From the IMG/VR virus record IMGVR_UViG_2802429139_000001: a DNA stretch of 64,000 nucleotides; one strand, 5' to 3'. Within the stretch, counting starts at the first letter, position 1. Each line of letters begins with the position of its first letter. The notes under the pieces were generated by a model. That model did no database searches. It saw only the letters and a program-made list of their open reading frames with translations, and was not told where the DNA came from. Shown here one piece after another: positions 1 through 64,000 of this stretch. Origin of the DNA: a virus. Position numbers and translations under genes: made by a program.

Positions 1-39
1 TATCTCACGTTGACCAGGCGGTCGCCAAAGTAGACGATC

Positions 40-77
40 AGAACTGAGACCTGTTGCTATACAGCAGGTCTCAGTTC
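40..77. terminator. Perfect inverted repeat AGAACTGAGACCTG...CAGGTCTCAGTTC, hairpin downstream of minus gene 178..375
   Basis: 14-bp stem arms read directly from sequence. Confidence 0.5.
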
Positions 78-177
78 CATTCTTGTCAGCGCGCCCAAAC
101 GCCCAACGCGATGACGACTAGAACGCCGAGAACGGCTGCGCGCCAGAGAGTCGTACACATCGCCGCGTAGGGGTCAG

Positions 178-375
178 TCACGCCCCCGCCACCTCCGCGA
201 GTGTTCCCGTGATGGCGGTCGCCAGCTCGGCGGCGTCGCCGTAGTCCAGCTCGACCGACTGAAAATCGCCGTCCCGGTCCAGGACCTTGACGGTGATCTT
301 CTGCGCCTTGGCCCAATGCTGCACATCCAGCGTGTCGCCATCCGGGTCAGTTGCAGTGAAGACCTGTTCCGACAT
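178..375 (-). CDS. Hypothetical small acidic protein (65 aa)
   Basis: ATG preceded by perfect RBS GAAGGAGG; overlapping ORF 86..316 is Arg/Gly-rich wrong frame. Confidence 0.6.
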   Translation of the reverse strand: MSEQVFTATDPDGDTLDVQHWAKAQKITVKVLDRDGDFQSVELDYGDAAELATAITGTLAEVAGA

Positions 376-581
376 AGTGAGCCTCCTTCATAGCGTGACG
401 GTAGACCACTCTACTACCAAAACTGTACAAGGTCTATGCCCACCGTTTGACGTAGCGTTGCCTTGTACAACAACTTCGGTGTGTTCATATTGGTAGACTT
501 GTCTACCATCACTGCTACACTGATCATCGACACCGCAAGGTGTCAATCACAACGACGACAAGCGGAAACAAGGAGGTGAAC
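376..581. promoter_or_regulatory. Divergent intergenic region with operator-like palindromes (TGGTAGACTTGTCTACCA at 491..508; GGTAGACCACTCTACTACCAA at 400..420; CTGTACAAGG/CCTTGTACAA inverted pair)
   Basis: Palindromes read from sequence between divergently oriented ORFs. Confidence 0.5.
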
Positions 582-767
582 ATGGTTCAACCGCCTGACG
601 GGATGAGCCGAGATGAGGCGTTAGCAGCGCTGCGCCAACGGCGCAGAGTTGTCACCCAGAAGATTGCAAATCGCAAACGCGAGCTTCGTGCTCTCGTGGC
701 TGAAGTGCAATCCCTGGAGACAGAGCTAGCCCACATCGAACAAGGCGAAGATCTGCTGTCTAGCTAG
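582..767 (+). CDS. Hypothetical coiled-coil protein (62 aa)
   Basis: RBS AAGGAGG 6 nt upstream of ATG at 582; heptad-like Arg/Glu/Leu-rich sequence; leader motif CAATCACAACGACGACA upstream. Confidence 0.55.
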   Translation: MVQPPDGMSRDEALAALRQRRRVVTQKIANRKRELRALVAEVQSLETELAHIEQGEDLLSS

Positions 768-775
768 TCAGCAGG

Positions 776-812
776 TCACCAGGGGGTCGGGAGCGACCCT
801 CTCGGCCCCCTG
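776..812 (+). terminator. GC-rich hairpin CCAGGGGG...CCCCCTGG followed by T-rich tract
   Basis: Inverted repeat read from sequence after stop of 582..767. Confidence 0.4.
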
Positions 813-1030
813 GTCTCGTCTCGCTTGTCCTAGAGGTGATTTCGTTGGTCGCGATCACGGCAAGGACGCGAGCTAGCGCGCTAGGTGATCATTGGGCGCG
901 CTCCGTTTCGACTGGCTCACGTCACCAACACAACGCACCCCCGCCCGTTCTTTCTATACCGGGTGGCGGGCGGGGGTGTTCAAACATCATCAACAACAAC
1001 CTCTTTCGCAAGGTGCGGAAGGTGCATGCA

Positions 1031-2470
1031 ATGAAAGCGAGAAAACCAATGAACGATACCGACATCATCACCGGTGATGAGGTTACTTTTCACAACAACC
1101 CGCAGATCGTTCTGCCGGAAGGCATTACATACGGCCGCGCCAAGGAGATCCTGGAGCGCATGCAGGATGAGGCCGAGTCGGTGCAGCAGACCAGTCGCAC
1201 CTACCAGTTTCGCCCGTTTGACGGCGCGGTCGCCACCTCTCGGGTGATGAAGCGCATGTTCGGTATCACCATCGGCGCTCCGAGCGGTGGCGGCTTCTTC
1301 TCCCCGCCCGAGCCTCCGGAAACCCGCACGGTGCAGATTTCGGCGACGGAGACTCTGGAGGTTCCGTGGGGCAACGTCTACCTTCCCAGCGTGGACAACA
1401 AGACCGTCGTCCAGGTCGGCGGAAGGCGCGACCGCGACAACGGAATTGTCACGCACGTCAACGTCATCAGTGCGAAGAAGAACGCCAAGATCGCGCGCGA
1501 GTTCCTGGATGCGATCGGTGAGGAGCTGAAAACCAACTCGATCTATCGTGGCAAGGCGATCGTAGGCACCGAGGAGCCGGAGTTCCTGAACCTCGCGACC
1601 ATCGTACCGAGTGAGATCGTCTTCTCCGATGAAGTGATGAGCACACTGGAAGGCACTCTGTGGTTAGTGATTCGGCACCGTAAGGCGCTCAAGGGCGAGG
1701 GTGTGCGCATCAAGCGTGCGCTGCTGTTGGAGGGTCCGTACGGCACCGGGAAGACCTCGGCCGGTCAGCTCACCGCGCTGGAGGCCGTCCAGAACGGTTG
1801 GACGTTCATCGCTGCACGACCGGGCGATGACATCAACGATGTGCTCCGCACGGCCAAGCTGTACCAGCCCGCGGTGGTCTTCATCGAGGATGTGGACAAC
1901 CAGACATCGACCAGCGACGTGGATCAGGTGTCCAAGCTGCTGGAGACCTTCGATGGTGTGACATCCAAGGGGTCCGAGGTCGCACTTCTGATGACTACCA
2001 ACCACTTTGAGCGCATCCATAAGGGTATGCTCCGCCCAGGTCGCATCGATGCGGTGGTGGAGGTCGCGGCACTGGATCGCAACGGTGTTGAGCGTCTAAT
2101 CAAGGCCGTCGTCGCGTCCGAGCGTCTTGCCGAGGACGTGGACTATGACAAGGTCTATGAGGCGATGACCATCCAGCTTGGTGACGGTGTGGTGGTCGGC
2201 TTCTATCCAGCGTTCGTGCGCGAGGCGCTGGAGCGCGCCAAGACGTTCGCCATCGGTCGGCTCAATGGTGGAACCAACTACAAGCTGGACACCACCGATC
2301 TGGTCGGCGCGGCGGTCTCGCTGCACAACCAGCTCAAGGCCCAGTTTGAGGCCGAAGAGGGTATCGCCAGGCCGACGATCGACGATCAGATCCAGGGTCT
2401 CATGAGCGACTTCGAGATCCGGGATTACGACAACGATTACGTCGGTACCTTGAAGCTCAAGAAGAGCTGA
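1031..2470 (+). CDS. Classical-clade AAA+ ATPase with ~230-aa N-terminal domain of unknown function
   Basis: Walker A GPYGTGKT, Walker B VVFIEDVD, second region of homology MTTNHFERIHKGMLRPGRID; start trimmed to ATG 1031 with GGAAGG RBS. Confidence 0.85.
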   Translation: MKARKPMNDTDIITGDEVTFHNNPQIVLPEGITYGRAKEILERMQDEAESVQQTSRTYQFRPFDGAVATSRVMKRMFGITIGAPSGGGFFSPPEPPETRTVQISATETLEVPWGNVYLPSVDNKTVVQVGGRRDRDNGIVTHVNVISAKKNAKIAREFLDAIGEELKTNSIYRGKAIVGTEEPEFLNLATIVPSEIVFSDEVMSTLEGTLWLVIRHRKALKGEGVRIKRALLLEGPYGTGKTSAGQLTALEAVQNGWTFIAARPGDDINDVLRTAKLYQPAVVFIEDVDNQTSTSDVDQVSKLLETFDGVTSKGSEVALLMTTNHFERIHKGMLRPGRIDAVVEVAALDRNGVERLIKAVVASERLAEDVDYDKVYEAMTIQLGDGVVVGFYPAFVREALERAKTFAIGRLNGGTNYKLDTTDLVGAAVSLHNQLKAQFEAEEGIARPTIDDQIQGLMSDFEIRDYDNDYVGTLKLKKS

Positions 2471-2491
2471 TCCGCACCGCAGATACAAAGA

Positions 2492-2527
2492 AGCACCCCC
2501 GAGAGCGAATCTCGGGGGTGCTTCCGT
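2492..2527. terminator. Hairpin GAAGCACCCCCGAG...CTCGGGGGTGCTTC after AAA ATPase gene
   Basis: 14-bp perfect inverted repeat directly after stop codon. Confidence 0.6.
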
Positions 2528-2840
2528 ATCAACACATTTCGCCACTGTGGCGCATCTAGCGCCTGATCATTCTCCCGAATGACACACCGAGCAGAACACC
2601 GAACCCGACCAGTACGCCCAGGGTTGTCAGCAGGGTTCGCGTGGTCATCTCTTCGGCCTCGATCTCCTCCAGGTCGTCACACTCGGGACACCGGCACTTC
2701 TCCCGGTAGTGCGTGCAGTCGCAGGGGCCATCCAGCTCATGGCCAGCGCACGCGCCGGCGCGGTGGTGCGGGTCGCCAAGGTCGTGGTTTTCCAGGTCGT
2801 GGCCCGCACGCGCAGATGTCGGTGAGACCCAGATACTCGG

Positions 2841-3209
2841 TCATCGCTTGCCTCTCCAGCGGCGCACCGTCATGCGGTCGACGCGTGCTGCGCGCTGTGC
2901 GCCATGCTCGCTCAATCCGTCTTCCATCGACAGCAGCGCCACGACGCGCGCGACGGCCATGCCCATGTCGGCGCGGCTCCGCGCGCGCTCCAGCGCTTGC
3001 CCCGCGTCTTCTAGTGTCAGCTCTTCCGCGAGGTACCGCGCCGCGGCCATCATCGCGGCGTCGCGCATCGGATACTCGGCAGGGTCGGCGTAGCGTTCGA
3101 CCAGATCGTTGAACGTGTCCGCGAAACGCACCGACGCTGCGCGAGACAGCTTGAAACCGTTCTCGCGTAGCCATCCGGTCGCGTTGGTGGGAGCTGTTGC
3201 CATGGTCAT
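2841..3209 (-). CDS. Hypothetical protein (122 aa)
   Basis: GGAGGA RBS before ATG at 3209; GC3-rich frame; ends at TGA 2841..2843, with an open coding-like continuation downstream. Confidence 0.6.
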   Translation of the reverse strand: MTMATAPTNATGWLRENGFKLSRAASVRFADTFNDLVERYADPAEYPMRDAAMMAAARYLAEELTLEDAGQALERARSRADMGMAVARVVALLSMEDGLSEHGAQRAARVDRMTVRRWRGKR

Positions 3210-3266
3210 GAAGTGTCCTCCAGTTGTCACCTTCTAGTCTAGTGACGCGGCCGGTAGTCCAAGCTA

Positions 3267-4064
3267 CTAGCGCGGCAAACCTAGAGGGTCTACCGAATCA
3301 ATCGGACGGTCCATCGCCGCGGTTAGGCCAGCGCGCGCGCCCTGTTTGAATCCGTCGTCACTGAACTGATCCACCATCGTGTTGACCGCATCCGGATACG
3401 CATCTCGCATCGCGTCGCGAGCGCGCTCACGGTCCGACTTGTACAGCGCGACCACGCCAGCCTTGTTGGCCGCATCACCTTCCTGCTGTTTGATGCGCTC
3501 AGCGATCGACGCTGCGAACCCAATGAGCCAGGATTGACGGTAGACGTGCAGCGATTGCGGCGCTCGCTTATCGCGCGTCATCTGCACCAGGTGGTCCAAC
3601 CGCTCTGCCCGATTCATGGCCGCCCACTCATCCACGGTGGCCGTACGGAACGTCTCTCGTTTCGGCATCTCCACTTTGGCGACCAAGCGTGTCGCCTGTG
3701 GTTGCAATATCTCCCAGAGCATCCTCAGGCGTTCGACATGGTGAGACATGCCGAACACGTGCACGAGCGGCATGTTATTGAGACCAACGGTCTTGCAGTG
3801 CAGCGCCTCCGCGAGGATGGACAGCATGTGTTTCTGCTCGGCCTGATAGGGACCGCGCACCAGTAGCAGCGTGTCGATGGCGTTCGGGATGTCGCTGATG
3901 TCGAGACCGCGCTGGTGTGCGCGCACAGTCGCCAGATCGATGCCGTGTTTGGCGAGCAGCGCGAAGGCGCGTTCCTGAAATGCCTCCTCCTCGGGCGTCC
4001 CAGTCACATCCTCGGCCTGTCGCAACAGCTTTGCGATCTTGTCAACGATCCTGTCGTCAGTCAT
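3267..4064 (-). CDS. DUF2786-like protein (265 aa)
   Basis: N-terminal KIAKLLRQAEDVTGTPEEEAFQERAFALLAKHGIDL resembles DUF2786 signature. Confidence 0.65.
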   Translation of the reverse strand: MTDDRIVDKIAKLLRQAEDVTGTPEEEAFQERAFALLAKHGIDLATVRAHQRGLDISDIPNAIDTLLLVRGPYQAEQKHMLSILAEALHCKTVGLNNMPLVHVFGMSHHVERLRMLWEILQPQATRLVAKVEMPKRETFRTATVDEWAAMNRAERLDHLVQMTRDKRAPQSLHVYRQSWLIGFAASIAERIKQQEGDAANKAGVVALYKSDRERARDAMRDAYPDAVNTMVDQFSDDGFKQGARAGLTAAMDRPIDSVDPLGLPR

Positions 4065-4184
4065 GGGTGTCCCCTGATGTCGCGTTGTCTTGGTAGTTCA
4101 TTCTACCAAAATACTAGTAGACCTCTCTACCATTGTGCTACGGTCGATTGGTCTACCAAACAACGGACGAAAGGGCTGCTGCTC
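4065..4184. promoter_or_regulatory. Divergent promoter/operator region with three palindromes (TTGGTAGTTCATTCTACCAA 4090..4108; GTAGACCTCTCTAC 4116..4134; TTGGTCTACCAA 4149..4160)
   Basis: Half-site TTGGTAGAC / GTCTACCAA recurs here and at 400..509. Confidence 0.55.
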
Positions 4185-4388
4185 ATGGCCAAGAGGGTTT
4201 GGATCGATAACGGCGGAATGGTCACCTGCGACGAGCACTCGGGTATGTACATGCGTTTCGCCATCAAGGAGCGGCCCAGCGCGAAGCGGCACACCACACC
4301 TCTTGGTGTGTACGTCGCAGATGAGTCCGGAAAGTACGAGTGCGAAACTTGCGTCCCCTTCCACACGAGGAACCCAAATGCCCAGTAA
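4185..4388 (+). CDS. Small Zn-ribbon-like protein (67 aa; CDEH...CETC)
   Basis: AAAGGG RBS; stop overlaps start of next gene by 11 nt (translational coupling). Confidence 0.55.
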   Translation: MAKRVWIDNGGMVTCDEHSGMYMRFAIKERPSAKRHTTPLGVYVADESGKYECETCVPFHTRNPNAQ

Positions 4389-5400
4389 ATGGTCCAACGT
4401 GCTCCGCGGTGTCGCCTTTGGCGACGCGTGGGGCTACCGCAATGAATTCAGGTCGTACGCTCAGCTCACCCAGCACGGTCTCATGGGTCCTGCGCTGCCT
4501 GAGAAGCTGATCATCAGTGACGACACTCAGATGACGCTCGCGCTCGCGCGCGCTCTGCGCGGTGCGAGCGACAAGACTGACAGTGAGATCCGTGCCGACG
4601 TGCTTACGGAGTGGGTCAACTGGTACGGCGACCCTGACAACAACCGCGCACCTGGCAATACCTGCATGCGCGCGATCGACGCCATCAAGCAAGGTGCGCA
4701 CTGGCTAGACGCTGTGGTAGCCGACTCTGATGGTTGCGGAACCGTGATGCGTGTCAGCCCAGCGGCGCTCGTGAACAGTGAATTCCATAGCTGGCAAGGC
4801 ATTTCGACCTGGCAGGCTCTCACAACGCATGGATCACCGACAGGCGCGGCGGCATCACTGGTGGGTGCTGCCCTGATTCGGCTAGCACCCATGCCTGGCG
4901 ACACCGTGAACTACGCGCTGGACCTCACGCTTGAGGCTGTCGGCGATCCTGATGATCTGCTGCTGCATGGACTCGACGAGTGGATCGTCGAGAATGGCGA
5001 CTACTACGGTCCGGCTTATCAAGAGGGTGCACGTCGATTCATCACGCGCGGAATGCTGAATCTCGCGCACACGTTGGTAGACGCGGACATTGCGCTGAGA
5101 AACATTCGCGCGAAGGATCTAGATCCCTGGGACCTAGATCCGTGCGAGCTGGCAGGTCCGGGATGGCGTGCGCACCATGCGCTTTCAACCGCGCTGCTGT
5201 GCGTCGACCTTTTCCCGGAAGATCCGATCTCCGCGCTACGTCGCGCGACGGTCACCAGTGGAGACAGTGACTCGATCGCTGCGGTCGCTGGGGCCGTCCT
5301 CGGTGCGATCCATCCTGACCCCTGGCCTGACGGTTGGTTCGATCGACTGGAAACGCGCTACCAGAAAGAGATTTCAGAGGCAGAAGGGTTTGGGTTCTGA
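4378..5400 (+). CDS. ADP-ribosylglycohydrolase (DraG/ARH family)
   Basis: GVAFGDAWG, SDDTQM, C-terminal TSGDSDSIAAVAGAVLGA signatures of the ARH family. Confidence 0.85.
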   Translation: MPSKWSNVLRGVAFGDAWGYRNEFRSYAQLTQHGLMGPALPEKLIISDDTQMTLALARALRGASDKTDSEIRADVLTEWVNWYGDPDNNRAPGNTCMRAIDAIKQGAHWLDAVVADSDGCGTVMRVSPAALVNSEFHSWQGISTWQALTTHGSPTGAAASLVGAALIRLAPMPGDTVNYALDLTLEAVGDPDDLLLHGLDEWIVENGDYYGPAYQEGARRFITRGMLNLAHTLVDADIALRNIRAKDLDPWDLDPCELAGPGWRAHHALSTALLCVDLFPEDPISALRRATVTSGDSDSIAAVAGAVLGAIHPDPWPDGWFDRLETRYQKEISEAEGFGF

Positions 5401-5678
5401 TGATCCATGCAGATCACGACAGCGAACCGTACAAACACGGCTACGACGACGGCAAGAAGATGGCGCCGTTCGTGAAAAAGTTCCCAGCATGCGTGTCCAT
5501 CCCTATGCGGTGGTCAGCAGATCCGGGACCGAAGCGGTCTGACGGATGGCCTGAGGCTGCTCACGCGTATGCCGAAGGCGTGCAAGATGGTTGGACCGAC
5601 AACTACACACCAGAACCGGGAGGGCGTCTGATCTCCGACATCACAACCGAATTGGACACCGAGGAGAAGGGCACATGA
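5400..5678 (+). CDS. Hypothetical protein (92 aa), third gene of ARH operon
   Basis: ATGA overlap with ARH stop; GC3-rich. Confidence 0.5.
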   Translation: MIHADHDSEPYKHGYDDGKKMAPFVKKFPACVSIPMRWSADPGPKRSDGWPEAAHAYAEGVQDGWTDNYTPEPGGRLISDITTELDTEEKGT

Positions 5679-5753
5679 GCATTGAGAATGAGCTACTGAG
5701 CAAGACGGCCAAACAGATTCACGACGGCCAGATCACAAGACCGTAGAACACAA

Positions 5754-5803
5754 AAGAAAACGCCCCCAACCGCAACTGAATGCGGTTGGGGGCGTTTCTC
5801 TTT
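5754..5803. terminator. Bidirectional intrinsic terminator (AAAA-CGCCCCCAACCGCA...TGCGGTTGGGGGCG-TTTCTCTTT)
   Basis: 14-bp stem flanked by A-run and T-run between convergent genes. Confidence 0.7.
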
Positions 5804-5869
5804 GGCCCTGGCGGGAGCGCTTGCACCTGGTTCACCGGACAGGCGCGAGTGCTACGACCGCCAGGGGCT

Positions 5870-7042
5870 TTACGCCGGTTCGGTATGGCGAATCGGCTGA
5901 ATCATCTGAATCGTCTCGCCTGCAAGCGGGTTGGCCAGCAAGTCATCGGCCTCGACAACATCGGGCGCGAACATCAACCCGCGCAGACCACCTTGCAGGC
6001 CGATGGTCACCTTCTCGCTGTCGAGTGCGTTGAGGCTGTCCATGAGGTACACGGGGTTCAGCCAGATAGTCTCGGCGTCGCCGGTGAGCTGTACATCCAC
6101 GTCTTCGTTGACGGTGCCGATCGACGTGCTCGCGTAGACGTTCAGGCCACCCTCACCGAATGTGAGCTTCATCCGCGGATGGTTCTCAGCCGACGTGCCG
6201 GTGACGGCCAGCGCGCGCGTGACAGCCTCGATGATCTCGGGGACCACGACCGTTGCCGTCGTCAGGTATTGCTTCGGCAGTGCGCCGCGGCAATTCGGGA
6301 ACTTGTCATCGACCAGGCGCGTGGTCATGCGCCGAGTGCCGCCATGGATGCCGAGAAGCTGTGCGTTGCTTTCGGTTCCGCTGACGGCGAGATACACCTG
6401 ATCGTCACCGAGCCGGCCGATCTCGGCCAGTGCGCGAGTCGGGATCAGTAAGTGTTGCCCAATGGACGGGTCAGCCAGTGGCGTCCAGTCGATCTCGCGC
6501 ATGGCGATCCGGTGACCGTTGGTCGTGGTCAGCGTCAGCGTGGTCTCACTGGTGATCTCCAGTTGCACGCACATCTGACCAGGCTTGGCCTCGTCGGTGC
6601 TGGCCGCGCCGATCACCTGCGTGACGGCGTGACTGAACTCGTCGGCGCTAACGGTGCCGGTGTCATCCGGCAGCGCCGGGAGCACCGGGTACTGGTCGGC
6701 GATCATCGTCGGCAGCGTGAAGTCCACCTTGCCGCACTGGATGGCCACGGTCGAACCGTTGTCGGTCCAGGTGATCGGCTTGCGTGGCAGCACCTTGGCG
6801 ATCGTTGCCAGTAGCCGCCCACTGACCAGCGAGCTACCCGGCGTCATCTGCTCGGCGTCGGGTAGTCCGATCTCGGCGCTCACGTCTAGGTCGAAGCTGC
6901 TCAGCGTCAACCCGAGCGGGCCCGCGGTGACCAGCATTCCCGCGAGAATCGGCGTCTGTGGCTTACCGGGGATGATGCGTGCGGCCCACGTGACCGCCTC
7001 TGTGAACGCGTCGCGGTCCATGGTGAATGAAAGGTCAGGCAT
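5870..7042 (-). CDS. dnaN: DNA polymerase III beta sliding clamp homolog (DnaN-like)
   Basis: TTNGHRIAM, TRLVDDKFPNCRGALP, NPVYLMDSLNAL match conserved DnaN blocks. Confidence 0.8.
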   Translation of the reverse strand: MPDLSFTMDRDAFTEAVTWAARIIPGKPQTPILAGMLVTAGPLGLTLSSFDLDVSAEIGLPDAEQMTPGSSLVSGRLLATIAKVLPRKPITWTDNGSTVAIQCGKVDFTLPTMIADQYPVLPALPDDTGTVSADEFSHAVTQVIGAASTDEAKPGQMCVQLEITSETTLTLTTTNGHRIAMREIDWTPLADPSIGQHLLIPTRALAEIGRLGDDQVYLAVSGTESNAQLLGIHGGTRRMTTRLVDDKFPNCRGALPKQYLTTATVVVPEIIEAVTRALAVTGTSAENHPRMKLTFGEGGLNVYASTSIGTVNEDVDVQLTGDAETIWLNPVYLMDSLNALDSEKVTIGLQGGLRGLMFAPDVVEADDLLANPLAGETIQMIQPIRHTEPA

Positions 7043-7087
7043 CTCTACTCCAAGGCTCTGGTGAGGGGTCTCAGAGCTGAATGTATC

Positions 7088-7101
7088 CCGGTAGTTGACA
7101 G
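7088..7101. promoter_or_regulatory. Copy 1 of CCTGGTAGTTGA(TAC) upstream motif, ahead of DnaN start
   Basis: Shared motif with 40399..40414, 48425..48441, 51067..51082. Confidence 0.4.
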
Positions 7102-7126
7102 TACATGTCCTACAGTTTTGGCAGCG

Positions 7127-7824
7127 CTACACGTCGAGATATTCGTACGACGTGAACAGCGCGCCGACGTTGATCACACCCAGGAACAGATCGACGCCGA
7201 CCGCGACGCCGTGGTTTCTGAACCCCGGCCCGTGATTGATCTCATTGGCACGCACCGGCAGACTCGTCACCTGCGTGCTGTTCCGGTAGGCGCGAATGGT
7301 GTGGTTCGGCTCGTCGTACCACACCGACACCGAATCGCTATTGGCCCATGCAACACTGACCGTCGCGTGCTTGGTCACCGTGGCCGCGTTGCCGCGGCCC
7401 TTGATGATATGCAGCTTGTTGTTGATGATGCCGGTCTCAACCTCGATGCCGTAGTACGTGTTGAACAGCGCATCACCACAGATCACCAGCCGAGTCTTCC
7501 CACCCGCCAGCGAGCCGATGACGGCGTTGGCGCGGCCGTTGTCGCTCATCGCCTGCACCTTGTGGCGCACCAGGCCGCGGCCAGCCAGCTTTCCGCCGTC
7601 GATGTAGGGGTCGCCACCGAAGAACGGCAGGCCGCCGTAGACCATCGTGAACTTGTCCAGGTTCGTGAAGGTGTCGGTAACGTGCATCTTGCCCGTCACG
7701 CGAACGTCAGCGACGACGCCAATGCGAGCGCCCTTGCCGACACCCTCGATGGGCTGAGACAGCACACCGGGCCGCGCGTGAACCATCCGCGTGAACGGCT
7801 TGGGCGGCCGGACTAGGGTCATGC
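7127..7824 (-). CDS. Hypothetical protein, possible beta-helix fibre/minor tail-like (232 aa)
   Basis: Start trimmed to ATG with ATGA overlap at 7819..7824; repetitive beta-strand-rich sequence. Confidence 0.5.
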
Positions 7825-8139
7825 GCGTTCCTGCACATACGGATTGAGCGCCACCACCAGATCGGCAGCAGTCTCGAAGTTCGTGACGAATGGCCGCGAT
7901 GCGACGAACGCGCCAGCATTCCAGAACCCGATGTGTGTCGATGTCCCGACGTACGCCGCGAACGTGACCACCGAGGTTGACTCGCCGTTGTCGGCTGTCG
8001 CCCACGTCGGCGTTTTCCGCACGACGCCTGGCATCTCGTTGGCTCCACCGGCACCAGGCTCGGCGTTGTGCAGTGAGACCTCATCGAAGTAGCCAACCAT
8101 TGTGGCGCAAATGGCATTCAGAACAGCTTCGTCAATCAT
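7819..8139 (-). CDS. Hypothetical protein (106 aa)
   Basis: Operon position, start/stop overlaps. Confidence 0.45.
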   Translation of the reverse strand: MIDEAVLNAICATMVGYFDEVSLHNAEPGAGGANEMPGVVRKTPTWATADNGESTSVVTFAAYVGTSTHIGFWNAGAFVASRPFVTNFETAADLVVALNPYVQERA

Positions 8140-8142
8140 TTG

Positions 8143-8463
8143 CTACCCCTGCCTTGAGACGGTGCCGAGAATCCAGACCAGACGCGGCTTTGGCGCGTCC
8201 GGGTAGACGACATAGACGCGGAATCGCGCCCCGGCTGGGATCGGCTCTAGATCATCGGCCTCGATGAAGAAGCTTGCGCCGGAGGTATCAACGTCGATAG
8301 ATGGCCAGATGCCCAGCGTCTCACTGAAATTGTGCGAATACATGTACAGCGTGACGGTGGTGCCAGCGGGGAGCGTATCACCCGCTGGCACGTCCCATCG
8401 GTGCACGAGGTCCTGGCCCTGAATGAGGTTGATGCGATCAACGATCGCGACATTACCTATCAT
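8143..8463 (-). CDS. Hypothetical protein (106 aa)
   Basis: Operon position. Confidence 0.45.
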   Translation of the reverse strand: MIGNVAIVDRINLIQGQDLVHRWDVPAGDTLPAGTTVTLYMYSHNFSETLGIWPSIDVDTSGASFFIEADDLEPIPAGARFRVYVVYPDAPKPRLVWILGTVSRQG

Positions 8464-8779
8464 TTCGGTGCCTTTTCGCTAGTTCCTGGTCCGATGCAAT
8501 ACGTTCGTCGCGTTCGGCATTGAGGTCTTCGCGAAGATTGCGGAACCCAGTGCGGACCTCAGAGCGGAAGTCGCCGAAGTCCTTTCGTATACCGCGAACG
8601 TCGTCTTTTACCTCGTCAAGGTCGGTGCGCATCGGTGTCTTATGACCGTTTTGGACCTGACCGCGAATGGCTTCCAACTGATTGCGCGTCTGCCGTTGGG
8701 ACAGCACGTAGGCAATGCCGATGATGCCGTAGGCGATCAAGTCCATCAGGTTGTCGGCTCCGATGCCGCTCCAGTTCAC
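8453..8779 (-). CDS. Membrane-anchored coiled-coil protein, lysis-cassette associated (108 aa)
   Basis: N-terminal TM helix (LIAYGIIGIAYVL) then charged coiled coil. Confidence 0.5.
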   Translation of the reverse strand: MNWSGIGADNLMDLIAYGIIGIAYVLSQRQTRNQLEAIRGQVQNGHKTPMRTDLDEVKDDVRGIRKDFGDFRSEVRTGFRNLREDLNAERDERIASDQELAKRHRNDR

Positions 8780-8780
8780 G

Positions 8781-8993
8781 TCAGAACAACCCGTCTCGCC
8801 GCTGCTCGTGCAGCACTCGACCGGCTACGCCGATCACTCCGAGCCCCAGCATTGTTCCGGCCATGTCCAGCAATGGCGGCACCGCTTCCTTGTCGATGAC
8901 ATTGGCAGCCGCAAGCCCCGTGAGAACAACGAAAGTAACGCCGTATAGCGCGATTCGCTGTGCGGATGTCAGCTTCTCACTCAGATTTGGCAT
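8781..8993 (-). CDS. Putative holin (70 aa, two TM segments)
   Basis: Two hydrophobic helices, directly downstream of lysB. Confidence 0.55.
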   Translation of the reverse strand: MPNLSEKLTSAQRIALYGVTFVVLTGLAAANVIDKEAVPPLLDMAGTMLGLGVIGVAGRVLHEQRRDGLF

Positions 8994-9014
8994 GATAGTT
9001 CCTCTCGTAATTCG

Positions 9015-10091
9015 CTATGCCGCAAGTGCTTTGCGGCCATATGCGTTCATCGAGTCGATGGCGTGCCGGACAGAGCTACGCCCTGAGCCGTCCATCACGT
9101 CATCAATCCCGTAGGTGCCGTGATCGCGCGCACCGGATGCCGCGAATCGGATCGCGATACCAGCGGCGCGTGCGGCGTCGATCAGGTTCAGCGGGTTGCC
9201 CAACAGCTCGGTAATCTGCTCAACCAGACCACCCTTCCCGGTCAATGCCGCCACCACGTCTGTGGCCATCTGGAATGGGTCGTGAATCTGGAGACGTGTC
9301 AGCACGTCATAGACGGCTGTAATGTCGTCACCAGCATCACCTTTCGGCACGGCTGTATACATATCGCCAGCGTGCGCGTAATCGTGCCAGGTGGACGGCG
9401 TGCCTTCGATTCGTCTCGGGGAGATGCCGCGGCCCGGTAGCGTGTCACCGGGCCATGCGTGGTTCTCTTCGCGGGACGGATTGCCGAAGGTGTAGCCGCC
9501 GGCCAGATCCGCGAGGCGATGCGACAACGAGCCACCGTGGATGACCTCACGCAACAGTAGCGACGCCGCCTCGGCACCCTGCGAGTAGCCGCCGAGCATG
9601 AACTTCCCTGGCGTGGCGGCGATCCGCTTGATGCCAGCGCGTACGGCGACCTCGACTGATTCCTGGTAAGACAGCGACGTGATACCCGTGACTGGTCCCC
9701 CGGGGATGGGGCCGAAGCTGGCCGGGTAGTCGATCGGTACCCAGGTGAAGAACCCGGGGTCAAGGCCGCGCGCCACGTCGGCCTGGAAACCCCAGTCCGC
9801 AGCAGACCAGGTACCAGCGAACGTGTACACGGTAATGCGCTGCCACGGCAGCGGTTTGAGCCCATAAAGCCGCATCCGAGTCGCGTAGTTGGCGATACCG
9901 ACCGCCGGCAGTCCAACATTCTTCTGGAACTGGATCAGCACACGCTCAGTTAGCTCATCGAAGTAGTCGCCGTGGGTCATGCCCATGTCGCGCGCCCAGC
10001 GGAATTTCTCAGTGAGGTAGTACCGGACTCGTTCAACCTCGGGCCCCTGATCGCCCTCGCCGTAGCCGACGAACTGACCGTTAACGATCAC
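9015..10091 (-). CDS. lysB: Lysin B, mycolylarabinogalactan esterase
   Basis: GYSQG serine-esterase motif; position after lysin A. Confidence 0.85.
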   Translation of the reverse strand: MIVNGQFVGYGEGDQGPEVERVRYYLTEKFRWARDMGMTHGDYFDELTERVLIQFQKNVGLPAVGIANYATRMRLYGLKPLPWQRITVYTFAGTWSAADWGFQADVARGLDPGFFTWVPIDYPASFGPIPGGPVTGITSLSYQESVEVAVRAGIKRIAATPGKFMLGGYSQGAEAASLLLREVIHGGSLSHRLADLAGGYTFGNPSREENHAWPGDTLPGRGISPRRIEGTPSTWHDYAHAGDMYTAVPKGDAGDDITAVYDVLTRLQIHDPFQMATDVVAALTGKGGLVEQITELLGNPLNLIDAARAAGIAIRFAASGARDHGTYGIDDVMDGSGRSSVRHAIDSMNAYGRKALAA

Positions 10092-11548
10092 TTCTCACCC
10101 CTGACCTTGGCCAGGATGCGGCGGGCTAGCTCGGCGTCCCGCTGCCGATCCGGGTACTCGTCGGGGTCGGCCCCGGCAATCTCCTCCAGCAGATCGATCG
10201 CCTTGGCGTCGCCATACTCGGCGCGCTTCTCGATAGCCTCGACGTGACTGTTGGCGTCCATCACCCGGATGTATCCGCGTACGTTGTTCGCCTTCTTCTC
10301 GCCGAGATGGCGCAGCGGGGAGAGCGATTCCACGATCTCCTGTTGCTCGCGCACGAAGTTGAGAATTTCGCGCTGTTCGTCGTCGGATAGTGCCATGAGG
10401 AAACCTCCTGTTTTGGAGCCGATTTGGCGCTGAACGTCGGCACGGAAGATGTCCATGTCGATCTGGCCGGGGTCCCACTTGCCCTCGTCGGTCTGTGGGT
10501 CGCCGTCGTCGTATTCCTTGTGTGAGATGCTTCGGCTGGCATCGACGCCAAGGCGACGGTTGATCGCGGCGTTGATCTTGACCAGCGTCTCGTATTGGGC
10601 ATTGGGCCACGAGCTGCGGTGGCGCAGGGGCAGATCAGATGAACCGCCACCGTCGTTCTGGCATTCGATGCCGATGGTCCGCCGATTGCCCGTTCCGGGT
10701 CTCAGATCGCCGTACGCACCCGTTCCGGCGTGCCAGCACACACCGACAGCGACCAACTCGGCCACGCCGTCACGGCGCAAATGGATGTGTGAGAGCGGCC
10801 CTTTCAGATCCGGCCGCCCATTCCAGATGGATTGCCATGTGGATTCGTTGCTTCCGGTGTGGTGGTTGACGACGCCCCAGAGCGAGCCCATGTCGCCGTG
10901 GCCGCGCGCTAGCCAGCTCACATCGCCTATCGAGCACTCGACGACGGTCACACCCTCGGCGCGCAGTACGTCGGCCAGCCATACCGGGTCGCCCGTCCAC
11001 GGTCCCGAGGGTTGTTCCGGCTCGCCGGGGTTGCCACTGACGGCGCGGTCATAGACCTCGTTGGCCTCGCGCCAGCGCTCGTCGTAGCGGTCCGGGAACG
11101 CTGAGCGCTGCACGTCTTGAGCCATCCGGCCGGGTGAACGGGAGTTAGTGCGGTAGTCGTACGGCAGACGCAATAGCGCCTCTAGGAACATGCGTGAGGA
11201 CTCGCGAATGTCCATGCGGCGGAACGCACCGACCGGGTCACCGAAGAGACCGCCCCAGCCCCAGTTGGCACCCTTGGGTGCCTGCTGCTGAAAGTACCCT
11301 GAGGAGTAGCCGTCGTCTCCCTCGGCGTCGTGCAGCAGCGCCAGGCATTGCGGGTCCTTGACGTTGGCGAAGCACCACCAGCCATACTCACCAGAGTCGG
11401 GGTTGGTCGTGCCGACCTCAACGGCGATCGTGGCGAGCGCGATCTTGACGCCCTTGGGTTCGACGCCGAGCATCGCGGCCACTGAGATCACCTCGCGCGC
11501 AATCTCTTCGCGAGTCAGCATCGGCTTGGAGCGAGTGAATCGCATCAT
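10088..11548 (-). CDS. lysA: Lysin A endolysin (N-terminal hydrolase domain + amidase_2 + C-terminal domain)
   Basis: GYFQQQ N-domain, HHTGSNE...HKEYDDG amidase-2-like motifs. Confidence 0.85.
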   Translation of the reverse strand: MMRFTRSKPMLTREEIAREVISVAAMLGVEPKGVKIALATIAVEVGTTNPDSGEYGWWCFANVKDPQCLALLHDAEGDDGYSSGYFQQQAPKGANWGWGGLFGDPVGAFRRMDIRESSRMFLEALLRLPYDYRTNSRSPGRMAQDVQRSAFPDRYDERWREANEVYDRAVSGNPGEPEQPSGPWTGDPVWLADVLRAEGVTVVECSIGDVSWLARGHGDMGSLWGVVNHHTGSNESTWQSIWNGRPDLKGPLSHIHLRRDGVAELVAVGVCWHAGTGAYGDLRPGTGNRRTIGIECQNDGGGSSDLPLRHRSSWPNAQYETLVKINAAINRRLGVDASRSISHKEYDDGDPQTDEGKWDPGQIDMDIFRADVQRQIGSKTGGFLMALSDDEQREILNFVREQQEIVESLSPLRHLGEKKANNVRGYIRVMDANSHVEAIEKRAEYGDAKAIDLLEEIAGADPDEYPDRQRDAELARRILAKVRGEK

Positions 11549-11552
11549 CTGG

Positions 11553-11693
11553 TCACCATCCGTACTTCCCTTTCACAAGGCGCGGGTCCTTCTTCTCGCC
11601 GGGCGAGTAGAACCGAGTGATCACGACGAAAGTGATTGCCGCCGTTATCCCCGCGATACTCACTAGCCCAAGGCCGAACAGCGCGGCCTTCAT
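11553..11693 (-). CDS. Small membrane peptide (46 aa) immediately upstream of lysA
   Basis: ORF below track cutoff; starts right after stop of upstream gene; single TM helix. Confidence 0.35.
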   Translation of the reverse strand: MKAALFGLGLVSIAGITAAITFVVITRFYSPGEKKDPRLVKGKYGW

Positions 11694-11972
11694 TTACGGC
11701 CGCTTAAATCGCAGAAAGTCGGGCAGGAACGACGGCAGCAGGTTGGCCAGCCGTTGCGCCAGGCCATCGAGCACCACGTCATCGATCTTCCACGGGGTCA
11801 CGTTGGTCATGTTGTCGATGATTTTCGGAAGCGCCGCAGCAATTTTCGCTGTGAGAATGTCCGCGAACCTGTCTGCGAGCTTGTCAAGCAGTTCGGGCCG
11901 CTCCTCGAAATATTCCTGGGCAGCTTCTAGCGCCACAGTGACGATCGACTTGCCGAGCGACCGCGGGTTCAT
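11694..11972 (-). CDS. Hypothetical protein
   Basis: ATGA overlap with upstream gene. Confidence 0.45.
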   Translation of the reverse strand: MNPRSLGKSIVTVALEAAQEYFEERPELLDKLADRFADILTAKIAAALPKIIDNMTNVTPWKIDDVVLDGLAQRLANLLPSFLPDFLRFKRP

Positions 11973-12376
11973 AGCTTGAAAATCTTGTTCGCGCCGTTGT
12001 CCCAAACGATGTTGATGTCACCACCGTTGGGCGAAACGGGAAGGCCTGTCGCCGTGTCGATGTATGCAATCAGCGGGGACGTGGCCGCACTGCCCGTGTC
12101 CTTGATGAGAACGACCGCCTCAACGCTCGCACCCGATACCGCCGGGTGCGTAACGTCGGCCGCATCGCAGACACCAGCGGTCGCGGTCTTGGAGCCCAAC
12201 GCTGCTGAGGTGGCGATGCGTGCACCGGCTGCAATATCCGAAAGAAACTGATGTGTCGCAAGATTGACCGTGTACGCGCCGGTGTCCACCAGGACAGCCT
12301 TGATCGTGTCACCGGTCCAGTTGATGCCACCGGTCGCGAACGCTTCACGGCCCTTGTCGTACAGTGCATTTGCCAT
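11969..12376 (-). CDS. Minor tail/hypothetical protein (135 aa)
   Basis: AAGGTGG RBS before ATG at 12376. Confidence 0.5.
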   Translation of the reverse strand: MANALYDKGREAFATGGINWTGDTIKAVLVDTGAYTVNLATHQFLSDIAAGARIATSAALGSKTATAGVCDAADVTHPAVSGASVEAVVLIKDTGSAATSPLIAYIDTATGLPVSPNGGDINIVWDNGANKIFKL

Positions 12377-12453
12377 TGTGATTTCCACCTTCTTTTGCGC
12401 AGGGCTAACGCCCGGATCAGAGGTGAGCCGGGTGCGTGGAGGGAACTCGCGAG

Positions 12454-14199
12454 CTAGCTGAGTACGACGGCCATGGCACCCCAATTGATAGAGGTGTTTG
12501 CGAGCTTGAAAGTTGTTGTGTCAGAGGCAACATTCATAATTAGGTAAATCTGAGATGCCCCCTGGGAAAGGAACAATGCGCCACCGCCCTCGGTCCCTGT
12601 GGGAGCCGTGGAGGTGCCAAAAACCTGGAGGATCATCTGACCCGCAGTGCAGGTCACAGCCTGTGTCGGTTGCGATGAAGTACCCGAGGTCTTAGTTACG
12701 GTTCCTGACGGGGATGTGACACCGGACAGCGCGACTCCTGCCATGCGCCACCAACCGCTGCCAGTGGCCGTCACCGAAATGGTCTTGGTGCCCGCCGATC
12801 CCATGGCTGATGCGCTCCGGTAGATCTTGATGAACCCGGTGCCCACGCCTGATGTGAAGGTCTGGGTATCCAGGAGAGTCATGGCAGCGCCGGCACAAGT
12901 GACCGAAGACGGGTTGCCTGCGCGGTCTTGCACGACGGCGCAGTACACGTAATCACCTACTGCGGCATAGACATCGAAGGTGGAGGTGCCGCCGTTACTT
13001 TCTGACGTAGTGCCGTAGCTGCATCCGAGAGTCACCCCAGACTGTGTGGCGGGCTGAAGCGGGACAGCCAGCGCGGCCCAGTTTCGCGACGCGCTCAGTG
13101 AGCCCGTAAATGATGTGTCGGCGTCTGTATCTCTGACCGATTGAGTCAGGAATCCAGCGTTATCGAGATAGCGACTTGCGCCGCCCGTGAGACTCGACAG
13201 GGTGGTGCTGTTCTCGCCGGGCGTGAACGCGTGCACCGTTCTGCCGTTCAGGGGCACCGTGACTGATTGTGAGAAGGTGGTACCGATGCCTGTCGTCTGT
13301 TTGGCCGGGCCGTATCCCTGGACACCCGTGTAGGACGCGGCCACTACCTGGCCCCAACTGAATCCGGCCTTGTTGATGTTGACGGTTGCACTGCCAACGG
13401 CGACATTGCGAATCAGATACGCGCCCATGACAACACCACCGTTGAGTGCCTGGCCAAGGCAGATCATCGGCAAGTTGCTCGCACCGTACGTGGCGCTGAG
13501 GGGGCCGATGCTGCCCACCGAGTAGAAGGCCAGCACATCCGCCCCAGCGGCGGGACTGATGGTGCATGAGGTTGGCGAGCCGGTCGTTTCTGATCCGACG
13601 CCCACCGTGTCGAAAACGACCAAAGCCGTCTGTGTTATCGCGGGTGCACCGAACGCCTCCGCTGATGCAATTCCCGTAGTGGCGATGGTCATCGCGCCAC
13701 GGGTGAGTGTCGTCGCGCCGAACGCCTCGGCGCTGACGATGCTGGTCGGGGCGACGTTGCGGCTTATTTGCGGGCTGGGTACCGCCTCGGCTGATGGAAT
13801 GCCAGCGGTGACGATGACGACGTGGGAGAGCTTCGCCGTGCCGAAAGCCTCTGCCGATGGAATACCCGTGGGGGTCACCGTTACGGGTCCCACGGTGAAC
13901 ACGGGTGTGCCGAAAGCCTCTGCCGACGGAATCGCAACGGGGTTGAATGTGTTGCGCAGCAGTGCTGTACCGAAAGCCTCCCCTGACGGGATGCCGGTGG
14001 GGTACGTGAACTGCGGGAACGTGACCAGCGGTGAGCCGATCGCCTCGCCCGATGGAATGCTGGCGGGGCGCAGGTTGTAGACCAGTTTCACCAGTTCGGG
14101 TGTTCCGAACGCCTCCGCCGAAGCGATCGACGGAACCGATAGACCGAATCGTCCGTACCATTGGCCCCCTGAACTCTTGACCGGGAAGCCCTGGGGCAT
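12454..14199 (-). CDS. Minor tail protein with seven tandem ~22-aa repeats (IPSAEAFGTP...)
   Basis: Repeat units visible in translation; tail module position. Confidence 0.7.
   Translation of the reverse strand: MPQGFPVKSSGGQWYGRFGLSVPSIASAEAFGTPELVKLVYNLRPASIPSGEAIGSPLVTFPQFTYPTGIPSGEAFGTALLRNTFNPVAIPSAEAFGTPVFTVGPVTVTPTGIPSAEAFGTAKLSHVVIVTAGIPSAEAVPSPQISRNVAPTSIVSAEAFGATTLTRGAMTIATTGIASAEAFGAPAITQTALVVFDTVGVGSETTGSPTSCTISPAAGADVLAFYSVGSIGPLSATYGASNLPMICLGQALNGGVVMGAYLIRNVAVGSATVNINKAGFSWGQVVAASYTGVQGYGPAKQTTGIGTTFSQSVTVPLNGRTVHAFTPGENSTTLSSLTGGASRYLDNAGFLTQSVRDTDADTSFTGSLSASRNWAALAVPLQPATQSGVTLGCSYGTTSESNGGTSTFDVYAAVGDYVYCAVVQDRAGNPSSVTCAGAAMTLLDTQTFTSGVGTGFIKIYRSASAMGSAGTKTISVTATGSGWWRMAGVALSGVTSPSGTVTKTSGTSSQPTQAVTCTAGQMILQVFGTSTAPTGTEGGGALFLSQGASQIYLIMNVASDTTTFKLANTSINWGAMAVVLS
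13600..14080 (-). repeat. Tandem in-frame ~66-72 bp coding repeats inside the minor tail gene
   Basis: Recurring CCGAA(A/C)GCCTC(C/G)GC(T/C)GA(T/C)GG(A/C)AT units on plus strand. Confidence 0.5.
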
Positions 14200-16334
14200 C
14201 AGGCAGTCCTTATCGCGCAGAAGCCGGAACCGCCCGGACGTCCACCGTTGGCCGATCCACCCACGCCGCCCTCACCGCCGCCACCGCCACCACCAGGCGA
14301 ATTGCCATTGGTGTCCATTGCCGCCGCGAGACCGCCCACGAAGAGCCGACCAAAGAACGGGTAGTTCACCTGGGCTTCGCCAACCGGGTCGCGGTTGAAA
14401 AACCCGCCGTATGCCAGTCGGCCACCCACACCGCCGGGGATGTTCAGTAGAACCGTGACTGGACTACCTGCGAAGTGAACATTCAGCGCACCGCCTGCGC
14501 TGCCGTTCTGCTCCCTACCGGGAGCGCCTGCACCGCCAGATGGGAGGTAGATCTCCAACTCGGTGACATCCCAGGGGATGCCAACACCGCGCTCTAGACT
14601 TACCGCCGCCCACAGCCCGCGGCGTCCACCTTCACCCGGCTTGTTCCAGCCACCGTCACCGCCACCACCGCCGCCACCAGCGCTAGACCCAATGATGTAG
14701 ATGTAGCGAGCGTCGGTGGGAATCAGGAAGGAATGCGTGCCTGGTGTTGAGAAGTCTGTCCACGGTGAATCCAGAAGCGTCTCACCGAGTGCACCCCAGG
14801 CGGGCGCGGACTCGGACCGAACGATCGCGCCGGAGATAGACCCGGGAAGCCCGCTGCCTGTGTTGTTCTTCTCTGTGGGGTAGGTCGGCAATGGCTGCAC
14901 AACCTCTGTCACCTGCAGCAATGAAGGGGTGGTGAACATTTGGCCAGCAGTGCCACCAACCTGTCGTACCGCGATGAATACGGTTTCGCCGCGACCGACT
15001 CCAACACCGCCGGGGATAGCGAATGTCTGCACTTTGGATGCGGTCAGGCTCGACTTCTTATCACCGAGATTCACTGCCAGGGTGAGTGTTCCGTCTGTCT
15101 CGATCTTGTAGACGCCGACATAGCAATTGGTCATTGCCGAGCCGACGAGCCCGAACTTCAGCGCCTTATAGACCCGATCCGTGTCTGGCGTGATAGGGAT
15201 GTAAGTGATGTCATTCAGCGCGGGGGTAAACATCGACTGCGCTGAAATGATTGGGAACGAAACGTCATCGTGAGTTCCGGTCGAGATCCATCGAGGACTG
15301 CGCCGAGGCCGGATGACCATCGATGCCGCGAACTGGGCATTCGCATTGGCGTCACTGGCTACTGATGTGACATGTCCAGCAGCAGCTTTCACATCATCCG
15401 GCGTCTTGCCGATGGCGTTGCCACCAAACACACCATTCCAGAAGCTATTCCAGGTGTTTTGGATGTCTTCACCGATGTTGCTTCCACCCTCTAGGATACT
15501 TTGCAGATCCAGTGGATTGATCTTGTTTATCATGTGTGGCAACACATTTGAGAACCACACATCCCCCGAAGTCGCACCAGAATCGAGCATAAGGAGCGGC
15601 GCTGCATACGCCACTCCGCTCTCGACTTTCCAGGGCTGAGACGGCATGGCCTGCCAGATGCCGTTGGCTGCGGGGGGTTGCAATTGACCAGTGATCACGT
15701 CGGGCAACGGGTTCTTGTTCGCATCCCAGGTTGCGAAACCAACCTTGATGGGATTCGTCCCCGGTGTGGCGGTCAGGCTCGACCACATCATGCCCGCGGG
15801 TAGCTCAAGTATCTGTCCGGGAACCACATTGAATATCTCTGAGCGTGCCGACTGCTGGGTTCCGTTGGCGGTCATCTTGGCCGACCCGCCCGACTGCCAG
15901 CCGGGCTTAGTGGGGTCCCACTGGAGGAATGGGTTGCCACTCACGCTCAGCGCATTGAGGAACTGGCCAGCGCCGCTGATCAGGTCTTCGATGACATCAG
16001 AAATCCAAGAACGCGGAATCGTCCCCCGGAAGACGATCGACAGCAGATCACCGATGATGGGAATCTGAAACAGCGCGTCCAGTGCCTCCTCGGCAGACGG
16101 GAATATCGCAAACGGGTTGCCGATCAGTTTGCGAATCAAAGCCGTTAGCATCGCCAGGCTGTGTGGCATACCCGTCGGAAGGCCGCCGAAGAACCCGCCC
16201 GTGAACTGATCCAGCGCCGTCTGATAGGGCGCGTTGTACTTGTTGCGCCAGTCGATCTCGGTCATCTCCGCCCATGCGGCCAGGCTGTCGTAATTGGCCG
16301 CCTGCTCGGGGTTGAGCTGATCGGGCTGGGTCAC
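14199..16334 (-). CDS. Minor tail protein with glycine-rich C-terminus
   Basis: GGGGGGDGGW and GGGGGGGEGGVGG runs typical of actinophage minor tail proteins. Confidence 0.75.
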   Translation of the reverse strand: MTQPDQLNPEQAANYDSLAAWAEMTEIDWRNKYNAPYQTALDQFTGGFFGGLPTGMPHSLAMLTALIRKLIGNPFAIFPSAEEALDALFQIPIIGDLLSIVFRGTIPRSWISDVIEDLISGAGQFLNALSVSGNPFLQWDPTKPGWQSGGSAKMTANGTQQSARSEIFNVVPGQILELPAGMMWSSLTATPGTNPIKVGFATWDANKNPLPDVITGQLQPPAANGIWQAMPSQPWKVESGVAYAAPLLMLDSGATSGDVWFSNVLPHMINKINPLDLQSILEGGSNIGEDIQNTWNSFWNGVFGGNAIGKTPDDVKAAAGHVTSVASDANANAQFAASMVIRPRRSPRWISTGTHDDVSFPIISAQSMFTPALNDITYIPITPDTDRVYKALKFGLVGSAMTNCYVGVYKIETDGTLTLAVNLGDKKSSLTASKVQTFAIPGGVGVGRGETVFIAVRQVGGTAGQMFTTPSLLQVTEVVQPLPTYPTEKNNTGSGLPGSISGAIVRSESAPAWGALGETLLDSPWTDFSTPGTHSFLIPTDARYIYIIGSSAGGGGGGGDGGWNKPGEGGRRGLWAAVSLERGVGIPWDVTELEIYLPSGGAGAPGREQNGSAGGALNVHFAGSPVTVLLNIPGGVGGRLAYGGFFNRDPVGEAQVNYPFFGRLFVGGLAAAMDTNGNSPGGGGGGGEGGVGGSANGGRPGGSGFCAIRTA

Positions 16335-16762
16335 AGCTCGCCCGTCTCCCGCTTCTTGAGCAGGCGCTCAAGTAGTTCGGCCTGCTGTAGGCGCGACAGC
16401 TTGTTGATCGCCACGTCGGCTGGATGCTCCTCCTCGACAGGCGTTTCCAGCGGCACCCACTGCCCCGGTGAGGTCATCCAGTGCGGTCCGTTGGCCTTGG
16501 GTGGAATCCACTTCTTGACCGGTTCGCGCACCAGGCCCGAGCCGCATTCGTATAGGTGCTCAGAGACCGCCATGTTGTAGCCGATAGGCATCACGAGCTG
16601 AGCGCCGACGACACCAGGCAGCGCGACGAGCATCCATAGGAACATCTCGCGCGGGTTCTCAAGGTCGCAATTCTCGCGTGTGGGAAAGCCTTTGGAGAAC
16701 TCGTAGTCTTGAGCGTTGGCACCGTTCATCCCAAAGTTGGGATTCATCGCGGGCATCGTCAC
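16331..16762 (-). CDS. Hypothetical tail-associated protein
   Basis: Operon position. Confidence 0.5.
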   Translation of the reverse strand: MTMPAMNPNFGMNGANAQDYEFSKGFPTRENCDLENPREMFLWMLVALPGVVGAQLVMPIGYNMAVSEHLYECGSGLVREPVKKWIPPKANGPHWMTSPGQWVPLETPVEEEHPADVAINKLSRLQQAELLERLLKKRETGEL

Positions 16763-18490
16763 CTAGTACACTCCCAGATCTCGCAGGGCGGCGACGATGG
16801 ACTCGATCTTGCCCCAGGCCCGCTGTGCCGGGTCCTGTAGCGCGCGTTCGTCGCCGATGGTTAGTTGCCACTCGGGTGGGGTCTCTTCGTCCCACTTGAG
16901 GTCTATGCGCCGACACCGATCCATCTGGATTCGGTTCCGGGTGTCGTTGCGTAGAGCGATACCTACGCGATCGTCCAGGAAGAAGTGACCAAGGCCGCTG
17001 TCGCCCACCATGAACGGCGCACCGTCCACCACCGACACCTTGCAACTGATGGTTGTCTTCGTCGCCCAGAAGCCAGCGCGAAGCACCATCAGAGCTGCGA
17101 TGGTGTACGCCTTATTCGCGCCATCCTGGAAGTACTCGAAATATCGAGACCAGCCCGAATTCTGCGCCCGCTGAGTTGATTTGACGCTCCACCAGGCCAG
17201 AACCGTGTCTTCGTACAACGGCTTGACCAGCGTGTCCACAGTGCCACCCAGGGACCCGATCTGGGCGATTCCACCGAGAATGTCAAAACCTGCCTGGATC
17301 GATGCACTGATGGCCTCATTCACGCCAGGCATACTGTGACCACCGACGTTCACCTGAATACCCTTGGCGGGCGACACCGTGAATTCTGATGTCTGGATTG
17401 GTGATTGGTCACCGTCGCGGTAGATGACGTACGGCATCTCCTTGCGGGTCAGCCGCAAGCCGGGGATGAAATAGTCCTCGGGGATGTCATTATCGGCGAT
17501 CAGATCATCGGTCGAGTCAATGAAATCGTCCGCAAATTCGGCTGCGGTGCGGAACAATCCATCGAACATCGAGCCGCCATGCGATGTTCCGATCATCACG
17601 CCGGACTTATCGACGATGTCGATGACCAGGGTCCCGCTGCGCAGCTTGGCACCCGGCCACGGCTCTGGGTCGCCCTCTAGCCAGCGGCGGCACACAACGC
17701 TGTATTCGGCATCCTCCAGCATGATCTTCGCCATGTCGTGCCAGTTGGCCCAGCGCGACGACACCATGCCCCAGACAGCACCGCTGGCCATTGCCTCGAA
17801 GAATGAGGTCGGCTTGACGACGATGCTCCAGGTCGACTGGTCGAGTCCGCTGAACCAGCTCGCCAGATTCAGCGGATCATCGGGAATCGTTATGAGCGGG
17901 TTATGTTCCCGGAAGAACTGGAGGAACAGACTCATTTTCAAAATCCACGGCACGGGGCCAGCTAGGATGAAAGCCCTGGGGGCCTGAAATGCCGCCGGTA
18001 GGAATGGGTTACTCCAGACGGAGTACCATTTCAGGTTCTCGTAGTCGTGAAGCCAAGTGACGCTTAGTGTTTGATCGCCGTCCTCGTCTGACTTGAGTGT
18101 CGCCTTGTCGAGACGCCCTGACCAGCGGGCACCGCAATAGTCCACGGTGATGTGGACGTTGCGCTTCTCTCCGCGATCCATGCGGCCCTGCATGTCGTGA
18201 ATCCACTGCGCCACTTCTGACGTGAACGGGATGTCTGTCTGGCCGGGGCCAGAGTCGTTGGAGATAAACGAGAATTCAGCCCGGTACTCGGTGGCCAGGA
18301 CGTGATGTAGTTCCCATTCGCCATCGAAGATGCGAACGACCGGCGGCTGACGGCGAAGTCTGACCTCGGCGCGCTCTTGCTTGATTGTCTCGTCCCAGAT
18401 CGCCTCGCATTGCGCGCGCAGGTCTAGGTTGTCGAAGTCGAGCTGAATGGGTTCGTAGTCGAGTACGGCGGTGGCGTCGTTGACGCTCAC
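16763..18490 (-). CDS. Minor tail protein (575 aa)
   Basis: Position downstream of tape measure and Dit-like gene. Confidence 0.7.
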   Translation of the reverse strand: MSVNDATAVLDYEPIQLDFDNLDLRAQCEAIWDETIKQERAEVRLRRQPPVVRIFDGEWELHHVLATEYRAEFSFISNDSGPGQTDIPFTSEVAQWIHDMQGRMDRGEKRNVHITVDYCGARWSGRLDKATLKSDEDGDQTLSVTWLHDYENLKWYSVWSNPFLPAAFQAPRAFILAGPVPWILKMSLFLQFFREHNPLITIPDDPLNLASWFSGLDQSTWSIVVKPTSFFEAMASGAVWGMVSSRWANWHDMAKIMLEDAEYSVVCRRWLEGDPEPWPGAKLRSGTLVIDIVDKSGVMIGTSHGGSMFDGLFRTAAEFADDFIDSTDDLIADNDIPEDYFIPGLRLTRKEMPYVIYRDGDQSPIQTSEFTVSPAKGIQVNVGGHSMPGVNEAISASIQAGFDILGGIAQIGSLGGTVDTLVKPLYEDTVLAWWSVKSTQRAQNSGWSRYFEYFQDGANKAYTIAALMVLRAGFWATKTTISCKVSVVDGAPFMVGDSGLGHFFLDDRVGIALRNDTRNRIQMDRCRRIDLKWDEETPPEWQLTIGDERALQDPAQRAWGKIESIVAALRDLGVY

Positions 18491-19440
18491 TCAAGGCCCC
18501 ATGGCCGCGACCAGTGCCGCGGCTGTACCAGTTGAGCCATTGCACCTCCAGCGGGGGCGTTCTTGTAGCTGATCGGTATCTGTTGCTTCGGCGTGTACGG
18601 CGGGATGACGTGCATGAAGTGGCGGCCATTCATCAGCGGCAACATGTTGGTGTAGTGCGCATCGCGAATCATCAAGTCCTGCTTGTTCAGACTGATGACC
18701 GCGCCACCCTGTACGGCGGTGATCGGCGGGATCGACAGGACCCGAGAGCGGTAGGCGCCACCGGGTTTGCGCGCGTACTTCTTGCCGCGCCAACTGAAGT
18801 CCGGGATCTCCCACTCAGCACGCGTCAGAATCCACTTGTGCCGCATGGGCTGATCGGTCGGGTTCTCGATCTCGATGTACCCCGTCGCGTCGGTGCCGCC
18901 ATCTGAGAACTCGGTGATAACCGGGTTCTCGTACCACATGGGTTGGCCTGCACGCAGTTTCAGAATCAGATTGAGGTACTGTTGCTTGATCGGATCAAGC
19001 TCCGACTCGATGACCGGATTCTCATACATCAACACGTCGAGCATGCGCACGCCCGACTTCTCAGTCTCGACGCCGAGCGTGATCGGCTCGGGGTCGTCGT
19101 CCCACTCATCTTCTTCGTAGGCGAAGATCTTGCGGAAGTCTGATTCGTTCTCTTCCATGGTGCGACCGAGGGTTTCGATGCAATGGAATCCAAGGGTGAG
19201 GTCGCGATGCAGGACCTTCTTGCCCTTCTGCGTCGCGCCATCCTGGAACGCGCCCGCCTTCCAGGTGGTCTTGACCGGGGCGTCATAGATGCCCTGTACC
19301 TGACCCTTGGCATTCCAGACGCCCTCATGGCCTTCGACCTCGCCGTGCGTGTGGAACCGACGGCCGTCCCCGCTAATCCACATCGAAAGGATCTGTGACT
19401 CATATCGATCGGGCTGGATGATGAACGGATTGCTACTCAT
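18487..19440 (-). CDS. Minor tail protein (distal tail-like, 317 aa)
   Basis: Immediately follows tape measure. Confidence 0.7.
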   Translation of the reverse strand: MSSNPFIIQPDRYESQILSMWISGDGRRFHTHGEVEGHEGVWNAKGQVQGIYDAPVKTTWKAGAFQDGATQKGKKVLHRDLTLGFHCIETLGRTMEENESDFRKIFAYEEDEWDDDPEPITLGVETEKSGVRMLDVLMYENPVIESELDPIKQQYLNLILKLRAGQPMWYENPVITEFSDGGTDATGYIEIENPTDQPMRHKWILTRAEWEIPDFSWRGKKYARKPGGAYRSRVLSIPPITAVQGGAVISLNKQDLMIRDAHYTNMLPLMNGRHFMHVIPPYTPKQQIPISYKNAPAGGAMAQLVQPRHWSRPWGLE

Positions 19441-22400
19441 GGCCGCCCCGCGTACCGCATCATCTGGAGCTTCTGCTTGTCGTTGAGCTGACCCATCAAT
19501 TCGTCCACGTCCTTGACGTTGATGTTGTCGACCTTGATGCTGTAGTCGTTGCCCTGCAGCGCGCCTGGCTCAAGCGGCTGCCGCGCGGCAGCGCTGCTCA
19601 CATCGGCCCACTGGCGGCCAGTCAGAACCGGCTCTGGCGACTTCGACAAGTTGATGGCCATGCCACCCGGAGGCAGCATGCCGCCGGAGTCGAAAATCCC
19701 CATCATCTTGAGCCATTCCGGCCCCATGGGTGAGTTCGGGCTCTGCTGCTGCGGCCCCGCTGTGGGCGGGCCATCCATCGTCGGTGGCGGTGCGGCCGGA
19801 CCGGGGCCGGTCTTCGTGCCGAATGGGTTTGAGCCAGCGGGTGGCGGAGGCAGCGGTCCTTGGCCGCCACCCACACCCGGCAGTGCGCCGGGTTGCGGCT
19901 GAGTCTGCGCACCGGGTGCGCCAGAGCCCGGCATCTGACCGGCCTGGACGGGTGCACCCGGCAGCTCGGGGCCAGGTGCCGCGCCAAGGCCCTCGCCATG
20001 TTCCTTGGTACCGGGATCGACCGCGGACTTCTGCGCCTCGGCCTTTTCCAGCGTCGTAGTCGCCGCGCCCTGATTCTGGAGCTGCGGCACAAAGCCCGTG
20101 TAGTCGTAGCCGAGCCAGCGCGGAGCGCCGAATGGGAACAACTGCTCGACAAGCGCGTCCACGCCGATACCGGCCATCTGGAAGCCCCAGCTCACGCCGC
20201 GCTTGGCCGCGTTCGCGCCGAGACCGATGGCCGCTGCCGCGGCCGGACCTGCGGCCTGACCACCAGCGCCGAAGCTGCCGACTGTGGCGGCCGCTGACGC
20301 TGCCGTGGCCGCCGCTGACGCGGCCTGATCGATGAGCCCGTTGACAGCCTCGGCACCCATGTTGAGCAGCCCAGCGGCGAAGCTGGTACCCGCGGTGCCG
20401 GTACCGCCGGCAGCGGCGGGAATGTACCCCTCGGTGCGGTCGGTGCCGCGATCGTTCATGTCACCGGCAGCCAGGGCTTTCACGCCATTTTCGCGGCCAG
20501 TCGGGATGCCGCCATTACCCATGATCTGCGCCATCAGGGCCGACGCATTGGGGGTACCCGTGCCGCCGTTGGCCATGTACTGCTCGGTGAGCTGGCGTCG
20601 CACCTTGGCGGGCAGGGTGAATCGAGTGTTCTTCCGCGGCTTACCGCCACCGATCGACGTAGCGTGCACGTGATCCATGTGGTTGGCGGTCGGGCCGCCG
20701 CGATCGTCCATCCGATTCGACTGACCGTTAGCGCCCGTCCAGTTCTGTTGCCATATAACATCTTCCAGGCCATAGGCACTGGCATTCTCCAGTAGATGCC
20801 GACGGATGTCGTCACCGAGTTGCTTACCCTCGGGTGTACTGGAATCGGGAATCATGATGTCGAGTGCGCGCCCGGACGGGTGGTACGGCATCGAGTCGGA
20901 GCGCATGCCGCCGATCTCCCGAATGCGATCACCGAACAGCATCGAAATGGCGCGGTTGATTAGAATTGTCTTGCTCTGCAAGCCTGCTTCATCCGCTAGG
21001 CCCGGACCTAGGTCGCCGCCGAAGAGGTCTTCCAGGTCAATAGGTCCGCCATCTTTGAACCCCGGAAGCATGCCCTGCGCTGCCGCTCTTCGGAGCTGGA
21101 ACACGCCTCGGTGGCCGCCCATGTTGTCCACGTCGTCAGCGGTGAGCATGTGCTCACCCTGCGACCCCCACATGAGCACGTCGTCGGACTTTCCGCTACC
21201 GGGGCCGTAGACCGCGCCGCCATCCTTCTTCTTCGGAAGCTGCTGCAAGGCACCCGCTACAGACCCCATGGGTCCAGGCAGAATTGCGCCCAGCCCGGTC
21301 ATCTGCGCCTGAATTGTCATGGTGTGGGGCTGGTTGATTTTCTCGATCAGCTCTGCAATTCGGCGCTTCGCGTCGTCGGTCTCTGCGACAACCTTGAAAT
21401 TGCCGTCCTTCATTTTCTGAACGTCGTAACCGAGACTCTTGAGTTTGTTCTGGGTGTCTTCGGTCAACGCGGTGACGACAACCGACTTGCTATCTGGCAC
21501 TTGGACAATGGATGCGCCAAGCTCCTTGAAACGCTTCACGCCTTCTTCGGTTGCACGCCAGGTACCTTCGAGCATGGACTGGAGGTCACGCTGTTTCTGT
21601 GACATATCCCCAATGGAGTTGCGCTGCTCATTGATGTTCTGCGTCATCGTGATAAACGACTCACGTACATCGGGCATGATGTCGATGAAGCCCTGAAGCC
21701 CCTCAACACCCTTTTGATAGTCCTTGTTGATGCTTTTCTGGTTTGACTGATAGTCGCCGAGCTTCTTGTTAACGTCATCCCACGCAGTGCCCTCACGCAG
21801 AAGTGCCTGCGTCAGTTCTTCATTGGTGATACCTGCGTTACGAATATCGATCATCGCGCTTCTGGTTCGCATCCCCTTGTCGCTGATCTGCTCGCCGATG
21901 ATGTCGGCAGCCTTCTTACGGATGTCGTTGTACGCGTTGGGGTCACCAGTTCCCAGGGCTGCGTCGAGAAGTTGTGTGGGATCTAGGCCATAGCTGCGTG
22001 CGCGCTGATCGGTGTTGATCTCCTGAAACTTCGTCGCAACCTGTTCACGCGTCTGCTCAGTGATTCGCCCAGTGGACTTGTCAAGCGTGGCCCGTAACGC
22101 TTCTTCTTCCTGACGCTGTTGCGCAGCCTTGTCGGCAGCCTCTTGGTGCTTCGCGGCCAGAAGCCCCAGCGCGACCGATGCACCGCCAAGTGCCAATCCC
22201 CATGGACCACCGAGCGCGGACATGAGCCCACCTGCTGCGGTGGACAATCCAGCGGTTGCCGCACGTGCTACACCGGCTGTACGCCCGAACCGTTCGGCAC
22301 CATCGACACCCGAGCGGTACGCCTCACCCATGCGACCAAGCACCGAGTACCGCGCCTGCATGGTGGCAAGGGCCGCGTTCATGCCGTTCAACTGGACACC

Positions 22401-23987
22401 CTGCGCGGCCCCGAGACTGCGCTGTAGCTGCATCTCTTCACGGAAACCGCGCATGCCAGTGACAACACCGGGTAGGGTCTGCCGCAGATTGCCCAGCGGG
22501 CCGGGGAGCCGGTCTAGAAGCGTGGGGATAAACCTCCACGCCATCCACGCAACAGCGACCGCAGTCACCAGGGACTCTTGGCCGTCCAATGCGCTCGCGA
22601 CCGTACTCAGCAACGGCGCGACGAATCCGATGACATCTCCGGCGATTTTGAGCGCTTCAACGAACCCGGTCCACGCCGCGCTGCCGAGCGTTTGGAGGAC
22701 TTCCGCTAGCGCCTTGCCGAACTTCTGAATATCCGGCCATGCCTGCTTGACCTCTTTGGTGATGTCCGAGAAGACGCCGCTACTGGTGTCACCCTTGAGG
22801 GCGTCCAACAGATCTCCGAGAGTGCTGTTGGCCCAGTTGCCAACCTGCGCAAGCGGTCCATCAACCACGTCATACAAGGCCAGCTTCGCATCGTCCAGTG
22901 TGTTCTTGAGGCGCTCGAAAACACCTGGCAATCCTTGATTCTGCGCTGCTGCGAGTTGTGCTGCGCCGCCTTGCCGCGTGACCGCTGCATACATTTTGTC
23001 AAATGCTGCGGCGGTAGTGTTCATGCCTGCGATGCGCGCGGCGTCAGACCCAAATAGCTTGTTGGTCGCCCACTGGAAGTCCTGCTGACTCATGCGATTT
23101 GACGCTTGACTCAGTTGATCCATCAGAGATCGAATACCGACGAACCGTTTGTTCTGGTCGTAGAGCGTCAGCCCAAGCTCTTCGATCGCCTGCTGTGCGG
23201 GCTTACTTGAATCGGTGATAGCCAGCAGCGTTGCCTTGAGCATCGTTCCGGCATCCGAGCCAACGATGCCATTGTTCGCGAAGATGCCCAGTGCCGTGGC
23301 GGTGTCTTCCATCGTGAGCCCGAACTGAGCGGCGACCGCACCACCAGCCTGCATGCCATAGGCGAAGTCGGTGATCTCACCGGTGGATGCATTGGCGGTA
23401 TTGGCCAGTACGTCGGCGGCATCCGCGGCACGGCTGGCGTCCAGGTGGAATGTCTGGAGCGTGCGAGCTTGAATCGTCGCGGCGGTCGCCGCGTCTACCT
23501 GCGCAGCCGCCGCGAGCTGCACCGTGCCGCGCGCGGCTTCCATGGCCTGCTTGACGTTCAAGCCGCCCTTGACCAATTCGGTCATCGCTGCGGCGGCACT
23601 CTGCGCCGAAGTGCCCGAAAGGGTTACATCGCGGCCGAGTTCTCTTGCCTTGGCGCTGATCTGCGCCATCTCGGCGGCGCTGGCGCTGGAGACGCCCCGC
23701 ATCGTGTTGAGGTTGCGCTCAAATTCCAGGCCCGACTTGACGGCCGCAGTGAAGCCAGCGGTCACCGACGCCAATCCGCCAGCGATGCCCGCGGTCGCGA
23801 GTCCCTTCTTCATGAAGTCACCGAATGACGCGGAGGCGCCCTGCCCCATATCGCGGCCCATGCGCCGGCCAGCGGCTCCAGCGTCGTTACCGGCAGCATT
23901 CAGCGCGCGGGTGATGCCCTTCTGGAGATCACGTGTCTCCGCGACGAGGGAGACGTAACCTACAGCCAGCTCTACGCCTTTAGCCAA
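19437..23987 (-). CDS. Tape measure protein (1516 aa)
   Basis: Size, Ala/Gly-rich coiled regions, position after chaperones. Confidence 0.9.
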   Translation of the reverse strand: MAKGVELAVGYVSLVAETRDLQKGITRALNAAGNDAGAAGRRMGRDMGQGASASFGDFMKKGLATAGIAGGLASVTAGFTAAVKSGLEFERNLNTMRGVSSASAAEMAQISAKARELGRDVTLSGTSAQSAAAAMTELVKGGLNVKQAMEAARGTVQLAAAAQVDAATAATIQARTLQTFHLDASRAADAADVLANTANASTGEITDFAYGMQAGGAVAAQFGLTMEDTATALGIFANNGIVGSDAGTMLKATLLAITDSSKPAQQAIEELGLTLYDQNKRFVGIRSLMDQLSQASNRMSQQDFQWATNKLFGSDAARIAGMNTTAAAFDKMYAAVTRQGGAAQLAAAQNQGLPGVFERLKNTLDDAKLALYDVVDGPLAQVGNWANSTLGDLLDALKGDTSSGVFSDITKEVKQAWPDIQKFGKALAEVLQTLGSAAWTGFVEALKIAGDVIGFVAPLLSTVASALDGQESLVTAVAVAWMAWRFIPTLLDRLPGPLGNLRQTLPGVVTGMRGFREEMQLQRSLGAAQGVQLNGMNAALATMQARYSVLGRMGEAYRSGVDGAERFGRTAGVARAATAGLSTAAGGLMSALGGPWGLALGGASVALGLLAAKHQEAADKAAQQRQEEEALRATLDKSTGRITEQTREQVATKFQEINTDQRARSYGLDPTQLLDAALGTGDPNAYNDIRKKAADIIGEQISDKGMRTRSAMIDIRNAGITNEELTQALLREGTAWDDVNKKLGDYQSNQKSINKDYQKGVEGLQGFIDIMPDVRESFITMTQNINEQRNSIGDMSQKQRDLQSMLEGTWRATEEGVKRFKELGASIVQVPDSKSVVVTALTEDTQNKLKSLGYDVQKMKDGNFKVVAETDDAKRRIAELIEKINQPHTMTIQAQMTGLGAILPGPMGSVAGALQQLPKKKDGGAVYGPGSGKSDDVLMWGSQGEHMLTADDVDNMGGHRGVFQLRRAAAQGMLPGFKDGGPIDLEDLFGGDLGPGLADEAGLQSKTILINRAISMLFGDRIREIGGMRSDSMPYHPSGRALDIMIPDSSTPEGKQLGDDIRRHLLENASAYGLEDVIWQQNWTGANGQSNRMDDRGGPTANHMDHVHATSIGGGKPRKNTRFTLPAKVRRQLTEQYMANGGTGTPNASALMAQIMGNGGIPTGRENGVKALAAGDMNDRGTDRTEGYIPAAAGGTGTAGTSFAAGLLNMGAEAVNGLIDQAASAAATAASAAATVGSFGAGGQAAGPAAAAAIGLGANAAKRGVSWGFQMAGIGVDALVEQLFPFGAPRWLGYDYTGFVPQLQNQGAATTTLEKAEAQKSAVDPGTKEHGEGLGAAPGPELPGAPVQAGQMPGSGAPGAQTQPQPGALPGVGGGQGPLPPPPAGSNPFGTKTGPGPAAPPPTMDGPPTAGPQQQSPNSPMGPEWLKMMGIFDSGGMLPPGGMAINLSKSPEPVLTGRQWADVSSAAARQPLEPGALQGNDYSIKVDNINVKDVDELMGQLNDKQKLQMMRYAGRP

Positions 23988-24400
23988 CGCTCACTCCTCT
24001 CGGGATCATCTGTGATTTCCTGCCGCGCTTCCTGTCTCGCATCGCGCGGCGACGAGCGATCTCGTCGTCATGCCGCTGCTTGCGCACGGCCATGGGGACA
24101 GTCGGGTCGATCGAAGGGCCCTCATCGCTGGGTCGCTTGACTTGCTTGGGCTTCGCACCACGGCCACCCGCGCGCTGCCAGTTCGCACCCTGGAGCGTGA
24201 AAAGGATGGCGCACAGCAGGTCGACGTTCAGGTCCCATGCCCACGTGCGTGGGTGGCGCGCCCGGAACAGAGCCGATTTGTCGCCCAGGTTCTCCAGGAA
24301 CACGCGAAACTCCTGCCAGGACATCAGCGACGAGCCGATGTCCCGGCGGTGAAGCTGACGATCCAATAGATCGGCTTGGATCGCCTCCCCCCACTCGTCT
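23980..24400 (-). CDS. Tail assembly chaperone T-part, expressed by frameshift from G
   Basis: ORF in -1 frame overlapping end of 24399..24857 with no own RBS. Confidence 0.55.
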
Positions 24401-24857
24401 AGGAGTTCAAGGAGGCGGAAGATTCCCCCAGGTTCACCCCGGGCTCACCGTTGTCGCGCGTCTCGCCATCCTGGCCGACGGGCTTCTGAGATTCCTTGGC
24501 CCAGTGAGCAAGAATCTGGTCAAGCTCACCGACCGTGAGGGTCATCAGCCGGTCGCATAGCGACTCGTCGAGTACGGCGCTGAGCATGGCCCGCGCTGAG
24601 TCTCGGGTGGTCTCGTGCATGGTCCGGCGCGGCACCTCGGTTTCCGGGTTTCCCTCGTCATCGAGAACCGGATTACCCTCGGCATCCAGCACTGGGACGG
24701 GCTCGTCTAGCGCGGTGAGGTTTTCCTTCATCTTCCGGGCTAGGTCTTCATCCATGAAGTTCATGTGCGGCAAGGCGAAAGCCAGCACGGAGCCGTCTTT
24801 CATCGGCACCTCAAATTCGACCTTTGCCTCAGATGCGGGGGTGATACGAAATGCCAT
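24399..24857 (-). CDS. Tail assembly chaperone G
   Basis: Acidic 152-aa protein between major tail and tape measure genes. Confidence 0.7.
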   Translation of the reverse strand: MAFRITPASEAKVEFEVPMKDGSVLAFALPHMNFMDEDLARKMKENLTALDEPVPVLDAEGNPVLDDEGNPETEVPRRTMHETTRDSARAMLSAVLDESLCDRLMTLTVGELDQILAHWAKESQKPVGQDGETRDNGEPGVNLGESSASLNS

Positions 24858-24962
24858 GATGGACCGAACCTTTCAATTCGAGAGATGTTGACCGGACGGC
24901 CCCACCCCGGCAAGGGCGGTCCGGTCCAGAGGTACAACCATTGCCGGGGTGAGACTTTCGAC

Positions 24963-25544
24963 CTAGGAGCCCGAGCCAGTCGCGTCGGGGTCGTCGATCA
25001 GCGAGTAGACGCCGGGGTTACCAGATTCCGGCTTGTACACGTCAATGTTGACCGTGAACTTGACCAGTTGATCGTGGACATACTCGATGTCTTCGATCTC
25101 TACGATCTGGCCTTCTTCGATCACATTGAGCGCGGTCTTCCGTCCGTCGATGTAGCGCTGGATGAACGAGCTGCGGGGCAGCTGAGCATCCGACCATTCG
25201 ACGCGGTACTTGGCGTGCCCACTCGCGTAGCTCACGGTCACGTTGTCGTCACCGAAGACGGTCTTGAGCGTCACAATGTTCTGCTCGTAAATCGTGGCGG
25301 TAACGGTGCATTCGTAGTTGTCCTGGGTCGTCTTGACCGTTGACCCACCGAATGCCTTGTGCTTGGTGGTGTCACGCTTGGGGCTTACCTTGAACCCGTC
25401 GTCACCCATCCAGCCGTGGTCCTTGAATGCAGCGTCAAGCGCATCAAGGGCGTCATCGGGCAGCGGCGTCCCGAGAGGTGCACGGTAGAAGCTACCGCCG
25501 TCCTCGTGGAGAGTTGCCGCCCAAATGTTCTTGGAATTGGCCAT
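24963..25544 (-). CDS. Major tail protein (193 aa)
   Basis: Start trimmed to MANSKNIW; position upstream of chaperones. Confidence 0.65.
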   Translation of the reverse strand: MANSKNIWAATLHEDGGSFYRAPLGTPLPDDALDALDAAFKDHGWMGDDGFKVSPKRDTTKHKAFGGSTVKTTQDNYECTVTATIYEQNIVTLKTVFGDDNVTVSYASGHAKYRVEWSDAQLPRSSFIQRYIDGRKTALNVIEEGQIVEIEDIEYVHDQLVKFTVNIDVYKPESGNPGVYSLIDDPDATGSGS

Positions 25545-25611
25545 AATTGGTCCCCTTCTACTGAGAAGTGGTCGGAACTTGGACCGGACCTGAGGGGGCA
25601 CCCGTTTCGGG

Positions 25612-26034
25612 CTAGTTGGTGGAGATGAGCAGGTCGACCGTGAACTGATAGCGGTCGTGACTCGGTACGTCGGGATCGGGGAATTCCACGGGCCCGTTGT
25701 CATCACCGGCACAACGCACGAATCCGCCAGCGATCGTTTGGCCACTAGCAGCGCGCAACACCCCACGCGCCGCGTTGGCCAGCTTCTCCCCTTCTCCGCT
25801 ATCGTCCCAGCACTCGATCAGCAGATGTGCCTGGTCGGTAACGCGATTAAGCATCCCGCCCGAGTTCAGCCGCGTTACGCGGATGAACCTGCCAGGCAGG
25901 ATGCGATGACCCGTTGCGGTGCCTGGTTTCTTGGAGGAAACGAAGACTCCGGTCAGGCCAGTCTGGGGTAGTCCCGCGGTCAATGCTTGAACCGCAAGCG
26001 CTACAGACGGTTTGGGAACGATCAGCTCAGCCAT
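25612..26034 (-). CDS. Tail terminator / head-tail connector protein
   Basis: Position. Confidence 0.5.
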   Translation of the reverse strand: MAELIVPKPSVALAVQALTAGLPQTGLTGVFVSSKKPGTATGHRILPGRFIRVTRLNSGGMLNRVTDQAHLLIECWDDSGEGEKLANAARGVLRAASGQTIAGGFVRCAGDDNGPVEFPDPDVPSHDRYQFTVDLLISTN

Positions 26035-26308
26035 GGAGCCGCTTCACCAACGTATTGTGTCGAGCGTTGTGCCGAATGGCCTTGAAGTTCGTGGGTATGA
26101 CGGTTGTACGCCAGCGACCTTGAGGGCGCTTGGCACCCTGGATGCTGCTGGTCTTGAATCCGTCCGTGCCCGCCTCAGCGTTGGCACCCGCGGCGATCGC
26201 CGACGCGCGGCGTTCCAGGTCACTTCGCACACCCGACGCACCACGAATTTTGAAGTAGCCGTTCACCTTGTGGACGATGCGAACTCGGCTAGTCGCCATC
26301 GCTCTCAC
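26027..26308 (-). CDS. Head-tail connector protein (basic, 93 aa)
   Basis: Position. Confidence 0.4.
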   Translation of the reverse strand: MRAMATSRVRIVHKVNGYFKIRGASGVRSDLERRASAIAAGANAEAGTDGFKTSSIQGAKRPQGRWRTTVIPTNFKAIRHNARHNTLVKRLHG

Positions 26309-26467
26309 GGTCCTCGATTACGTGCGTCCACTGGTCGCCGTTGAAAATGGCCACCCGAGTCTCGGTGCTAACGACCAGGTTGTTGGTGACCTCTTCGGTC
26401 TCCCACTCGGCCTTGCCGCCTTCGGGGAAGTCGACGTACTCGCCGTTCTTGAGGTAAGCGCGAAACA
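26288..26467 (-). CDS. Small hypothetical protein (59 aa)
   Basis: Below track cutoff; ATGA overlap with upstream stop; GC3-rich. Confidence 0.3.
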
Positions 26468-26932
26468 TCAGGTGACCCTTTCTAGGTCGACAACCTTGCC
26501 GGGTTGCCAGAGGTGAAAGCCATTGGTGTAGTCACGCGGCCAACCCTGAACCTCGTAGCGGGTCCACACGATTCGGTCGGCGTCGAGCGCCTGGAGAATC
26601 CCGGAGCGTCCGGGTCGCACGCCGCGCAGTGAGTTCTTGTCGGGTAGGTCGATGACATCCATCGAGCCGGGGTCGTCCATCGCGTTGCCGTCGATGTCAA
26701 CGAGCACGGGTGGGATGTACAGCTCAACCCGATCGACTGATCGATCCTTGATGTATTCGGGGTCCCCAGCGCCACCAGGGGGCGCGGCCGCCTGGAACCA
26801 AAACAGAATGCCGAGCTGATCCTTCGGTGGCGTCCAGGTGCGAACTGGCGCATTCTCTGCGTTGACCGCGGTCGGGTCGTACCGGTGCAGCGCCCCCAGC
26901 AGGTTGGTGGGGATCGCCGCCACGATCGTCAT
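26468..26932 (-). CDS. Head-tail connector protein
   Basis: Position. Confidence 0.5.
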   Translation of the reverse strand: MTIVAAIPTNLLGALHRYDPTAVNAENAPVRTWTPPKDQLGILFWFQAAAPPGGAGDPEYIKDRSVDRVELYIPPVLVDIDGNAMDDPGSMDVIDLPDKNSLRGVRPGRSGILQALDADRIVWTRYEVQGWPRDYTNGFHLWQPGKVVDLERVT

Positions 26933-27333
26933 TCCGGCGTCACGTCCTCGGTATACGCATCTCGCGCGTCATAGGTCGGGGTGATGGTGAACGCACCACC
27001 GGACTTGATGCCACACAGGGCTTTGAGATCACGGATCTCGTCGGTCTCGAAGCGCCGGCGTCGCGGCTTGGAGGTATCAGAGCTGACCTGGTACGGGCCA
27101 GCCATGATGTTGCTCTGTACGCCACTCCCCGACTCTGCGGCGCGCACGATGACATCAATCAGGATGTCCTTGGCGGCGGCCGCCTTGCCGGGTGGGAATT
27201 CAGCAGAGGAAATACAGGGCGCGAACAGGGCCGCTCGCGCAATCGTGCCAGCGATGAGACGGTCAACCACTTCATCGGGCGCACCCGGTAGATGTGCCTG
27301 AATCTCGCCTCTGGTGATTGCAACGGCGGCCAC
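26929..27333 (-). CDS. Head-to-tail adaptor
   Basis: Position directly after major capsid gene. Confidence 0.55.
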   Translation of the reverse strand: MAAVAITRGEIQAHLPGAPDEVVDRLIAGTIARAALFAPCISSAEFPPGKAAAAKDILIDVIVRAAESGSGVQSNIMAGPYQVSSDTSKPRRRRFETDEIRDLKALCGIKSGGAFTITPTYDARDAYTEDVTPE

Positions 27334-27350
27334 TGTCCGCTCCCCTCTGA

Positions 27351-28244
27351 CTAGCTGCCCGGGGCGGCGTTGGCGCCCGTGATGCGGACGAAGCGGTTCA
27401 CGTCGCGAACGGCGAAGCCGACTTCAAACTCGACACGGACCGCGAACATGTTGCGCTGCCACAGGTTCAGCGTTTCGGCACCGTCAGTCAGGCTCGCCTG
27501 GCTGGAGATGTCGATGGACAGGCCCTCCACGTAGCCCCACATTGCGGTGGACCACTCGCCACCGAAGCCCACAGTGGACGGCGAACCGGCCTTGTAGGCG
27601 TGTGGCGTCTTGGAGACGGGGCGCGCCAGGATCTCGCGCTCAACGCGGCCCTCACGGGTAACCGAGTCGATGAAGATCGGACGGCCCATAGTGTCCTTGG
27701 CACCGAGCGCTGCGATCTCGGCCTGAGAAGTGAGAACCCAGCGCTCTACGTCGGAGCCCTCCACCGCGGCGACCGATTCCAACGCATCGACGTAGCCGTC
27801 ATAAACGTTGGTTGCGATCGAAGCGGTCGGCGCAGCCGCGAGAGTGTCGAATCCGGTACCGGGCGAGGGATCGAACCCCAGGCACGTACGGTCGAACTTC
27901 TTGGCCAGGACACGCGGAAGGCGACTGACAAGGGCGTTGTACAGGCCCGGAAGGTCGCGCTTGAACTGGTTCGAGAACGGGACGATCACGGCAAGCGTGT
28001 AGCCCTTGATGTTCTTGGAACTCAGCGATCCGCGGCTAACCGGCTTCTCGTCGGTCTCATCGACCCACTCGGCCTGGGGATCTCCCGTGATAATCGGGAT
28101 GGACAGGCCACCAGCGGGAAGATCAATCTGCGGCACGAGCTGCTGAATGATCGACGCCTGCTGGACGTTCTGCCAGATCTGCTGGGACACAGCCGGGGGC
28201 AAAAGCACCCCGTTTGTGGTCCGGTTGATGTCCACACCAGCCAT
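27351..28244 (-). CDS. Major capsid protein (HK97-fold like, 297 aa)
   Basis: Size and position after scaffold gene. Confidence 0.8.
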   Translation of the reverse strand: MAGVDINRTTNGVLLPPAVSQQIWQNVQQASIIQQLVPQIDLPAGGLSIPIITGDPQAEWVDETDEKPVSRGSLSSKNIKGYTLAVIVPFSNQFKRDLPGLYNALVSRLPRVLAKKFDRTCLGFDPSPGTGFDTLAAAPTASIATNVYDGYVDALESVAAVEGSDVERWVLTSQAEIAALGAKDTMGRPIFIDSVTREGRVEREILARPVSKTPHAYKAGSPSTVGFGGEWSTAMWGYVEGLSIDISSQASLTDGAETLNLWQRNMFAVRVEFEVGFAVRDVNRFVRITGANAAPGS

Positions 28245-28276
28245 GGGTGTGACCTCCTTTCAAATGAAAGTGGTTG

Positions 28277-28897
28277 CTAAATCACGCCTCTGAGCGCTGC
28301 GGCGAATTGCTCTTCTGGAGTTGCTCCAGCGGCACCACCGCGCCCAAACGCCGGATCGGGGGCTGGCCGTCGCGACTGGCTATTGGTCACCTCGGTGACG
28401 TAGGCAGCGAGCTTGGCCTTTAGGTCCTCGACCTCGGCAGTGATCTCTTCCTCAGAAGTTGCCGTGATCAGTGGCAGCGCGAACGGTGGAATTCCGTCGG
28501 CCAGTTGGTATCTCAGAAGGCGAGCGTCTGCCTCGGCCTTGTCAGCCTCAGCCTTCTCAGCACGAGCCCGATCCTGAGCCGCCTGATCTAGCACGCGCTG
28601 ATCGGGTGTCTTCTCGCTTTCCTTCTTCTGTTGTTCGCGATCGAACGCGGCCTTGTACTCGGCAAAGTGCTGATCATGTTCCTTCGCCTTGGCCGCGTTG
28701 GTCTTTGCGCGAGCCTCGTTCTTACGAGCCTGGTCGCGCCACTGGTCGCGTTCGCCCTCTAGCGTCGCGAGCTGTTCGTCAAACGACGTTTCCAGCTCGT
28801 CGATGCTCTCCCCCGTCGCGTCTGGCTGCTGACCAGCCGCGGTCTCGGCCGCTCCGGGCATCGAGTTGGGCGTGGGGGTTCCGGCTTCTTCTGACAT
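28277..28897 (-). CDS. Scaffolding protein
   Basis: Highly charged Ala/Glu/Lys-rich coiled coil upstream of capsid gene. Confidence 0.8.
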   Translation of the reverse strand: MSEEAGTPTPNSMPGAAETAAGQQPDATGESIDELETSFDEQLATLEGERDQWRDQARKNEARAKTNAAKAKEHDQHFAEYKAAFDREQQKKESEKTPDQRVLDQAAQDRARAEKAEADKAEADARLLRYQLADGIPPFALPLITATSEEEITAEVEDLKAKLAAYVTEVTNSQSRRPAPDPAFGRGGAAGATPEEQFAAALRGVI

Positions 28898-29000
28898 GTG
28901 AGATCTCTCCTGCGTTTCGCATAGAGGGGGCGCCCGTTTCGGGCGATCCGCTCGGGTGTGAGCGGAAGTCTGAGACGCCCAGATCGCTTGTTAAATAGCG

Positions 29001-29032
29001 ATTTTGGGCATGAAAAAGGCCCCTAACTATTT
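29001..29032 (-). terminator. Intrinsic terminator (GGCCCCTAAC...GTTAGGGGCC plus T5 on minus strand)
   Basis: 10-bp stem and U-run after 29060..29428. Confidence 0.65.
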
Positions 29033-29059
29033 GTTAGGGGCCGAACTCTGTTCTAAGAG

Positions 29060-29428
29060 TTAAATATTGGCGTTAAGCTCGATCGAAGAATCTTCGATGT
29101 CCGAGAGATTCGTCGTCGTCAACGTGCCGTCTTCATTCCACTCTGCACGCATCTGCTCGAAGGCGTCTTTCGCGGCACTCCCCTGCTGCAGCTCGCGACG
29201 AATTGACAGCGCGACGTACGCGTAAAGCATCTCGTCGCCATCTGCCACGTGCAGCAGACCACAAGCGTCTTCGTCGTTTGTCCAGAGTCGCCCCACTGGG
29301 TGTTCCAGCCCTGGGTCCTGGAACAGGTCCACGTAGCGTCCAGCGCCAATGCGCGCGCCGGGGTAATCCGGCTGGCTATAGAACGTGCCCAGCTCGGCGC
29401 TGATGATGTCGTATACGCCGTTGGGCAA
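29060..29428 (-). CDS. Hypothetical acidic protein, candidate immunity partner of upstream toxin-like domains
   Basis: Immediately downstream of MuF-toxin gene and ahead of terminator. Confidence 0.5.
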   Translation of the reverse strand: MPNGVYDIISAELGTFYSQPDYPGARIGAGRYVDLFQDPGLEHPVGRLWTNDEDACGLLHVADGDEMLYAYVALSIRRELQQGSAAKDAFEQMRAEWNEDGTLTTTNLSDIEDSSIELNANI

Positions 29429-29447
29429 CCAGCGTGTGGGGATGGGA

Positions 29448-32400
29448 TTAGACAGGTTGATCCACCACCTCCACGATCACGTCAACCTTGAACTGTGACG
29501 ACCCGGTTGACTTGCGCACTTCCAGCACCTTCATCTTCTGATTACGAGGAAGGATAACCTCGCGCTCGTGGGTTCCGACGGAGGTCAGTTGATCCATTCC
29601 ATCCGGTGTGCCTGACACGAAGATGCCGCGCTGACCGGGCTTCATCTTGTAGAGCACGCGAACCGGGTTGTGGAATGCCGGTGTGGTGGTGATTGACGTA
29701 GACAGGAAGGACTTGGACACGTACGTCTCACCCTCTAGCACCTTGAGCGCGTCGATGTCAGCGCCGAAACTGAACTTCATTCCCAGACTGTTCTCGTCGT
29801 TGAACTCGACAGCGTGCGTACCGCGGCTGAGCACGATGTGCTCCTCAAACGGATTGTGCTCGTAGAAAGCCGAATCGAGCGCCTTGGTTTTGGCTGACGG
29901 CACCTTGTCTTCGCGAGCGTGCGCGTTCATTGTGCTGTAGCCGCTGCCGGTGTACGACTTGATGGCGCTGTGCTGGTTGGATTTCCAAGCCGAGGCATTC
30001 TGTGGCGACATCAGCGAGCCGAACTGCTGCCACTCAACTGCCTTGCCGCTGGCATCGAAAACGTGCGGGTTGTCGGCAGACCCGACGGGAGCCTTGGAGT
30101 CGGCGATAACCGTCTTGCCGAGCTTGGTCAGCTCGCCAGCGGGCTGCTCATGTTCGGGTGTGTACTTCGTACCCTGTTTGATGACGACAGGTTTCGGCTG
30201 TTCTTTGATCTTGGAGTTACCCTGGGCTTTGAGCTTGTCTAGCGCCTTCTTGGCCATGTCGTCGCCGAGTGCGTCACCGTACTTGCCGAGCCATTTGGTC
30301 TGGACCCCAACGTCGTAGTAGCCCAACAGGTTCGCCAACTGATCGGTAGTGAGCGCCGCGATGCCGAACTCTTTGTCGAATTCGGGGATGGCCTCGGAGA
30401 GCTTGATACCCTTCTCGACCGCGTACGCCTTGACGGGCTGGAAGAACCCGCCAGAGCCGGCGTTCTTCAGGAACTCCTGTTCCCATTCGAGGATCTTGGC
30501 CGACTTCGTCGGATTGTTTGTAACGGGCTGCGCCACAGCTGGTGTCGCGTTACCGTTCTTCATCTGCCAGTACTGCGCGGGGGTCATCTTCGACAGTTGG
30601 GCGAAGTTGGCGGTGTCGCCCTTCTTCTTCGCCACGTACTTGGCCGACGCGAGCGCCTTGCCCGCCTTCTTCAGCACGTCCCCGTCTAGGATCGGAGTCG
30701 GCCCGGTCGGTATCGGAGACGGTGGCAGGAAATCGCCCTGGGTTATGTTCAGCCCCGGGGGCACGGTAATGACCTCACCCTTGACTTTGGTGTTCGTCAG
30801 ACGCTTCTCGACTGCCTTGATGTAATAGGAGCTCAGATCAGTTGCAAGACTGTTCTTTCGGGCAACAACTGCATCCAGGAACGCGTCAACATTGTTCGTC
30901 GCAATGTTGCCGTTCGCCTCGGCCAACAGCTTTCCCTGTTTGACTGCACCTTCGGCATAGGGCCGAAATAGATTGCGGATCTCCTTGTCTGGGATCGCTT
31001 GCAGACCTTGGATATAACTCGCTAGTTCGTCGCCCGAGGGATTGAGCAACTTACCGGGCTTGCCTTCGGCATACTGCCGAAACAGCGTGTTGTAGATGGG
31101 TTCTGGCGTGCCGTGCTTGACGTTGGGGTGGTAGTTCCAGTCCAGCGTGTCACCGCTGAAATACTTGAACGCTTGACCCTTGTCGATGCCGACGATCTCG
31201 CCGCCACCAGTGCGAATGAACTGTCCGGCGTGGCTGTCGTGGTTACCCATTAACCAGTCGAGCGCGTGATGCTTCTGGATGGTCAACAGATCGGCTTCAC
31301 TGATTGTGGACAGATCAACCCCAGATGGGAAGGCGCTCTTGCTGCCAGGAAACATGTACTGGACGGACTGGCGCTTACCGCCTACCGTCATGATGTACAT
31401 CGCTGGTGTCGTCAAGCCCGACTTCGCTTGCAGCTCAGCAGATGCCGCATCCAGCGTGACCAGGAATTGATCATTCGGATTCTTGGGACCCTTGACCAGC
31501 CACTTCTGAGACTGCGAGTCGGTGTACACCGTGGCGCCGTGCGTGCCGAGTACCTGACCGGTGCTGGCGAGCACGTTCGGTGAATCCGTCAGCTCGCCAA
31601 CGACGACCTTCGGCTTGGTCGCGGTGGATACCGTGCCGACTCCGGCGGTCGGCGCTGTCTCTGGCGTGGTGACCTTGGCGGTGGCCGTCGTCGTGGCCTT
31701 GGATGCGTTGCCGCCCTTGGATTGCGCGTACTCCGCGGGCGTCATCTTGGCCAGTGCGTTGTACTTGGCGGTGTCGCCCTTCTTTTTGGCCGCATGCTTG
31801 GCCGCCGCGAGTGCTTTAGCCGCCTTCTTGAGATCGACGTTCGCGGCCGCGTTGGCCATTGCGGTGACCTTCGCGGATGCCTTGGCTGCCGCGGCTGCCA
31901 TCTCAAGCAATGTCTGCTGTTCGTTGTAGACCTGCTCGGCCTTGAGCCACGCGACGGTATTGGCGGCGGCCTTCTTGTTGGCCACATACTTGGCCTGCGC
32001 TGCGGCCTTGGCCTTCTTCTTGGTGAAGTCCTTCTCAGCGACGAGCCACGCCGTCGCGTCGGTCTGGTACTGCTGCTCGGCCGCGAGCCATTCGGCAGTC
32101 GCCTTCTTCTTGGCGACGTACTTGGCCTGCGCTGCGGCCTTGGCCTTCTTCTTGGTGAAGTCCTTCTCAGCGACGAGCCACGTGGTCACGTCCGCCTGGT
32201 GCTGTTTCTCAGCGTCAAGCCACTTGGCGAGGTCCGCCGGTGCCGGTGACTTCTTGGTAGACATCGCTACCAGTGTTGGCCCGCTGCCTGACGCGGCCAG
32301 TTCGTTGGCCCGCATTTTCGACAGGACCGCGTTGAGCGTCGGCTTGATCTGCTCAGCTTCGAGCTGCTTGACCGTTTCGATGTACTCGGCGTCCCAGTCC

Positions 32401-32990
32401 TGGTAGTACCCCGGACGCTGGAACTTGAGCTTTCCGCGGGCGACGGCTGGCACGCAATGGCAGTTGTCATGACCCGCTTGCGCCGCGTGAGCGCTGCGGT
32501 AGACCGCTCCGCGGGTGGCCATCACTCGGCAGAACTCGCACGCTCCGGGCGACGCCAACCGCGAGTATTTGACTTTCTCGGTATCGGCGTTGCGCAGAAT
32601 CGTCGCGCGCGCGCCGTCGAACACCATGCGCTGTGCCGAACCCGTCAGCCTGGTCAGCGGATGGGCGGTGCCAGCGGCGCGGAACGCCCACTCAAGGGAG
32701 TTCATCATGCGGTCTTGCGACACCGCGTCGATCGCGGCTACCGCCTTGGGTGTGTACGGCTCATCGGGTGCCAGCTCGCCGTACCACTGATTGGCGACCT
32801 CGGATGCGGCCTCGACATAGGGCTGTACTACCTCGGGAAAGACTGCCTTGAATGCGTCCAGCAGGTCGGCAGCGGTAGCACCGTCGCTTTCGAGCTTCTT
32901 GTACAGGCCCACAAGGTCTTTGGTGGACAGCGTCGAAAGATCACCCAGGACGCTCTGGAGGGCTTGAGCCTGCTCAACCAGGCTGGCCAA
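29448..32990 (-). CDS. MuF-family minor capsid protein fused to internal repeats, a PI3/PI4-kinase-like domain and a C-terminal C3/VIP2-like ADP-ribosyltransferase domain
   Basis: N-term ACEFCRVMATRGAVY...HDNCHCVP (Phage_Mu_F); GNHDSHAGQF...VGIDKGQAF; YTGSGYSTMNAHAR, FLSTS, HEREVILP. Confidence 0.8.
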   Translation of the reverse strand: MASLVEQAQALQSVLGDLSTLSTKDLVGLYKKLESDGATAADLLDAFKAVFPEVVQPYVEAASEVANQWYGELAPDEPYTPKAVAAIDAVSQDRMMNSLEWAFRAAGTAHPLTRLTGSAQRMVFDGARATILRNADTEKVKYSRLASPGACEFCRVMATRGAVYRSAHAAQAGHDNCHCVPAVARGKLKFQRPGYYQDWDAEYIETVKQLEAEQIKPTLNAVLSKMRANELAASGSGPTLVAMSTKKSPAPADLAKWLDAEKQHQADVTTWLVAEKDFTKKKAKAAAQAKYVAKKKATAEWLAAEQQYQTDATAWLVAEKDFTKKKAKAAAQAKYVANKKAAANTVAWLKAEQVYNEQQTLLEMAAAAAKASAKVTAMANAAANVDLKKAAKALAAAKHAAKKKGDTAKYNALAKMTPAEYAQSKGGNASKATTTATAKVTTPETAPTAGVGTVSTATKPKVVVGELTDSPNVLASTGQVLGTHGATVYTDSQSQKWLVKGPKNPNDQFLVTLDAASAELQAKSGLTTPAMYIMTVGGKRQSVQYMFPGSKSAFPSGVDLSTISEADLLTIQKHHALDWLMGNHDSHAGQFIRTGGGEIVGIDKGQAFKYFSGDTLDWNYHPNVKHGTPEPIYNTLFRQYAEGKPGKLLNPSGDELASYIQGLQAIPDKEIRNLFRPYAEGAVKQGKLLAEANGNIATNNVDAFLDAVVARKNSLATDLSSYYIKAVEKRLTNTKVKGEVITVPPGLNITQGDFLPPSPIPTGPTPILDGDVLKKAGKALASAKYVAKKKGDTANFAQLSKMTPAQYWQMKNGNATPAVAQPVTNNPTKSAKILEWEQEFLKNAGSGGFFQPVKAYAVEKGIKLSEAIPEFDKEFGIAALTTDQLANLLGYYDVGVQTKWLGKYGDALGDDMAKKALDKLKAQGNSKIKEQPKPVVIKQGTKYTPEHEQPAGELTKLGKTVIADSKAPVGSADNPHVFDASGKAVEWQQFGSLMSPQNASAWKSNQHSAIKSYTGSGYSTMNAHAREDKVPSAKTKALDSAFYEHNPFEEHIVLSRGTHAVEFNDENSLGMKFSFGADIDALKVLEGETYVSKSFLSTSITTTPAFHNPVRVLYKMKPGQRGIFVSGTPDGMDQLTSVGTHEREVILPRNQKMKVLEVRKSTGSSQFKVDVIVEVVDQPV

Positions 32991-34464
32991 CAGATGCCGC
33001 TCTACGGTCAGCCAGGGACGCTACCTGGCTGTCCTGGCGTGCATTCTCGACACCTTGACGGACCGACGCGACGAGGTTTGTGACCGTCGTCTTCTTATCG
33101 TCGATCTCCATCTGTCGTTGATCGGCCCGGCTGATGCCCAGCTTGTCGCGGGTGACGCGCGAGGTTGGGGTGTAGACGCCCTTGTCGATGAGTTTGGTCA
33201 CCGCGTCGGATGTGGCGGCGAAGGTTGGTGTCGCGGCGTCGCGCCACTGCGGGCGCACCTTGCGAATCTCGTCGGGTAGTTCGTTGAACTTCTTGCCCTC
33301 ACGGACCATCACGCACAGCCGCGCGGTCTCCGACCAGCCGCGGCCGAATGTCTTCTGGCGCTGCTCTGCGCGCTTGACGTGGCGGCCCTCTAGTGACCGG
33401 ATTGCGTCGGCAGACGGCGGGTTGTCTGTCTCGAATCCCAGATAGTTTGCAGGGACTGCTATTTCAGACGAGACGAGCTGGCTGAGCGTGCGCATCTGGC
33501 CGAAGAACGATTCCAGGCTGGCGCCCTTGAATTCCTTGATATCCGGGATCTCCCCGTACTCGTCGCGCTCCAACGCGATCATGCGGCCGATGTAGGACTT
33601 CCACGCCGGAACTGGCTTACCGTCCTCGCCGACAAAGAACGATTCCTTCGCGCCGAGCACCGCGCGCTGTGGCGATGCCAGGTACTCGCGCGCCACTTCC
33701 ATGTTGGCTAGGGTTCGCATGCCCGACTGCGTATGCGAGATAAGCGTTTCGGTGATTTCGGAGTGGCCATTGCGGCCACGCGCACCCGACCGCGGCCGGT
33801 TGATCATCTGGGCGACCAGCACGCGCTCTAGGTTGTGCTTGTTGCGGTCAACCACGCGCATGTTGCCCACGCCCGCGGCGCTGAGTTCCATCGGGACGCA
33901 TTCCAGGGCGATGATTTCGTTGGGCAAAATCAGCCGCCCGCCGACCACACGCTGCTCACGGTCAACGATCTGGAGGAACGCCGAGGTGGCACGCCGGGTT
34001 CGGGGGTCGTAGATCGCGGTCATGTTCCGCGGCGACTCGACCGTCACGACCACTTCGGGCTCGTCATCGAGGCCGGAAGACACCGCCACAAAGGATGTTC
34101 CATACATCAAGCCGTCTGTGTGGTTGACATCAGACTCGACATCGAGATCGTTCTCCAGGAAGATCTCATCGAGGCCCAGCGGATCGCGGTCCTCGCCGTC
34201 ACCCTCGTATGACCAGCCCTCAAAGTTCAGCCGCTCGACCAAGCTGTCAACGGCGACGGCGGGCCAGCCGACACAGCACATCAGATTGGAAAGTGTTGGT
34301 GGAATGGCGATCTTGAGATCTTCCATTCGGCGCTTGGCCTCGTAATACTGCTCTTTGATCAGGTTTTCGCCCTGGTGCTTCTGGAGCTGAGTAGTCAGAT
34401 CCATCAGTACGGCTTGTTCGTCCTTCGACAACTGAAGCGACGGCAGCGCGATTGCAGTGGTCAT
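32974..34464 (-). CDS. Portal protein
   Basis: Size and position between TerL and MuF. Confidence 0.85.
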   Translation of the reverse strand: MTTAIALPSLQLSKDEQAVLMDLTTQLQKHQGENLIKEQYYEAKRRMEDLKIAIPPTLSNLMCCVGWPAVAVDSLVERLNFEGWSYEGDGEDRDPLGLDEIFLENDLDVESDVNHTDGLMYGTSFVAVSSGLDDEPEVVVTVESPRNMTAIYDPRTRRATSAFLQIVDREQRVVGGRLILPNEIIALECVPMELSAAGVGNMRVVDRNKHNLERVLVAQMINRPRSGARGRNGHSEITETLISHTQSGMRTLANMEVAREYLASPQRAVLGAKESFFVGEDGKPVPAWKSYIGRMIALERDEYGEIPDIKEFKGASLESFFGQMRTLSQLVSSEIAVPANYLGFETDNPPSADAIRSLEGRHVKRAEQRQKTFGRGWSETARLCVMVREGKKFNELPDEIRKVRPQWRDAATPTFAATSDAVTKLIDKGVYTPTSRVTRDKLGISRADQRQMEIDDKKTTVTNLVASVRQGVENARQDSQVASLADRRAASVGQPG

Positions 34465-36203
34465 CCGAGCACTACCATCCTTCCCTGGCTAGATGAGTTG
34501 ACGCGTACGCCGATGCCTTGCGCGTAGCAGTCGAGCCGCCCCTTGTACGCCATGACTGCCGCGTATGCGGCGTCAATCTTGTTGGGGGACTCTGGATATG
34601 CCTTGTGGATCAGGTAGCCGCGGCTGGCGGCGCGTTTTCGTGCGTTGAGAATGTGTTGCGTCAGCGCGAGGTCTCCGCCGTGACTGACCGTGATGACGGA
34701 GTCCTCCGCGCCGGCATCCTGACCGGAGGTGACGACGGCGTGACGGAAGATCTCGACGTGCTCGACTACGTTGATGCCCTTGCCCTTCGGCCAGGCCATC
34801 ATCGGATTTTTGACGGAGCACTTGACCTTGAGCCGTCGCCCGAAGTCCTTTTCCCATGCCACAACCTGCTCAGTCCAGCCGGTTGGATCAGCGTTGAACG
34901 CGATGACTCGGAAGTCTGCGAACGTCTTCCGCACTGCTGCGTCCACCTCGTGAACCGGGGGTACCCAGTTCTTTTCGTGTTTCTCGGCCTGCCAGATGCC
35001 GATGGTGAACAGTCGGCCGTCGTGGATGCGGCAACCGATCAGCGCTGTGGCGTCTGCTTTTCCGCGCTGGCGGCCGCGTGAGCCGTCGAACCCGACCGCA
35101 ATGAAGTCGCCTGGCTTGATGGGGTTTGGGTCTGGCTTGTCTTCGGCACCAACGCGAATCGCACTCCACTCGATCTGGCTGATCCACTGGTCTGACGCGT
35201 GCGTGATCTGATTCAGGTAATACCGGCGCGCGTCCTGCGGGTCGGTATCGTCATCCCAATACTCTTGGATGATGCGGTCAAGGTTGACCCATCCACCGTT
35301 GTCGTCGGCTGACTCGCCGTACGACACCCGCAGTCCCTCGCGCAGCGAGTCGTAGTCGGACGGATCGGTTTCCGGTGGCGCTTCGCGGTGGTCGTAGTAG
35401 AGGCCACCGGGCACCCGGCCCTCACCCTGTGGGCGCTCCGCGCGGATGAGCTGCGCCTGATAGGTCTTCCAGGATCGCTCGGCGACCGTGTTCTCACCGG
35501 GCAGGAACGCGTTTGGGGTCTCGACAGAGCAGCCGTTGACCTTACCGAGGTTGCGGCGGATGGTCCCTGCCAACCGCAGACCGCCGTTGGTCTCGGTCCA
35601 GCTCTCGGTCTGATCCATGGCGGTGAAAACGGGCCGGAAACCTTCACGGCTGATTCCGGCTGACGTGACGGCCTCGATTCGGCCACGTGGAACAGTGATG
35701 AACGTTTCCATCGGGTCAACGTCGTAGTCATCGAGCAGCCGATCACTGCTGCGCACCATGTCGAGGCAGGGGTCCCAGGTGTTGGCGGTCTGATCTTCTG
35801 AGACTGCGATGATTTGGACCTTCGGCTTGATGCCGAGATCGACCCAGGGGCGTCCTACGGGTTGACCATCAGCGTCCCAGCCGTCCATGACCACATCGCC
35901 AATTGCCTCGACGATGCACAGCGCGGCCACCAGCGGCGACTTACCCCAACCTTTGGGCCGGGAAAGTACCGCGCGGCGGATCAGCCGGCCGTTGTTCATC
36001 GCTCGGCCGACGATCGCGGTCCCAGGCTTGAACAGTGGGTCCACTTCATAGAGCCGAGCGACGAAATGCGCCTGTTCCGGCGTGAAGATCAGCGGCTCAC
36101 CCAGGCTTGGGCCGTCAACGACTTGGAGGTACTCGGTTATCCAGTCGAGTACGGCCCAGCCGAGCGTGGGGCGCTCACCGGGGACCGTTGGCTTCCAGGG
36201 CAA
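34461..36203 (-). CDS. Terminase large subunit
   Basis: ATPase and nuclease regions; upstream of portal. Confidence 0.9.
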   Translation of the reverse strand: MPWKPTVPGERPTLGWAVLDWITEYLQVVDGPSLGEPLIFTPEQAHFVARLYEVDPLFKPGTAIVGRAMNNGRLIRRAVLSRPKGWGKSPLVAALCIVEAIGDVVMDGWDADGQPVGRPWVDLGIKPKVQIIAVSEDQTANTWDPCLDMVRSSDRLLDDYDVDPMETFITVPRGRIEAVTSAGISREGFRPVFTAMDQTESWTETNGGLRLAGTIRRNLGKVNGCSVETPNAFLPGENTVAERSWKTYQAQLIRAERPQGEGRVPGGLYYDHREAPPETDPSDYDSLREGLRVSYGESADDNGGWVNLDRIIQEYWDDDTDPQDARRYYLNQITHASDQWISQIEWSAIRVGAEDKPDPNPIKPGDFIAVGFDGSRGRQRGKADATALIGCRIHDGRLFTIGIWQAEKHEKNWVPPVHEVDAAVRKTFADFRVIAFNADPTGWTEQVVAWEKDFGRRLKVKCSVKNPMMAWPKGKGINVVEHVEIFRHAVVTSGQDAGAEDSVITVSHGGDLALTQHILNARKRAASRGYLIHKAYPESPNKIDAAYAAVMAYKGRLDCYAQGIGVRVNSSSQGRMVVLG

Positions 36204-36692
36204 TTAGCCCGTCGACCCCAGCGGCCCGTACCGCCCTTTGGACCCGCCATCGGACTTCCCGCTCGGCTGACTGGCCTTCTTGTCGGCCTCATTGGCCGCG
36301 GCGAACTGAATGCGCAGACGAGCGCGGTCTTCCGGGGTCGCGCCGAATTTGGCAACGCGCAACCGCAGTTCGGCGGCCACTTTCACGTCGCCAGTCCAGT
36401 ACCGGGCGTGCAGTACCGCGGTGTCAAGCAGCTCCGACCAGTCCGTCGAAGTGAACTCTTTCGACAGCGGCGATTCCTTCCACATCTGCCACCACTCGAC
36501 CGTCCGCGCTGGCCACTTGAACCGCTGCGCGACGATCTCGCCCTCAACGCTGACCTCAAGGTCGAACTGCGGTAGCGGGGGCTGTTCAACAGGCTTAGCC
36601 GGGATGATGCGCATTACGTTGTCGCGACCACGGCGTGCGCCGTGTCCTGCAAGCCGATCCGGGTCCTTAGGACGCGGGCCTATTCCAGCCAT
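36204..36692 (-). CDS. Putative terminase small subunit
   Basis: Position directly upstream of TerL. Confidence 0.5.
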   Translation of the reverse strand: MAGIGPRPKDPDRLAGHGARRGRDNVMRIIPAKPVEQPPLPQFDLEVSVEGEIVAQRFKWPARTVEWWQMWKESPLSKEFTSTDWSELLDTAVLHARYWTGDVKVAAELRLRVAKFGATPEDRARLRIQFAAANEADKKASQPSGKSDGGSKGRYGPLGSTG

Positions 36693-36908
36693 GGGTGCCT
36701 GCTCTTTCTGTGCGCGTTTCGCGCGACCGTTTCGGTCAGGGTTGGCACTGAAACAGTGGCGAAACAGTGCCCTAGCTGCGGATATGCCGCATGTCTCAGC
36801 CGGGGTCGAAAAGGTCCAGACCCAGGCGGAGCCCCAGCGCCTATGCCAACCGGGGATTTCCGGGGGCCCAGGGGGCTCCCCTCCCCAGCCCCTCTGCGCC
36901 CGCGTGAG
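36693..36908. other. Probable cos/packaging region (GGCACTGAAACAGTGGCGAAACAGTGCC inverted/direct repeats, G-rich runs)
   Basis: Repeats between HNH and TerS genes. Confidence 0.35.
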
Positions 36909-37217
36909 CTATCGGTTGCGTCCTGGGTGTGGCTCTGGGTCCCGGTACCGCTTGCGGGTACGACCTTGAGCCGCTTGCTTAGCCGTCTTCTTCTTGTGGC
37001 ATGGGCTGCATACGCACTGGAGTTCGTCCACGGTGAGGGTCATGCGCCTATCGATGCCCCGTTGGGCCACACCGTCTTTGTGGTCCAGCTCTTCGTAGAC
37101 ACCCGTGCATCCGTCGTAGCGCAACTGACACTCATCGTTGTCTCTGATGCGCACAGTGCGGCGTACAGACGCCGGAACGTTGGTCCCAGTGCCTCGACCG
37201 TCACCTGCCCACACCAT
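36909..37217 (-). CDS. HNH endonuclease
   Basis: CQLRYDGC...LDHKDG...CSPCHKKK. Confidence 0.75.
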   Translation of the reverse strand: MVWAGDGRGTGTNVPASVRRTVRIRDNDECQLRYDGCTGVYEELDHKDGVAQRGIDRRMTLTVDELQCVCSPCHKKKTAKQAAQGRTRKRYRDPEPHPGRNR

Positions 37218-37218
37218 C

Positions 37219-37518
37219 TCAGTCTTGTGATGCGTCGTTGATGTCTTCGGTGACCCGTTCGAGAACCGTAACGTCGTCAACCACAACGTCATCGATCTCT
37301 ATGTCCGAGACCAAGAGCGTGAGGGTCAAGGTGTTGAGCGTGTTGGTATCGGTACTACCTAGGTGTACCGTCACCCCACCCTCGGCAATGAGCCCCGGCA
37401 CCTGCACGCCATCGACCAGTACAGTGTGGTCAGCAGTGATGTACACCCTCTGCCTGCCACCGCCTGCGAACTCGGATGATCCACCATGATCAGAGGGATA
37501 CGGATCAGCGATGTACAT
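37219..37518 (-). CDS. Hypothetical protein
   Basis: Operon position. Confidence 0.45.
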   Translation of the reverse strand: MYIADPYPSDHGGSSEFAGGGRQRVYITADHTVLVDGVQVPGLIAEGGVTVHLGSTDTNTLNTLTLTLLVSDIEIDDVVVDDVTVLERVTEDINDASQD

Positions 37519-38218
37519 GCGGTCTCCTCAGGGTCAGCTTGACCTCATCGCTTGACCAGTGCTCGCGTGTGCCAACCCGCCACCCCCTACGCGGGGTGAC
37601 CACTATGGCCCCGTCAACTATGCGTGGCCCACGGGGTACCCCATCGGAATGCTCATCGATAACCGTAGGTGTATCAGCATGATTCACCAAGCTAGGCCAG
37701 GTATATCCGATGCGATGCCCTATTGCGCTGGCCCAGTGTTCTATCGCATGGTCCTGTGCCATGAACACTGCGGGAGGCTGTGCCAGATGCTCCAGCATGC
37801 TCCGTACTAGCGGTGTACGGATGGCCACACCCACCGCGTGCAGCAGTACATGACCAGTGAGCCAGCACGGGGCGGCCGGCGTCTCCGGTGACAGCGCGCG
37901 AGCGATCGTACGAATGCTGGTCTGCGCGAACTCGGGCCTGCCCTTGCCCAGATACAGCGAGACGATCGGCGTGGGCGCAACCGCCAAAGCTGATTCCAGT
38001 TGTGCGCGAAATCCTTCGACAGGCTGCGCGTCGTCTTCAAGTACGACACTCCAGTCAGAGTCATACGCGGTCAGCATCGACCACACACGACGATGGTTAC
38101 CCTCGCAACCGAGATCGCCATCGTCGTACGCGACCACGTTCGCGTCAACAGCCCCGATCATGCCCTCGGCCTGAAGCATTCGATTCTGATGCGCAACAAC
38201 CCCAATTTGGATGTTCAT
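37505..38218 (-). CDS. Putative GT-A-like glycosyltransferase
   Basis: VLEDDAQP DxD-like motif; weak similarity only. Confidence 0.4.
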   Translation of the reverse strand: MNIQIGVVAHQNRMLQAEGMIGAVDANVVAYDDGDLGCEGNHRRVWSMLTAYDSDWSVVLEDDAQPVEGFRAQLESALAVAPTPIVSLYLGKGRPEFAQTSIRTIARALSPETPAAPCWLTGHVLLHAVGVAIRTPLVRSMLEHLAQPPAVFMAQDHAIEHWASAIGHRIGYTWPSLVNHADTPTVIDEHSDGVPRGPRIVDGAIVVTPRRGWRVGTREHWSSDEVKLTLRRPHVHR

Positions 38219-38892
38219 CGCCGCTTCGCAACCAGCATGTTGAAGTAGAACGCGATGGACTCGACAGGCACGTTCCACGCGTAGCGGGAGGGGAATAGAT
38301 CAAGCTCTGTGCGACCGCGGTAGTTGACTTCATCGGTCAACCGCTGGAAGAACTGCATCATCGTGAACTCGCCATCGCGCCTGCGCTTTTCGGGGTTCTC
38401 GTTGGCTTCCATGGACCCGTAATAGTGCTCATGGTAGGACGCGTGCGTGTCCTCCACGACGTAGATGCCACCCGGTGTGACGTGGCGAAACAGTAGCTCA
38501 AATGAGCGAATCGTCTTGGATGACAGATGACTTGCGTCATCTATGATCACATCGAATGGCCCATAGACCGCGGCTAGCTGATCTATCATCCCCTGATCAT
38601 CCTGCGAACCCTGCCAGAGCGTGATGCGCTCGTCGTCATCAGGCTGGACGTTCTTGGATTCCAGCTCGACCACAATGATCTCAGCGCCAGGATGTGGGAA
38701 GTACTCAGCCCACGTCCGGGCGCTGTTGCCACCACAGTCTGGGTCCTCGTGGCCACCCCAGCCCAGCTCCAGTAGCGTTATGGGCTTGTCGCGCAATGGC
38801 TCTAGCAGTGGCTCATAGATCGCCGTGTAATTGTGATTCAGCGACGACTTGTCTGTGCCATGCTTCTGCGCGATCTCATCGAGAGTCATCAT
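38215..38892 (-). CDS. Class I SAM-dependent (O-)methyltransferase-like protein
   Basis: LLELGWGG...DASH Rossmann-type motifs. Confidence 0.55.
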   Translation of the reverse strand: MMTLDEIAQKHGTDKSSLNHNYTAIYEPLLEPLRDKPITLLELGWGGHEDPDCGGNSARTWAEYFPHPGAEIIVVELESKNVQPDDDERITLWQGSQDDQGMIDQLAAVYGPFDVIIDDASHLSSKTIRSFELLFRHVTPGGIYVVEDTHASYHEHYYGSMEANENPEKRRRDGEFTMMQFFQRLTDEVNYRGRTELDLFPSRYAWNVPVESIAFYFNMLVAKRR

Positions 38893-40313
38893 TTGTGCTT
38901 CCAGACGCTCCAGTCGTTGCGCTCGTTGGCCTTGAATGTGGTGAGCCACTGACTGCCCCAAACGATCTGCTCACGCCATTTGGGCGAGCGTGCAACGTAA
39001 TTGAATGCCGCCATATCACCCTTGACCTTGCTCGGCCCCACGCGGAAGATCTCACGCACCATGTCGGCGCAGAAGTCCAGCAGCGTCGCGTGATCACCAC
39101 CTACGACGCCTGCGTTGAGTAGTTGAGCGCCACCATTCTCGGCTATCCACTGCTGATAAGGCGGATGATTCTGGCGCATCCAGGGGATGTCCAAGACGGT
39201 TGGCTCATGCCCGACATACAGCGCACCCTCACGCATCAAGCCCCAGGGCTCGCGCAACATCTCGACGTCGGTGCCATCGGTCATCCATACCCACGCGCTC
39301 TCGTGGTCGCGCAGATAGCGATAGCAGACTATCCAGCGTTGGAGGTATGGATTCAGACCCGACTCCACAGACGCCCCGGCGCCTCCGTCGTGCTCATAGG
39401 GTTCGTCGGCCAGAATGATCGACTTCGCACCTCTGATTGACTTGCGCCAGGCCTGAAAGTCGGCTGACACCAACTTGGAAGCGTTCTTACGCTGTGGATC
39501 AACCACTTTCGTCAACATGGTGGTGATGACTTCATTGCTCAGTTGACGGTATGGGACGAATCCGTGCGTGGTCTCGCGCAGCTCGGCCAGCAGATGATCG
39601 TTGCGCTCGATCTGCGTCTGGCGCTCACGATCGTTGACGCTGCGCTTGAATTCGGGATGCTTGTGCCAGTGCTCATCCATCGAATAGATGAACTCGGCTG
39701 AACCCGCGGCGTCCTGAAATGCATTGGTAGTCAGGCCGGTGTTGTTGATGCGAAGGCTGTACTCGACGTGCTCATGACCCCATACGCCGAAGATGGTTCG
39801 CATGCCACCACAGCGCTCGATGACACTGTGGTTCACGTAGATGAGACACCCCATTGGGTGATTGAATGCGCGCGTCCGACCGTCTTCATAGATGGTCTCC
39901 GGTGTGCCCACGGGTTTACCGTTCGCGTCAAGCGTCTTGAACAGATAGCACAGGTGGGGCTCTGGGTTATCGATGTAGAGATCTGTCCAGCCCTGTTTGA
40001 TCGGATAGCAGTCGTCATCAAGAAGAAACAGCTCGGTACAGCCAGCATCAACCAGCAGCTCAATGCACTTGTTCTTGGCCGCGGCGACGCCAGCACGCTC
40101 AGCGAATCGATAGGTGATACCTAAGCCTGGCTGCGTGGATGCGTCGTCAACGACAACCACCGTTGCACCCGGCGTAAAGCGCCGGACATGCTCAAGTGTT
40201 GTGGCTAGGACTTCGGGGCGGTTCCGCGTCGTGATCGCGACGCCGATATGCGATTGCGCCGGCGTGCCGGACGGTACGAACTCAACCCCATTGATCAGCA
40301 CTGATGGATTCAA
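38889..40313 (-). CDS. Glycosyltransferase (family-2-like N-terminal domain plus C-terminal domain)
   Basis: GVAITTRNRPEVL...VVVVDDAS; GGAGG RBS before TTG start. Confidence 0.6.
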   Translation of the reverse strand: MNPSVLINGVEFVPSGTPAQSHIGVAITTRNRPEVLATTLEHVRRFTPGATVVVVDDASTQPGLGITYRFAERAGVAAAKNKCIELLVDAGCTELFLLDDDCYPIKQGWTDLYIDNPEPHLCYLFKTLDANGKPVGTPETIYEDGRTRAFNHPMGCLIYVNHSVIERCGGMRTIFGVWGHEHVEYSLRINNTGLTTNAFQDAAGSAEFIYSMDEHWHKHPEFKRSVNDRERQTQIERNDHLLAELRETTHGFVPYRQLSNEVITTMLTKVVDPQRKNASKLVSADFQAWRKSIRGAKSIILADEPYEHDGGAGASVESGLNPYLQRWIVCYRYLRDHESAWVWMTDGTDVEMLREPWGLMREGALYVGHEPTVLDIPWMRQNHPPYQQWIAENGGAQLLNAGVVGGDHATLLDFCADMVREIFRVGPSKVKGDMAAFNYVARSPKWREQIVWGSQWLTTFKANERNDWSVWKHK

Positions 40314-40398
40314 AATCGCCTCCGACGGAAGGCCTGGACCGGATTTTGGGATGGGTCTGTCAGTTGCTCATGATACGACGTGTAGTGGACATTGTGTT

Positions 40399-40414
40399 GC
40401 CTGGTAGTTGATGG
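40399..40414. promoter_or_regulatory. Copy 2 of CCTGGTAGTTGA motif upstream of glycosyltransferase operon
   Basis: Shared motif. Confidence 0.4.
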
Positions 40415-40431
40415 CGCGCCCGACATACAAC

Positions 40432-40461
40432 GAAGGCCCCCGGAGGGGTCCGAGGGCCTTC
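40432..40461. terminator. Hairpin GAAGGCCC...GGGCCTTC between early and glycosylation modules
   Basis: 8-bp GC stem. Confidence 0.4.
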
Positions 40462-40511
40462 GTCCATCACAACAACGACACCTTTGCGGAAAGGTGCCTG
40501 ATCAGTATAGA

Positions 40512-40886
40512 TCAGGCTTCGCGCGGTCGTCTGCGCGCGAGGTAGCGATTCACCTCGCCGACGTTGTACAGCTTGGTTCCGTCGTGCGCCTCGGAACTTG
40601 TTATGTAACCGCGATAGTTCCATTGCTGAACCGTGCTAGGCAGCACGTCAGCGATCTCGGCCATCTCATTGGCCGTCAACCACTGATCAGGGTCGTACGG
40701 CATCGTGCTCGGCTGCGTCCAGTACACGTGCTCATCAACGCGTGCCTGATGGAATCGCGCGAGCGCCGCAGCTGGGTCCTCGATGTCACCGGCGACCACT
40801 CGCGTCAGCAGGTCGATCGCGATGATCGCGATGCGCTTGTTCCTAACCTCGCGTGACTCCCGGTAGATGTGGACGTTGGTGCTCAT
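40512..40886 (-). CDS. HTH DNA-binding protein (excisionase/MerR-like fold)
   Basis: LTANEMAEIADVLPSTVQQWNYRGYI. Confidence 0.5.
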   Translation of the reverse strand: MSTNVHIYRESREVRNKRIAIIAIDLLTRVVAGDIEDPAAALARFHQARVDEHVYWTQPSTMPYDPDQWLTANEMAEIADVLPSTVQQWNYRGYITSSEAHDGTKLYNVGEVNRYLARRRPREA

Positions 40887-41794
40887 CGGTCGGCCGTACC
40901 CTCCAGCGCGGTCAGGAAGCGTTCCCACGGCATGCCGGTAGTAGCGCACGCCAGCTCTAGGTACCACTGCCGTTCGACGGCCAGCCAGGCGCATACGTCG
41001 CGCTGCCATTCTGCCTCCGCAAGTAACCATTTCAGCATCTCGTGCTCCTCCTGATCTGTGAGAACCATCGACTGGAGCCACTTGTACTCGGCCTCGGTCC
41101 ATGTGCCGTCCTGGTTGGGCCCACCGTTGCACGCCAGGCAGCGGATGACCTCAGGCGTGATGTCCTCTTGGTTGGCTGAGCTGACACTTTGACGTTTGTC
41201 CTGCACCTCTTTGACCAGCGCCAGCTCGCCGCACACGGGACACGGTAGGTGTTGCTTCTCTCGGTACAGTGTCTCGCCGAGATGCCGACGGACGCGATAA
41301 CCGAGGTCGAACACCTTGAGAGCCAACATGGTTCCCTCTTGCGAGGACGCCAGCACGTCAATGTTCTTGGTCACCACGTCAACAGCTTTGAGCACCACCC
41401 GGAAGTCGTATCTGTCGGCCGATGACTGACCGACCACCACGTCACCACGGGAGCGCTTGCGCTCACCCCTGCCTAGTGCCAGCCGCGTAGAGCGGTCGCA
41501 GATATCGACGATCTCACCCATCAGCTCGGCGGTGTCCACGTTGATCAGCACCTTTGAGCCGGGTTTGGGTCTGCGGCTGATGTCCTCGGCCTGGCCGCGC
41601 GCTCGCTTCTCCCCTATCGTCAGTTTCAATTTGCACCAGTCATTGGGCATGCGACGGATTAGTTTTCGCGTCTTGAGCTGGCACGCCTCGCAAAGATACG
41701 CCTCGCCGGTCACTTCGGCGGCACGACGCTGCCCGGCGACTACTTCGTAGCCGTCGCACAGTCGGCCAGCCCTACAACGGCGTACCTCACTCAT
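40883..41794 (-). CDS. Hypothetical Cys-rich protein (303 aa)
   Basis: CxxC pairs; ATGA overlaps. Confidence 0.5.
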   Translation of the reverse strand: MSEVRRCRAGRLCDGYEVVAGQRRAAEVTGEAYLCEACQLKTRKLIRRMPNDWCKLKLTIGEKRARGQAEDISRRPKPGSKVLINVDTAELMGEIVDICDRSTRLALGRGERKRSRGDVVVGQSSADRYDFRVVLKAVDVVTKNIDVLASSQEGTMLALKVFDLGYRVRRHLGETLYREKQHLPCPVCGELALVKEVQDKRQSVSSANQEDITPEVIRCLACNGGPNQDGTWTEAEYKWLQSMVLTDQEEHEMLKWLLAEAEWQRDVCAWLAVERQWYLELACATTGMPWERFLTALEGTADR

Positions 41795-42173
41795 CGAGTG
41801 GTTCAACCTCCATGATGTTGTGTGGATCATTCAGTGGCCGTTGGCATGTGGTGCACATCAACACGAAGTCGCGTTCCTTGATCAATCGTTGATTGGCCGC
41901 GGCAATCCGCGCCGCGACGCGCTCACCGATCAGCATGCAGCGCGCACAGACGAAGAAGATCGTGCCGCCACTCGGCGTGAGCCCGGGCTGAGTGCACTTG
42001 TCGATCATGTGCATCTCGACGCGATACTTGGCTGGCTTGCCGCAGCGCCCCTCATGCTCGGGCTGATCTTCATTCAGCCCGCATTTGACGCACTCACAAG
42101 GCCCGTGATCGGGTGCGAACTCCAGGGCCTCCAGTACGTCTTGATCGGTCATCGGGATCGACCAACCCACCAC
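41787..42173 (-). CDS. Cys-rich zinc-finger protein
   Basis: Multiple CxxC motifs. Confidence 0.5.
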   Translation of the reverse strand: MVGWSIPMTDQDVLEALEFAPDHGPCECVKCGLNEDQPEHEGRCGKPAKYRVEMHMIDKCTQPGLTPSGGTIFFVCARCMLIGERVAARIAAANQRLIKERDFVLMCTTCQRPLNDPHNIMEVEPLDE

Positions 42174-42255
42174 ATGAGCACTCGATAGAGGCTGATCGCA
42201 GTGAACCCGACGACGAGGTTATGCGCGAACTCAAACCAGAAGAATGTCCAGTCCA

Positions 42256-42510
42256 TCAGAAGCACTCCCCGGCATGCACGAGATGACACGCCTCGCAGGG
42301 TTTTCGGTCGTCGCGCTCTTTGACCTCGACAAACTTGACGTGGCGCACTTCGTCATCGCCATTGGGGTCGAAGGACGTTGGGTCGTTGTAACACCCGGCA
42401 TGCACCAGATCGCCATCGTCGTCATAGATGACATCCTGACCGACTGCGATCATCTCGCCACAGTCGAAACAGTGGCCCTCGTAGGCCGCCTCGAATTCTC
42501 TACTCGGCAT
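42256..42510 (-). CDS. Cys-rich small protein
   Basis: CFDCGE...HAGC...CEAC. Confidence 0.45.
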   Translation of the reverse strand: MPSREFEAAYEGHCFDCGEMIAVGQDVIYDDDGDLVHAGCYNDPTSFDPNGDDEVRHVKFVEVKERDDRKPCEACHLVHAGECF

Positions 42511-42642
42511 CGGCCAGCTCCGCACACGAGACATGCACTGGCTCTTCGTCATGGTTCCGGTACGTCACGCGCGCGCCCAGCGAGTAGCCCTTTCCACAGA
42601 GTGCGCACTGACCGGGCTGGAGCGCCCCGAATGTCACGCCGA

Positions 42643-43110
42643 TCATCGCCAGTTCCATTCCGTCGCGGGCGCGATGAAGATCGACACACCTGGCGTCTCA
42701 CCGATCTCGGCGGTTCGTTTTCGGCCGTGGAGGTCGATCACACGCGAGTCGTCGTCGTAGACCACATGCGTCAACGCGTCCAGAATGGCCCTCTCCAGCT
42801 TGTCGGTGTCGGGCTTCTTGATGGCCGGTGGAGTCGGCTTAGTTTTCGGCAGCGACAGCGGGCGCGGGAGGACAAAGGTCAGTTCCATAGCTAACGCCGT
42901 CTCGACGTAGATGGGTCGGCCAGCCATGGCCTGCTGCGCGAAGACCGCGACATCGGAACGCCACGGCTTCAGGTCCTTCGAGCTTTCCACCATGTGCCCC
43001 CTGCCGACATGTCGCTTTGAACCTTGCGGTGCAGACTTCCCCGGCACGAAGAACGACACGAACGGCGGGGGCGCTTTCGCGCCGATCGACGGATTCACTG
43101 CATCAGGCAT
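42643..43110 (-). CDS. rusA: RusA-like Holliday junction resolvase
   Basis: FFVPGKSAPQGSKRH...DTDKLERAILDALT. Confidence 0.75.
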   Translation of the reverse strand: MPDAVNPSIGAKAPPPFVSFFVPGKSAPQGSKRHVGRGHMVESSKDLKPWRSDVAVFAQQAMAGRPIYVETALAMELTFVLPRPLSLPKTKPTPPAIKKPDTDKLERAILDALTHVVYDDDSRVIDLHGRKRTAEIGETPGVSIFIAPATEWNWR

Positions 43111-43295
43111 CCCAGAACCTCCCTGGAGCGTTGTTGCGACTCCCGACGCTCAATCACACGCCGGTTGATGTTTGATGTTCCAGCGTTTGATTGGGCTGCC
43201 ACAACGAGGCCACCCAACGTGAACGCGGGACCGCCCAACACGTCGCGGATGGGTTTCATCCACTGTTTCGGGCCGGTCAGCCATACGGTGGACGG

Positions 43296-43430
43296 GGTGA
43301 CTGTTTCGCGACCTGTGTTCAGAAACCCTTTAGGGTTTCTGAAACAGTCGCCAGTCACACACCGTGCTGACTGTTTCAACTCGACTGTTTCACTGACTGA
43401 AACACTGAAACAGTCGAAGCATCTGCGTAG
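43296..43430. repeat. Iteron cluster (about 6 copies of GACTGTTTC / GAAACAGTC plus AGAAACCCTTTAGGGTTTCT palindrome); putative replication origin
   Basis: Read directly; adjacent to primase-helicase gene. Confidence 0.55.
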
Positions 43431-43432
43431 GG

Positions 43433-45076
43433 TCATGACCACCTCGCCGCTGATGGGTTCAATGTCATGACCTTGGCGTTACGGGCACCCTCACCGACAA
43501 GGATGACCGACTCCTCGATCGCGGTCTTGATGATCTTGCGCGCGGCATGGAATCCGACGCCACTCTCGCCGAGTTTGGCCGTCAGCGCTCGCATGCCAAG
43601 GCCGCCGATGAACTCGGGATCAGAGAGAATCTGGACCACCAGCGGCAGCCCGTCGCGCGCTTTCGTCGCCGCCCGGCCACCCTCATGCAGTAGCAGCCCG
43701 CCCGTCTCCGGCAGGTACTCCAGCAAACCCTCGGCGACCGCCACGTCTCGCCCGTGCGCCGAGAAGAACCGCTTACCCCCATCGGCTGCCGGGTCCTCTC
43801 CCTCCTCGGTCTGCTCACGCACGATCTTCCAGAGCACATCCGGCCAATCGAGCAGCCGGGAATCGCCGCGGCTGCGCTCAGCGCTGTGGCCCATGTGATG
43901 CACCACGATCGACTCGTCGGCCCCGGTCTCGGCCACGAACGCGTCCCAGGCGACCAGATACTTACCGGCGTCCTTGTCCTCCGAGAGCCCCAGAGCGTCC
44001 AGACAGGGCCGCAGGCAGTCCAGGATGATGAAGTCCGACCCATGCAGCTTGGCCGCCCAGGACGCACGGGTGCTCGGGTCGATGATGTTGAACGTCGCAA
44101 GATGACCCTTCATCGGGAGCACCTGCACACGTTCGGTGTTCTGAATACCCTGCGCGCGTAGCCATCTGCGAAACATGCGCTCATCTAGCTCGGTATCGAT
44201 CACCGTGACCCGCTCAACCTGAGTCGTCGTGAACTTCCCGAGGAATGACACACCGTCGGCCAGCGAGCGCAGTAGGTTGGCCATCATCGTCGTCTTGCCG
44301 GCTTTGTACTGGGCTGCCAGTAGCGCGCGGCCACCCACCGGTAGCAGCTCGCCGATGCGATAGACGGCGTCCTCGTCGGGAATGCTCAAGAAGTCGGTCA
44401 GCGACACTGGATCTGGCGCTGTTTGGCCTAGCTCATGTGCCTGCTGGGCCGCGTAGAGCGCTCGGCCTTCGTCTGACACGCGGAGGTCGTATGCGGACTG
44501 CTGGACGCGCCTACGGTGCATCAACAGACGCTCAGCCTCGGCGTCGCTGATCTCAGCCGCGGGTGCCGGGTCGCCAGCAGGGTCAACCGGGTCAGTCGGC
44601 GGGTCGTTCGGGTCAATGGTGAACGCGGCCGGTATTTCCTCACGCTCGGGCACCTGCCGCGCGCCGACCTTGGCGTCACTGCCGCGGAACGCCGATCGGA
44701 TCGTCGGCATGATCTCGCTTTCGGCCAGGCCGATCGACCGCGCCGTGCTCACCAGGTTGTTGATGGCCGTCTGTTCGTCGATCCTTCCGGCGCGCACCAG
44801 TCCCGCGAGGCTGAATGTTGAGTCATTGAGCTGTTGGTTGCGCGCACCCTCTGGCGTCGCCGCCAGGATCGCCAGCTCCTTTTCCATCGCGGCGCGACCG
44901 TAGCGATCGTCACCGATGAATTCGATAGGCGTCGCGCGCCGTGGTGCCGGTGGTGGCCCGGTGTCGCTTCCGCGGAATCCGCGCATGCGCTCTTTGAATG
45001 AGATGACCTGACCGCCATTGTCTTCGGGCGGTGGCGTTACCGTCTCGTCATTGTTTTCGTCACTCATCGCCGTCAC
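43433..45076 (-). CDS. DNA primase/helicase (RepA-like RecA-fold ATPase with PriCT-like N-terminal domain)
   Basis: QYKAGKTTMMANL Walker A; VVHHMGHSAER. Confidence 0.8.
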   Translation of the reverse strand: MTAMSDENNDETVTPPPEDNGGQVISFKERMRGFRGSDTGPPPAPRRATPIEFIGDDRYGRAAMEKELAILAATPEGARNQQLNDSTFSLAGLVRAGRIDEQTAINNLVSTARSIGLAESEIMPTIRSAFRGSDAKVGARQVPEREEIPAAFTIDPNDPPTDPVDPAGDPAPAAEISDAEAERLLMHRRRVQQSAYDLRVSDEGRALYAAQQAHELGQTAPDPVSLTDFLSIPDEDAVYRIGELLPVGGRALLAAQYKAGKTTMMANLLRSLADGVSFLGKFTTTQVERVTVIDTELDERMFRRWLRAQGIQNTERVQVLPMKGHLATFNIIDPSTRASWAAKLHGSDFIILDCLRPCLDALGLSEDKDAGKYLVAWDAFVAETGADESIVVHHMGHSAERSRGDSRLLDWPDVLWKIVREQTEEGEDPAADGGKRFFSAHGRDVAVAEGLLEYLPETGGLLLHEGGRAATKARDGLPLVVQILSDPEFIGGLGMRALTAKLGESGVGFHAARKIIKTAIEESVILVGEGARNAKVMTLNPSAARWS

Positions 45077-45079
45077 GGA

Positions 45080-45472
45080 CTAGATCCACGGGCCATCTTC
45101 GGCCGCTGACCCAATGGCCGCGAAACGCTGTGCCGTGTCGGCGTCCACACCCAGCGCTGTCCACTCACCGGGGGTGTCAAAGAACTCTTCGCGCGTCATC
45201 TCCAGCATGTCCTCACCGGCGATCAGGCGGTCCACGATCGATTGCGGCGCGTGGATGGTGTGCACGTATTTGACAGCGGGCGACGCATCGATGACAGCCG
45301 GACCGTCGCCCTGGATGACGCGCTGCGGGAATGCGACATAGCGCACAGCCTCGGCAATGTCGGTGGCAACCGTTCTCAACGTCGGCACACCATCGATGTC
45401 CTGCTCTTTGTCTGGCCAGTGCCCGGTAATTGTCGTCTCGATCATGCTGATCAGCTCGGTTTCCGAACCCAT
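45080..45472 (-). CDS. Hypothetical protein
   Basis: Leader motif CAATCACAACACACC upstream. Confidence 0.5.
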   Translation of the reverse strand: MGSETELISMIETTITGHWPDKEQDIDGVPTLRTVATDIAEAVRYVAFPQRVIQGDGPAVIDASPAVKYVHTIHAPQSIVDRLIAGEDMLEMTREEFFDTPGEWTALGVDADTAQRFAAIGSAAEDGPWI

Positions 45473-45645
45473 GGCACTCCTCGGGGTGTGTTGTGATTGC
45501 CTCTCATTGTGCGCCACGCGGGCGCACTATAGGTCCCACACGCGTCCACACGAGCACTTGAACGCCGCGCGGCCACCGCGCCCGGCTGTCTCGCCGAGTA
45601 CGCGGTGACCACGAAACGAGTGCCACCACATTCGCAGCACGAACA

Positions 45646-46089
45646 TCACACGCCAGCCGCGGCCCTGAACACGTCGTACAGCTTGCGGAAACCCAGTCGT
45701 TCCAGCTGCCCGCTACTCACCTCGTCGTCGGCGATCGCTTCGAGTGTGCGCCGGAGTGCAGTCAGGCCATCAACATCGACCCGAATCACGCGTGTGACCT
45801 CCGTGCCATTCGGATCACGATCATTCCAGGCTCGATCATCGATGCCATGCCAACCGCGCACGTTGACGGCTTGTTTCATCTGATCGTGCGTAATCGTCTC
45901 ACCGTGCCGAATCTTCTGAGTGAGCATGTCTCTCAGCGCCTTCAGATGCGGGAGGTCCTCTCGCAACCAGTTGGCGCGACGCTCTTTTCGCCACTCCTTC
46001 ACCTCGCGCGCATACCGCGCTTTGTCATCCTCGTGGGCCTTGAGCGCATCATCTATCGCCTGAATCAGCAAGGCGCGCTTCATTTTCAT
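45646..46089 (-). CDS. Hypothetical protein (147 aa)
   Basis: GC3-rich ORF. Confidence 0.5.
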   Translation of the reverse strand: MKMKRALLIQAIDDALKAHEDDKARYAREVKEWRKERRANWLREDLPHLKALRDMLTQKIRHGETITHDQMKQAVNVRGWHGIDDRAWNDRDPNGTEVTRVIRVDVDGLTALRRTLEAIADDEVSSGQLERLGFRKLYDVFRAAAGV

Positions 46090-46523
46090 AGCTGTTGGCT
46101 CCTTAGTTGGTTGTCACGTTTACTCAGCCATCCATCGATGTCAGAGACGTGACCGTCCACGTGATAGTTGACGATCTGATCACTGCTCACCGGGTTGTCG
46201 TGTTTCTCAGCCAGCACACGGACGGTCGGCCATTCGTCCGGCCCGATCCATCGCATGAGTTCATCCCACGTGCGCGAGCGCTGTGGGTAGTTGGAACGTG
46301 AGTCCTGCGTGAGCACCCACTTGTCGCCATTGCGAATGGCCGCGTAGTTCAACGGCTGTTGGTCATCCTCGCGAACCTTGATGAACGCGACGACCGCGAA
46401 GGGCTCGCTCGGTTCGAGCGGCATGCCTGACATTTCCTCGCGCTCGATCTCGGCATCGAGGCTTCGCAGGTAGTTCACGACACCTTCACGTTCGACGCGT
46501 AGGCGCTCAATGGTTGTTTTCAC
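46086..46523 (-). CDS. Hypothetical protein (GTG start, 145 aa)
   Basis: GC3 rises only after GTG at 46523; GGAGACA RBS. Confidence 0.45.
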   Translation of the reverse strand: MKTTIERLRVEREGVVNYLRSLDAEIEREEMSGMPLEPSEPFAVVAFIKVREDDQQPLNYAAIRNGDKWVLTQDSRSNYPQRSRTWDELMRWIGPDEWPTVRVLAEKHDNPVSSDQIVNYHVDGHVSDIDGWLSKRDNQLRSQQL

Positions 46524-46737
46524 TGTCTCCGTATACCTTTCGTTGTGATTCGTTGCAGAGGTAGCAGAGCCTCGCTCTGATGTTGACGTGTCTGAATGGT
46601 TTGTCGCACCGCTCGCACAGATGCCACTGGAGTACGGGATCGCCCGTAACAGTGGCTCCCAAAAGAGCGCCACGTACCCGAGTGCTGCGATCGGGATACC
46701 GATGGCCGCGGCCACGGCCGCGTGATGTACCAGGCAT
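46507..46737 (-). CDS. Possible small Zn-ribbon protein (CxxC-x18-CxxC)
   Basis: Starts directly after upstream stop; low GC3 makes it uncertain. Confidence 0.3.
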   Translation of the reverse strand: MPGTSRGRGRGHRYPDRSTRVRGALLGATVTGDPVLQWHLCERCDKPFRHVNIRARLCYLCNESQRKVYGDSENNH

Positions 46738-46740
46738 GGG

Positions 46741-47274
46741 CTACTCACCGCACCCACCCGCGCCGAAGTCCTGCCACGGGACGAAGCGTGCCGCTGGGTT
46801 ATACGGCTCCAGTCCCACCATGTACCGCGTCGGGCACCAGAATCCCCACTGGCGCACGCGCCGGCCGGTGATGAGCAGCGTCCAGGCTGGAACATCCTGC
46901 ACGCTCGCACTTCTCGCGCAAGAGCCATCCTCGTATCGATCCTGTACCGTGACGGTGTCCAGCTTCACGATGTGCCGATGGACTGCCCGCCGGAACGCCC
47001 ACGACCAACGCTCGCGCCGGATCACGCCAGTGTCGGTGTGCTCGAAGTAGTGCCCCTTGAGCACCCACGACACGAACCACCATGGGTGGTCATGTGGCGC
47101 GCGGTCGTCGTCACTGTGAATAAACTGGTGGACATAGACATTCAGCAGCGGGTTGCGCGGAATGACGTACCAACGTTTCAGATACAGCTCACCATGACTG
47201 TTGTATATGAGCTGATGAGGCTCACGCCGCAACAGTTTTCGCAGCCAGCGCTTGTTGCTTGGCCCGTGGTTCAT
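46741..47274 (-). CDS. His-rich hypothetical protein (HQFIH...HDHPWW; possible metal-binding or cupin-like)
   Basis: Motifs only. Confidence 0.45.
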   Translation of the reverse strand: MNHGPSNKRWLRKLLRREPHQLIYNSHGELYLKRWYVIPRNPLLNVYVHQFIHSDDDRAPHDHPWWFVSWVLKGHYFEHTDTGVIRRERWSWAFRRAVHRHIVKLDTVTVQDRYEDGSCARSASVQDVPAWTLLITGRRVRQWGFWCPTRYMVGLEPYNPAARFVPWQDFGAGGCGE

Positions 47275-47510
47275 CGCCTCATCACCTCTCCCTGAAAATT
47301 CATCGTGCATTCGACACGGGCCAATCCGGTATGCACCTCAACTGTTTTCGTGACCTGGTGACCGTGAGAGGCGCGATGGTCGTCCACCCACTCATCACGT
47401 GACCGCGCATTGAGGAATGGCTGCGCCTGATTGCAGTCATGGCAGATGCCCATGAACTGCACTTCAGGCTCGCCAGGGAAGCTGTAGACGGTGCGAAAGG
47501 GTCTAGCCAT
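47271..47510 (-). CDS. Small Cys-containing protein
   Basis: ORF. Confidence 0.45.
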   Translation of the reverse strand: MARPFRTVYSFPGEPEVQFMGICHDCNQAQPFLNARSRDEWVDDHRASHGHQVTKTVEVHTGLARVECTMNFQGEVMRR

Positions 47511-47748
47511 TGGTCGTACCTCGCTGCTGCGCGAGACGATCCACCGCGACGACCAGTAGGTCGATAAGGTTCTCCATTTTCAGTTCCGGCCTCATCGACG
47601 CTCCAAGCGCCATCACCCCGGCAATGAACTTCGCAGGGAGTGGCCCGGTTTCCGGCTGCGAAGCGAGCATGACATCAAGCTCCGCACCAACTTTCGCGTA
47701 CCAGGCGATCGCTTCGGCCTCTTGTACGGGCGTGAACGGGTGCGTCAT
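47503..47748 (-). CDS. Small protein, paralog family member 1 (C-terminal LIDLLVVAVDRLAQQR)
   Basis: Shared C-terminal motif with next two genes. Confidence 0.5.
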   Translation of the reverse strand: MTHPFTPVQEAEAIAWYAKVGAELDVMLASQPETGPLPAKFIAGVMALGASMRPELKMENLIDLLVVAVDRLAQQRGTTNG

Positions 47749-48014
47749 GACGCCTGCCGCTGTTGTGCCAGACGATCGATTGCGAGCACAAGAAGGCTGA
47801 CAAGTTCGTTGATCTCGCCAACTTCGGCCTTCTCGTGCATCGCCGCGAACTTCGCCGCGATGTTGACCAGTGCCACGCCGCGATCAGGCGTGACCTGCCC
47901 GACTAGCTCAACGTGGTCGTCGATCATCTCATCGAGTTCATCGCCAACCTCTTGGAGCCAGGTGTCAATCATCCCGGCGAGAACCGGCGTCACACCTATT
48001 CCCTCCATGGTCAA
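47745..48014 (-). CDS. Small protein, paralog family member 2
   Basis: LVSLLVLAIDRLAQQR. Confidence 0.5.
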   Translation of the reverse strand: MTMEGIGVTPVLAGMIDTWLQEVGDELDEMIDDHVELVGQVTPDRGVALVNIAAKFAAMHEKAEVGEINELVSLLVLAIDRLAQQRQAS

Positions 48015-48418
48015 GACACCTCCTGTCGCGCAAGGCGATCAAGAGCGACCACGAAGAGATCGATCAGATCATCGGTCCTCAGAAAGTCCTCGGTACCAAA
48101 CGTCTTGACTGTCGTGTTCAGCAGGCCCGCCAGAAGTTTCAGCGGCGGGGCGCCATGCTCTCGCACCATGTCGCGATGCTCTTTGACCATCGCGTCCAGC
48201 GACTCGCCAACCGCCTGCTGCCAGGCCTGATCCTCTTCGGTGACTGGTAGGTAGGTCATGCCGTCACCACCCAGATCAGCGCCTCCGGGTCGAAGCCGAG
48301 ACGTTTGACCGTCGCCGTGTAGGCGGGCGTCTCGTCGTACTCCGGTAACCGGATGCCCAGGAATTTGTAGATCCAGTGCTTCACCGTTCTCTCCCAATTT
48401 CATTGTTGTGATTGTCAA
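48011..48418 (-). CDS. Small protein, paralog family member 3
   Basis: LIDLFVVALDRLARQE. Confidence 0.5.
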   Translation of the reverse strand: MTITTMKLGENGEALDLQIPGHPVTGVRRDARLHGDGQTSRLRPGGADLGGDGMTYLPVTEEDQAWQQAVGESLDAMVKEHRDMVREHGAPPLKLLAGLLNTTVKTFGTEDFLRTDDLIDLFVVALDRLARQEVS

Positions 48419-48424
48419 TTCATT

Positions 48425-48441
48425 GCCTGGTAGTTGATACC
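48425..48441. promoter_or_regulatory. Copy 3 of CCTGGTAGTTGATAC motif, followed by CTACC (GGTAG-N11-CTACC)
   Basis: Shared motif. Confidence 0.4.
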
Positions 48442-48442
48442 G

Positions 48443-48763
48443 CTACCCGAGATTGTCTCGATTGAGCGGCACGACCGTGAGAGTCGTCGTGCCGAACTGT
48501 GGACGCCCCAGAAGGCGCGCGTAGATCTTCTGGCGTGCCGTCTCCATGGCCGCCGGGTCGGCGCTGATGTCCCTGATAATCTTCTCGACAATCGTTGCCT
48601 GGACCTCCTCCGGCGGTGCGTCGTCGTGACCCTCCGACGCGTTCATGATGAGCGTGGCCACACCACTGGCGAAGCCGTCAAGCCAGATGTCCAGCAGGAC
48701 CTCCGGGTTGACCTGTTTCACCTCAACATCAGGGTCAGTGTTGGTGTTCGTCGATTCATTCAT
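48443..48763 (-). CDS. Hypothetical acidic protein
   Basis: ATGA overlap with Prim-Pol stop. Confidence 0.5.
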   Translation of the reverse strand: MNESTNTNTDPDVEVKQVNPEVLLDIWLDGFASGVATLIMNASEGHDDAPPEEVQATIVEKIIRDISADPAAMETARQKIYARLLGRPQFGTTTLTVVPLNRDNLG

Positions 48764-49467
48764 TCTTTCTCTCCCTTTACTTTCGGTGACGGCTTGACCG
48801 TCCACGACCAGCGGTGCTGGGGGTCTATGCGCGATGGCGGCGCGACGACATAGCCACCGACGCCGCGGTAGTCGATACCGGGCGCGATGCGTGCTGAGTT
48901 GCCGTCGCCGGTGGGCTCGATGAGGAGGTGCACGCCACCAGATGAGGTGGCCACCCTGCCATGGACATCTGGTACGCGATCCTCATTGATCATGTCGCGC
49001 AACGACAACCAGCCATCGGGTACGTCCACATCGATCACGTCGAAGTGGACGCCGGTCGGTATGCCGATGTTGCATAGCGGATGTTTGGTCCAGAACTTCT
49101 TGATGCGCTCAGGATCAGTCGTCGCGTCCTTGAAACCGTTTCCGCCATCCTTCTTCGCGATCGCCGGCCGCTTCCCACCCACCTCCAGCGGGAACACAGG
49201 CCAGCCGTACTCCGTGGCGTAGAACAGCGCCGAGAGCCCCAGTGGCGGGGGGATCTCATCGAGCGCTTTCAGCTCAGCCTCGATGCGCGCCTCAAGCTCG
49301 GGCTGGTCGCTCATGTAGACGGCGGCGCGCAACTCCTCGGTTAGCAGCTCCACGCGCGTCAGGGTTGGCGTTGGCGCGTTCTCTGCGCACTCCGGATGCT
49401 GACGCTGGTCGTCGTCGGTGACGATCATGAGTGTGTTGCACGAGACGCACGTGGAGTAGGTGAACAT
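48760..49467 (-). CDS. Bifunctional DNA primase/polymerase (Prim-Pol) domain protein
   Basis: YGWPVFPLEVGGKRPA...DVIDVDVPDGW. Confidence 0.8.
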   Translation of the reverse strand: MFTYSTCVSCNTLMIVTDDDQRQHPECAENAPTPTLTRVELLTEELRAAVYMSDQPELEARIEAELKALDEIPPPLGLSALFYATEYGWPVFPLEVGGKRPAIAKKDGGNGFKDATTDPERIKKFWTKHPLCNIGIPTGVHFDVIDVDVPDGWLSLRDMINEDRVPDVHGRVATSSGGVHLLIEPTGDGNSARIAPGIDYRGVGGYVVAPPSRIDPQHRWSWTVKPSPKVKGEKE

Positions 49468-49470
49468 CGG

Positions 49471-49707
49471 TCACCACCCTCGCCGAGGGGTCGGTAAGAT
49501 CGCCGCCTGATTCTCAAGCCGCTCGATCTCGTCGGCCAGCACCTCGACGCAATTAGCCAGGCCAACGATGAGACCGTTGGTGTTGCCATTGATCTCGCCG
49601 ACCAGTCGCCCTGTCAGCTCGCGACCATCGAAGTCCTTGACGTCCCTCTCGGCGTCAGTGCGTATCTCGCTGGCGATCTCGCGCGCACGAGCGGTCTTAG
49701 CGCTCAT
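49471..49707 (-). CDS. Hypothetical protein
   Basis: ORF. Confidence 0.4.
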   Translation of the reverse strand: MSAKTARAREIASEIRTDAERDVKDFDGRELTGRLVGEINGNTNGLIVGLANCVEVLADEIERLENQAAILPTPRRGW

Positions 49708-49913
49708 CCCTGCATTCCCATCAGTCGCTCTGTCTGGATTGCGCTTTCGTCGTCGCGTTTGAACTCGGTGCAGAGGCAGCGGTGGTAGACGTGCCCAGAC
49801 TTCGCGCTGTGTGGGATGTCTGAGCAGTTCGTGCAGCCGAGGCACTGGCCGAATCCAGCCACGTGCGTGTCATCGTCGTGACCGCACTTACAGGTAGGTG
49901 CTGGCGCGCTCAT
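49704..49913 (-). CDS. Cys-rich zinc-finger protein (69 aa)
   Basis: CKCGHDDDTH...CLGCTNC. Confidence 0.45.
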   Translation of the reverse strand: MSAPAPTCKCGHDDDTHVAGFGQCLGCTNCSDIPHSAKSGHVYHRCLCTEFKRDDESAIQTERLMGMQG

Positions 49914-50395
49914 GGCAAGTGGTGTTTACCCGTTGCGCCGACGAGCACGTTCTTGTCGGGGTGCGTCTTCTTGTAAGCGATCGTTCGTCGCAGCATCGAC
50001 AGCACGTCTTGTCGCTTATGCCGTGGCGCAAAAAGCTCGACTGACTGCTCCGGAGTCAGACCGAGCAGGTCCGCGGCACGATCCTGGATGTCCATCGGCT
50101 TGTTGTTGCCACCCTTGGATACCACCCGATCGATCTGAATGCGCGCTGTCGAGTCGAGTAGGTCGATCCTGACGTTTTCAATTACGCCGACATCTCCGAC
50201 GATCTGACATGCCCACCCGGCGACGCACGCGGTGGTGGGACACGCCACGATCAGGCGACCACTTCGGCGCTTCGTGATCAGACTGGGATCATTGATCACT
50301 ACGGCCCACGTGGCCTGATTGTGCGAGTCTGGATCACTCTTGATCTTGTCGTGAACTTTCTGCATGAGGTCGGTATTGATCTCAAGTGTCTTCAT
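49910..50395 (-). CDS. Hypothetical protein (161 aa)
   Basis: GGAGA RBS; leader motif ATTGACACACAACGACA upstream. Confidence 0.5.
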   Translation of the reverse strand: MKTLEINTDLMQKVHDKIKSDPDSHNQATWAVVINDPSLITKRRSGRLIVACPTTACVAGWACQIVGDVGVIENVRIDLLDSTARIQIDRVVSKGGNNKPMDIQDRAADLLGLTPEQSVELFAPRHKRQDVLSMLRRTIAYKKTHPDKNVLVGATGKHHLP

Positions 50396-50574
50396 TTCGT
50401 TCTCCGCGTTGGTTTGTCGTTGTGTGTCAATAGTTTTGGGTGGCGCGCCCCGCCCCGACCGCCAGCGATTGGGACCTGAAACCAATCACTATGGTCGGGA
50501 TAGGGAGCGGGGCGCGCCTGCCGAGACGAGCAGATCGGGCGGGGGTTTGATCCGCTTCTAGCCTCGGCCGCTCA

Positions 50575-51039
50575 TCAGAACGGTGGTTCCGCGCTGTTGT
50601 TCGACCATGGGTCATCCGCAGGCGCGGTCGCCGCGGCAACAGGTGCGGCCATGTTCTGCTGGAACTTGTCGCTAGCGAGATACTTTCGCGCCAGCGCCTT
50701 CTCATCCTCGGTCGGTTCGCTCAGCGTCCAGGGCGGCTTCTGGCCCGGCTTGGGTACACCCTTGCCGAGTCTGCCCAGATTGAAGCGGCCAGTGCCGATG
50801 TTGCCCTTGATCTGACCTTGCAGCACCAGCGGGAAGACGTACCCGTTGCGGTACACCGAGCCAGCTTCCGGACCGTCCAGCACGTGAACGTTGGCCTCGA
50901 TGGCGTCCTTCGGCCCATAATTCTTGGTCGGCACTCCCACCTTCAGCTCAAGGGGCTGGACAAGCAGCAATCGCTTCTCCAGGTCCTCCCAGTTGATGAC
51001 ATCTGCCGAGCCTGGACCGTCGAATAGGTCATCACTCAT
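50575..51039 (-). CDS. Hypothetical protein with SSB-like acidic C-terminal tail (DDPWSNNSAEPPF)
   Basis: C-terminal tail resembles SSB tip; no obvious OB-fold sequence. Confidence 0.45.
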   Translation of the reverse strand: MSDDLFDGPGSADVINWEDLEKRLLLVQPLELKVGVPTKNYGPKDAIEANVHVLDGPEAGSVYRNGYVFPLVLQGQIKGNIGTGRFNLGRLGKGVPKPGQKPPWTLSEPTEDEKALARKYLASDKFQQNMAAPVAAATAPADDPWSNNSAEPPF

Positions 51040-51066
51040 TGGTTGATCCTTTCATTCCTGGTAGTT

Positions 51067-51082
51067 GATACGCGCGGCGCAC
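51067..51082. promoter_or_regulatory. Copy 4 of CCTGGTAGTTGATAC motif
   Basis: Shared motif. Confidence 0.4.
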
Positions 51083-51105
51083 GCATCCCGTTCCGGCGCA
51101 GCCGG

Positions 51106-51294
51106 TTACGGCTTGGTGTCGAGCGGCTTGAACTGCAAGCCCGCCAGGTTGGCCTCTGCCTCAGTGATGTGGAAACCTCTCTCACGCGCGCGCCTGATCA
51201 TCGCGATCCGAGCGTTCAGGCGTCGCGTCTGTGCGTCGTCTCCGGTCACGCGGTCATACCTATCTCTGTAGCCGTAGCGCTTGTGTGTGGTCAT
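51106..51294 (-). CDS. Small basic protein (62 aa)
   Basis: ATGA overlap. Confidence 0.4.
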   Translation of the reverse strand: MTTHKRYGYRDRYDRVTGDDAQTRRLNARIAMIRRARERGFHITEAEANLAGLQFKPLDTKP

Positions 51295-51791
51295 GTGATG
51301 ACCGCTTTCGGTGTGCCCTCGCGCGTCTTGGTGCGAAAGATGTACCCACAGCCGCACTGATAGACCAGATGCGTTGGCGTGTCGGCGTCCTGGTCCACGC
51401 TCTCGGAGGCCCCGAACCATTCGGAATACCTCACGAAGCCGTTTGGCCCGTACGCGCCACCAGCCATGAAGGGGGACCCATGCGCCGTATAGGACTTCGT
51501 GAATGGCGTTTCCGGTTCGACCCATCCGACGAGGTGAACCTGAATATCCTCAAGCTTCTCGTCACACATCGGGCAGTGTGAGATGGAACCGAATGCCGGA
51601 AGCGTCAGGAATGCCACCGCACGCTCACTCTTACGGGTCAGCGCTAGCGTCCGTTGTAGCCTCTCGCGAGTCTCCGCGTGGTGCTTACGCTCCTGTTCGC
51701 GCGCAGCGTCGGCGATGCCAACACCTTTCGCCGCCCTGTCGGCGCGCTCGCGCTCGCTGGCCACCAGGCGGAGCAGCCGCTTTTTCTTCAT
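51291..51791 (-). CDS. Zn-finger hypothetical protein (HCPMC...CGCG)
   Basis: Cys motifs. Confidence 0.5.
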   Translation of the reverse strand: MKKKRLLRLVASERERADRAAKGVGIADAAREQERKHHAETRERLQRTLALTRKSERAVAFLTLPAFGSISHCPMCDEKLEDIQVHLVGWVEPETPFTKSYTAHGSPFMAGGAYGPNGFVRYSEWFGASESVDQDADTPTHLVYQCGCGYIFRTKTREGTPKAVIT

Positions 51792-52135
51792 CGCGAATCA
51801 CCGGACCCTTGCAGCGTGCCGCGCTCAGAACGTGAGGCCAGTTTGGCAATGTTGATGCCTGCGATCGACTCAAGATCAGCGCCGAGCTGGGTCGCCGTCT
51901 GGGCGACATACCAGAGCACATCGCCCAGCTCGAAGATGATGCGCATCCGCGCCTCATCTGTGATCACGCCAGCGTCGTCGCGCAGCACTTTCTTGGCCTT
52001 GTTCGCGATCTCACCGGCCTCGCCAGCGAGGCCAAGCGCGACGTAGGCCAATCCGTGTGCGCTGTCAGCGTCTCCAGCATCCGGGTAGATGGCCGTTTCA
52101 GCCGCTCGGCGCTGGTACTCATCAAGGGTGATCAT
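51788..52135 (-). CDS. mazG: MazG-like nucleotide pyrophosphohydrolase
   Basis: LAGEAGEIANKAKK...ELGDVLWYVAQ. Confidence 0.8.
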   Translation of the reverse strand: MITLDEYQRRAAETAIYPDAGDADSAHGLAYVALGLAGEAGEIANKAKKVLRDDAGVITDEARMRIIFELGDVLWYVAQTATQLGADLESIAGINIAKLASRSERGTLQGSGDSR

Positions 52136-53112
52136 CGGACGGGCACCGTCGGTATAGCGCCATTGATCGGCCAGCAGCCGGCGGTAGGCTGTCCCTTCTC
52201 CAGTGACTTCTGGATGCAGTACATGATGATGACGTTCGGGTCGTTGGACACCGACGACGCCAGTATCTTGTTGGCGTCGGCCTGCGCCTGTGCCGTCTGC
52301 TTAGCCTGCTCGGCCACCGCGGTGTTGGCCTTCTCGGCGTTGAACTGGTTGATCTTGTCTTCGGTCTGCTGGTCGTAGTCGATGATCGGCACGTTGACCT
52401 CAAGTACGTCGATTTGCGCACTGATCTTGTCGTTGAGACGCTTCTGGACCTCCCGCGACAAAGTGCCCAGGTCAGCGCCGTTCGTGGCGTTTTTGGGCGT
52501 GAGAGGGTCGAATGATGCGAATGTCTCATTCATCGCCGACTGAAGCGAGCGAGTGACCAGATTGGACTTCACGTTGTCGAACGTCTTGTATTGGACGAAG
52601 AGCACATCAGCGGCGTCAGCCTTGATCTGCCAGCGCACGTTTACGTCTGCGTCAGCCGTCGAGTTGTTACCCAGACGGATCTTCACGCGGTGGTCGCCGT
52701 TGAACACGTCGTTTTGAATCGCGCCATCCATCTCAGTCACGTTCGACCAAGGGGCTTTGACATGTAGTCCGTTCTGGAGCGTTGTGCCGGAGGGTTTCCC
52801 GAACGTGGTCACGATGCCGACGCTGCGCGTCGCCACGATCGTGAAGCATCCGAAAGCCAGAATGATCGCCGCTAGCGCGAGAACGGCAGTGCCGACGATG
52901 ATCGTCATCTTCGACGTACCGCGGTTCTCGGCTACGCGGTCGGCTTGGTTCTCCCAGTCGCGCAGCTTGTACGTGTAGTCATAGTCATTGGGCCCATCCT
53001 TCTCAGGCTTAGGGCCGACGCTGCCGGACTTGCGCAGCATCCAGAGTCCGACCCCGATGATCGGGACTGCGATGAAAACCAGGACAATGAATGTCCACAT
53101 CTGCCAGCTCAT
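52132..53112 (-). CDS. SPFH/band-7 (prohibitin-like) membrane protein
   Basis: Two N-terminal TM helices then SPFH-like domain. Confidence 0.75.
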   Translation of the reverse strand: MSWQMWTFIVLVFIAVPIIGVGLWMLRKSGSVGPKPEKDGPNDYDYTYKLRDWENQADRVAENRGTSKMTIIVGTAVLALAAIILAFGCFTIVATRSVGIVTTFGKPSGTTLQNGLHVKAPWSNVTEMDGAIQNDVFNGDHRVKIRLGNNSTADADVNVRWQIKADAADVLFVQYKTFDNVKSNLVTRSLQSAMNETFASFDPLTPKNATNGADLGTLSREVQKRLNDKISAQIDVLEVNVPIIDYDQQTEDKINQFNAEKANTAVAEQAKQTAQAQADANKILASSVSNDPNVIIMYCIQKSLEKGQPTAGCWPINGAIPTVPVR

Positions 53113-53149
53113 TTCATACCTTCCGTTGATGGTGTCGTTGTGTTGTTGA

Positions 53150-54079
53150 TTACGCCGCGCCGAGTTCGGTCAGGCGCCGTTTGACGACGACCTTGAACGC
53201 ATCGTCAATCGCGTCCTCCTCGTAGGCTGTCTGCCAGAGGTCGCGAAGTTCTTCCACGCTGGTGCAGGCCAGCGCGAGCGGGATCAGCGGATCGTCCTCA
53301 CTGATGGGGACAAACAGGCCGCTCTCACTACGCCAGTCCCAGACCTCCTTGGCAAGCTGGCACGCCTTCCAGCCGCGCGAGATGTCCACCCAGTGCAGCT
53401 CGCACTTGCCCTCACCGGATGGCAGATGAATGACGATGGCGCGGTCCTGGTCGATCTCAAAGCCGTCAACCTGGTCGCCGTCGGCGGTGTATGCCGTGCT
53501 GCGCGAGTACGCGCCGAGCTGCATCGAGATCTCACGCTCAGACCAGGTGATGTCACCCGTCTTGACGTCGATGATGTAGTACTTCCCCTGGTACTCCCCG
53601 ACCCGGTCTGGAGTGCCGGCGACCTGCCAGTCATGCAGGACGCGCATCGTCTCAATCTGCTTGTATTTCAGACCGTTTGCATCGCGGCACTTCTCATAAG
53701 CCTCAATGTCCCCGACGAACGCTGACGGGATGGAACCCAATGGCTCTCCGCGGTCCACACGCTCGCACAGCTTGTGCAGCGCCGTCCCGGTGGTCGACTT
53801 GGACGATGATCGCGCGTGCTCCATCGCCTTGTGCGCTACATCGTTGAGCGTCCCCTTGTCATCCTGCGTACACGACGCTGCGGCCAGCACCAGATCTTCA
53901 CGCTGACCCAACCCGAGCGCCACCTGGCGCAGCTTCCACTTCTCCAGGTTGTAGGTGTCTTCGAGTACGTTGATGAACTTGGTGGTCCGGCGGTAAGCCT
54001 TGAGCTTGCCGTCTGGCTGCTTGATCTTCGGTCGGCCCCAGCCGTCACGCGGGATGTCGTTGGTGAACTGATCACTCAT
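53150..54079 (-). CDS. PD-(D/E)XK nuclease (YqaJ/RecE-like exonuclease)
   Basis: TPD ... IIDVKTG motifs. Confidence 0.55.
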   Translation of the reverse strand: MSDQFTNDIPRDGWGRPKIKQPDGKLKAYRRTTKFINVLEDTYNLEKWKLRQVALGLGQREDLVLAAASCTQDDKGTLNDVAHKAMEHARSSSKSTTGTALHKLCERVDRGEPLGSIPSAFVGDIEAYEKCRDANGLKYKQIETMRVLHDWQVAGTPDRVGEYQGKYYIIDVKTGDITWSEREISMQLGAYSRSTAYTADGDQVDGFEIDQDRAIVIHLPSGEGKCELHWVDISRGWKACQLAKEVWDWRSESGLFVPISEDDPLIPLALACTSVEELRDLWQTAYEEDAIDDAFKVVVKRRLTELGAA

Positions 54080-54348
54080 CGAAACTCCCCCTTGTATAGG
54101 CCAGCGTCCGACAGGTCAGCAAGCGCTTGAGCCTGATTCATGATCTGATCGCGTGCGATGGCCATCACCTCGTCGCGCGGCACTGGCGCGAATACGACTG
54201 TTGTGCTGTCATTTTCGCTGTCGTACGCCGCCGACACTGGTCGCCAGAAGATGCCGCGAGAGCACGGCCCCAGCAGTTGTGGGGTGTTGGCGACCTCGCG
54301 CGCGTCACCGTCGTAGACGGCCCGGCGACGAGCTGGGACTTCGTTCAC
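54076..54348 (-). CDS. Hypothetical protein
   Basis: ORF. Confidence 0.45.
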   Translation of the reverse strand: MNEVPARRRAVYDGDAREVANTPQLLGPCSRGIFWRPVSAAYDSENDSTTVVFAPVPRDEVMAIARDQIMNQAQALADLSDAGLYKGEFR

Positions 54349-55064
54349 TCAGACACCTGCTGACGACTCGGGACCAGGCTGGCCAGTCCGACTGCTGCCT
54401 TGTTCTGTGCGTCCGAGTGGATGCCCAAGCCGATCTCGGCCAGCCAGGCGCGCAGTCCACCGCGCTCATTCGGCACGAGCGCCGCCAGCGCTACCGTAAG
54501 CACTTGCAGCTCATGACGATTACGCTTCTCCAGCCCCTTCCAGACCTCCTCGGGGTCATCCTCACGAATCTCGCTGACGAGCTTGTACGCCTCATCGAGC
54601 ACGCGACCACAGACCTTGACGTGAGCGCCGCTCTGGTTGTGCACCTTGACGGCTCCGCGCGGTGCGCGGTAGATACCGAGCGCCTTCTGAATGATCATCG
54701 CCTGGTCAGATGTGCTGGGCCGCAGGATCATCGCGACGTGCGCCAGGGCCAACTCGCTGTATCGCGTCGGCTGCGTCACGCTGCCGGGCATGTAACCCAC
54801 CTCGATCAGCTCTTCGTAGTACTGACGGGCGATATTGGTCAGCGTCGATCGGCTGATGCCGAAGTAGTCGCAGACCTCGGGGATGGTCATTGTTCCGGCA
54901 ACGACAGGGAACTCAATGCCGAGATCAGCCAGGCGCTCCAGCGCGACCGCCGAGAGCGCCTCTCGCCGCCGTTTCCAGTACAGCTTCTTGCGCGAACTAC
55001 GTTCGCCATCAGTCGTTTTCAGCACGCCGGTCGTCATGTCGTCGGTTACCAATGCGAGTGTCAT
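54345..55064 (-). CDS. HTH DNA-binding protein
   Basis: IPEVCDYFGISRSTLTNIARQY. Confidence 0.5.
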   Translation of the reverse strand: MTLALVTDDMTTGVLKTTDGERSSRKKLYWKRRREALSAVALERLADLGIEFPVVAGTMTIPEVCDYFGISRSTLTNIARQYYEELIEVGYMPGSVTQPTRYSELALAHVAMILRPSTSDQAMIIQKALGIYRAPRGAVKVHNQSGAHVKVCGRVLDEAYKLVSEIREDDPEEVWKGLEKRNRHELQVLTVALAALVPNERGGLRAWLAEIGLGIHSDAQNKAAVGLASLVPSRQQVSE

Positions 55065-55477
55065 GCGATCTCCTCAATGTCCGTCAAGGACTCCCCGTCT
55101 TCCAGGGCGATGATGACCAGCGGGTCCCTAACTCGGTGAAACGGGACGATGCGGAACTTCACGTCCCACACCGGGGGTGTGTCGTGCTGGTCTACCGTCT
55201 CGGTGCCGACGTAGACCGCCCAGTCGTCAACTTCGTCCCAGTGCGTTGACAGCAATAGGCGTCGCCCCTGACTGGTCACCAGTGCGTACGTGCCGGAGTG
55301 CAACGGCCAGTCGCTCCCGTTCATACGAAGGAACAACTGATGGTCCTGCGCTCCAGCCTCCACGATCAGGTTGTTGCCCGCGGTCAGCCAGTTGTCGATC
55401 TCTACGCGCGCCTCCATGTCTTGCGACGGAAGCTGTTGCATGAGTTGGCCGAACCAATCCTTGAGCTTTCCCATCAT
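55061..55477 (-). CDS. Hypothetical protein
   Basis: ATGA overlap. Confidence 0.45.
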   Translation of the reverse strand: MMGKLKDWFGQLMQQLPSQDMEARVEIDNWLTAGNNLIVEAGAQDHQLFLRMNGSDWPLHSGTYALVTSQGRRLLLSTHWDEVDDWAVYVGTETVDQHDTPPVWDVKFRIVPFHRVRDPLVIIALEDGESLTDIEEIA

Positions 55478-56001
55478 CGACTCCGAGGTCCCAGCGCGGC
55501 GGTCCGGAAGCATGCCGCGGTCGCCCTGGCGTCGTCTAGGGCGCTGTGCTCAGTGCCCGTGTCCACCGATAGCGATACGCACACGTCGTGCAGACCGCGA
55601 ATGTCGCTCGGGTCGAACCCCAGCGCGCCGCTGACGTACGCGCACACATCGGCCAGCCGGTAATGCCAGCTCTCCGCGTATCCCGTCGCCTTGACCAGCA
55701 TGTCGGCGTCGAACCGCGGGTTAGCGCCGCCGAGCCTGTTGCCCTTCAGCATGTCAAACAGCTCGCGATAGGCTTGGACGTTGTCGGCCGGACTCTTGAG
55801 CATCTTGCGGAACACGCCACGCTCGTAATACCTGTTGATACGCAACGCTTCCGGGTCGGCCAACATCATCTGATCAGGCTTGATGTAGGGCACAAAGTAG
55901 AGTTCCTGGCCGGTGGCGACGTTGACCGCCGCCACCTCCAGGATCGAGTGAACATCGGTGTCAAGACCTGTGGTCTCCAGGTCCACCACGATCAGGTCCA
56001 T
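55474..56001 (-). CDS. DnaQ-like 3'-5' exonuclease (DEDD)
   Basis: VVDLETTGLD ... HSALDDARA. Confidence 0.8.
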   Translation of the reverse strand: MDLIVVDLETTGLDTDVHSILEVAAVNVATGQELYFVPYIKPDQMMLADPEALRINRYYERGVFRKMLKSPADNVQAYRELFDMLKGNRLGGANPRFDADMLVKATGYAESWHYRLADVCAYVSGALGFDPSDIRGLHDVCVSLSVDTGTEHSALDDARATAACFRTAALGPRSR

Positions 56002-56549
56002 CAGTTTTCCGCCGCCTTTGATACCGGGGTGGTGACGACCGTGGGGACGTGGACGATTGTCCAGTCACCGCCGATCACGTACCGCGGGTCAACACTGTCG
56101 CTACCGAAGACGTTTTCATCCTGCGGTAGTCCGACGTTCATTCCCAAGTGGTGAGTCAGCAGGTGATGGATGAACGCCATCGCCTCAAACTTGCCTTCTG
56201 GGTTGATGCGCGCGAATTCCCAGCCGTCCAACGTTTTCAGGCCAGCGACGATCGCGAACGGGTGATCATCCATGCGACTGAAAATGATGCTGCCACTGGG
56301 GCACTCATCCGGCCGTGTCTTGTCCGGCCCGATGATTGTCATCGACGGATCGCGGCAGACGATCCACGTCATATCCAGGTCGCCCATTATCTCCTCGTCG
56401 GTAGACGGCTCTTGGGTGATCTTGAGCGTGCTCGATTCGGTGACCTGCATGAGATACCAGCCGTCCTCAGCGCGCAGACCGAAGACTGCGTGGTTGTCGT
56501 TGTCCGGGCAGATGGTGAACACCATTGCACCCGTGGGATACTCACGCAT
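56001..56549 (-). CDS. Hypothetical protein, paralog A (CPxNDNH motif)
   Basis: Shares motif with next gene. Confidence 0.5.
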   Translation of the reverse strand: MREYPTGAMVFTICPDNDNHAVFGLRAEDGWYLMQVTESSTLKITQEPSTDEEIMGDLDMTWIVCRDPSMTIIGPDKTRPDECPSGSIIFSRMDDHPFAIVAGLKTLDGWEFARINPEGKFEAMAFIHHLLTHHLGMNVGLPQDENVFGSDSVDPRYVIGGDWTIVHVPTVVTTPVSKAAEN

Positions 56550-56865
56550 GGTCGACCACCTCCTCGTCCTCGTCGGTGATCAACGGCGCGGTGGGAATGT
56601 GCACGATGGTCACGACCATCGGCTTGGGTCCCTGCTGGAGCTCGTGGAAGTCCTGATCACTGATGACCGGGATCGAATGACCAGCCAACAGCGCAAGACC
56701 CAACTTCTGAGGTTCCATGAACATGGTGAAATTGCCACGCTCAGCGACGCCGGAAAGGTTCCAGCCGTTGGCGTCTCGCAGTAGCACTGAGACATGGTTG
56801 TCGTTGCGTGGGCACACCCAGTACGCGATGGTGCCGCTGGGGTATGTCGGGTAGTTGGTGTCCAT
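56542..56865 (-). CDS. Hypothetical protein, paralog B (CPRNDNH motif)
   Basis: Shared motif. Confidence 0.5.
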   Translation of the reverse strand: MDTNYPTYPSGTIAYWVCPRNDNHVSVLLRDANGWNLSGVAERGNFTMFMEPQKLGLALLAGHSIPVISDQDFHELQQGPKPMVVTIVHIPTAPLITDEDEEVVDHA

Positions 56866-56972
56866 CAGAACGCCCCCACTCGGATCAGGTACGCCGCCGC
56901 GACGATCGGCCCGGTCATGGCCAACATCAGCCAGGACGCGTAGTCGCCGAAAGTCATTTCCTTGGATGACAT
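56865..56972 (-). CDS. Small hydrophobic peptide (35 aa)
   Basis: GGAAGG RBS and leader motif; below track cutoff. Confidence 0.3.
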   Translation of the reverse strand: MSSKEMTFGDYASWLMLAMTGPIVAAAYLIRVGAF

Positions 56973-57014
56973 CTCATTCCTTCCATTCGTTGGTGTCGTT
57001 GTTGTGATGCCCTT

Positions 57015-57782
57015 CTAGGAGGCCGACAGCTCCGCTAGCCGTCGTTTGCATGCCTCTTTGAAGCTGGGGGTGAGCGCAATGTTCTTGTGCGCTCGCGCGT
57101 ACACGTCGCGCAGCTCTTCGATGTCCTTCGCGCGTGCCGCGAGTACGTCGAACCGCTTGCGTGTCCTGTTGGAAAAGTTGTCGAACTGGCCGCGACGGCG
57201 GTAAGCCTGAGCGTTCTTGGGCCGGTCGTCGGGGCGCCGCACGGGTGCGATGTAGTCCTTGATGGTGCGCTTGCGAAGCTCAGAGAGCCTGTGTGCCAGC
57301 GACACATCGCCCCATCCGCGTAGCAGGTTGACCCAGTGCACGGTGGCTTTCTTTGCACCCTCAGGGATGTGCACGATCAGCCCGCGGTCGATGTCCATCG
57401 GTAGACCCTTGATGCGCTTCTTAGCCTCGGGGTCGTAGCTCTTGCTTCGCGCGGCCAACGCCATGAGTGCAATCGTCGAGCGATGGACCTCCGCGCCCGT
57501 CTCGATGCTCATTAGATAGAAGTTGTGGCGGTAGTACACGATTCGGTCGGGAATCGCGACCGCTTTGAGCTGGTCGTGGACGAAGGTCGGGACGATGCTG
57601 ACCATTTCCATTTCGGCGGTGGCGATCTGGTACGCCTTGAGGTCGACCCGGTCGATCGCCGCGAGGTCCTTGCCCTCGTCATTGGCCGCGAGTAGTCCAG
57701 TGAGATTGGTCTGGTGGCTCCAGGTCAGCCCCAGCGGCTCCAACAGCTCGGCCGCGGGTATGTACTGATCGACGGTGCTCAT
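57015..57782 (-). CDS. PD-(D/E)XK nuclease paralog, possibly degenerate (IPD ... IETG, no Lys)
   Basis: Aligns with 53150..54079 over C-terminal 150 aa. Confidence 0.5.
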   Translation of the reverse strand: MSTVDQYIPAAELLEPLGLTWSHQTNLTGLLAANDEGKDLAAIDRVDLKAYQIATAEMEMVSIVPTFVHDQLKAVAIPDRIVYYRHNFYLMSIETGAEVHRSTIALMALAARSKSYDPEAKKRIKGLPMDIDRGLIVHIPEGAKKATVHWVNLLRGWGDVSLAHRLSELRKRTIKDYIAPVRRPDDRPKNAQAYRRRGQFDNFSNRTRKRFDVLAARAKDIEELRDVYARAHKNIALTPSFKEACKRRLAELSAS

Positions 57783-59134
57783 GCCGCCACCGCTGCATTC
57801 AGCTCGGCCAGCAGGTCGGCCAGCATCCAGCGCAGCGCGCCGGCAGCCTGTTGCGGTACAACTCCATTGCCACAGATGCGCAGTTGCGCGCGCCGTGAGA
57901 GTCCTTCGATGTTGACCCAATCCAGCGGCCAGCCCATCATCCACTCAGAGAACCGCGGATTGAGCTGGGGCGACCCGTTGCCGGGTACCACGGGATAGGG
58001 CGCGGGCCGGAAAAGTGTCTCCCAACGCTTGACGGCCGGGTCGTACTGATGCCATTCCGGCTCGTTGTAGGCAACCGCAAGGTCGACCATCTGGACAATC
58101 GACGCGCCAATGCCGAAACTGCGCCGACGATCTGGGTGGTAGCCCTTACGGTCGCCATCGGTGGCCATCGGTGTGGGCATGAGCGCGAACGCGTCATCGA
58201 CGGCCGTACGAAGATCAGGTCCACCTGTCCCGTGCTGGCATCTACCACCATTGCCGTCACTCGCGCGCGGCGTCGGGAACAGCTCTTTGACCAGACCAGT
58301 CAGCAGTGGTTTTCCCGCGCTGTTGTGCGTGTTGTTCTGGAGCGCAATAGGCGTGGGTAGCAGCGGATCAGGACGCCCCTTGAGATCTGGCCGATCAGGC
58401 ACAGGATCATGACCCGTCGCGTATTGCGCGACGTACGGCAGCATCAGATGCTTGGACCCGCGGGTGTAGTAGCCAGCGGTTGGAGTCGGCAGCAGATCAC
58501 CGGACTCGACGATCAGTCCAGGATGGACCCCTGATTCGGGTCGGATTGCTTCTTCGACTTCTGCCGCCGTGAGGTCGGAACGATAGGCAAGGATGAAGAC
58601 TCGCTCGCGCTGATGCGGGGCTCCCCACCATGACGCGGATACAGTCCGCCAGCTCGCGTTATACCCGAGTCCGGCCAGGTCTCCGAGAACGGCTCCGGCT
58701 GCGTTGAGTGCAGATTGTCCTGCGTCTTCTCCCAGGTCTGAGTCGTTGGGTTCCATGTTGCGATTGGCGGTTGCACTGAGCAGTCCCCTCACGTTCTCGA
58801 TGACGACGAACTTCGGGCGAAGCGCAGAGATGGCCTCGGCGAAGTAGGACCAAAGGCCTGAGCGTGTCCCATCGGTAAGCCCCTTGCGAACGCCCGCGCA
58901 ACTCACGTCCTGGCATGGGAAACCACCGCACAGGATGTCAACACCCTCGACCGTGGCCCAGTCCACGGTGGTCACATCGATCAGGTTGGGCAGACCCGGA
59001 AAGCGAGCCGCGAGCACCTTCTGGGCGTCTTTGTTGAATTCGCAGACCCAGACGGTCTCAGCGTCGAAGATGGACGTGACACCTAGATCCAGCCCCCCAG
59101 CACCCGAAAATAGTGAACCGAGTTTCAGCGCCAT
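57779..59134 (-). CDS. DNA (cytosine-5) methyltransferase
   Basis: LFSGAGG (motif I), GFPCQDVS (motif IV), ENV. Confidence 0.85.
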   Translation of the reverse strand: MALKLGSLFSGAGGLDLGVTSIFDAETVWVCEFNKDAQKVLAARFPGLPNLIDVTTVDWATVEGVDILCGGFPCQDVSCAGVRKGLTDGTRSGLWSYFAEAISALRPKFVVIENVRGLLSATANRNMEPNDSDLGEDAGQSALNAAGAVLGDLAGLGYNASWRTVSASWWGAPHQRERVFILAYRSDLTAAEVEEAIRPESGVHPGLIVESGDLLPTPTAGYYTRGSKHLMLPYVAQYATGHDPVPDRPDLKGRPDPLLPTPIALQNNTHNSAGKPLLTGLVKELFPTPRASDGNGGRCQHGTGGPDLRTAVDDAFALMPTPMATDGDRKGYHPDRRRSFGIGASIVQMVDLAVAYNEPEWHQYDPAVKRWETLFRPAPYPVVPGNGSPQLNPRFSEWMMGWPLDWVNIEGLSRRAQLRICGNGVVPQQAAGALRWMLADLLAELNAAVAA

Positions 59135-59370
59135 CAGTGCCCCCGACTCTCTGGGGGCTCCCATGAGGGAAGCTCGGCAGCAAATCTCCGCAACTCTTCG
59201 GGTGTGAACATCACACGTCCGTCTAACACTCGGGGATTGATACGGCCTGTCCTAATGAGTTCATTGAGCTTGTTCAGAGAGATCTCACCCAGCGCTGCGG
59301 CGGCGACCTTCTTGGGCACAAAGATCGGTTCCATTCCGACTGTGATTTCACCCGTGATCAGATCGGACAT
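59134..59370 (-). CDS. HTH DNA-binding protein (excisionase-like)
   Basis: Small HTH protein beside cro-like gene. Confidence 0.5.
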   Translation of the reverse strand: MSDLITGEITVGMEPIFVPKKVAAAALGEISLNKLNELIRTGRINPRVLDGRVMFTPEELRRFAAELPSWEPPESRGH

Positions 59371-59681
59371 CAGCTCGCCTGCTGGTTGGTACGTCGTTGT
59401 CTGGTAATTGATGATGCGGGCTGAAAGAGATTCGACATCTTCACGCCGAGAGCCACCGAAATCGCCTGCGCCACTTCGATAGAGAAGGTTCGACAACGAT
59501 CAGGATCACCACTGAGGAGGTGGCCGATGAAAGACGGGTGCTTGCCGATTCTTTGAGCCAGGTGACGAGCCGTCATCAGCTTCTCAGGCTCAGGACCAAC
59601 CAGACTGCGCAGCAGCGGTAGGTTCTTGACCTCGACTGATCTGACATCGTGCGCCACGTTTTCACAACCCTTCAGCGCCAC
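59370..59681 (-). CDS. Cro-like HTH regulator
   Basis: LMTARHLAQRIGKHPSFIGHLLSG; divergent from repressor. Confidence 0.6.
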   Translation of the reverse strand: MALKGCENVAHDVRSVEVKNLPLLRSLVGPEPEKLMTARHLAQRIGKHPSFIGHLLSGDPDRCRTFSIEVAQAISVALGVKMSNLFQPASSITRQRRTNQQAS

Positions 59682-59945
59682 CCCATAACGATGTGGTGGC
59701 TAGTAGGTGAACGGGATGCGTAGATCATCAACTACTAGCTACTGCTCTGTCAACCACTGATATGCCGCGTGTAGCGAATCTACTAGTCCGCCACGCGGGT
59801 GGACTAACGAAGCCCTGCGCACTGAGCAGTGATGTTGTAAGGTTCAGCAACCACGAGTTACTAGTTGCATTACTGGTAATTTCAAGATCAAATAGAGCTG
59901 ATAGGGCCGCTAACTACTAGTGACCACCGACGATCGGAAGACAAG
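59682..59945. promoter_or_regulatory. Repressor/cro intergenic control region with five CTACTAG-type operator repeats
   Basis: GGCTAGTAGG, AACTACTAGCTA, ATCTACTAGTCC, GTTACTAGTTGC, AACTACTAGTGA. Confidence 0.55.
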
Positions 59946-60440
59946 ATGCCTATAACCAACGCGAGTAGCGATGAGGATGGGTTGACTCTCCAAGACCTGA
60001 TACTCACGCTCAAGGGTGATCGGACATACAAGGATCTAGAGGACGCCAGTGGCGGGGTAGTGAAAGCGCAGCGCTGGAACCAGATCACCAATGGAATCAA
60101 AGTCAAGGAGTTCCCAGAACCGGCGTCGATAGAAGGCATGGCTCGCGCACTCAACGTGAAGCTCGATGTCATATTGCTGTCGATTGCCCGATCTGTCGGC
60201 CTACCTGTCGAGGTGGATGTCTCACGACTGGCGGCCCTGCTCCCCCCTGGCGCCGAAAAACTAGGTGACGCTCAGCTCGGCCTCATGCTGTCGCTCTTAC
60301 GAGAGATGATCAAAGCGAGCGAAAATGATAGCGACGGGGACACTGAGAGTGCCCCAAAAGTATTGGGCTCCAAGACTAAACCGGAGCCTGGAGCCCCAAA
60401 GAAGACGACTCGCCGGACTAGGACCAATACCTCCAAGTAG
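59946..60440 (+). CDS. Immunity repressor-like HTH protein (164 aa)
   Basis: XRE-type HTH LTLQDLILTLKGDRTYKDLEDASG; only plus-strand gene in region, divergent from cro. Confidence 0.65.
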   Translation: MPITNASSDEDGLTLQDLILTLKGDRTYKDLEDASGGVVKAQRWNQITNGIKVKEFPEPASIEGMARALNVKLDVILLSIARSVGLPVEVDVSRLAALLPPGAEKLGDAQLGLMLSLLREMIKASENDSDGDTESAPKVLGSKTKPEPGAPKKTTRRTRTNTSK

Positions 60441-60446
60441 TGGGAC

Positions 60447-60809
60447 TCAGCAGTTGAGTAGGTGACCGCCTCGTGGTCGCCGATTCGACCTTTTCCCCAT
60501 GTCGATCGGAGCGGCACAGGGACGCTCCTGCCATGACAAATCGATGGGCACCGACACATGCGTCAGTAGGCCATCGTCGGTTTCTGTCCACACATCCTGT
60601 TGTCGCAGCGCGTAGAACTGAACCGCGAGCTGCGCGGCGTTCACACGCCGGCACGGGATCACCACTACCGACCCCGTGACAAGCTGAACTAGCTGACCGA
60701 TGTACACCATCGCGTGCGGCCCGACGTGGTGATATATGACCTCACCGACAGAGGGGTATATGGCTACAAACAAGATCATCCCCTGTTCCATACGCCACAA
60801 GCGCCCCAC
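60447..60809 (-). CDS. Hypothetical protein between repressor and integrase
   Basis: ORF in classic lysogeny-expressed location. Confidence 0.4.
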   Translation of the reverse strand: MGRLWRMEQGMILFVAIYPSVGEVIYHHVGPHAMVYIGQLVQLVTGSVVVIPCRRVNAAQLAVQFYALRQQDVWTETDDGLLTHVSVPIDLSWQERPCAAPIDMGKRSNRRPRGGHLLNC

Positions 60810-60869
60810 AGCCGTGGCAACGATGCTTTACGGCGCGCAGCCTGCCAGTTGACAGCCCCCGCGTGGGAC

Positions 60870-62318
60870 TCAATGTAGCGCTGGATTCAACAGCTTGGTC
60901 AGTTTTGACAATGCTGACTTCATCTGCGTCTGATCCACGTGGACGTAACCGCGATGCGCGACAACAGAACTCTGACCCATTATCGCCATCCGCACATCTT
61001 CTGGGACCTTGAGTTCCATCAAAAGCGTTGCGGCAGTGTGCCTTGCTGCATAGAGCATTCTGTTGGGCAAATCTGGGATTTCCAAGTTTCCAGATTCGAT
61101 CTCGATTTCATTACAGCCGGTAACAGATCCATCTAACTCGAACCCAGCGGCCACCATGAGCGCGTGCCATCGTTCATTCATCTCCGTCGGGCCATACGGC
61201 CGACCGTCATCATGAGCCCAGACCAAGTCCAGGGGTCCGGGCGTCTGACGCTCTAATCGCAAGCGCAACATAGTTTCCAGAGGCTTGATGAGAGGAAGGG
61301 GACGTTTACCTGCGGCTGTCTTAGGGCGCGTCCACACCTGGGTGCCGTGGCAGGGGCGGTACTCGAAGCCCGGTTGAAAGTCATATTCGGCATCCGGGCA
61401 CCAGCCCGCGCGCTTGCGTTTGCATGGGTAGGCGCCATCTTCATTGGGCACTCCGCACCCGTGCCTCTTGCTCGGCAGCTCTTGTAGCTGCCAGGACAGA
61501 TCCAGGACCTTGTTCTCGAAGTCGACCCGACTCCACTCAAGACCGTTCAACTCGCTCGGGCGAGCCACCGTCAGGAACGCGAAGCTCCAACGATCTGCCA
61601 GGGGGTCGTTCAAGTCGATCGCTGTGCGCATGACGTGTATAGCCTCAGGCGCGGTGAACGGCTGAATTTCGGCTGTCACATGGCTGGGCTTCTTGACCAT
61701 CGTTGCCACGTTGCGCTCCAGCACCCCTTCGTTGATCGCCCCTTTGAGCGCCTTCTGGAGAATCTGATGCGCCTTGACCGCGTTCCGGGTCGAGCCTGTT
61801 TCGTTGATCGTCTTGATAAGCGCGCGGACATCCTCTGGTGTCAGCTTGGCGAGCTGCTTCTTGCCGATGTGCGGCTTGATCAGCAGACGAATTCCCGATT
61901 CGTAGTAGAGATAGGTCTTCGGCTTCACGGCAGGCTTGTGGATGGTTTCCAGCCAGTAATCGAGCCACTGACCGACCGTGATCTTGGGTGACTGGATGAT
62001 GTTCCCCTTGGCGATGTCCTCCAGCAGCTTCTTACGCCGGTCGAGCGCCGTACCGCGGTCTTTCGCCGAGACCGTCTTTCGCCTCTGCTTGCCATCTGCA
62101 CCAGGCACGGTCACCGCACATACCCACATGCCGTCACTGCGTTTGTAAGGCTTGCCCTCCCCGCGCCCCGCGCGCTGGCGCGGCGTCAGGTGCCATGCTC
62201 CGCAGTCGCACTCGTACGGCTTGACGGCCTTCGGTGGGTTCCGATAGCGACGCGTCAGCTCATCAGTCGCGGTGATCTTGTCGGTGTAACCCTTGAGCTG
62301 AGGGGTTGGGCATCGCAT
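60870..62318 (-). CDS. int: Tyrosine integrase
   Basis: Arm-binding N-domain DGMWVCAVTVPGADGKQRRK; catalytic ARHTAATLL ... HRGY. Confidence 0.9.
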   Translation of the reverse strand: MRCPTPQLKGYTDKITATDELTRRYRNPPKAVKPYECDCGAWHLTPRQRAGRGEGKPYKRSDGMWVCAVTVPGADGKQRRKTVSAKDRGTALDRRKKLLEDIAKGNIIQSPKITVGQWLDYWLETIHKPAVKPKTYLYYESGIRLLIKPHIGKKQLAKLTPEDVRALIKTINETGSTRNAVKAHQILQKALKGAINEGVLERNVATMVKKPSHVTAEIQPFTAPEAIHVMRTAIDLNDPLADRWSFAFLTVARPSELNGLEWSRVDFENKVLDLSWQLQELPSKRHGCGVPNEDGAYPCKRKRAGWCPDAEYDFQPGFEYRPCHGTQVWTRPKTAAGKRPLPLIKPLETMLRLRLERQTPGPLDLVWAHDDGRPYGPTEMNERWHALMVAAGFELDGSVTGCNEIEIESGNLEIPDLPNRMLYAARHTAATLLMELKVPEDVRMAIMGQSSVVAHRGYVHVDQTQMKSALSKLTKLLNPALH

Positions 62319-62488
62319 GGCTCGGTTCTCCGTCGTTTGTCATCTGAGTCGGCAAACGCCTCACGAGACCCTGCCGCTGTAGCTTAGCTGTAGCTAAAAG
62401 AATGAATACTATGTTGCACTATGTTACTCAGTATATAGGGCTCACCTGCGCATATATGGGGTATCCGCAGCTCAATTCTATCGCACTC
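62319..62488. promoter_or_regulatory. attP arm with direct repeats (CTGTAGCTTAGCTGTAGCTA; ACTATGTTGCACTATGTTAC), candidate arm-type Int sites
   Basis: AT-rich repeats between int and tRNA core. Confidence 0.5.
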
Positions 62489-62538
62489 GCTGACTCTTAA
62501 TCAGCGGGTCTGGGGTTCGAAACCCTGACGGCGCACCA
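62489..62538 (+). tRNA. Partial tRNA-Lys(CTT): anticodon stem-loop to CCA only (attR core), not a complete gene
   Basis: GCTGA-CTCTTAA-TCAGC anticodon arm, T-arm TGGGGTTCGAAACCCTG, acceptor ACGGCGCACCA; no matching 5' acceptor or D-arm. Confidence 0.6.
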
Positions 62539-62837
62539 TGCAAACGCACTGCTCAGGCAGGGTTGTTGTCGTTTCGGAGTGTTTGCTGCCTGTGACAGAT
62601 GTGACCGATGTGACCGAAAGGTCTCCATATTGTCCCCGCGCTGCGGGAGCAGACCCACCACAGCAAACGGCGCGTCGGCGTGACATGTGAGACCGCCGTC
62701 CTAAGGTCGTGCCGTGTCTAATATGCCTCCCGACCCCGATGCATCTGACTCACGCGAGGACGGTGCACCTACCAAAGAGGCCTGTGCCAAGCTCTATCAG
62801 GAAGTGGGTCTGCTGCACGATCAGGTGACAATTTCGG

Positions 62838-63659
62838 TCACGCGGCCTGACTGGCCGTCGTGGTCATGATGGCTTCGTATTCGACGGGGGTCAACCGGCC
62901 GAGGGCGCCTTGGCGGCGACGTCGGTGGTAGGTGCGTTCGATCCAAGTGACGATGGCGATCCGCAGCTCCTCTCGGGTGGCCCAGCGGCGGCGGTCGAGG
63001 ACGTTCTTCTGCAGCAGGCTGAAGAAGCTCTCCATCGCCGCGTTGTCGCCGGCCGCGCCGACACGTCCCATTGAGCCGACCATGCCGTGATGGTGCAGGG
63101 CCTGGACGAACTTTCGACTTCGAAACTGCGACCCTCTGTCCGTGTGAACCACGCAGCCGGCGACCACCCCACGGCGGCCGACCGCGTTGCGCAGCGCGGC
63201 GGTCGCCAGGCGTGACTTCATTCGGGAGTCGATCGAATAACCCACGATGCGGTTGGAGAATGCATCCTTGATCGCGCAGAGGTAGAGCTTGCCATCGCCG
63301 GTGTAATGCTCAGTTATGTCGCTGAGCCACAACATGTTTGGCGTTTCAGCGGTGAAGTCGCGCTGGACCAGATCGTCGTGCACCGGCGGTCCTGGTTTGC
63401 CGTTCTTGCCGCGCTTCTTGCCGAACACGCTCCACAACTGCTGCTGTGAGCAGATGCGCCAGGCGGTGCGCTCGGCCATCGGCTCGCCGGCCTCACGGGC
63501 CTCCTCGACGAGGTAGCGGTAGCCGAACTCGGGGTCCTCGCCGTGCGCGTCGAACAGGGCGTTGGCGCGGTATGCCTCGACGAGTTCGGCATCGGTGATG
63601 GGATTTGCCCGCCAGCGGTAGTAGGGCTGGCGGGCGAGCTTGAGTACCCGGCGCGTCAC
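62838..63659 (-). CDS. IS3-family transposase OrfB (DDE catalytic domain)
   Basis: HTDRGSQFRSRKF ... integrase core. Confidence 0.85.
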   Translation of the reverse strand: MTRRVLKLARQPYYRWRANPITDAELVEAYRANALFDAHGEDPEFGYRYLVEEAREAGEPMAERTAWRICSQQQLWSVFGKKRGKNGKPGPPVHDDLVQRDFTAETPNMLWLSDITEHYTGDGKLYLCAIKDAFSNRIVGYSIDSRMKSRLATAALRNAVGRRGVVAGCVVHTDRGSQFRSRKFVQALHHHGMVGSMGRVGAAGDNAAMESFFSLLQKNVLDRRRWATREELRIAIVTWIERTYHRRRRQGALGRLTPVEYEAIMTTTASQAA

Positions 63660-63691
63660 CGCGACGGGAATCCCGTCGGCGGCGAGCTCAC

Positions 63692-64000
63692 TTACGAGCG
63701 GGTAGACCCTTTTCCCGGCAGATTGGCCTGCGACAAGTACGCCGCTGCCCGCCGTAAGACTTCATTCTCTTGTTCCAACAACCGATTTCGGCGTCGTAGC
63801 TCGCGCAGATCAGCGGAGTCATTGGTGCTCTTACCCGGCTTGGCGCCCTCGTCGACGTCGGCTTGGCGCATCCACTTGGTCAACGTCATCGGGTGCACGC
63901 CGAAATCGGTGGCGATCTGCTCGATCGTCACCCCGTCGTCGCGGTTACGGGCAACGCGGACGACGTCGTCGCGAAATTCACGGGGGTAGGGCCTAGGCAC
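63692..64000 (-). CDS. IS3-family transposase OrfA (HTH + leucine zipper)
   Basis: MPRPYPREFRDDVVRVA...LRELRRRNRLLEQENEVLRRAAAYL. Confidence 0.8.
   Translation of the reverse strand: MPRPYPREFRDDVVRVARNRDDGVTIEQIATDFGVHPMTLTKWMRQADVDEGAKPGKSTNDSADLRELRRRNRLLEQENEVLRRAAAYLSQANLPGKGSTRS

Follow-up and report, generated by a model that had tools for sequence, protein, structure and literature searches.

Repeated intergenic motifs and a candidate antisense element in the early lytic operon of Mycobacterium abscessus MabR prophages

The early lytic operon of a Mycobacterium abscessus prophage carries two families of short repeats in its gaps, namely a C/A-rich leader lying 5′ of ribosome-binding sites and an asymmetric 13-bp motif, hereafter T, along with a single reversed leader copy embedded in a structured region at the end of the operon. 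We tentatively propose, as a plausible reading of these sequences, that the leader is a start-region element, that the reversed copy gives rise to an antisense RNA acting on leader-bearing starts, and that T is a DNA site. The window, i.e., the whole 64,000-nucleotide stretch analysed here, is the reverse complement of prophiFSIL01-1 (BK061311.1, cluster MabR; 100% identity), with BK061311.1 position = 62536 - window position. It was compared across five MabR prophages, including prophiFSIL01-1 itself (FSIL), McProf, FSAT, FVLQ, and the diverged relative prophiFSQJ01-1 (FSQJ), and both motif families were found in the same gaps in all five. A search for further MabR-like relatives yielded none beyond two diverged lineages, and the co-variation of leader and element described below is thus a single comparison. 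The MabR cluster papers do not mention either family.

Two motif families in the gaps of the early operon

An initial annotation had proposed two recurrent upstream families, and both proved to be real, far above chance, and almost wholly intergenic. The leader 16-mer has 4 matches with at most 3 mismatches against 0.42 expected, and T (CCTGGTAGTTGATAC) has 7 against 0.68 at the same threshold, with none of 100 shuffles reaching 4 or 7, respectively. In an unbiased k-mer test, where intergenic positions represented only 4% of the total, the most intergenic-enriched 8-mer was ATCACAAC, with 5 of its 7 genomic copies in gaps (P=2e-6), followed by ACAACGAC, with 5 of 9. The suggested count of at least seven leader copies was upheld when each instance was checked base by base, core-only copies included (Table 1). 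Several positions required correction: the T copy placed at 51067 lies at 51057, those placed at 7088, 40399, and 48425 were each one off (7087, 40400, and 48426), and the supposed start at 48418 is a TTG which lengthens the gene-27 frame through the leader, the annotated start of gene 26 being the GTG at 48384.

Table 1. Leader copies, T and T-like sites, and parts of the candidate antisense element (window coordinates)
Feature	Position	Strand	Sequence	Remarks
Leader before gene 8	56992..57009	-	CATCACAACAACGACACC	ATG at 56972; 35-aa membrane peptide
Leader before gene 16	53131..53149	-	TCAACAACACAACGACACC	ATG at 53112; Band-7-like membrane protein
Leader before gene 21	50411..50431	-	ATTGACACACAACGACAAACC	ATG at 50395
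Leader before gene 26	48398..48419	-	ATTGACAATCACAACAATGAAA	GTG at 48384
Leader before gene 35	45485..45499	-	CAATCACAACACACC	ATG at 45472
Leader before gene 91	544..560	+	CAATCACAACGACGACA	ATG at 582; 61 aa, AAA-ATPase gene downstream
Reversed ("orphan") leader copy	40465..40482	+	CATCACAACAACGACACC	
Candidate antisense element	40430..40498	-		Early operon end; two hairpins and leader complement
Hairpin 1 of candidate element	40477-40498	-		Fold
Hairpin 2 of candidate element	40430-40463	-		16-bp G+C-rich stem, then UUGUAUGU
-10-like hexamer	40504..40509	-	TATACT	2 nt past gene-43 stop; TACACT in FSQJ
T before gene 20	51057..51071	-	GTATCAACTACCAGG	Exact; ends 18 nt ahead of ATG
T before gene 26	48426..48440	-	GTATCAACTACCAGG	Exact; directly upstream of gene-26 leader
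T upstream of glycosyltransferase gene	40400..40414	-	CCATCAACTACCAGG	2 mismatches; past terminator-like hairpins
Degenerate T before gene 81 (sliding clamp)	7087..7101	-	CTGTCAACTACCGGG	3 mismatches
T-like site in 3′ end of cro	59400..59412	-	ATCAATTACCAGA	30 nt ahead of excise start; leader-like CAACGACGTACCAACC comes next
T-like site before gene 86	4089..4101	-		Right half of palindrome TTGGTAGAATGAACTACCAA
T-like site before cro	59727..59739	+	GCTAGTAGTTGAT (phage orientation)	Between -35 (TTGACA) and -10-like hexamer of putative early promoter

Leaders invariably precede the ribosome-binding site, with 23-34 nt between them and the start codon, and this proximity holds in long gaps (179 nt in FSIL, 93 nt in FVLQ, 91 nt in FSQJ); the gene-21 leader is found at the 3′ end of its 179-nt gap, start-proximal despite the length of that gap. 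Apart from the single reversed copy, leaders all point the same way with respect to the gene that follows, and they precede non-structural genes only. They head the early lytic blocks starting at genes 8, 16, 21, 26, and 35, and gene 91 is also led. Within the early operon, a leader or T is found in the gaps of at least 37 nt at 7/8, 15/16, 19/20, 20/21, 25/26, 34/35, and 43/44; the sole such gap with neither (40/41) is absent in relatives, the remaining junctions overlap or span at most 3 nt, and neither motif occurs in any late-gene gap. The notion of a co-regulated gene set was supported to the extent that leaders mark a coherent group of genes, since no translationally coupled block in the early lytic operon starts without one. 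This set had been described as "possibly lysogenic or early", of which early lytic stands and lysogenic does not, the early genes not being among the 16 expressed genes in RNA-seq of the McProf lysogen. The region holding gene 91 is considered likely or typically expressed in lysogeny in the MabR and McProf papers.

The gene-8 leader is identical in McProf, FSAT, and FVLQ, and the gene-35 leader is kept in four close relatives. The gene-16 gap displays CAA-unit insertions and deletions along with A-to-G changes in relatives, and the gene downstream of the gene-21 leader differs between them. Such CAA-unit indels between orthologous leaders suggest a compositional constraint. Leader-bearing start regions are G-poor and fold weakly (mean -8.7 vs -17.8 kcal/mol, P=0.0025; P=0.009 against other genes with an upstream gap), a test that is not independent because folding partly follows from leader composition. 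The C/A-rich leader may thus act as an untranslated ribosome-loading region heading each translationally coupled early block; since other genes overlap or abut, leader gaps are the only places for fresh ribosome loading in the early operon.

A structured element around the reversed leader copy

The reversed copy and the gene-8 leader are exact reverse complements of each other. It had been noted as an orphan without an ORF, and there is indeed no conserved ORF at 40465-40482, where a 1-nt indel separates the lineages; as to its being a leftover, no other part of its gap is as well conserved as this copy, which also changes in step with the leaders. The helix-turn-helix (HTH) protein gp43 is encoded just upstream of it. 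Of the leader complement in the element (GGUGUCGUUGUUGUGAUGG), the first six bases belong to the 3′ arm of hairpin 1 and the others to a single-stranded linker. The element folds with z=-4.7 in FSIL and z=-7.9 in FSQJ, the linker being largely paired in the minimum-energy fold of the latter. Across the five MabR genomes, GTTGTTGTGATGG and the stem of hairpin 2 do not vary, and the changes seen in hairpin 1 and at the top of hairpin 2 are compensated (the two additional rows of the alignment come from IMG/VR and repeat the FVLQ and FSQJ types). When a 181-nt query was compared to FSQJ with blastn, the element was the only part aligned, and no Rfam family matches it. Hairpin 1 followed by GUUGUUGUGA was also scored as a terminator-like site. 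The TATACT hexamer is a possible promoter of the element's own, with no convincing -35 and no call from a consensus promoter scan. The McProf paper, which covers lysogen data only, mentions no RNA from this gap.

The complement carried by the element matches the gene-8 leader at 18 of 18 nt in FSIL, and in FSQJ (CATCACAACAACTGCACCAGCGGAAGA) it matches the leader of the gene-8 orthologue at 25 of 27 nt, ribosome-binding site included. Within the initial 30 kb of FSQJ, the FSQJ-specific 11-mer CCAGCGGAAGA has exactly three copies, two in leader start regions and one in the element. Predicted duplex energies are -40.7 and -44.3 kcal/mol for cognate pairs versus -33.9 and -37.6 for swapped partners. 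A scan covering the entire FSQJ genome has the two leader start regions as its two best sense-strand sites (z about -5 and -4). Among predicted targets, the gene-8 orthologue ranks first in FSIL, McProf, FSAT, and FVLQ and second in FSQJ; the second-best target in FSIL is the gene-91 leader. For leaders other than gene 8, just 9-11 contiguous bases are complementary and duplex energies fall mostly inside the genome background, and when all 37 nt of the element are taken into account, the gene-8 site of FSIL barely beats random coding sites (-40.7 vs -40.3).

The structure, complementarity, and co-variation of the element are direct observations, as are the positions, enrichment, and conservation of the motifs, and from these we infer its expression, its pairing, and the direction of its effect. 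An RNA of roughly 70 nt would arise either as a stable 3′ portion of the early transcript or by transcription from a weak promoter of its own. On the transcribed strand, the reversed copy is complementary to the leader and adjoining ribosome-binding site and is flanked by a hairpin on its 5′ side and a strong, terminator-like one on its 3′ side; this stretch (GUUGUUGUGAUGG) would base-pair with leader-bearing start regions and block ribosome loading. Its strongest predicted partner is gene 8, which heads a block with DnaQ-like, HTH, and Cas4-type exonuclease genes, while genes 91 and 16 would be weaker ones.

T as a candidate DNA site

T sites had been placed at leftward operon starts; they lie instead in gaps within a long co-directional gene array, with the copy at 40400, which comes after terminator-like hairpins, as a possible exception. 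This copy is within a 38-aa ORF annotated in FSIL and FVLQ only, the stretch being left non-coding in McProf, FSAT, and FSQJ, and it is lost in FSQJ. The gene-26-type copy in FSAT keeps with its downstream gene despite three inserted genes, and the FSQJ gap equivalent to the one before gene 81 reads GTCAACTACCGG. As originally pointed out, T shares a core with the island operators, GGTAG being common to T and the palindromes of the gap that precedes gene 86, and it has 9 nt (GTAGTTGAT) in common with the site in the putative early promoter before cro. FSIL carries three identical T 13-mers, whereas the 13-mer of FSQJ is a different one, present in two identical copies that face opposite ways, the GGTAG (FSIL) versus AGTAG (FSQJ) difference tracking the island palindromes. 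The island HTH protein is 66% identical between these two prophages. A scan of sense strands for a complementary partner of T found none on any of them. The tracking of island palindromes by the FSQJ 13-mer change suggests that T, separately from the leader family, represents DNA sites dispersed over the genome and recognised by a regulator of the phage. T would thus be an asymmetric 13-bp DNA site rather than an RNA one, kin to the early-promoter site and gene-86 palindromes, and we infer that its probable ligand is a helix-turn-helix regulator of the phage, with T serving as a roadblock or as an auxiliary operator.

Alternative explanations

It is unlikely, though far from negligible, that leaders are mere unstructured CAA-rich ribosome-loading spacers with no trans partner, with the reversed copy serving two tandem terminators as a G/U-rich tail or spacer and its likeness to the gene-8 leader stemming from an old inverted duplication. 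The weak fold of leader start regions, the CAA-unit indel drift among orthologues, and the background-level pairing of most leaders with the element fit such spacers, and hairpin 1 followed by GTTGTTGTGA was called terminator-like; however, the 13-nt linker is invariant between diverged flanks, and the FSQJ complement follows the lineage-specific leader and ribosome-binding site (25/27 nt, with the 11-mer at three sites only), which is not expected of a passive tail. Leader and reversed copy could alternatively be double-stranded DNA sites for a phage regulator, e.g., the HTH proteins gp43 or gp13, a reading consistent with copies on both strands, HTH genes inside the operon, and the ability of one protein's sites to shift together between lineages. 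We consider it improbable given that 6 of 6 gene-linked copies share one orientation and stay near the ribosome-binding site even in long gaps, that the 27-nt FSQJ match including this site is long for a protein site, and that leader sequences are loose, with CAA indels.

Very little probability attaches to the motifs being module-boundary sequences which promote recombination between related phages without any role in expression. Gene content does differ right beside several motif-bearing gaps, including the replacement of gene 21 in relatives, three genes inserted ahead of the T and leader of FSAT gene 28, and an exonuclease gene missing ahead of the FVLQ gene-7 leader, but an association between motifs and junctions is expected anyway because any junction must fall in a gap. 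An inverted copy would also be useless for exchange between collinear genomes, and the fixed start-codon distance and hairpin context would be left unexplained. Least probable of all, T could be the 5′ part of a composite RNA leader, or the motifs internal promoters. T does lie directly upstream of a leader or ribosome-binding site at genes 5, 20, 26, and 86, and TTGACA adjoins the leaders of genes 21 and 26, but one FSQJ T copy is in the opposite orientation, no copy has a TANNNT -10 at the right spacing, TTGACA is not kept in relatives, and a promoter scan of the region gives 1 site versus 4.4 by chance.

Comparison to known systems

The c4 RNA of P1/P7 and the CI RNA of P4 are phage antisense immunity RNAs, small and structured, encoded in the same operon as their targets and complementary to at least two repeated targets upstream of genes, with P1 c4 covering the ribosome-binding site and P4 CI acting on the nascent transcript. 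The antisense element proposed here, itself a prediction, is similarly structured, located in its targets' operon, and complementary to repeated upstream sequences. Unlike c4 and CI, to which it has no sequence or Rfam relationship, this candidate lies at the operon 3′ end, 16.5 kb from its best target, and the hosts are actinobacterial. Actinobacteria are not known to have Hfq. The sRNAs s-SodF (Streptomyces) and CpxQ (Salmonella) derive from mRNA 3′ ends, the former being an actinobacterial precedent that works without Hfq. The MabR candidate shares with them a pairing stretch just upstream of the coding transcript's terminator hairpin and, as proposed, trans action on the start region of another mRNA; it differs in that its processing from the early transcript is conjectural, an own promoter (TATACT) being possible.

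The suggested likeness to actinophage start-associated sequences (SAS) holds for layout, and not for membership in the Cluster K family. Both the MabR leader and the SAS of Cluster K mycobacteriophages (PMC3203893), whose role is still "not known" (PMC11373665), are short asymmetric repeats just upstream of start codons, restricted to non-structural genes with a preference for those with an upstream gap, and found in one orientation plus a single reversed copy unlinked to any gene. However, the SAS is 3-9 bp away from the start and takes in the ribosome-binding site, whereas the MabR leader is 5′ of that site and 23-34 nt away from the start, has 6 gene-linked copies versus 11-19, and is loose, with CAA repeats, compared to near-exact 13-mers. 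Membership was rejected on the leader's position upstream of the ribosome-binding site and on the absence of the SAS consensus (GGGATAGGAGCCC) from the window. T sites may loosely be likened to Cluster A stoperators (PMC5712189), also asymmetric 13-bp sequences in short gaps inside lytic operons, in one orientation (in FSIL) and related to a site inside the early promoter. They differ in number (4-7 versus about 24), in a promoter site that is inverted and differs at 2 of 13 positions, and in the one T copy per orientation of FSQJ. The stoperator consensus is absent here, and neither leader nor T fits that consensus or the one of the Cluster K SAS.

If the proposed pairing between element and leaders is true, it would provide MabR prophages with a delayed feedback on early genes or, if the element is made in the lysogen, with a second, RNA-based layer of immunity.

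Setting of the repeats in the MabR prophage genome

As its reverse complement, the window matches prophiFSIL01-1 (BK061311.1; hereafter FSIL), a cluster MabR prophage of Mycobacteroides abscessus, at 100% identity, and record positions are obtained as 62536 minus the window position. In phage orientation, the genome begins with the integrase and then the repressor (gene 3), leftward, followed by a rightward early operon that includes cro, excise, methylase, and replication and recombination genes and ends at gene 43. Beyond this operon lie a glycosyltransferase block, virion and lysis genes, and finally a mixed-orientation gene "island". According to the MabR and McProf papers, island genes are likely or typically expressed in lysogeny, and RNA-seq of a McProf lysogen detected expression there. 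Across the early region, the relatives McProf, prophiFSAT01-1 (FSAT), and prophiFVLQ01-1 (FVLQ) are 83-89% identical to FSIL, and prophiFSQJ01-1 (FSQJ) is far more diverged. Searches of IMG/VR returned no relatives beyond copies of these same five genome types, no relative of the primase/polymerase gene was found in the species-representative genome collection, and a DNA pattern search of species-representative genomes matched unrelated bacteria only, mostly Rhizobium.

Two repeat families reported by the initial annotation, a C/A-rich "leader" found 5' of ribosome-binding sites and a second "T motif", are both present above expectation. With up to three mismatches allowed, the leader 16-mer had four matches (0.42 expected) and the T 15-mer seven (0.68 expected), and no shuffle reached four or seven, respectively. 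Reading the sequence back at the coordinates verified all seven copies of the leader and four of the T motif, with minor corrections only. When all 7- to 9-mers were scored for intergenic excess independently of any motif, with intergenic DNA representing 4% of positions, the top-ranked words were those of the leader (ATCACAAC, 5 of 7 copies intergenic, P = 2e-6; ACAACGAC, 5 of 9), followed by ACTAGTAG, which occurs in the immunity region and the island, and then by GTAGTTGA, the T core. Both families keep their place at the orthologous gaps in every relative. Operators, promoters, and intergenic motifs go unmentioned in both the MabR and the McProf papers.

Coordinates and composition of the features discussed (window positions unless another record is named)
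Feature	Position	Strand	Sequence or composition	Context
Reversed leader copy	40465-40482		transcribed strand reads GGUGUCGUUGUUGUGAUGG	gap after gene 43, the last early-operon gene
Hairpin 1 of the element			GGCACCUUUCCGCAAAGGUGUC
Hairpin 2 of the element			16-bp G+C-rich stem, then UUGUAUGU
Candidate pairing partner of the leaders			GUUGUUGUGAUGG	stretch of the reversed element
T motif, phage orientation			(GT)ATCAACTACCAGG
Gene 44 stretch	40310-40426 (including 40318-40333)	-	38-aa gene
Gap between genes 20 and 21	50396-50574
Repressor/cro divergent region	59658-59945
Genes 85/86 divergent region	4065-4184
Third intergenic repeat	36727-36735, 28934-28942, 25602-25610	-	CCGAAACGG
Repeats in minor tail protein gene 70	13641-14127		six imperfect ~39-nt direct repeats
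Host DNA	62536-64000
Gene 7 of FSQJ, as annotated	FSQJ locus L008, 4766-4963
Adephagia reversed start-associated sequence	Adephagia locus L015, 33600-33780 (record about 58,600-58,780)			432-bp non-coding gap after terminator

Leaders head translationally coupled blocks of early genes

Nearly all genes of the early operon overlap or lie no more than 3 nt apart. Gaps of at least 37 nt occur at junctions 7/8, 15/16, 19/20, 20/21, 25/26, 34/35, 40/41, and 43/44. With the exception of 40/41, a gap that is absent from the relatives, every one of them contains at least one of the two motifs. No late-operon gap contains either motif. The leaders thus fall precisely at breaks in translationally coupled runs, where new ribosome loading is needed. 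All six gene-linked copies are in sense orientation and in gaps of 37-179 nt, and the copies heading blocks 8-15, 16-19, 21-25, 26-34, and 35-43 bear out the early annotation's idea that the leaders are tied to an early gene set. Gene 20, which precedes one of these gaps, is isolated, with a small hairpin on one side and a long G+C-rich one (GGCGCGCCCCGC ... GCGGGGCGCGCC) on the other; the hairpin arms vary among relatives yet still pair, and the gene looks like an inserted, separately terminated unit within the operon.

Within each leader, 23-34 nt separate the CACAAC core from the start codon, with a distinct GGAG-type ribosome-binding site always in between, and this spacing holds in long gaps (179 nt in FSIL, 93 nt in FVLQ, 91 nt in FSQJ). 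Orthologous leaders differ among relatives by gained or lost CAA units and A-to-G changes. The start regions of leader-bearing genes fold weakly (mean -8.7 vs -17.8 kcal/mol in all other genes, P = 0.0025), including when compared with other genes that also have a gap (P = 0.009), which is partly due to their G-poor composition. We rejected the reading of leaders and T sites as sigma-A promoters: no copy of either displays a -35/-10 pair at 16-18 nt spacing, no leader has a TANNNT -10 at the proper position, and a promoter consensus scan of the region yielded one site against 4.4 expected, i.e., below chance. The leader features fit an element acting in mRNA at translation start. As for the genes themselves, PHROGs placed the leader-headed ones in unknown-function families only, except for a "lipoprotein" family for gene 16, and a Pfam search of six proteins gave weak, sub-threshold HTH matches for Cro, gp13, and gp43 and no match for the repressor, gp87, or gp44.

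A conserved non-coding element carries the reversed leader copy

The lone reversed leader copy is embedded between two hairpins in the gap after the early operon (hereafter "the element"), a region with a strong predicted fold both in FSIL (z = -4.7) and in its FSQJ version (z = -7.9). All five MabR genomes share an invariant 13-nt stretch (GTTGTTGTGATGG) and an invariant hairpin 2 stem; the top of hairpin 2 shows two compensatory double changes, and hairpin 1 is built of different bases in FSQJ (CUGCACC...GGUGCAG). When a 181-nt query was compared to FSQJ with sensitive blastn, the element gap was the only part to align, with no alignment for the flanking 3' end of gene 43. The initial annotation had described this copy as having no ORF behind it, and a conserved ORF is excluded by a 1-nt indel between the lineages, the frame in FSQJ being no longer than 10 codons. 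From its invariance, compensated hairpins, blastn conservation, and frame-breaking indel, the reversed copy is therefore a selected, structured, non-coding element. Hairpin 1 and its G/U-rich tail also score as terminator-like, and a -10-like TATACT (TACACT in FSQJ), lacking a -35, follows the gene 43 stop codon. No Rfam 15 family matched at gathering score anywhere in the window, and the McProf lysogen transcriptome paper does not mention the gap after gene 43.

Gene 44 is annotated in FSIL and FVLQ only, the same stretch being conserved as non-coding DNA in McProf, FSAT, and FSQJ, and this annotation is doubtful. The stretch includes a T site, a -10-like TATCAT, and a third hairpin followed by GATTTTG directly before the glycosyltransferase gene, and may represent the regulated leader of the next transcription unit.

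Complementarity between the element and its predicted targets

The complement of the element is identical to the gene 8 leader over 18 nt (18/18) in FSIL, McProf, FSAT, and FVLQ, and both arms of this inverted repeat are intergenic. FSQJ appeared to lack a gene 8-type leader because its gene 7 was annotated too long: the ATG at 4828 is likely the true start, 62 nt downstream of the annotated one. The match to gp8 of other MabR prophages is confined to the C-terminal 38 residues, and the extra N-terminal codons are a leader rich in CAA, together with a ribosome-binding site, translated as if coding. The leader upstream of this ATG (CAACAACACAACAACACAACAACGCACCAGCGGAAGAAGAGAGATCGAAATG) matches the complement of the FSQJ element (CATCACAACAACTGCACCAGCGGAAGA) at 25 of 27 positions, ribosome-binding site included. 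The first 30 kb of that genome contain exactly three copies of an 11-mer specific to FSQJ (CCAGCGGAAGA), one within the element and the others ahead of genes 7 and 25.

Predicted duplex energies were stronger for cognate pairs (-40.7 kcal/mol for the FSIL element with FSIL gene 8; -44.3 kcal/mol for the FSQJ element with FSQJ gene 7) than for swapped ones (-33.9 kcal/mol for the FSIL element with FSQJ gene 7; -37.6 kcal/mol for the FSQJ element with FSIL gene 8), i.e., in both directions of a single lineage comparison. In a scan of the whole FSQJ genome (background mean -26.0, sd 4.4), the best two sense-strand sites were the start regions of gene 25 (-48.6) and gene 7 (-44.5). Among annotated start regions, the gene 8 orthologue took the top rank in four genomes and the second rank in FSQJ, and most of the next-ranked predicted targets were other leader-bearing genes. 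With the full 37-nt element, the gene 8 site of FSIL barely exceeds some coding sites; when the 20-nt exposed stretch is used, no other site in the FSIL genome scores as well. The remaining leaders share 9-11 contiguous complementary bases with the element and score within background, the stronger cases being gene 8, gene 91 in FSIL, and gene 16 in McProf and FVLQ. The AAA-ATPase start region was considered as a third co-varying target and rejected: its sequence is similar, but cognate duplexes were no better than swapped ones. Complementarity of the element to the leaders is maintained across lineages, with co-variation resting on two diverged lineages, i.e., one pair, as more were sought and none found.

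Comparison with the start-associated sequences of Cluster K phages

The initial annotation likened the leaders to the start-associated sequences (SAS) of actinophages, and this interpretation was partly right: the underlying observation is confirmed and the likeness holds for placement, orientation, and the lone reversed copy, but not for consensus or ribosome-binding-site content. As with Cluster K SAS, the leaders occur in the non-structural half of the genome, in one orientation and with an upstream gap. The 13-bp SAS consensus GGGATAGGAGCCC, with up to two deviations allowed, has a single two-mismatch match in the window against 1.48 expected, away from any start codon. While SAS include the ribosome-binding site and sit 3-9 bp from the start codon, the MabR leader core is 23-34 nt away. 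Because both defining sequence features fail, the leaders are an analogue rather than a member of SAS, and constitute a new, cluster-specific kind of start-associated sequence heading early-gene blocks.

The function of SAS has been without explanation since 2011 and was still "not known" in a 2024 paper (PMC3203893, PMC11373665). The recent SAS papers examined still give the role as unknown and do not describe a hairpin at the reversed copy of the Cluster K1 phage Adephagia (JF704105), which carries 16 forward SAS copies and one reversed. On the transcribed strand, this reversed copy forms the loop (CCUCCUAUCCCC) of a ~19-bp hairpin, in a region with z = -6.7. This element occurs in 131 Cluster K records, and compensatory double changes affect 7 of the 35 pairs in the consensus fold of seven diverged members. 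Five of these seven members retain the loop, which is altered in DarthP and lost in SirPhilip; in DarthP, canonical SAS copies persist while the loop has drifted, so that the two do not co-vary. The Adephagia hairpin is a parallel to the MabR element, not proof.

The T motif as a family of operator-like sites

FSIL carries three identical T 13-mers, one ahead of each of genes 20 and 26 and one beyond the end-of-operon hairpins, along with a degenerate copy before gene 81. Related sites are found within the 3' end of cro, ahead of excise, and in the right half of a palindrome (TTGGTAGAATGAACTACCAA) upstream of gene 86. Another lies in the putative early promoter, where it is inverted, differs at 2 of 13 positions, and falls between the -35 and the -10. 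FSQJ uses a different 13-mer, TATGAACTACTGG, in two identical copies of opposite orientation, one of which adjoins an island-type palindrome, and the change from GGTAG (FSIL) to AGTAG (FSQJ) is common to T sites and island palindromes. No complementary partner for T was found on any sense strand. The within-genome identity, joint change between genomes, and tolerance of both orientations suggest that T is a double-stranded DNA site for a phage regulator, and the motif is a family of operator-like sites separate from the leaders. Candidate binding proteins are the repressor gp3, Cro gp4, and the island HTH protein gp87, with no ranking among them.

The nearest functional model is the Cluster A stoperator, although site number, orientation rule, and consensus differ. 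Stoperators, to which the immunity repressor binds so that downstream expression falls, comprise ~20+ intergenic sites in one orientation, with the same site at the early promoter, whereas T comprises 4-7 dispersed sites, in one orientation in FSIL and both in FSQJ. The 13-bp stoperator consensus GGTGGMTGTCAAG had four matches in the window, with two mismatches, against 3.27 expected, none of them at intergenic sites of interest.

Other repeats were noted across the window. At least four CTAGTAG sites occur in the divergent region between the repressor gene and cro, and these sites are probably the true immunity operators. Two of them form an 8-bp inverted repeat (GCTAGTAG ... CTACTAGC), which in the putative early promoter (TTGACA, 18 nt, GATGAT) flanks the -10 region and the start. 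A link between CTAGTAG sites and this repressor family via the Cluster K2 phage Milly was discarded, as none flank the Milly homologue. Between genes 85 and 86 are three GGTAG-based sites, two of them palindromes (GGTAGAGAGGTCTAC and the one before gene 86) around a -10-like TAGTAT; the FSQJ counterpart has CTAGTAGAC..GTCTACTAG palindromes instead. The third intergenic repeat, CCGAAACGG, occurs three times in the genome, always in intergenic DNA, and may be a late-gene signal. Its copies precede the small terminase, scaffolding, and major tail genes and are set in small hairpin-like sequences (CCCGAAACGGG, GCGCGAAACGCGC). Finally, the gene 70 repeats are spaced by 60-69 nt with one gap of 129, which indicates a repeated peptide module.

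A candidate antisense regulator of early genes

The architecture of the element resembles that of the phage antisense regulators P1 c4 and P4 CI, as well as of small RNAs derived from 3' ends. As in trans-acting antisense RNAs of the c4/CI type, the leader complement is located between two conserved hairpins, the element is complementary to predicted target start regions (18/18 nt in FSIL, 25/27 nt in FSQJ), and element and predicted targets change together, in one lineage comparison only. We propose that the element RNA, whether it is the early transcript's protected 3' end or a separate short transcript, would pair with the gene 8 leader and ribosome-binding site, and more weakly with the other block heads, and thereby prevent ribosome loading. 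As leaders head coupled blocks, pairing would lower expression of a whole block and might cause polarity. If made only alongside the early transcript, the element would provide delayed negative feedback; if made in the lysogen, it would add an RNA layer to immunity, with lineage-specific pairing. Since the co-variation comes from one lineage pair, we hold this full mechanism tentatively, at slightly less than even confidence. A more general version, in which the reversed copy is the pairing stretch of an antisense RNA that is processed from the early transcript, or forms its end, and silences all leader-bearing block heads, with the SAS of other actinophages perhaps likewise targets of phage small RNAs, strikes us as rather unlikely. 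The main predicted target, gp8, is a 35-aa single-helix membrane peptide for which a toxin-like role is possible, without support from PHROGs.

If true, the antisense reading would offer a concrete mechanism for start-associated repeats, with one antisense copy set against many sense copies, and the exact coordinates make it testable in two phage groups, MabR and the well-studied Cluster K. The analysis also corrects the start of FSQJ gene 7 and calls gene 44 of FSIL into question. MabR prophages are carried by clinical M. abscessus strains, and McProf increases drug resistance in M. chelonae (McProf paper); how MabR early genes are held off or timed would therefore be of practical value, including for the engineering of M. 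abscessus phages.

What the first reader, a model, noticed from the sequence alone, without database searches (positions are those of the whole stretch)
776..2527. AAA+ ATPase with novel N-terminal domain preceded by two GC-rich hairpins and a 12-bp palindrome
The ATPase 1031..2470 has canonical Walker A/B and second region of homology (RPGRID) of the classical AAA clade, the clade that includes the FtsH/Cdc48/ARC ATPases. Its first ~230 residues match nothing I recognise. Upstream lie two strong stem-loops (CCAGGGGG...CCCCCTGG at 776..812 and CACCCCCGCCCG...CGGGCGGGGGTG at about 937..985) and the palindrome CTAGCGCGCTAG (about 866..877) flanked by GATCAC/GTGATC. This looks like an attenuator or operator architecture rather than a plain promoter. 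Single-gene AAA ATPases in prophage variable regions are recurrent defense candidates.
Basis: partly seen in the sequence, partly recalled or inferred. Interest (0 to 1): 0.6.

Follow-up and report, generated by a model that had tools for sequence, protein, structure and literature searches.

The report
Phage AAA ATPase with structured leader
This is the already annotated "AAA-ATPase" of a Mycobacterium abscessus prophage. It belongs to a large, uncharacterised family found almost entirely in phages, it is built like the Bcs1/YjoB chaperones, and it sits behind a conserved hairpin-rich spacer; nothing here points to an anti-phage defence gene.

Summary
There is a classical-clade AAA+ gene ending at 2470, two very stable hairpins (778-814 and 935-979) and a 12-bp palindrome, which lies at 873-884 rather than 866-877.

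The window is prophage prophiFSIL01-1 (cluster MabR, McProf relatives), and the gene is gp90 "AAA-ATPase". GenBank's start at 845 is not supported, because frame-shifting indels show that 845-1030 is non-coding. The conserved start is ATG 1049, and ATG 1031 is in frame in this phage only.

The N-domain is not an orphan. It defines PHROG 10440, with about 1,250 50%-identity clusters, nearly all about 500 aa with the same architecture. Members occur in temperate actinophages and in virulent N4-like phages, PhiW-14 and jumbo phages. The predicted fold, the inverted "ED" Walker B and the non-aromatic pore loop resemble Bcs1/YjoB chambered chaperones.

The gene follows a conserved 61-aa ORF. Both are reported as expressed in lysogeny. 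The likely regulated promoter, carrying TCTAC-dyad operators, lies upstream of the small ORF. Both hairpins are structurally conserved, with compensatory changes, but neither has a U-tract. The palindrome is not conserved. There is no match to a known defence family and no fixed partner gene.

Function is unknown. The most likely role is a protein-remodelling chaperone. Interest is moderate to low.

The parts
400..415 (.). Operator-like dyad GGTAGACCACTCTACT, copy 1 upstream of the small ORF
   Evidence: One search found 9 matches against 1.7 expected, with 0 of 100 shuffles reaching 9. The dyad is conserved in place in McProf and FSQJ01.
492..507 (.). Perfect dyad GGTAGACTTGTCTACC, copy 2. 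It lies immediately upstream of a conserved TANNNT hexamer (TACACT, 516-521), which is a candidate -10 element of the operon promoter.
   Evidence: The dyad and the TANNNT hexamer are kept in all 5 prophages even where the flanking DNA differs. The promoter assignment is an inference.
582..767 (+). Small ORF gp91: 61 aa, coiled-coil-like, with an AGGAGG Shine-Dalgarno sequence at 571-576
   Evidence: Annotated in BK061311. It is conserved in all relatives, including an unannotated copy in FSQJ01-1. Family matches are weak only.
778..814 (+). Hairpin 1: a 16-bp stem starting 11 nt after the small ORF stop codon, with no U-tract
   Evidence: z -4.45. FSQJ01 keeps a 14-bp hairpin here with G-C to U-A changes (sequence, read by eye).
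836..905 (+). Conserved non-coding core. It contains GATCAC (853-858), the palindrome CTAGCGCGCTAG (873-884) and GTGATC (885-890).
   Evidence: It is 61/65 identical to the divergent FSQJ01. It is not coding. It has no Rfam match and no sigma-70-like promoter. Its RNA fold has z -0.86. The GATCAC/GTGATC pairing is kept in 5 of 6 variants, with one compensatory change.
935..979 (+). Hairpin 2: a 15-bp G+C-rich stem, ending 52 nt before ATG 1031 and 70 nt before the conserved ATG 1049, with no U-tract
   Evidence: z -5.26. McProf and FVLQ01 carry a compensatory indel. FSQJ01 has a hairpin of different sequence at the same place (-35.1 kcal/mol, z -5.7). Four pairs show changes on both sides.
1017..1022 (+). 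Shine-Dalgarno sequence GGAAGG, 8 nt before ATG 1031
   Evidence: Read from the sequence. It is conserved as GGAAGG or GAAAGG in 5 of 6 variants.
1031..2470 (+). AAA+ ATPase gene (gp90): 479 aa from ATG 1031. The start conserved in all relatives is ATG 1049 (473 aa).
   Evidence: The PHROG 10440 profile aligns from residue 15. ATG 1031 is out of frame in McProf and FVLQ01, where it opens a 6-codon uORF ending in an ATGA overlap.
1031..1624 (+). N-terminal domain: an alpha/beta core at residues about 34-169, carrying the family motifs DGA, VPWG and NSIYRGKA
1733..1759 (+). Walker A motif, GPYGTGKTS
   Evidence: Sequence; invariant across the family.
1874..1897 (+). Walker B motif VVFIEDVD, with the inverted 'ED' order
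   Evidence: E286 and D287 are invariant in 120 homologues and in distant virulent-phage members. PMC9565160 reports ED as exceptional for Bcs1 and YjoB.
2033..2050 (+). Second region of homology, RPGRID, containing the arginine fingers
   Evidence: Sequence; R335, P336, G337, R338 and D340 are invariant.
2489..2525 (.). Hairpin 3, lying between the convergent AAA gene and the leftward genes. A terminator-like T-rich tail is present on the minus strand only.
   Evidence: z -8.43.
4092..4157 (.). Three further copies of the same dyad, in the divergent promoter region next to the HTH-protein operon and the ADP-ribosylglycohydrolase operon
   Evidence: The same arrangement is seen in McProf and FSQJ01.

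Best explanation
gp90 is a soluble, single-module classical-clade AAA+ ATPase of a large family found almost entirely in phages (PHROG 10440). Its build resembles the Bcs1/YjoB chaperones: an alpha/beta N-terminal cap domain, one AAA module with an inverted ED Walker B, and a pore loop without an aromatic residue.

The inferred mechanism is an ATP-driven ring that binds and remodels a folded protein client, rather than threading it through a narrow pore. The client is unknown.

In the MabR prophages it is the second gene of a two-gene unit: a 61-aa coiled-coil ORF, then a structured spacer of about 280 nt, then the AAA gene. This unit is expressed in lysogens. It is most likely driven from a repressible promoter upstream of the small ORF, whose TCTAC-dyad operators are shared with the neighbouring HTH and ADP-ribosylglycohydrolase operons.

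The two G+C-rich hairpins are conserved RNA structures inside this transcript. They most likely set the ratio of small-ORF to AAA expression through transcript end protection, processing or partial termination. They do not form a classical leader-peptide attenuator.

Shown here: gene identity, the corrected start, family breadth, structural conservation of the hairpins, and the operator repeats. Inferred: ring assembly, action on folded clients, co-transcription, and which protein binds the operators.
For: Identity and clade.

Start codon: the 845-1030 stretch carries frame-shifting indels, and the upstream 'extensions' of the five prophages translate to unrelated peptides. ATG 1049 is conserved in all of them.

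Family: PHROG 10440 at E 2.6e-75 over residues 15-459. More than 1,100 homologues were found. The N-domain profile finds 1,255 clusters, nearly all 460-545 aa. Full-length members occur in Gordonia Ronaldovirus, N4-like Schitoviridae, PhiW-14, Stenotrophomonas phages and jumbo phages.

Bcs1/YjoB-like build: the AF2 model has pLDDT 91.6. The top Foldseek PDB hits are Bcs1 and YjoB over about 420-450 aligned columns. The N-domain on its own also has Bcs1 as its top hit. The ED Walker B is invariant and is described as a Bcs1/YjoB peculiarity (PMC9565160). Pore loop 1 is [KR]-P-G and sits next to a 3-residue deletion relative to Cdc48.

Expression: McProf gp91 (the AAA gene) and gp92 (the small ORF) are listed among the genes expressed in lysogeny, and the AAA-ATPase is shared by all MabR prophages (PMC9434293).

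Operators.

Hairpins: 94.6% of cells are paired against 38-56% in the slid controls, and 5 pairs show compensatory changes. FSQJ01 has a substitute hairpin of different sequence.

No sigma-70-like promoter was found between the hairpins.
Against: - By sequence the AAA module is closer to Cdc48, PAN and FtsH than to Bcs1.
- The N-domain has no sequence match in the PDB.
- The structural match of the N-domain to Bcs1 is weak (E about 3e-3, TM about 0.3) and is interleaved with SRPBCC/Bet v 1 folds.
- The oligomeric state and the existence of a chamber were not modelled.
- Co-transcription of the small ORF and the AAA gene is inferred. The RNA-seq figure itself could not be inspected.
- The conserved core at 836-905 could hide a non-sigma-70 promoter.
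- Nothing indicates what the client protein is.
Confidence: 0.5

Rival explanations
1. The AAA ATPase is a prophage-encoded anti-phage defence or superinfection-exclusion protein that is expressed in the lysogen.
For: It is expressed in lysogeny and lies in the lysogeny-expressed block near attR, beside a polymorphic toxin-immunity cassette. In Gordonia Ronaldovirus it sits in a reverse-oriented island between the tail assembly chaperone and the tape measure genes, a typical moron position. It is a stand-alone gene with no fixed partner.
Against: PADLOC gives only weak P-loop-level IetA and TRIP13 hits. The gene is core to the MabR cluster, not variable. Full-length family members are common in virulent phages, within early or replication modules. 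Only about 9 full-length relatives were confirmed in a pattern-based scan of 185,579 species-representative genomes, and a scan of that kind can miss divergent members.
Confidence: 0.15
2. The spacer from hairpin 1 through the core to hairpin 2 is a genuine transcription attenuator or riboswitch-like leader. In this model it switches AAA expression on or off by alternative RNA pairings or by a bound factor.
For: Both hairpins are structurally conserved with compensatory changes. GATCAC (853-858) can pair either with GTGAT upstream or with GTGATC downstream, and the downstream pairing shows G-U-tolerant variation and one compensatory change. The core is 94% conserved in a divergent relative. 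McProf and FVLQ01 have a 6-codon uORF overlapping the start codon.
Against: Neither hairpin is followed by a U-tract, and mycobacterial RNA polymerase requires one at intrinsic terminators (PMC3993855). There is no Rfam match. The core folds no better than shuffled sequence (z -0.86). The small hairpin that would sequester the Shine-Dalgarno sequence is not significant. The covariation evidence rests on only six sequence variants, and most of it comes from one lineage.
Confidence: 0.25
3. The two genes are separate transcription units. In this model hairpin 1 ends the small-ORF transcript, and the conserved core at 836-905 is the promoter and operator of the AAA gene.
For: The core is strongly conserved and rich in dyad symmetry. 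Its RNA fold is unremarkable, which fits a DNA-level element.
Against: No sigma-70-like -35/-10 pair was found, and no conserved TANNNT hexamer can be seen on either strand (read). The candidate A2 position of 'GATCAT' varies between prophages. The 12-bp palindrome is perfect in only 2 of 6 variants and occurs once in the window. The core does not contain the TCTAC dyad that marks the other regulated promoters.
Confidence: 0.2
4. gp90 is a Cdc48/ARC/PAN-type threading unfoldase that feeds host or phage proteins to a protease.
For: The best sequence matches of the AAA module are Cdc48/VAT/p97, PAN and FtsH. Several database records name homologues as proteasome or FtsH-like.
Confidence: 0.1

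Closest known systems
Bacillus subtilis YjoB (PDB 7W42), a soluble Bcs1-like AAA+ chaperone
   Same: Both are single-AAA-module, classical-clade proteins with an N-terminal alpha/beta domain of about 160-200 residues (an antiparallel sheet plus three helices). Both have the ED Walker B, and neither has a transmembrane anchor. YjoB is among the top whole-chain Foldseek hits.
   Different: There is no detectable sequence similarity in the N-domain. The phage family is about 70 residues longer and carries its own motifs (DGA, VPWG, NSIYRGKA). YjoB is a cellular protein conserved in Bacillales, whereas this family occurs almost only in phages.
Mitochondrial Bcs1/BCS1L, the heptameric translocase of the folded Rieske protein
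   Same: It is the top Foldseek hit both for the full model (E 1.4e-16) and for the N-domain alone (E 2.9e-3). It shares the ED Walker B.
   Different: Bcs1 is membrane-anchored by an N-terminal helix, and the phage protein has none. The Pfam BCS1_N model does not match. The rmsd of 8-15 A shows a different arrangement of the two domains. The oligomeric state of the phage protein is unknown.
Cdc48/p97/VAT, PAN/ARC and FtsH ATPase modules
   Same: These are the best sequence matches of residues about 200-377. Walker A, sensor 1 and the second region of homology with two arginines are shared.
   Different: The N-domain fold differs. The aromatic pore-loop residue is missing. Walker B is inverted. 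The phage protein has a single module and no protease partner.
PHROG 10440, annotated 'AAA-ATPase' in actinobacteriophage records (McProf gp91, Gordonia phage Keelan gp46, Erwinia phage Frozen gp37, PhiW-14 gp235)
   Same: This is the same family over its full length.
   Different: No difference in kind. No member has an experimentally determined function.

Membership tests
Classical AAA clade (Pfam PF00004) | Walker A motif GxxxxGK[ST] | tested here: met
   GPYGTGKTS at residues 235-243. PF00004 matches at E 3.3e-14, 53.9 bits against a cut-off of 21.2.
Classical AAA clade (Pfam PF00004) | Second region of homology with two arginine fingers | tested here: met
   RPGRID is present, and R335 and R338 are invariant in 120 homologues. 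It aligns to the Cdc48 second region of homology.
Classical AAA clade (Pfam PF00004) | Canonical hhhhDE Walker B | tested here: not met
   The motif is VVFIED, with the acidic residues in ED order. This is invariant across the family.
Classical AAA clade (Pfam PF00004) | Aromatic-hydrophobic-Gly pore loop 1 | tested here: not met
   The loop reads A-R-P-G-D-D and sits next to a 3-residue deletion relative to Cdc48. The family consensus is [KR]-P-G.
Bcs1/YjoB-like AAA chaperones | ED instead of DE in Walker B | tested here: met
   The criterion is taken from PMC9565160.
Bcs1/YjoB-like AAA chaperones | Bcs1-type N-terminal alpha/beta domain | tested here: inconclusive
Bcs1/YjoB-like AAA chaperones | AAA module closest in sequence to Bcs1 | tested here: not met
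   phmmer against the PDB ranks Cdc48/VAT/p97, FtsH and PAN first. Bcs1 is not in the top 60.
Bcs1/YjoB-like AAA chaperones | Hexameric or heptameric ring with an internal chamber formed by the N-domain ring | not testable with these tools
   No multimer prediction was available.
Bcs1 proper | N-terminal transmembrane anchor | tested here: not met
   The N-terminus MKARKPMNDTDIITGDEV is hydrophilic, and the AF2 model has no N-terminal helix before residue 34.
Known anti-phage defence proteins (PADLOC-DB v2) | Significant full-length match to a defence-system model | tested here: not met
   The best hit is IetA at E 2.1e-5, covering only residues 194-249 (the P-loop region). NCBIfam IteA scores 18.8 bits against a cut-off of 510.
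Intrinsic (Rho-independent) terminator or attenuator | Stable G+C-rich hairpin | tested here: met
Intrinsic (Rho-independent) terminator or attenuator | U-tract of 7-9 nt immediately after the stem | tested here: not met
   The stems are followed by TCTCGTCTCGC (after 814) and TTCAAACATCA (after 979). The terminator scan reports neither hairpin. The requirement for a U-tract is from PMC3993855.
Intrinsic (Rho-independent) terminator or attenuator | Mutually exclusive alternative structures, or a leader peptide that senses a signal | tested here: inconclusive
   GATCAC could pair on either side. A 6-codon uORF exists in only 2 of 6 variants. No significant anti-terminator structure was found.
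Palindromic repressor operator | Dyad symmetry conserved in relatives and/or repeated in the genome | tested here: not met
   This row concerns CTAGCGCGCTAG. It is perfect in 2 of 6 variants and decays asymmetrically. It occurs once in the window. In contrast, the GGTAGAC-NN-GTCTACC dyad upstream of the small ORF does meet this criterion.
PHROG 10440 | Full-length profile match | tested here: met
   E 2.6e-75, with residues 15-459 matching profile positions 14-457 of 483.

The most novel reading that the evidence does not exclude
PHROG 10440 could be a viral branch of the Bcs1/YjoB-type chambered AAA+ machines that handle folded proteins. It is spread across temperate actinophages and virulent N4-like, PhiW-14-like and jumbo phages. 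In MabR prophages it is expressed in lysogeny and co-regulated with an ADP-ribosylglycohydrolase through shared TCTAC-dyad operators. It could then act in counter-defence, in host takeover, or in the McProf-dependent whiB7/aminoglycoside-resistance phenotype. The conserved 65-nt core between the two hairpins could be a new cis-regulatory element.
Probability: 0.2. Interest if true: 0.6.

Novelty: new variant of a known kind. Interest (0 to 1): 0.35.

Why it matters
McProf-type prophages are common in clinical M. abscessus. McProf raises whiB7 expression and aminoglycoside resistance in M. chelonae (PMC8191103). The AAA gene and its small upstream ORF are two of only 16 prophage genes reported as expressed in lysogeny (PMC9434293), so they are candidates for that phenotype.

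More broadly, a family of more than 1,000 clusters of about 500-aa phage AAA+ proteins with a Bcs1/YjoB-like build has no assigned function. Finding its client would add a new kind of phage-encoded protein-remodelling activity.

On the practical side, the GenBank start codons of this gene in four of the five MabR records appear to be wrong by 47-68 codons.

Tried and rejected
- Rfam scan of 400-1200 at E up to 10: only noise, with all bit scores far below the gathering thresholds.
- Sigma-70-type promoter scan of 1-4500: nothing between the hairpins or upstream of the AAA gene.
- tRNA scan of the window: none found.
- N-domain profile against PDB sequences: no match below E 1.
- Search for a conserved partner gene in 80 IMG/VR loci, by ORF clustering: the best neighbour family occurs in only 9 of 80 loci. 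The recurrent families are HNH endonucleases or proteins of unknown function.
- Small ORF against Pfam and PHROGs: only weak coiled-coil-type hits.
- Hairpin sequestering the Shine-Dalgarno sequence at about 1003-1022: weak and no better than shuffles.
- The shared 'GCACCCCC' motif of hairpins 2 and 3: not over-represented, 2 found against 3 expected.
- The long annotated ORF starting at 845: rejected on frame-shifting indels.
- Literature search for 'Bcs1-like' together with 'bacteriophage': no papers.
- The related mycobacterial prophage L037 (74% identical protein) lacks the two-hairpin leader, so the leader is specific to the MabR cluster and is not a family feature.
Full report
**Origin of the window.** Megablast places window 500-2700 at 100% identity on the reverse strand of Mycobacterium phage prophiFSIL01-1 (BK061311, a prophage of M. 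abscessus). Four relatives match at 79-93% identity: McProf, prophiFSAT01-1, prophiFVLQ01-1 and prophiFSQJ01-1. These form the published cluster MabR. The gene in question is annotated gp90 'AAA-ATPase'. It lies about 4 kb from the attR end. Upstream, towards attR and continuing beyond the start of the window, is a WXG100/Tde-like toxin-immunity cassette. Downstream are an HTH protein, a DUF2786 protein, an ADP-ribosylglycohydrolase and a DnaN clamp.

**Check of the observation.**
- The ORF ends at 2470.
- Pfam AAA matches residues 231-345.
- PDB sequence matches are Cdc48/VAT/p97, PAN and FtsH, over residues 200-377 only.
- Hairpin 1 is at 778-814 and hairpin 2 at 935-979. Each folds at -32.9 kcal/mol, with z-scores of -4.45 and -5.26 and no shuffle folding as well.
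- Together with the hairpin after the gene (2489-2525, z -8.4), these are three of the five strongest 50-nt folds in 64 kb.
- The 12-bp palindrome is at 873-884, about 7 nt from the stated position, and occurs once in the window.

**Gene start.** GenBank starts gp90 at window 845 (541 aa), which would place the palindrome and hairpin 2 inside the coding sequence. Alignment of the five prophages shows several 1-nt indels between 845 and 1030. The in-frame 'extensions' translate to unrelated peptides in different phages. In FSQJ01-1 the gene is annotated from the downstream ATG. The PHROG profile aligns from residue 15 of the 479-aa version. The 845-1030 stretch is therefore non-coding.

ATG 1031 has a good Shine-Dalgarno sequence (GGAAGG, 8 nt upstream). 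In McProf and FVLQ01, however, a 1-nt deletion puts that ATG out of frame. There it opens a 6-codon uORF whose TGA overlaps the next ATG (an ATGA overlap). That next ATG corresponds to window 1049 and is the only start conserved in all variants.

**The protein.** Walker A and the second region of homology are canonical. Walker B is VVFIEDVD, in ED order rather than DE. Pore loop 1 is A-R-P-G, with a 3-residue deletion relative to Cdc48 and no aromatic residue. Both features are invariant in 120 homologues and in members only 32% identical from virulent phages. The YjoB structure paper states that YjoB and Bcs1 'exceptionally' carry ED in Walker B (PMC9565160).

An AlphaFold2 model built on 120 homologues is confident (pLDDT 91.6, pTM 0.86). 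Its best Foldseek PDB hits are Bcs1 in several nucleotide states and B. subtilis YjoB, aligned over about 420-450 columns and ranking ahead of proteasomal and Cdc48 modules.

I therefore say that the protein is built like Bcs1/YjoB. I do not file it as a proven member of that subfamily. It has no N-terminal membrane anchor, so among known proteins it is most like the soluble YjoB.

**Family and distribution.** The protein matches PHROG 10440 (unknown function) at E 2.6e-75 over its full length. A word-indexed search found more than 1,100 homologues, and the best 120 are all about 470-545 aa at 48-91% identity. A profile of the N-domain alone finds 1,255 50%-identity clusters at E up to 1e-3 among 1.84 billion representatives. 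Nearly all have the same length and the domain at the N-terminus.

Annotated phage genomes carrying full-length members include:
- Gordonia Ronaldovirus phages;
- many N4-like Schitoviridae of Erwinia, Salmonella, Klebsiella, Pseudomonas and Escherichia;
- Delftia phage PhiW-14;
- Stenotrophomonas phages;
- two uncultured jumbo phages.

In Keelan the gene sits in a reverse-oriented three-gene island between the tail assembly chaperone and the tape measure genes. In Erwinia phage Frozen it lies among early and nucleotide-metabolism genes. In PhiW-14 it lies between UvsX and the gp41 helicase.

A pattern-based scan of 185,579 species-representative genomes confirmed only about nine full-length relatives, so this count is a lower bound. 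ORF clustering around 80 IMG/VR loci found no recurrent neighbour; the best family occurs in 9 of 80 loci. PADLOC and NCBIfam defence models give only P-loop-level hits.

The gene is thus a self-contained module that both virulent and temperate phages keep. This argues against a dedicated prophage defence role and for a function useful to phages in general. A defence or counter-defence role cannot be excluded.

**Upstream region.** A 61-aa coiled-coil-like ORF (582-767, with a perfect AGGAGG Shine-Dalgarno sequence) precedes the spacer. It is conserved in all relatives, including an unannotated copy in FSQJ01-1. The G3 paper on MabR prophages lists McProf gp91 (the AAA gene) and gp92 (this small ORF) among the 16 genes expressed in lysogeny, and it states that the AAA-ATPase is shared by all MabR genomes (PMC9434293; RNA-seq in PMC8191103).

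The real operator-like architecture lies upstream of the small ORF. The dyad GGTAGAC-NN-GTCTACC occurs at 400-415 and 492-507, and three more times at 4092-4157 in the divergent promoter region beside the HTH and ADP-ribosylglycohydrolase operons. There are 9 matches with up to 3 mismatches against 1.7 expected, and none of 100 shuffles reached 9. The same two-plus-three arrangement is kept in McProf and in the divergent FSQJ01. A conserved TANNNT hexamer (TACACT, 516-521) follows the 492 dyad. The two operons carrying these dyads are the ones reported as lysogenically expressed (gp91/92 and gp85/86 in McProf numbering). I infer a shared regulator, plausibly the adjacent HTH protein, and co-transcription of the small ORF and the AAA gene.

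**The spacer (768-1030).** Across six sequence variants, the two hairpins and the GATCAC/GTGATC helix form standard pairs in 94.6% of cells, against 38-56% when the partner columns are slid. Five pairs change on both sides.
- McProf and FVLQ01 lose one C-G pair from both arms of hairpin 2.
- FSQJ01 replaces hairpin 2 by a different 15-bp G+C-rich hairpin at the same place (-35.1 kcal/mol, z -5.7).
- FSQJ01 keeps hairpin 1 with G-C to U-A changes.

The hairpins are therefore selected as structures. Neither is followed by a U-tract, and mycobacterial RNA polymerase needs one at intrinsic terminators (PMC3993855). They are more likely to protect RNA ends, to mark processing sites, or to act as factor-aided partial stops than to be classical attenuator terminators.

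The 65-nt core between them (836-905) is 94% identical even in FSQJ01, where the flanking non-coding DNA is 45-63% identical. Yet it is not coding, has no Rfam match, has no sigma-70-like promoter, and folds no better than shuffles (z -0.86). The 12-bp palindrome within it is perfect in only 2 of 6 variants and degrades asymmetrically. This core remains unexplained. The whole leader is specific to MabR: a 74%-identical homologue in another mycobacterial prophage lacks it.

The best-supported reading has two parts. First, gp90 is a Bcs1/YjoB-like phage protein-remodelling ATPase of unknown client. Second, it is expressed in lysogens as the distal gene of an operator-controlled two-gene operon, and conserved hairpins in the intercistronic spacer probably tune its level.

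The gene itself is already annotated and published. The new points are the family-level recognition, the corrected start, the operator regulon and the conserved core. Interest is moderate to low.

Noticed in passing
window 400-415, 492-507, 4092-4107, 4116-4131, 4142-4157: The 16-bp dyad GGTAGAC-NN-GTCTACC is repeated in the two divergent promoter regions that flank the AAA/HTH block, and it is conserved in place in McProf and FSQJ01. This looks like the operator set of a local regulon covering the small-ORF/AAA operon and the HTH and ADP-ribosylglycohydrolase operons.
   Followed up: partly
window 845-1030 (GenBank BK061311 gp90; also BK061308, BK061309 and BK061310): The deposited start codons extend the AAA gene by 47-68 codons into non-coding DNA. 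Frame-shifting indels between the prophages show that these extensions are not translated.
   Followed up: yes
L002 about 4880-4903 (McProf) and L004 about 3530-3552 (FVLQ01); equivalent to window 1031-1051: A 6-codon uORF (MKVRNQ* or MRVRNK*) has a TGA that overlaps the conserved AAA start codon as ATGA. In FSIL01, FSAT01 and L013 a 1-nt insertion fuses it in frame to the AAA gene.
   Followed up: partly
L005 3052-3243 (prophiFSQJ01-1): A conserved 63-aa homologue of the small ORF gp91 is present but not annotated. The record instead annotates an overlapping minus-strand 'membrane protein'.
   Followed up: partly
window 528-545: The perfect inverted repeat GACACC-N4-GGTGTC lies in the 5' UTR of the small ORF and is invariant in all five prophages.
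   Followed up: no
window 424-432 and 461-469: A perfect 9-bp inverted repeat, TGTACAAGG / CCTTGTACA, lies between the two dyad operators.
   Followed up: no
L009 about 7900-7945 and 9450-9500 (Gordonia bronchialis prophage): Hairpins resembling tRNA T-arms (GGGTTCGACTCCC and GGGTTCGATTCCC) flank the AAA homologue on both sides. ARAGORN calls no tRNA there.
   Followed up: partly
L018 (ENA metagenome scaffold, 89 kb); L023 and L027 (Saccharimonadales genomes): A 52%-identical homologue sits between RNase J/UDG and PNPase/FtsK. This looks like a chromosomal context rather than a phage one, possibly in Saccharibacteria.
   Followed up: no
L011 539-1807 and 5122-5829: A contig carrying a homologue also encodes an adenylosuccinate-synthetase-like protein and an HD-domain protein. 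This could indicate a phage with 2-aminoadenine (Z-base) DNA.
   Followed up: no
window 41-77: A 16-bp hairpin followed by a T-rich tail is flagged as terminator-like on the + strand. It lies near the start of the window, between converging genes.
   Followed up: no
window 5753-5802: This is the strongest hairpin in the window (-36.6 kcal/mol). It lies between the convergent gp83 and gp82 and is probably a bidirectional terminator.
   Followed up: no

Follow-up and report, generated by a model that had tools for sequence, protein, structure and literature searches.

A lineage-fixed frameshift pseudogene of a Cys/His-rich membrane protein in the Mycobacteroides abscessus prophage prophiFSIL01-1 has the look of stop-codon read-through

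The closest described relatives of the locus analyzed here are found in other cluster MabR prophages, whose hosts are M. chelonae and M. abscessus. McProf gp90, prophiFSAT01-1 gp88 and prophiFSQJ01-1 gp92 are intact ORFs of 91–95 aa that lie at the same position and encode a protein with 8 Cys residues, 6 His residues and a transmembrane (TM) helix. Two papers deal with these prophages; both refer to the gene simply as ‘a membrane protein (gp90)’ and assign it to a region ‘typically expressed during lysogeny’, and neither reports a frameshift. The RNA-seq analysis of McProf counts 16 lysogen-expressed genes, and the text of that account is silent on the membership of gp89 or gp90.

Other known systems share parts of the arrangement. 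Ordinary frameshift pseudogenes of prophages and bacterial genomes resemble the locus in their single-base indel against intact orthologs, in a downstream frame left open and coding-like by a recent event, in fixation within a clonal host lineage and in dispensability. In prfB-type +1 frameshifting, UGA read-through and selenocysteine incorporation, one apparent gene consists, as here, of two successive coding segments with a shift of frame or a UGA between them, and such programmed recoding sites are conserved among homologs and carry stimulatory signals. Bacterial metallothionein-like proteins (SmtA-type and the mycobacterial MymT) are short and rich in Cys and His, with C-x-C and C-x-H spacings. 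The membrane-anchored, zinc-binding ZAS anti-sigma factors (RsrA/RslA-type), whose genes lie just behind their sigma-factor gene and often overlap it, are comparable in architecture only: at the locus, too, a small protein with an N-terminal Cys/His-rich domain and a single TM helix is encoded directly behind an HTH gene, with an overlap.

The window, a 64,000-nucleotide stretch deposited as IMG/VR record IMGVR_UViG_2802429139_000001, is 100% identical to BK061311.1, the Mycobacterium phage prophiFSIL01-1 of cluster MabR, whose host is M. abscessus strain 1009. It is the reverse complement of BK061311.1, itself a third-party annotation of a draft assembly. The attL site lies at 62491..62535 and is followed by 1.46 kb of host DNA. 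All coordinates given from here on refer to features on the minus strand of the window.

The region of interest is a single transcription unit of three genes, which encode a DUF2786 protein, an HTH protein and, last, the membrane protein. A promoter-like site (4129..4100) precedes the gene of the DUF2786/DUF7168 protein (gp86, 3267..4064), which is the first of the unit. The HTH gene (2841..3209, 122 aa), supported by ORF analysis and by the deposited annotation, starts at ATG 3209 with the Shine-Dalgarno (SD) sequence GGAGGA 7 nt ahead, and its product matches PHROG 2311, ‘HTH DNA binding protein’ (E=2.7e-21). An intrinsic-terminator-like hairpin with a 16-bp stem, followed by TTGTATCT, marks the 3′ end of the operon (2489..2525). 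A search of the whole window against Rfam returned no family at gathering score, and the sub-threshold matches at 2488-2526 coincide with the terminator hairpin.

The original prediction stated that the HTH gene stops at a TGA and that the same frame then stays open and coding-like, and ORF analysis agrees on each count. The TGA is at 2843..2841, and beyond it 94 sense codons (PSIWVSPTSARAGHDLENHDLGDPHHRAGACAGHELDGPCDCTHYREKCRCPECDDLEEIEAEEMTTRTLLTTLGVLVGFGVLLGVSFGRMIRR) extend to a TAG at 2558..2556. The stretch encodes, in order, PSIWVSPTSARAG-HDLENHDLGDPHHRAGACAGHELDGPCDCTHYREKCRCPECDDLEEIEAEE-MTTRTLLTTLGVLVGFGVLLGVSFGRMIRR, that is, the Cys-rich segment (more exactly, Cys/His-rich) and the TM helix that had been read from it. 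Its GC content by codon position (0.67/0.49/0.78) follows that of the long ORFs of the window (0.61/0.49/0.76). The openness of the frame is by itself within chance: from base composition P is ~0.05, and 15 of the 91 long ORFs in the window have at least 94 open codons after their stop. It is because of the coding-like codon pattern and of conservation in homologs that the stretch is taken as real. ATG 2648 is indeed the only ATG, GTG or TTG in that frame, as had been claimed, but the product it would give has 30 aa with the Met, not 29.

A second start, missed in the original prediction, resides in the TGA itself. An ATG at 2844..2842 overlaps the stop codon of the HTH gene as ATGA, in the -1 frame relative to that gene, and has the SD sequence GGAGAGG (2851..2857) 6 nt upstream. 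An equivalent GGAGAGG or GGAGGGG is found in McProf, in FSAT01 and in both of the Logan contigs that carry a homolog. It is from this ATG that the membrane-protein gene was originally translated. The start/stop overlap, together with the gene’s own SD sequence, suggests that its translation may be coupled to that of the HTH gene.

Intact copies of the gene were found in McProf (gp90), prophiFSAT01-1 (gp88), prophiFSQJ01-1 (gp92) and the two Logan contigs, each as one ORF of 91–97 aa; four IMG/VR contigs also match across residues 1–95, and some of these intact copies may derive from one and the same prophage. At the DNA level, McProf (M. chelonae) and prophiFSAT01-1 share ~90% identity with the window here. 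In both, a single 288-nt gene annotated ‘membrane protein’ opens with a GTG that overlaps the HTH stop as GTGA, and the products read V/MTEYLGLTDICACGHDLENHDLGDPHHRAGACAGHELDGPCDCTHYREKCRCPECDDLEEIEVEEMTTRTLLTTLGVLVGFG...RR. The order is the same in 5/5 loci examined: the HTH gene, a 4-nt overlap, and the membrane-protein gene, convergent with an AAA-ATPase gene. The intact membrane-protein gene thus starts at an ATGA or GTGA overlap, one base out of the HTH frame.

Among the intact copies and the window copy repaired as described below, dN/dS in the Cys/His domain is 0.02–0.13. Over the whole gene it is 0.05–0.13 among close homologs and 0.05–0.40 overall, at dS values from 0.1 to ~1.0. By these ratios, the parent ORF does encode a protein and is under strong purifying selection. 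The gene is absent from a fifth MabR prophage, prophiFVLQ01-1, which keeps the HTH gene, and it is therefore considered accessory.

The original prediction had set the conservation of the Cys/TM segment in homologous prophages as its test and had expected such a comparison to be decisive. The segment is conserved, and at this position the homologs show one continuous, separate gene. The view of a coding sequence bereft of its start and ‘recently interrupted’ is thereby confirmed. The proposal of a recently interrupted fusion gene holds for the recent interruption; the homologs, however, have two separate genes in different frames, and the break is an insertion rather than the TGA.

Aligned with McProf and FSAT01, the DNA of the window is longer by just one base, which follows codon 14. 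Codons 14–15 are GGT CAC in 5/5 intact homologs whose DNA was inspected, and the window reads GGG-C-CAC at 2805..2799. The site is thus GGGCC (2801..2805) against GGTC in the homologs, with the extra base at 2803 or 2802, 39–42 nt downstream of the HTH TGA. The change is complex: a T is replaced by GC, with a net gain of one base, and the GGG/CC run is the only run at the site. When one base is deleted, a 95-aa protein is restored that is 92–97% identical to its three closest homologs (93–97% by alignment, 92–96% by tblastn); its identity to the McProf, prophiFSAT01-1 and prophiFSQJ01-1 orthologs is 58–97%.

As aligned with McProf and FSAT01, the broken gene falls into two parts. The first comprises ATG 2844..2842 and codons 1–14 (MTEYLGLTDICACG; 2803..2844), offset by -1 from the HTH frame. 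The second comprises codons 15–95 and the stop (HDLENH...GRMIRR; 2556..2801), in the HTH frame and without a start of its own. The ORF that begins at the ancestral start (2737..2844) is 35 codons long and encodes MTEYLGLTDICACG followed by the out-of-frame PRPGKPRPWRPAPPRRRVRWP, so that a truncated product would contain ICACGPRPGKPR. An exact look-up of this 35-aa product found no matching gene call, which says little either way, since the 30-aa remnant, a gene just as short, was called on 19 contigs.

We consider it very probable that the window carries a frameshift-inactivated copy of a small accessory MabR prophage gene, that the mutation is real, heritable and recent, and that the gene is dispensable. 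In the prophiFSIL01-1 lineage, codons 14–15 went from GGT-CAC to GGG-C-CAC by a net gain of one base. Ribosomes that initiate at ATG 2844 would then make a 35-aa peptide with a nonsense tail and stop at 2737, and the remaining 81 codons would be left without a start. The shift of -1 that comes with the overlap is cancelled by the +1 of the insertion, so that everything from His15 onward coincidentally occupies the HTH frame, and this position of the orphaned part gives rise to the apparent ‘in-frame TGA’. The window allele would accordingly be expected to have lost its function. That the prophage can dispense with the gene is concluded from its absence in the sister prophage prophiFVLQ01-1.

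An artefact of sequencing or assembly, with the extra base not in the genome and the gene intact, has to be weighed, as the record rests on a draft assembly. FSIG01/GCA_900136185.1, an independently assembled second isolate, carries the same GGGCC. Gene calls for the 30-aa remnant, whose sequence is specific to this allele, exist on 19 contigs of separate isolates (18 exceed 200 kb in length), and this number matches the 19 UK clinical isolates listed with prophiFSIL01-1 (PMC9434293 Table 1). The base-by-base comparison at the insertion covers 1 of the 18 other assemblies (FSIG01), and elsewhere the frameshift is read from the 30-aa gene call. All 19 assemblies apparently come from one UK isolate collection, and a systematic error of a shared pipeline would be the form that an artefact could take. 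The site, however, has only three G and two C residues, and the replacement of T by GC is unlike a homopolymer miscall. We therefore regard an artefact as highly improbable.

The private substitutions of the window lineage are mostly synonymous, none of them alters the Cys/His domain, and no further stops have arisen. By this pattern the copy was under selection until recently, and the frameshift is young.

Since the remnant lies in the HTH frame, the TGA could be read through or recoded, by a near-cognate tRNA or as selenocysteine, to give an HTH-Cys-rich-TM fusion of ~217 aa, and the original prediction had listed read-through among its options. The two reading frames do coincide in this allele, and the HTH TGA has C as its next base, a context that is known to terminate weakly in E. 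coli. The frames coincide, however, only in the frameshifted lineage. Past the TGA, only five codons precede the next stop in McProf and both Logan contigs, whereas FSAT01 and FSQJ01 continue out of frame into unrelated sequence, so read-through is not conserved and the option was discarded. The fusion would also put ‘SARAG’ where the invariant Cys11 and Cys13 belong. No SECIS or other Rfam element lies near 2841, either at gathering score or at E<=1, and in the homologs the TGA does no more than end a separate gene, which argues against selenocysteine. TGA is moreover the commonest stop in the window, being used by 27 of the 46 long ORFs with high GC3 (taken as a proxy gene set). Taken together, read-through or recoding of this TGA is extremely improbable, the least credible of the explanations weighed here.

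Full-length protein could also leak from the broken gene by +1 ribosomal frameshifting at TGC-GGG-CCA, either through a GGG-to-GGC slip of the tRNA-Gly in the P site or through out-of-frame binding of tRNA-Gly(GCC). After a slip at GGG-C-CAC, CAC would be read next, and the exact wild-type Gly14-His15 junction would be restored (junction peptide DICACGHDLENHDLGDPHHR). Codon usage is compatible with this route, as GGG and CCA are minority codons of Gly (16%) and Pro (17%), and GGC is the major Gly codon (48%). The downstream frame is still open, and the Cys/His domain is unchanged; a recent mutation, however, would account for the open frame just as well. At sites of this kind, spontaneous +1 slippage normally stays well under 1%. 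Signals that could stimulate the slip were looked for and not found: an internal SD sequence at a suitable distance, a stop or a very rare codon in the A site, or an Rfam frameshift element. The slip site is also not conserved, the intact homologs inspected (5/5) having a plain continuous ORF through GGT CAC. Unlike programmed recoding sites, then, this one has neither conservation nor detected signals, and we consider leakage of this kind very unlikely.

A functional extension of the same route is given equally little credence. Here, +1 slippage at GGG-CCA would yield a low, possibly stress-tunable level of the Cys8His6 membrane protein, which, as a membrane-tethered metal-binding partner hitherto undescribed and confined to MabR prophages, would control the HTH regulator to which its translation is coupled. 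If this were true, the Cys8His6 protein would act like an anti-sigma factor without being one.

The depositors annotated two small genes over the broken one. The gene gp88 (‘hypothetical protein’, 44 aa, TTG start; 2645..2779) lies in the wrong frame over the conserved reading frame, and its GC content by codon position (0.47/0.84/0.73) departs from that of the long ORFs of the window (0.61/0.49/0.76). The gene gp89 (‘membrane protein’, 30 aa; 2556..2648) starts at the internal ATG that encodes Met66. The former is a spurious wrong-frame call, and the latter is the C-terminal remnant of the broken gene.

The original prediction had also offered a tiny membrane peptide gene as an option, and gp89 could be a functional micro-protein gene in its own right, which would be compatible with the frameshift. 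It has an ATG with a weak SD sequence (GAGG) 8 nt upstream of position 2648, it encodes a clean TM helix, and it was annotated by the depositors; the internal ATG is present in the five closest homologs. The intact homologs, however, read straight across this segment as residues 66–95 of a longer protein, and the Met is absent in prophiFSQJ01-1. Nothing points to selection on the 30-aa ORF by itself. No part of the protein evolves faster than the TM segment: whole-gene dN/dS climbs to ~0.3 between distant homologs, and the Cys/His domain is at 0.13. A separate micro-protein gene is therefore very unlikely, and the 30-aa ORF is better described as what is left of the 95-aa gene.

The protein that the repaired gene would encode has a Cys/His-rich domain at residues 11–55 (2679..2814), which is split by the frameshift site and whose 8 Cys and 6 His residues are all invariant. 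The motif reads C11-x-C13-x-H15-x4-H20 ... H26H27 ... C32 ... H35 ... C41-x-C43-x-H45-x4-C50-x-C52-x2-C55, in which the unit C-x-C-x-H-x4-[H/C] occurs twice, from residue 11 and from residue 41. Because 14 invariant Cys/His residues fall within 45 positions, the domain is probably metal-binding; the same density would suit disulfides if the domain were exported. The N-terminal part is strongly acidic (5 Lys/Arg against 18 Asp/Glu), and an acidic linker precedes the single TM helix at residues 71–89 (LLTTLGVLVGFGVLLGVSF; 2577..2633; mean Kyte-Doolittle 2.18), which is followed by the tail GRMIRR. With 1 positive and 7 negative charges in the N-flank, and 3 positive charges (three Arg) and none negative in the C-tail, the positive-inside rule predicts an N-out/C-in topology. 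An AlphaFold2 model built from three sequences has a mean pLDDT of 52, with values below 50 in the Cys/His domain, and is of too low a quality for use.

Searches of the repaired protein or of the family alignment against Pfam, NCBIfam, PADLOC and PDB sequences gave no match (Pfam and PADLOC at E<=1), and the only PHROGs match was phrog_23186, a family of unknown function (E=0.032). Among 1.84 billion representative proteins, a profile search recovered none outside the MabR membrane-protein family, and a word-indexed search of 5.8 billion proteins returned three clusters. By these sequence searches, the family is restricted to MabR prophages and has no detectable relatives elsewhere. Genome-collection matches to the HDLGDPHH motif in Microbacterium, Allomesorhizobium and an Erythrobacteraceae MAG lie antisense to, or in another frame of, the genes for a helicase, a transposase and RNase R, and were rejected as chance.

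When compared with the ZAS anti-sigma factors, the window protein differs on several points. It has no Pfam zf-HC2/ZAS match at E<=1, and the H-x3-C-x2-C signature is missing, the nearest arrangement being H45-x4-C50-x-C52-x2-C55. The charge bias predicts that its Cys/His domain would lie outside and not in the cytoplasm. Its partner is the 122-aa HTH protein, which has no sigma-70 domain match, and not an ECF-type sigma factor. The distant homologs of this HTH protein that were inspected in other phages have no such partner, nor does the HTH gene of FVLQ01-1. The window protein resembles the metallothioneins in being short and Cys/His-rich and in its C-x-C and C-x-H spacings, but it is membrane-anchored and strongly acidic and has no Pfam, NCBIfam or PDB sequence match.

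The HTH protein itself gave only weak HTH_23 and Antiterm matches below threshold in Pfam, with no sigma-70 r2 or r4 domain, no NCBIfam match and no PADLOC match at E<=1. Its model has a pLDDT of 66, its best Foldseek match in the PDB is uninformative at an E value of 3.5, and the PDB sequence search gave only noise at E>1. Distant homologs occur in ~90 mycobacteriophage genomes, mostly isolated on M. smegmatis. A general two-gene module of HTH and membrane protein was considered and rejected, as the downstream genes inspected next to distant HTH homologs are unrelated; TM4 gp39, for instance, has neither Cys residues nor a TM helix.

The orthologs of McProf, prophiFSAT01-1 and prophiFSQJ01-1 thus agree with the repaired window protein in position, in all 8 Cys and 6 His residues and in the TM helix, and differ from the window copy in that the latter is broken after codon 14 and deposited as gp88 and gp89. 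These data indicate that (i) the locus is a lineage-fixed frameshift pseudogene, ordinary in kind, which was deposited as two small genes; and (ii) its only oddity when compared with ordinary frameshift pseudogenes is that a +1 insertion in a gene with a 4-nt overlap has put the remnant into the frame of the upstream gene. A 4-nt start/stop overlap combined with a +1 indel can mimic stop-codon read-through, and caution is advised where the two coincide. In the annotation of BK061311.1, gp88 and gp89 should be replaced by one pseudogene orthologous to McProf gp90.

For the biology of the MabR prophages, the finding points to a lineage-restricted Cys/His-rich membrane protein that is dispensable for prophage maintenance. 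The 19 clinical M. abscessus isolates are natural knock-outs of this gene, comparable with McProf or prophiFSAT01-1 lysogens, and such a comparison could reveal the role of the protein, for example in the prophage-dependent whiB7/antibiotic-resistance phenotype reported for McProf.

The deposited annotation of prophiFSIL01-1 places gp88, a 44-aa 'hypothetical protein' with a TTG start, on the minus strand at 2645..2779, in a frame that differs from the conserved Cys/His coding frame beneath it. The GC content of gp88 by codon position was 0.47/0.84/0.73, compared with 0.61/0.49/0.76 for the long ORFs of the window. Very likely, gp88 is a spurious gene call that fills the gap left by the frameshift in the membrane-protein gene. 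An alternative (-1) frame across the entire HTH gene also holds a 145-aa ATG ORF (2737..3174, minus strand), which shares its stop (the TGA at 2737) with the 35-aa frameshift product. This ORF is a GC-frame artefact of Arg/Pro/Ala-rich composition rather than a gene.

The peptide HDLGDPHHRAG was also found in Microbacterium (L014, 2501..2590), Allomesorhizobium (L015, 2501..2608) and an Erythrobacteraceae MAG (L016, 2501..2533). Each of these matches was antisense to, or in an alternative frame of, a helicase, transposase or RNase R gene; they were dismissed as homologs and attributed to chance in GC-rich DNA.

Distant homologs of the HTH protein gp87 (35-50% identity) were present in ~90 mycobacteriophage genomes, mostly of phages isolated on M. 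smegmatis, with gp38 of phage TM4 among them. The loci compared were those of TM4 (L012, 1471..2132), Nergal (L011) and the Gordonia phage Finkle (L013). In TM4, as in the prophage, a small gene (gp39, 86 aa) follows gp38 with a 4-nt overlap, but its product is an acidic protein that lacks both Cys and a TM helix.

At the other end of the window, the 45-bp attL core of prophiFSIL01-1 was located at 62491..62535, so that the final 1.46 kb (62536..64000) corresponds to host chromosome. The att core resembles a tRNA 3′ end, yet ARAGORN detected no complete tRNA in the window; the intact tRNA is thus presumably on the attR side, beyond the window.

The membrane-protein and AAA-ATPase genes converge, and the gap between them holds a strong GC-rich hairpin (2489..2525, minus strand) with a 16-bp stem and then a T-rich tail. 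This hairpin is terminator-like and lies at the end of the three-gene operon. Rfam returned miRNA and sRNA matches here, all of them sub-threshold. The short interval that separates the HTH operon from the AAA-ATPase gene differs between MabR prophages: prophiFVLQ01-1 (L010, 3158..3554) carries a 62-aa reverse-strand gene in place of the membrane-protein gene, and prophiFSAT01-1 (L003, 2524..2712) carries the membrane-protein gene together with a 62-aa reverse-strand gene. The AAA-ATPase gene itself (836..2470, plus strand) has an annotated start that is not uniform among records (541 vs. 473 aa). Its product matched Pfam AAA and nSTAND3 and, weakly, IetA in PADLOC (E = 2.9e-5), which hints that it may be a defence-type STAND/AAA NTPase.
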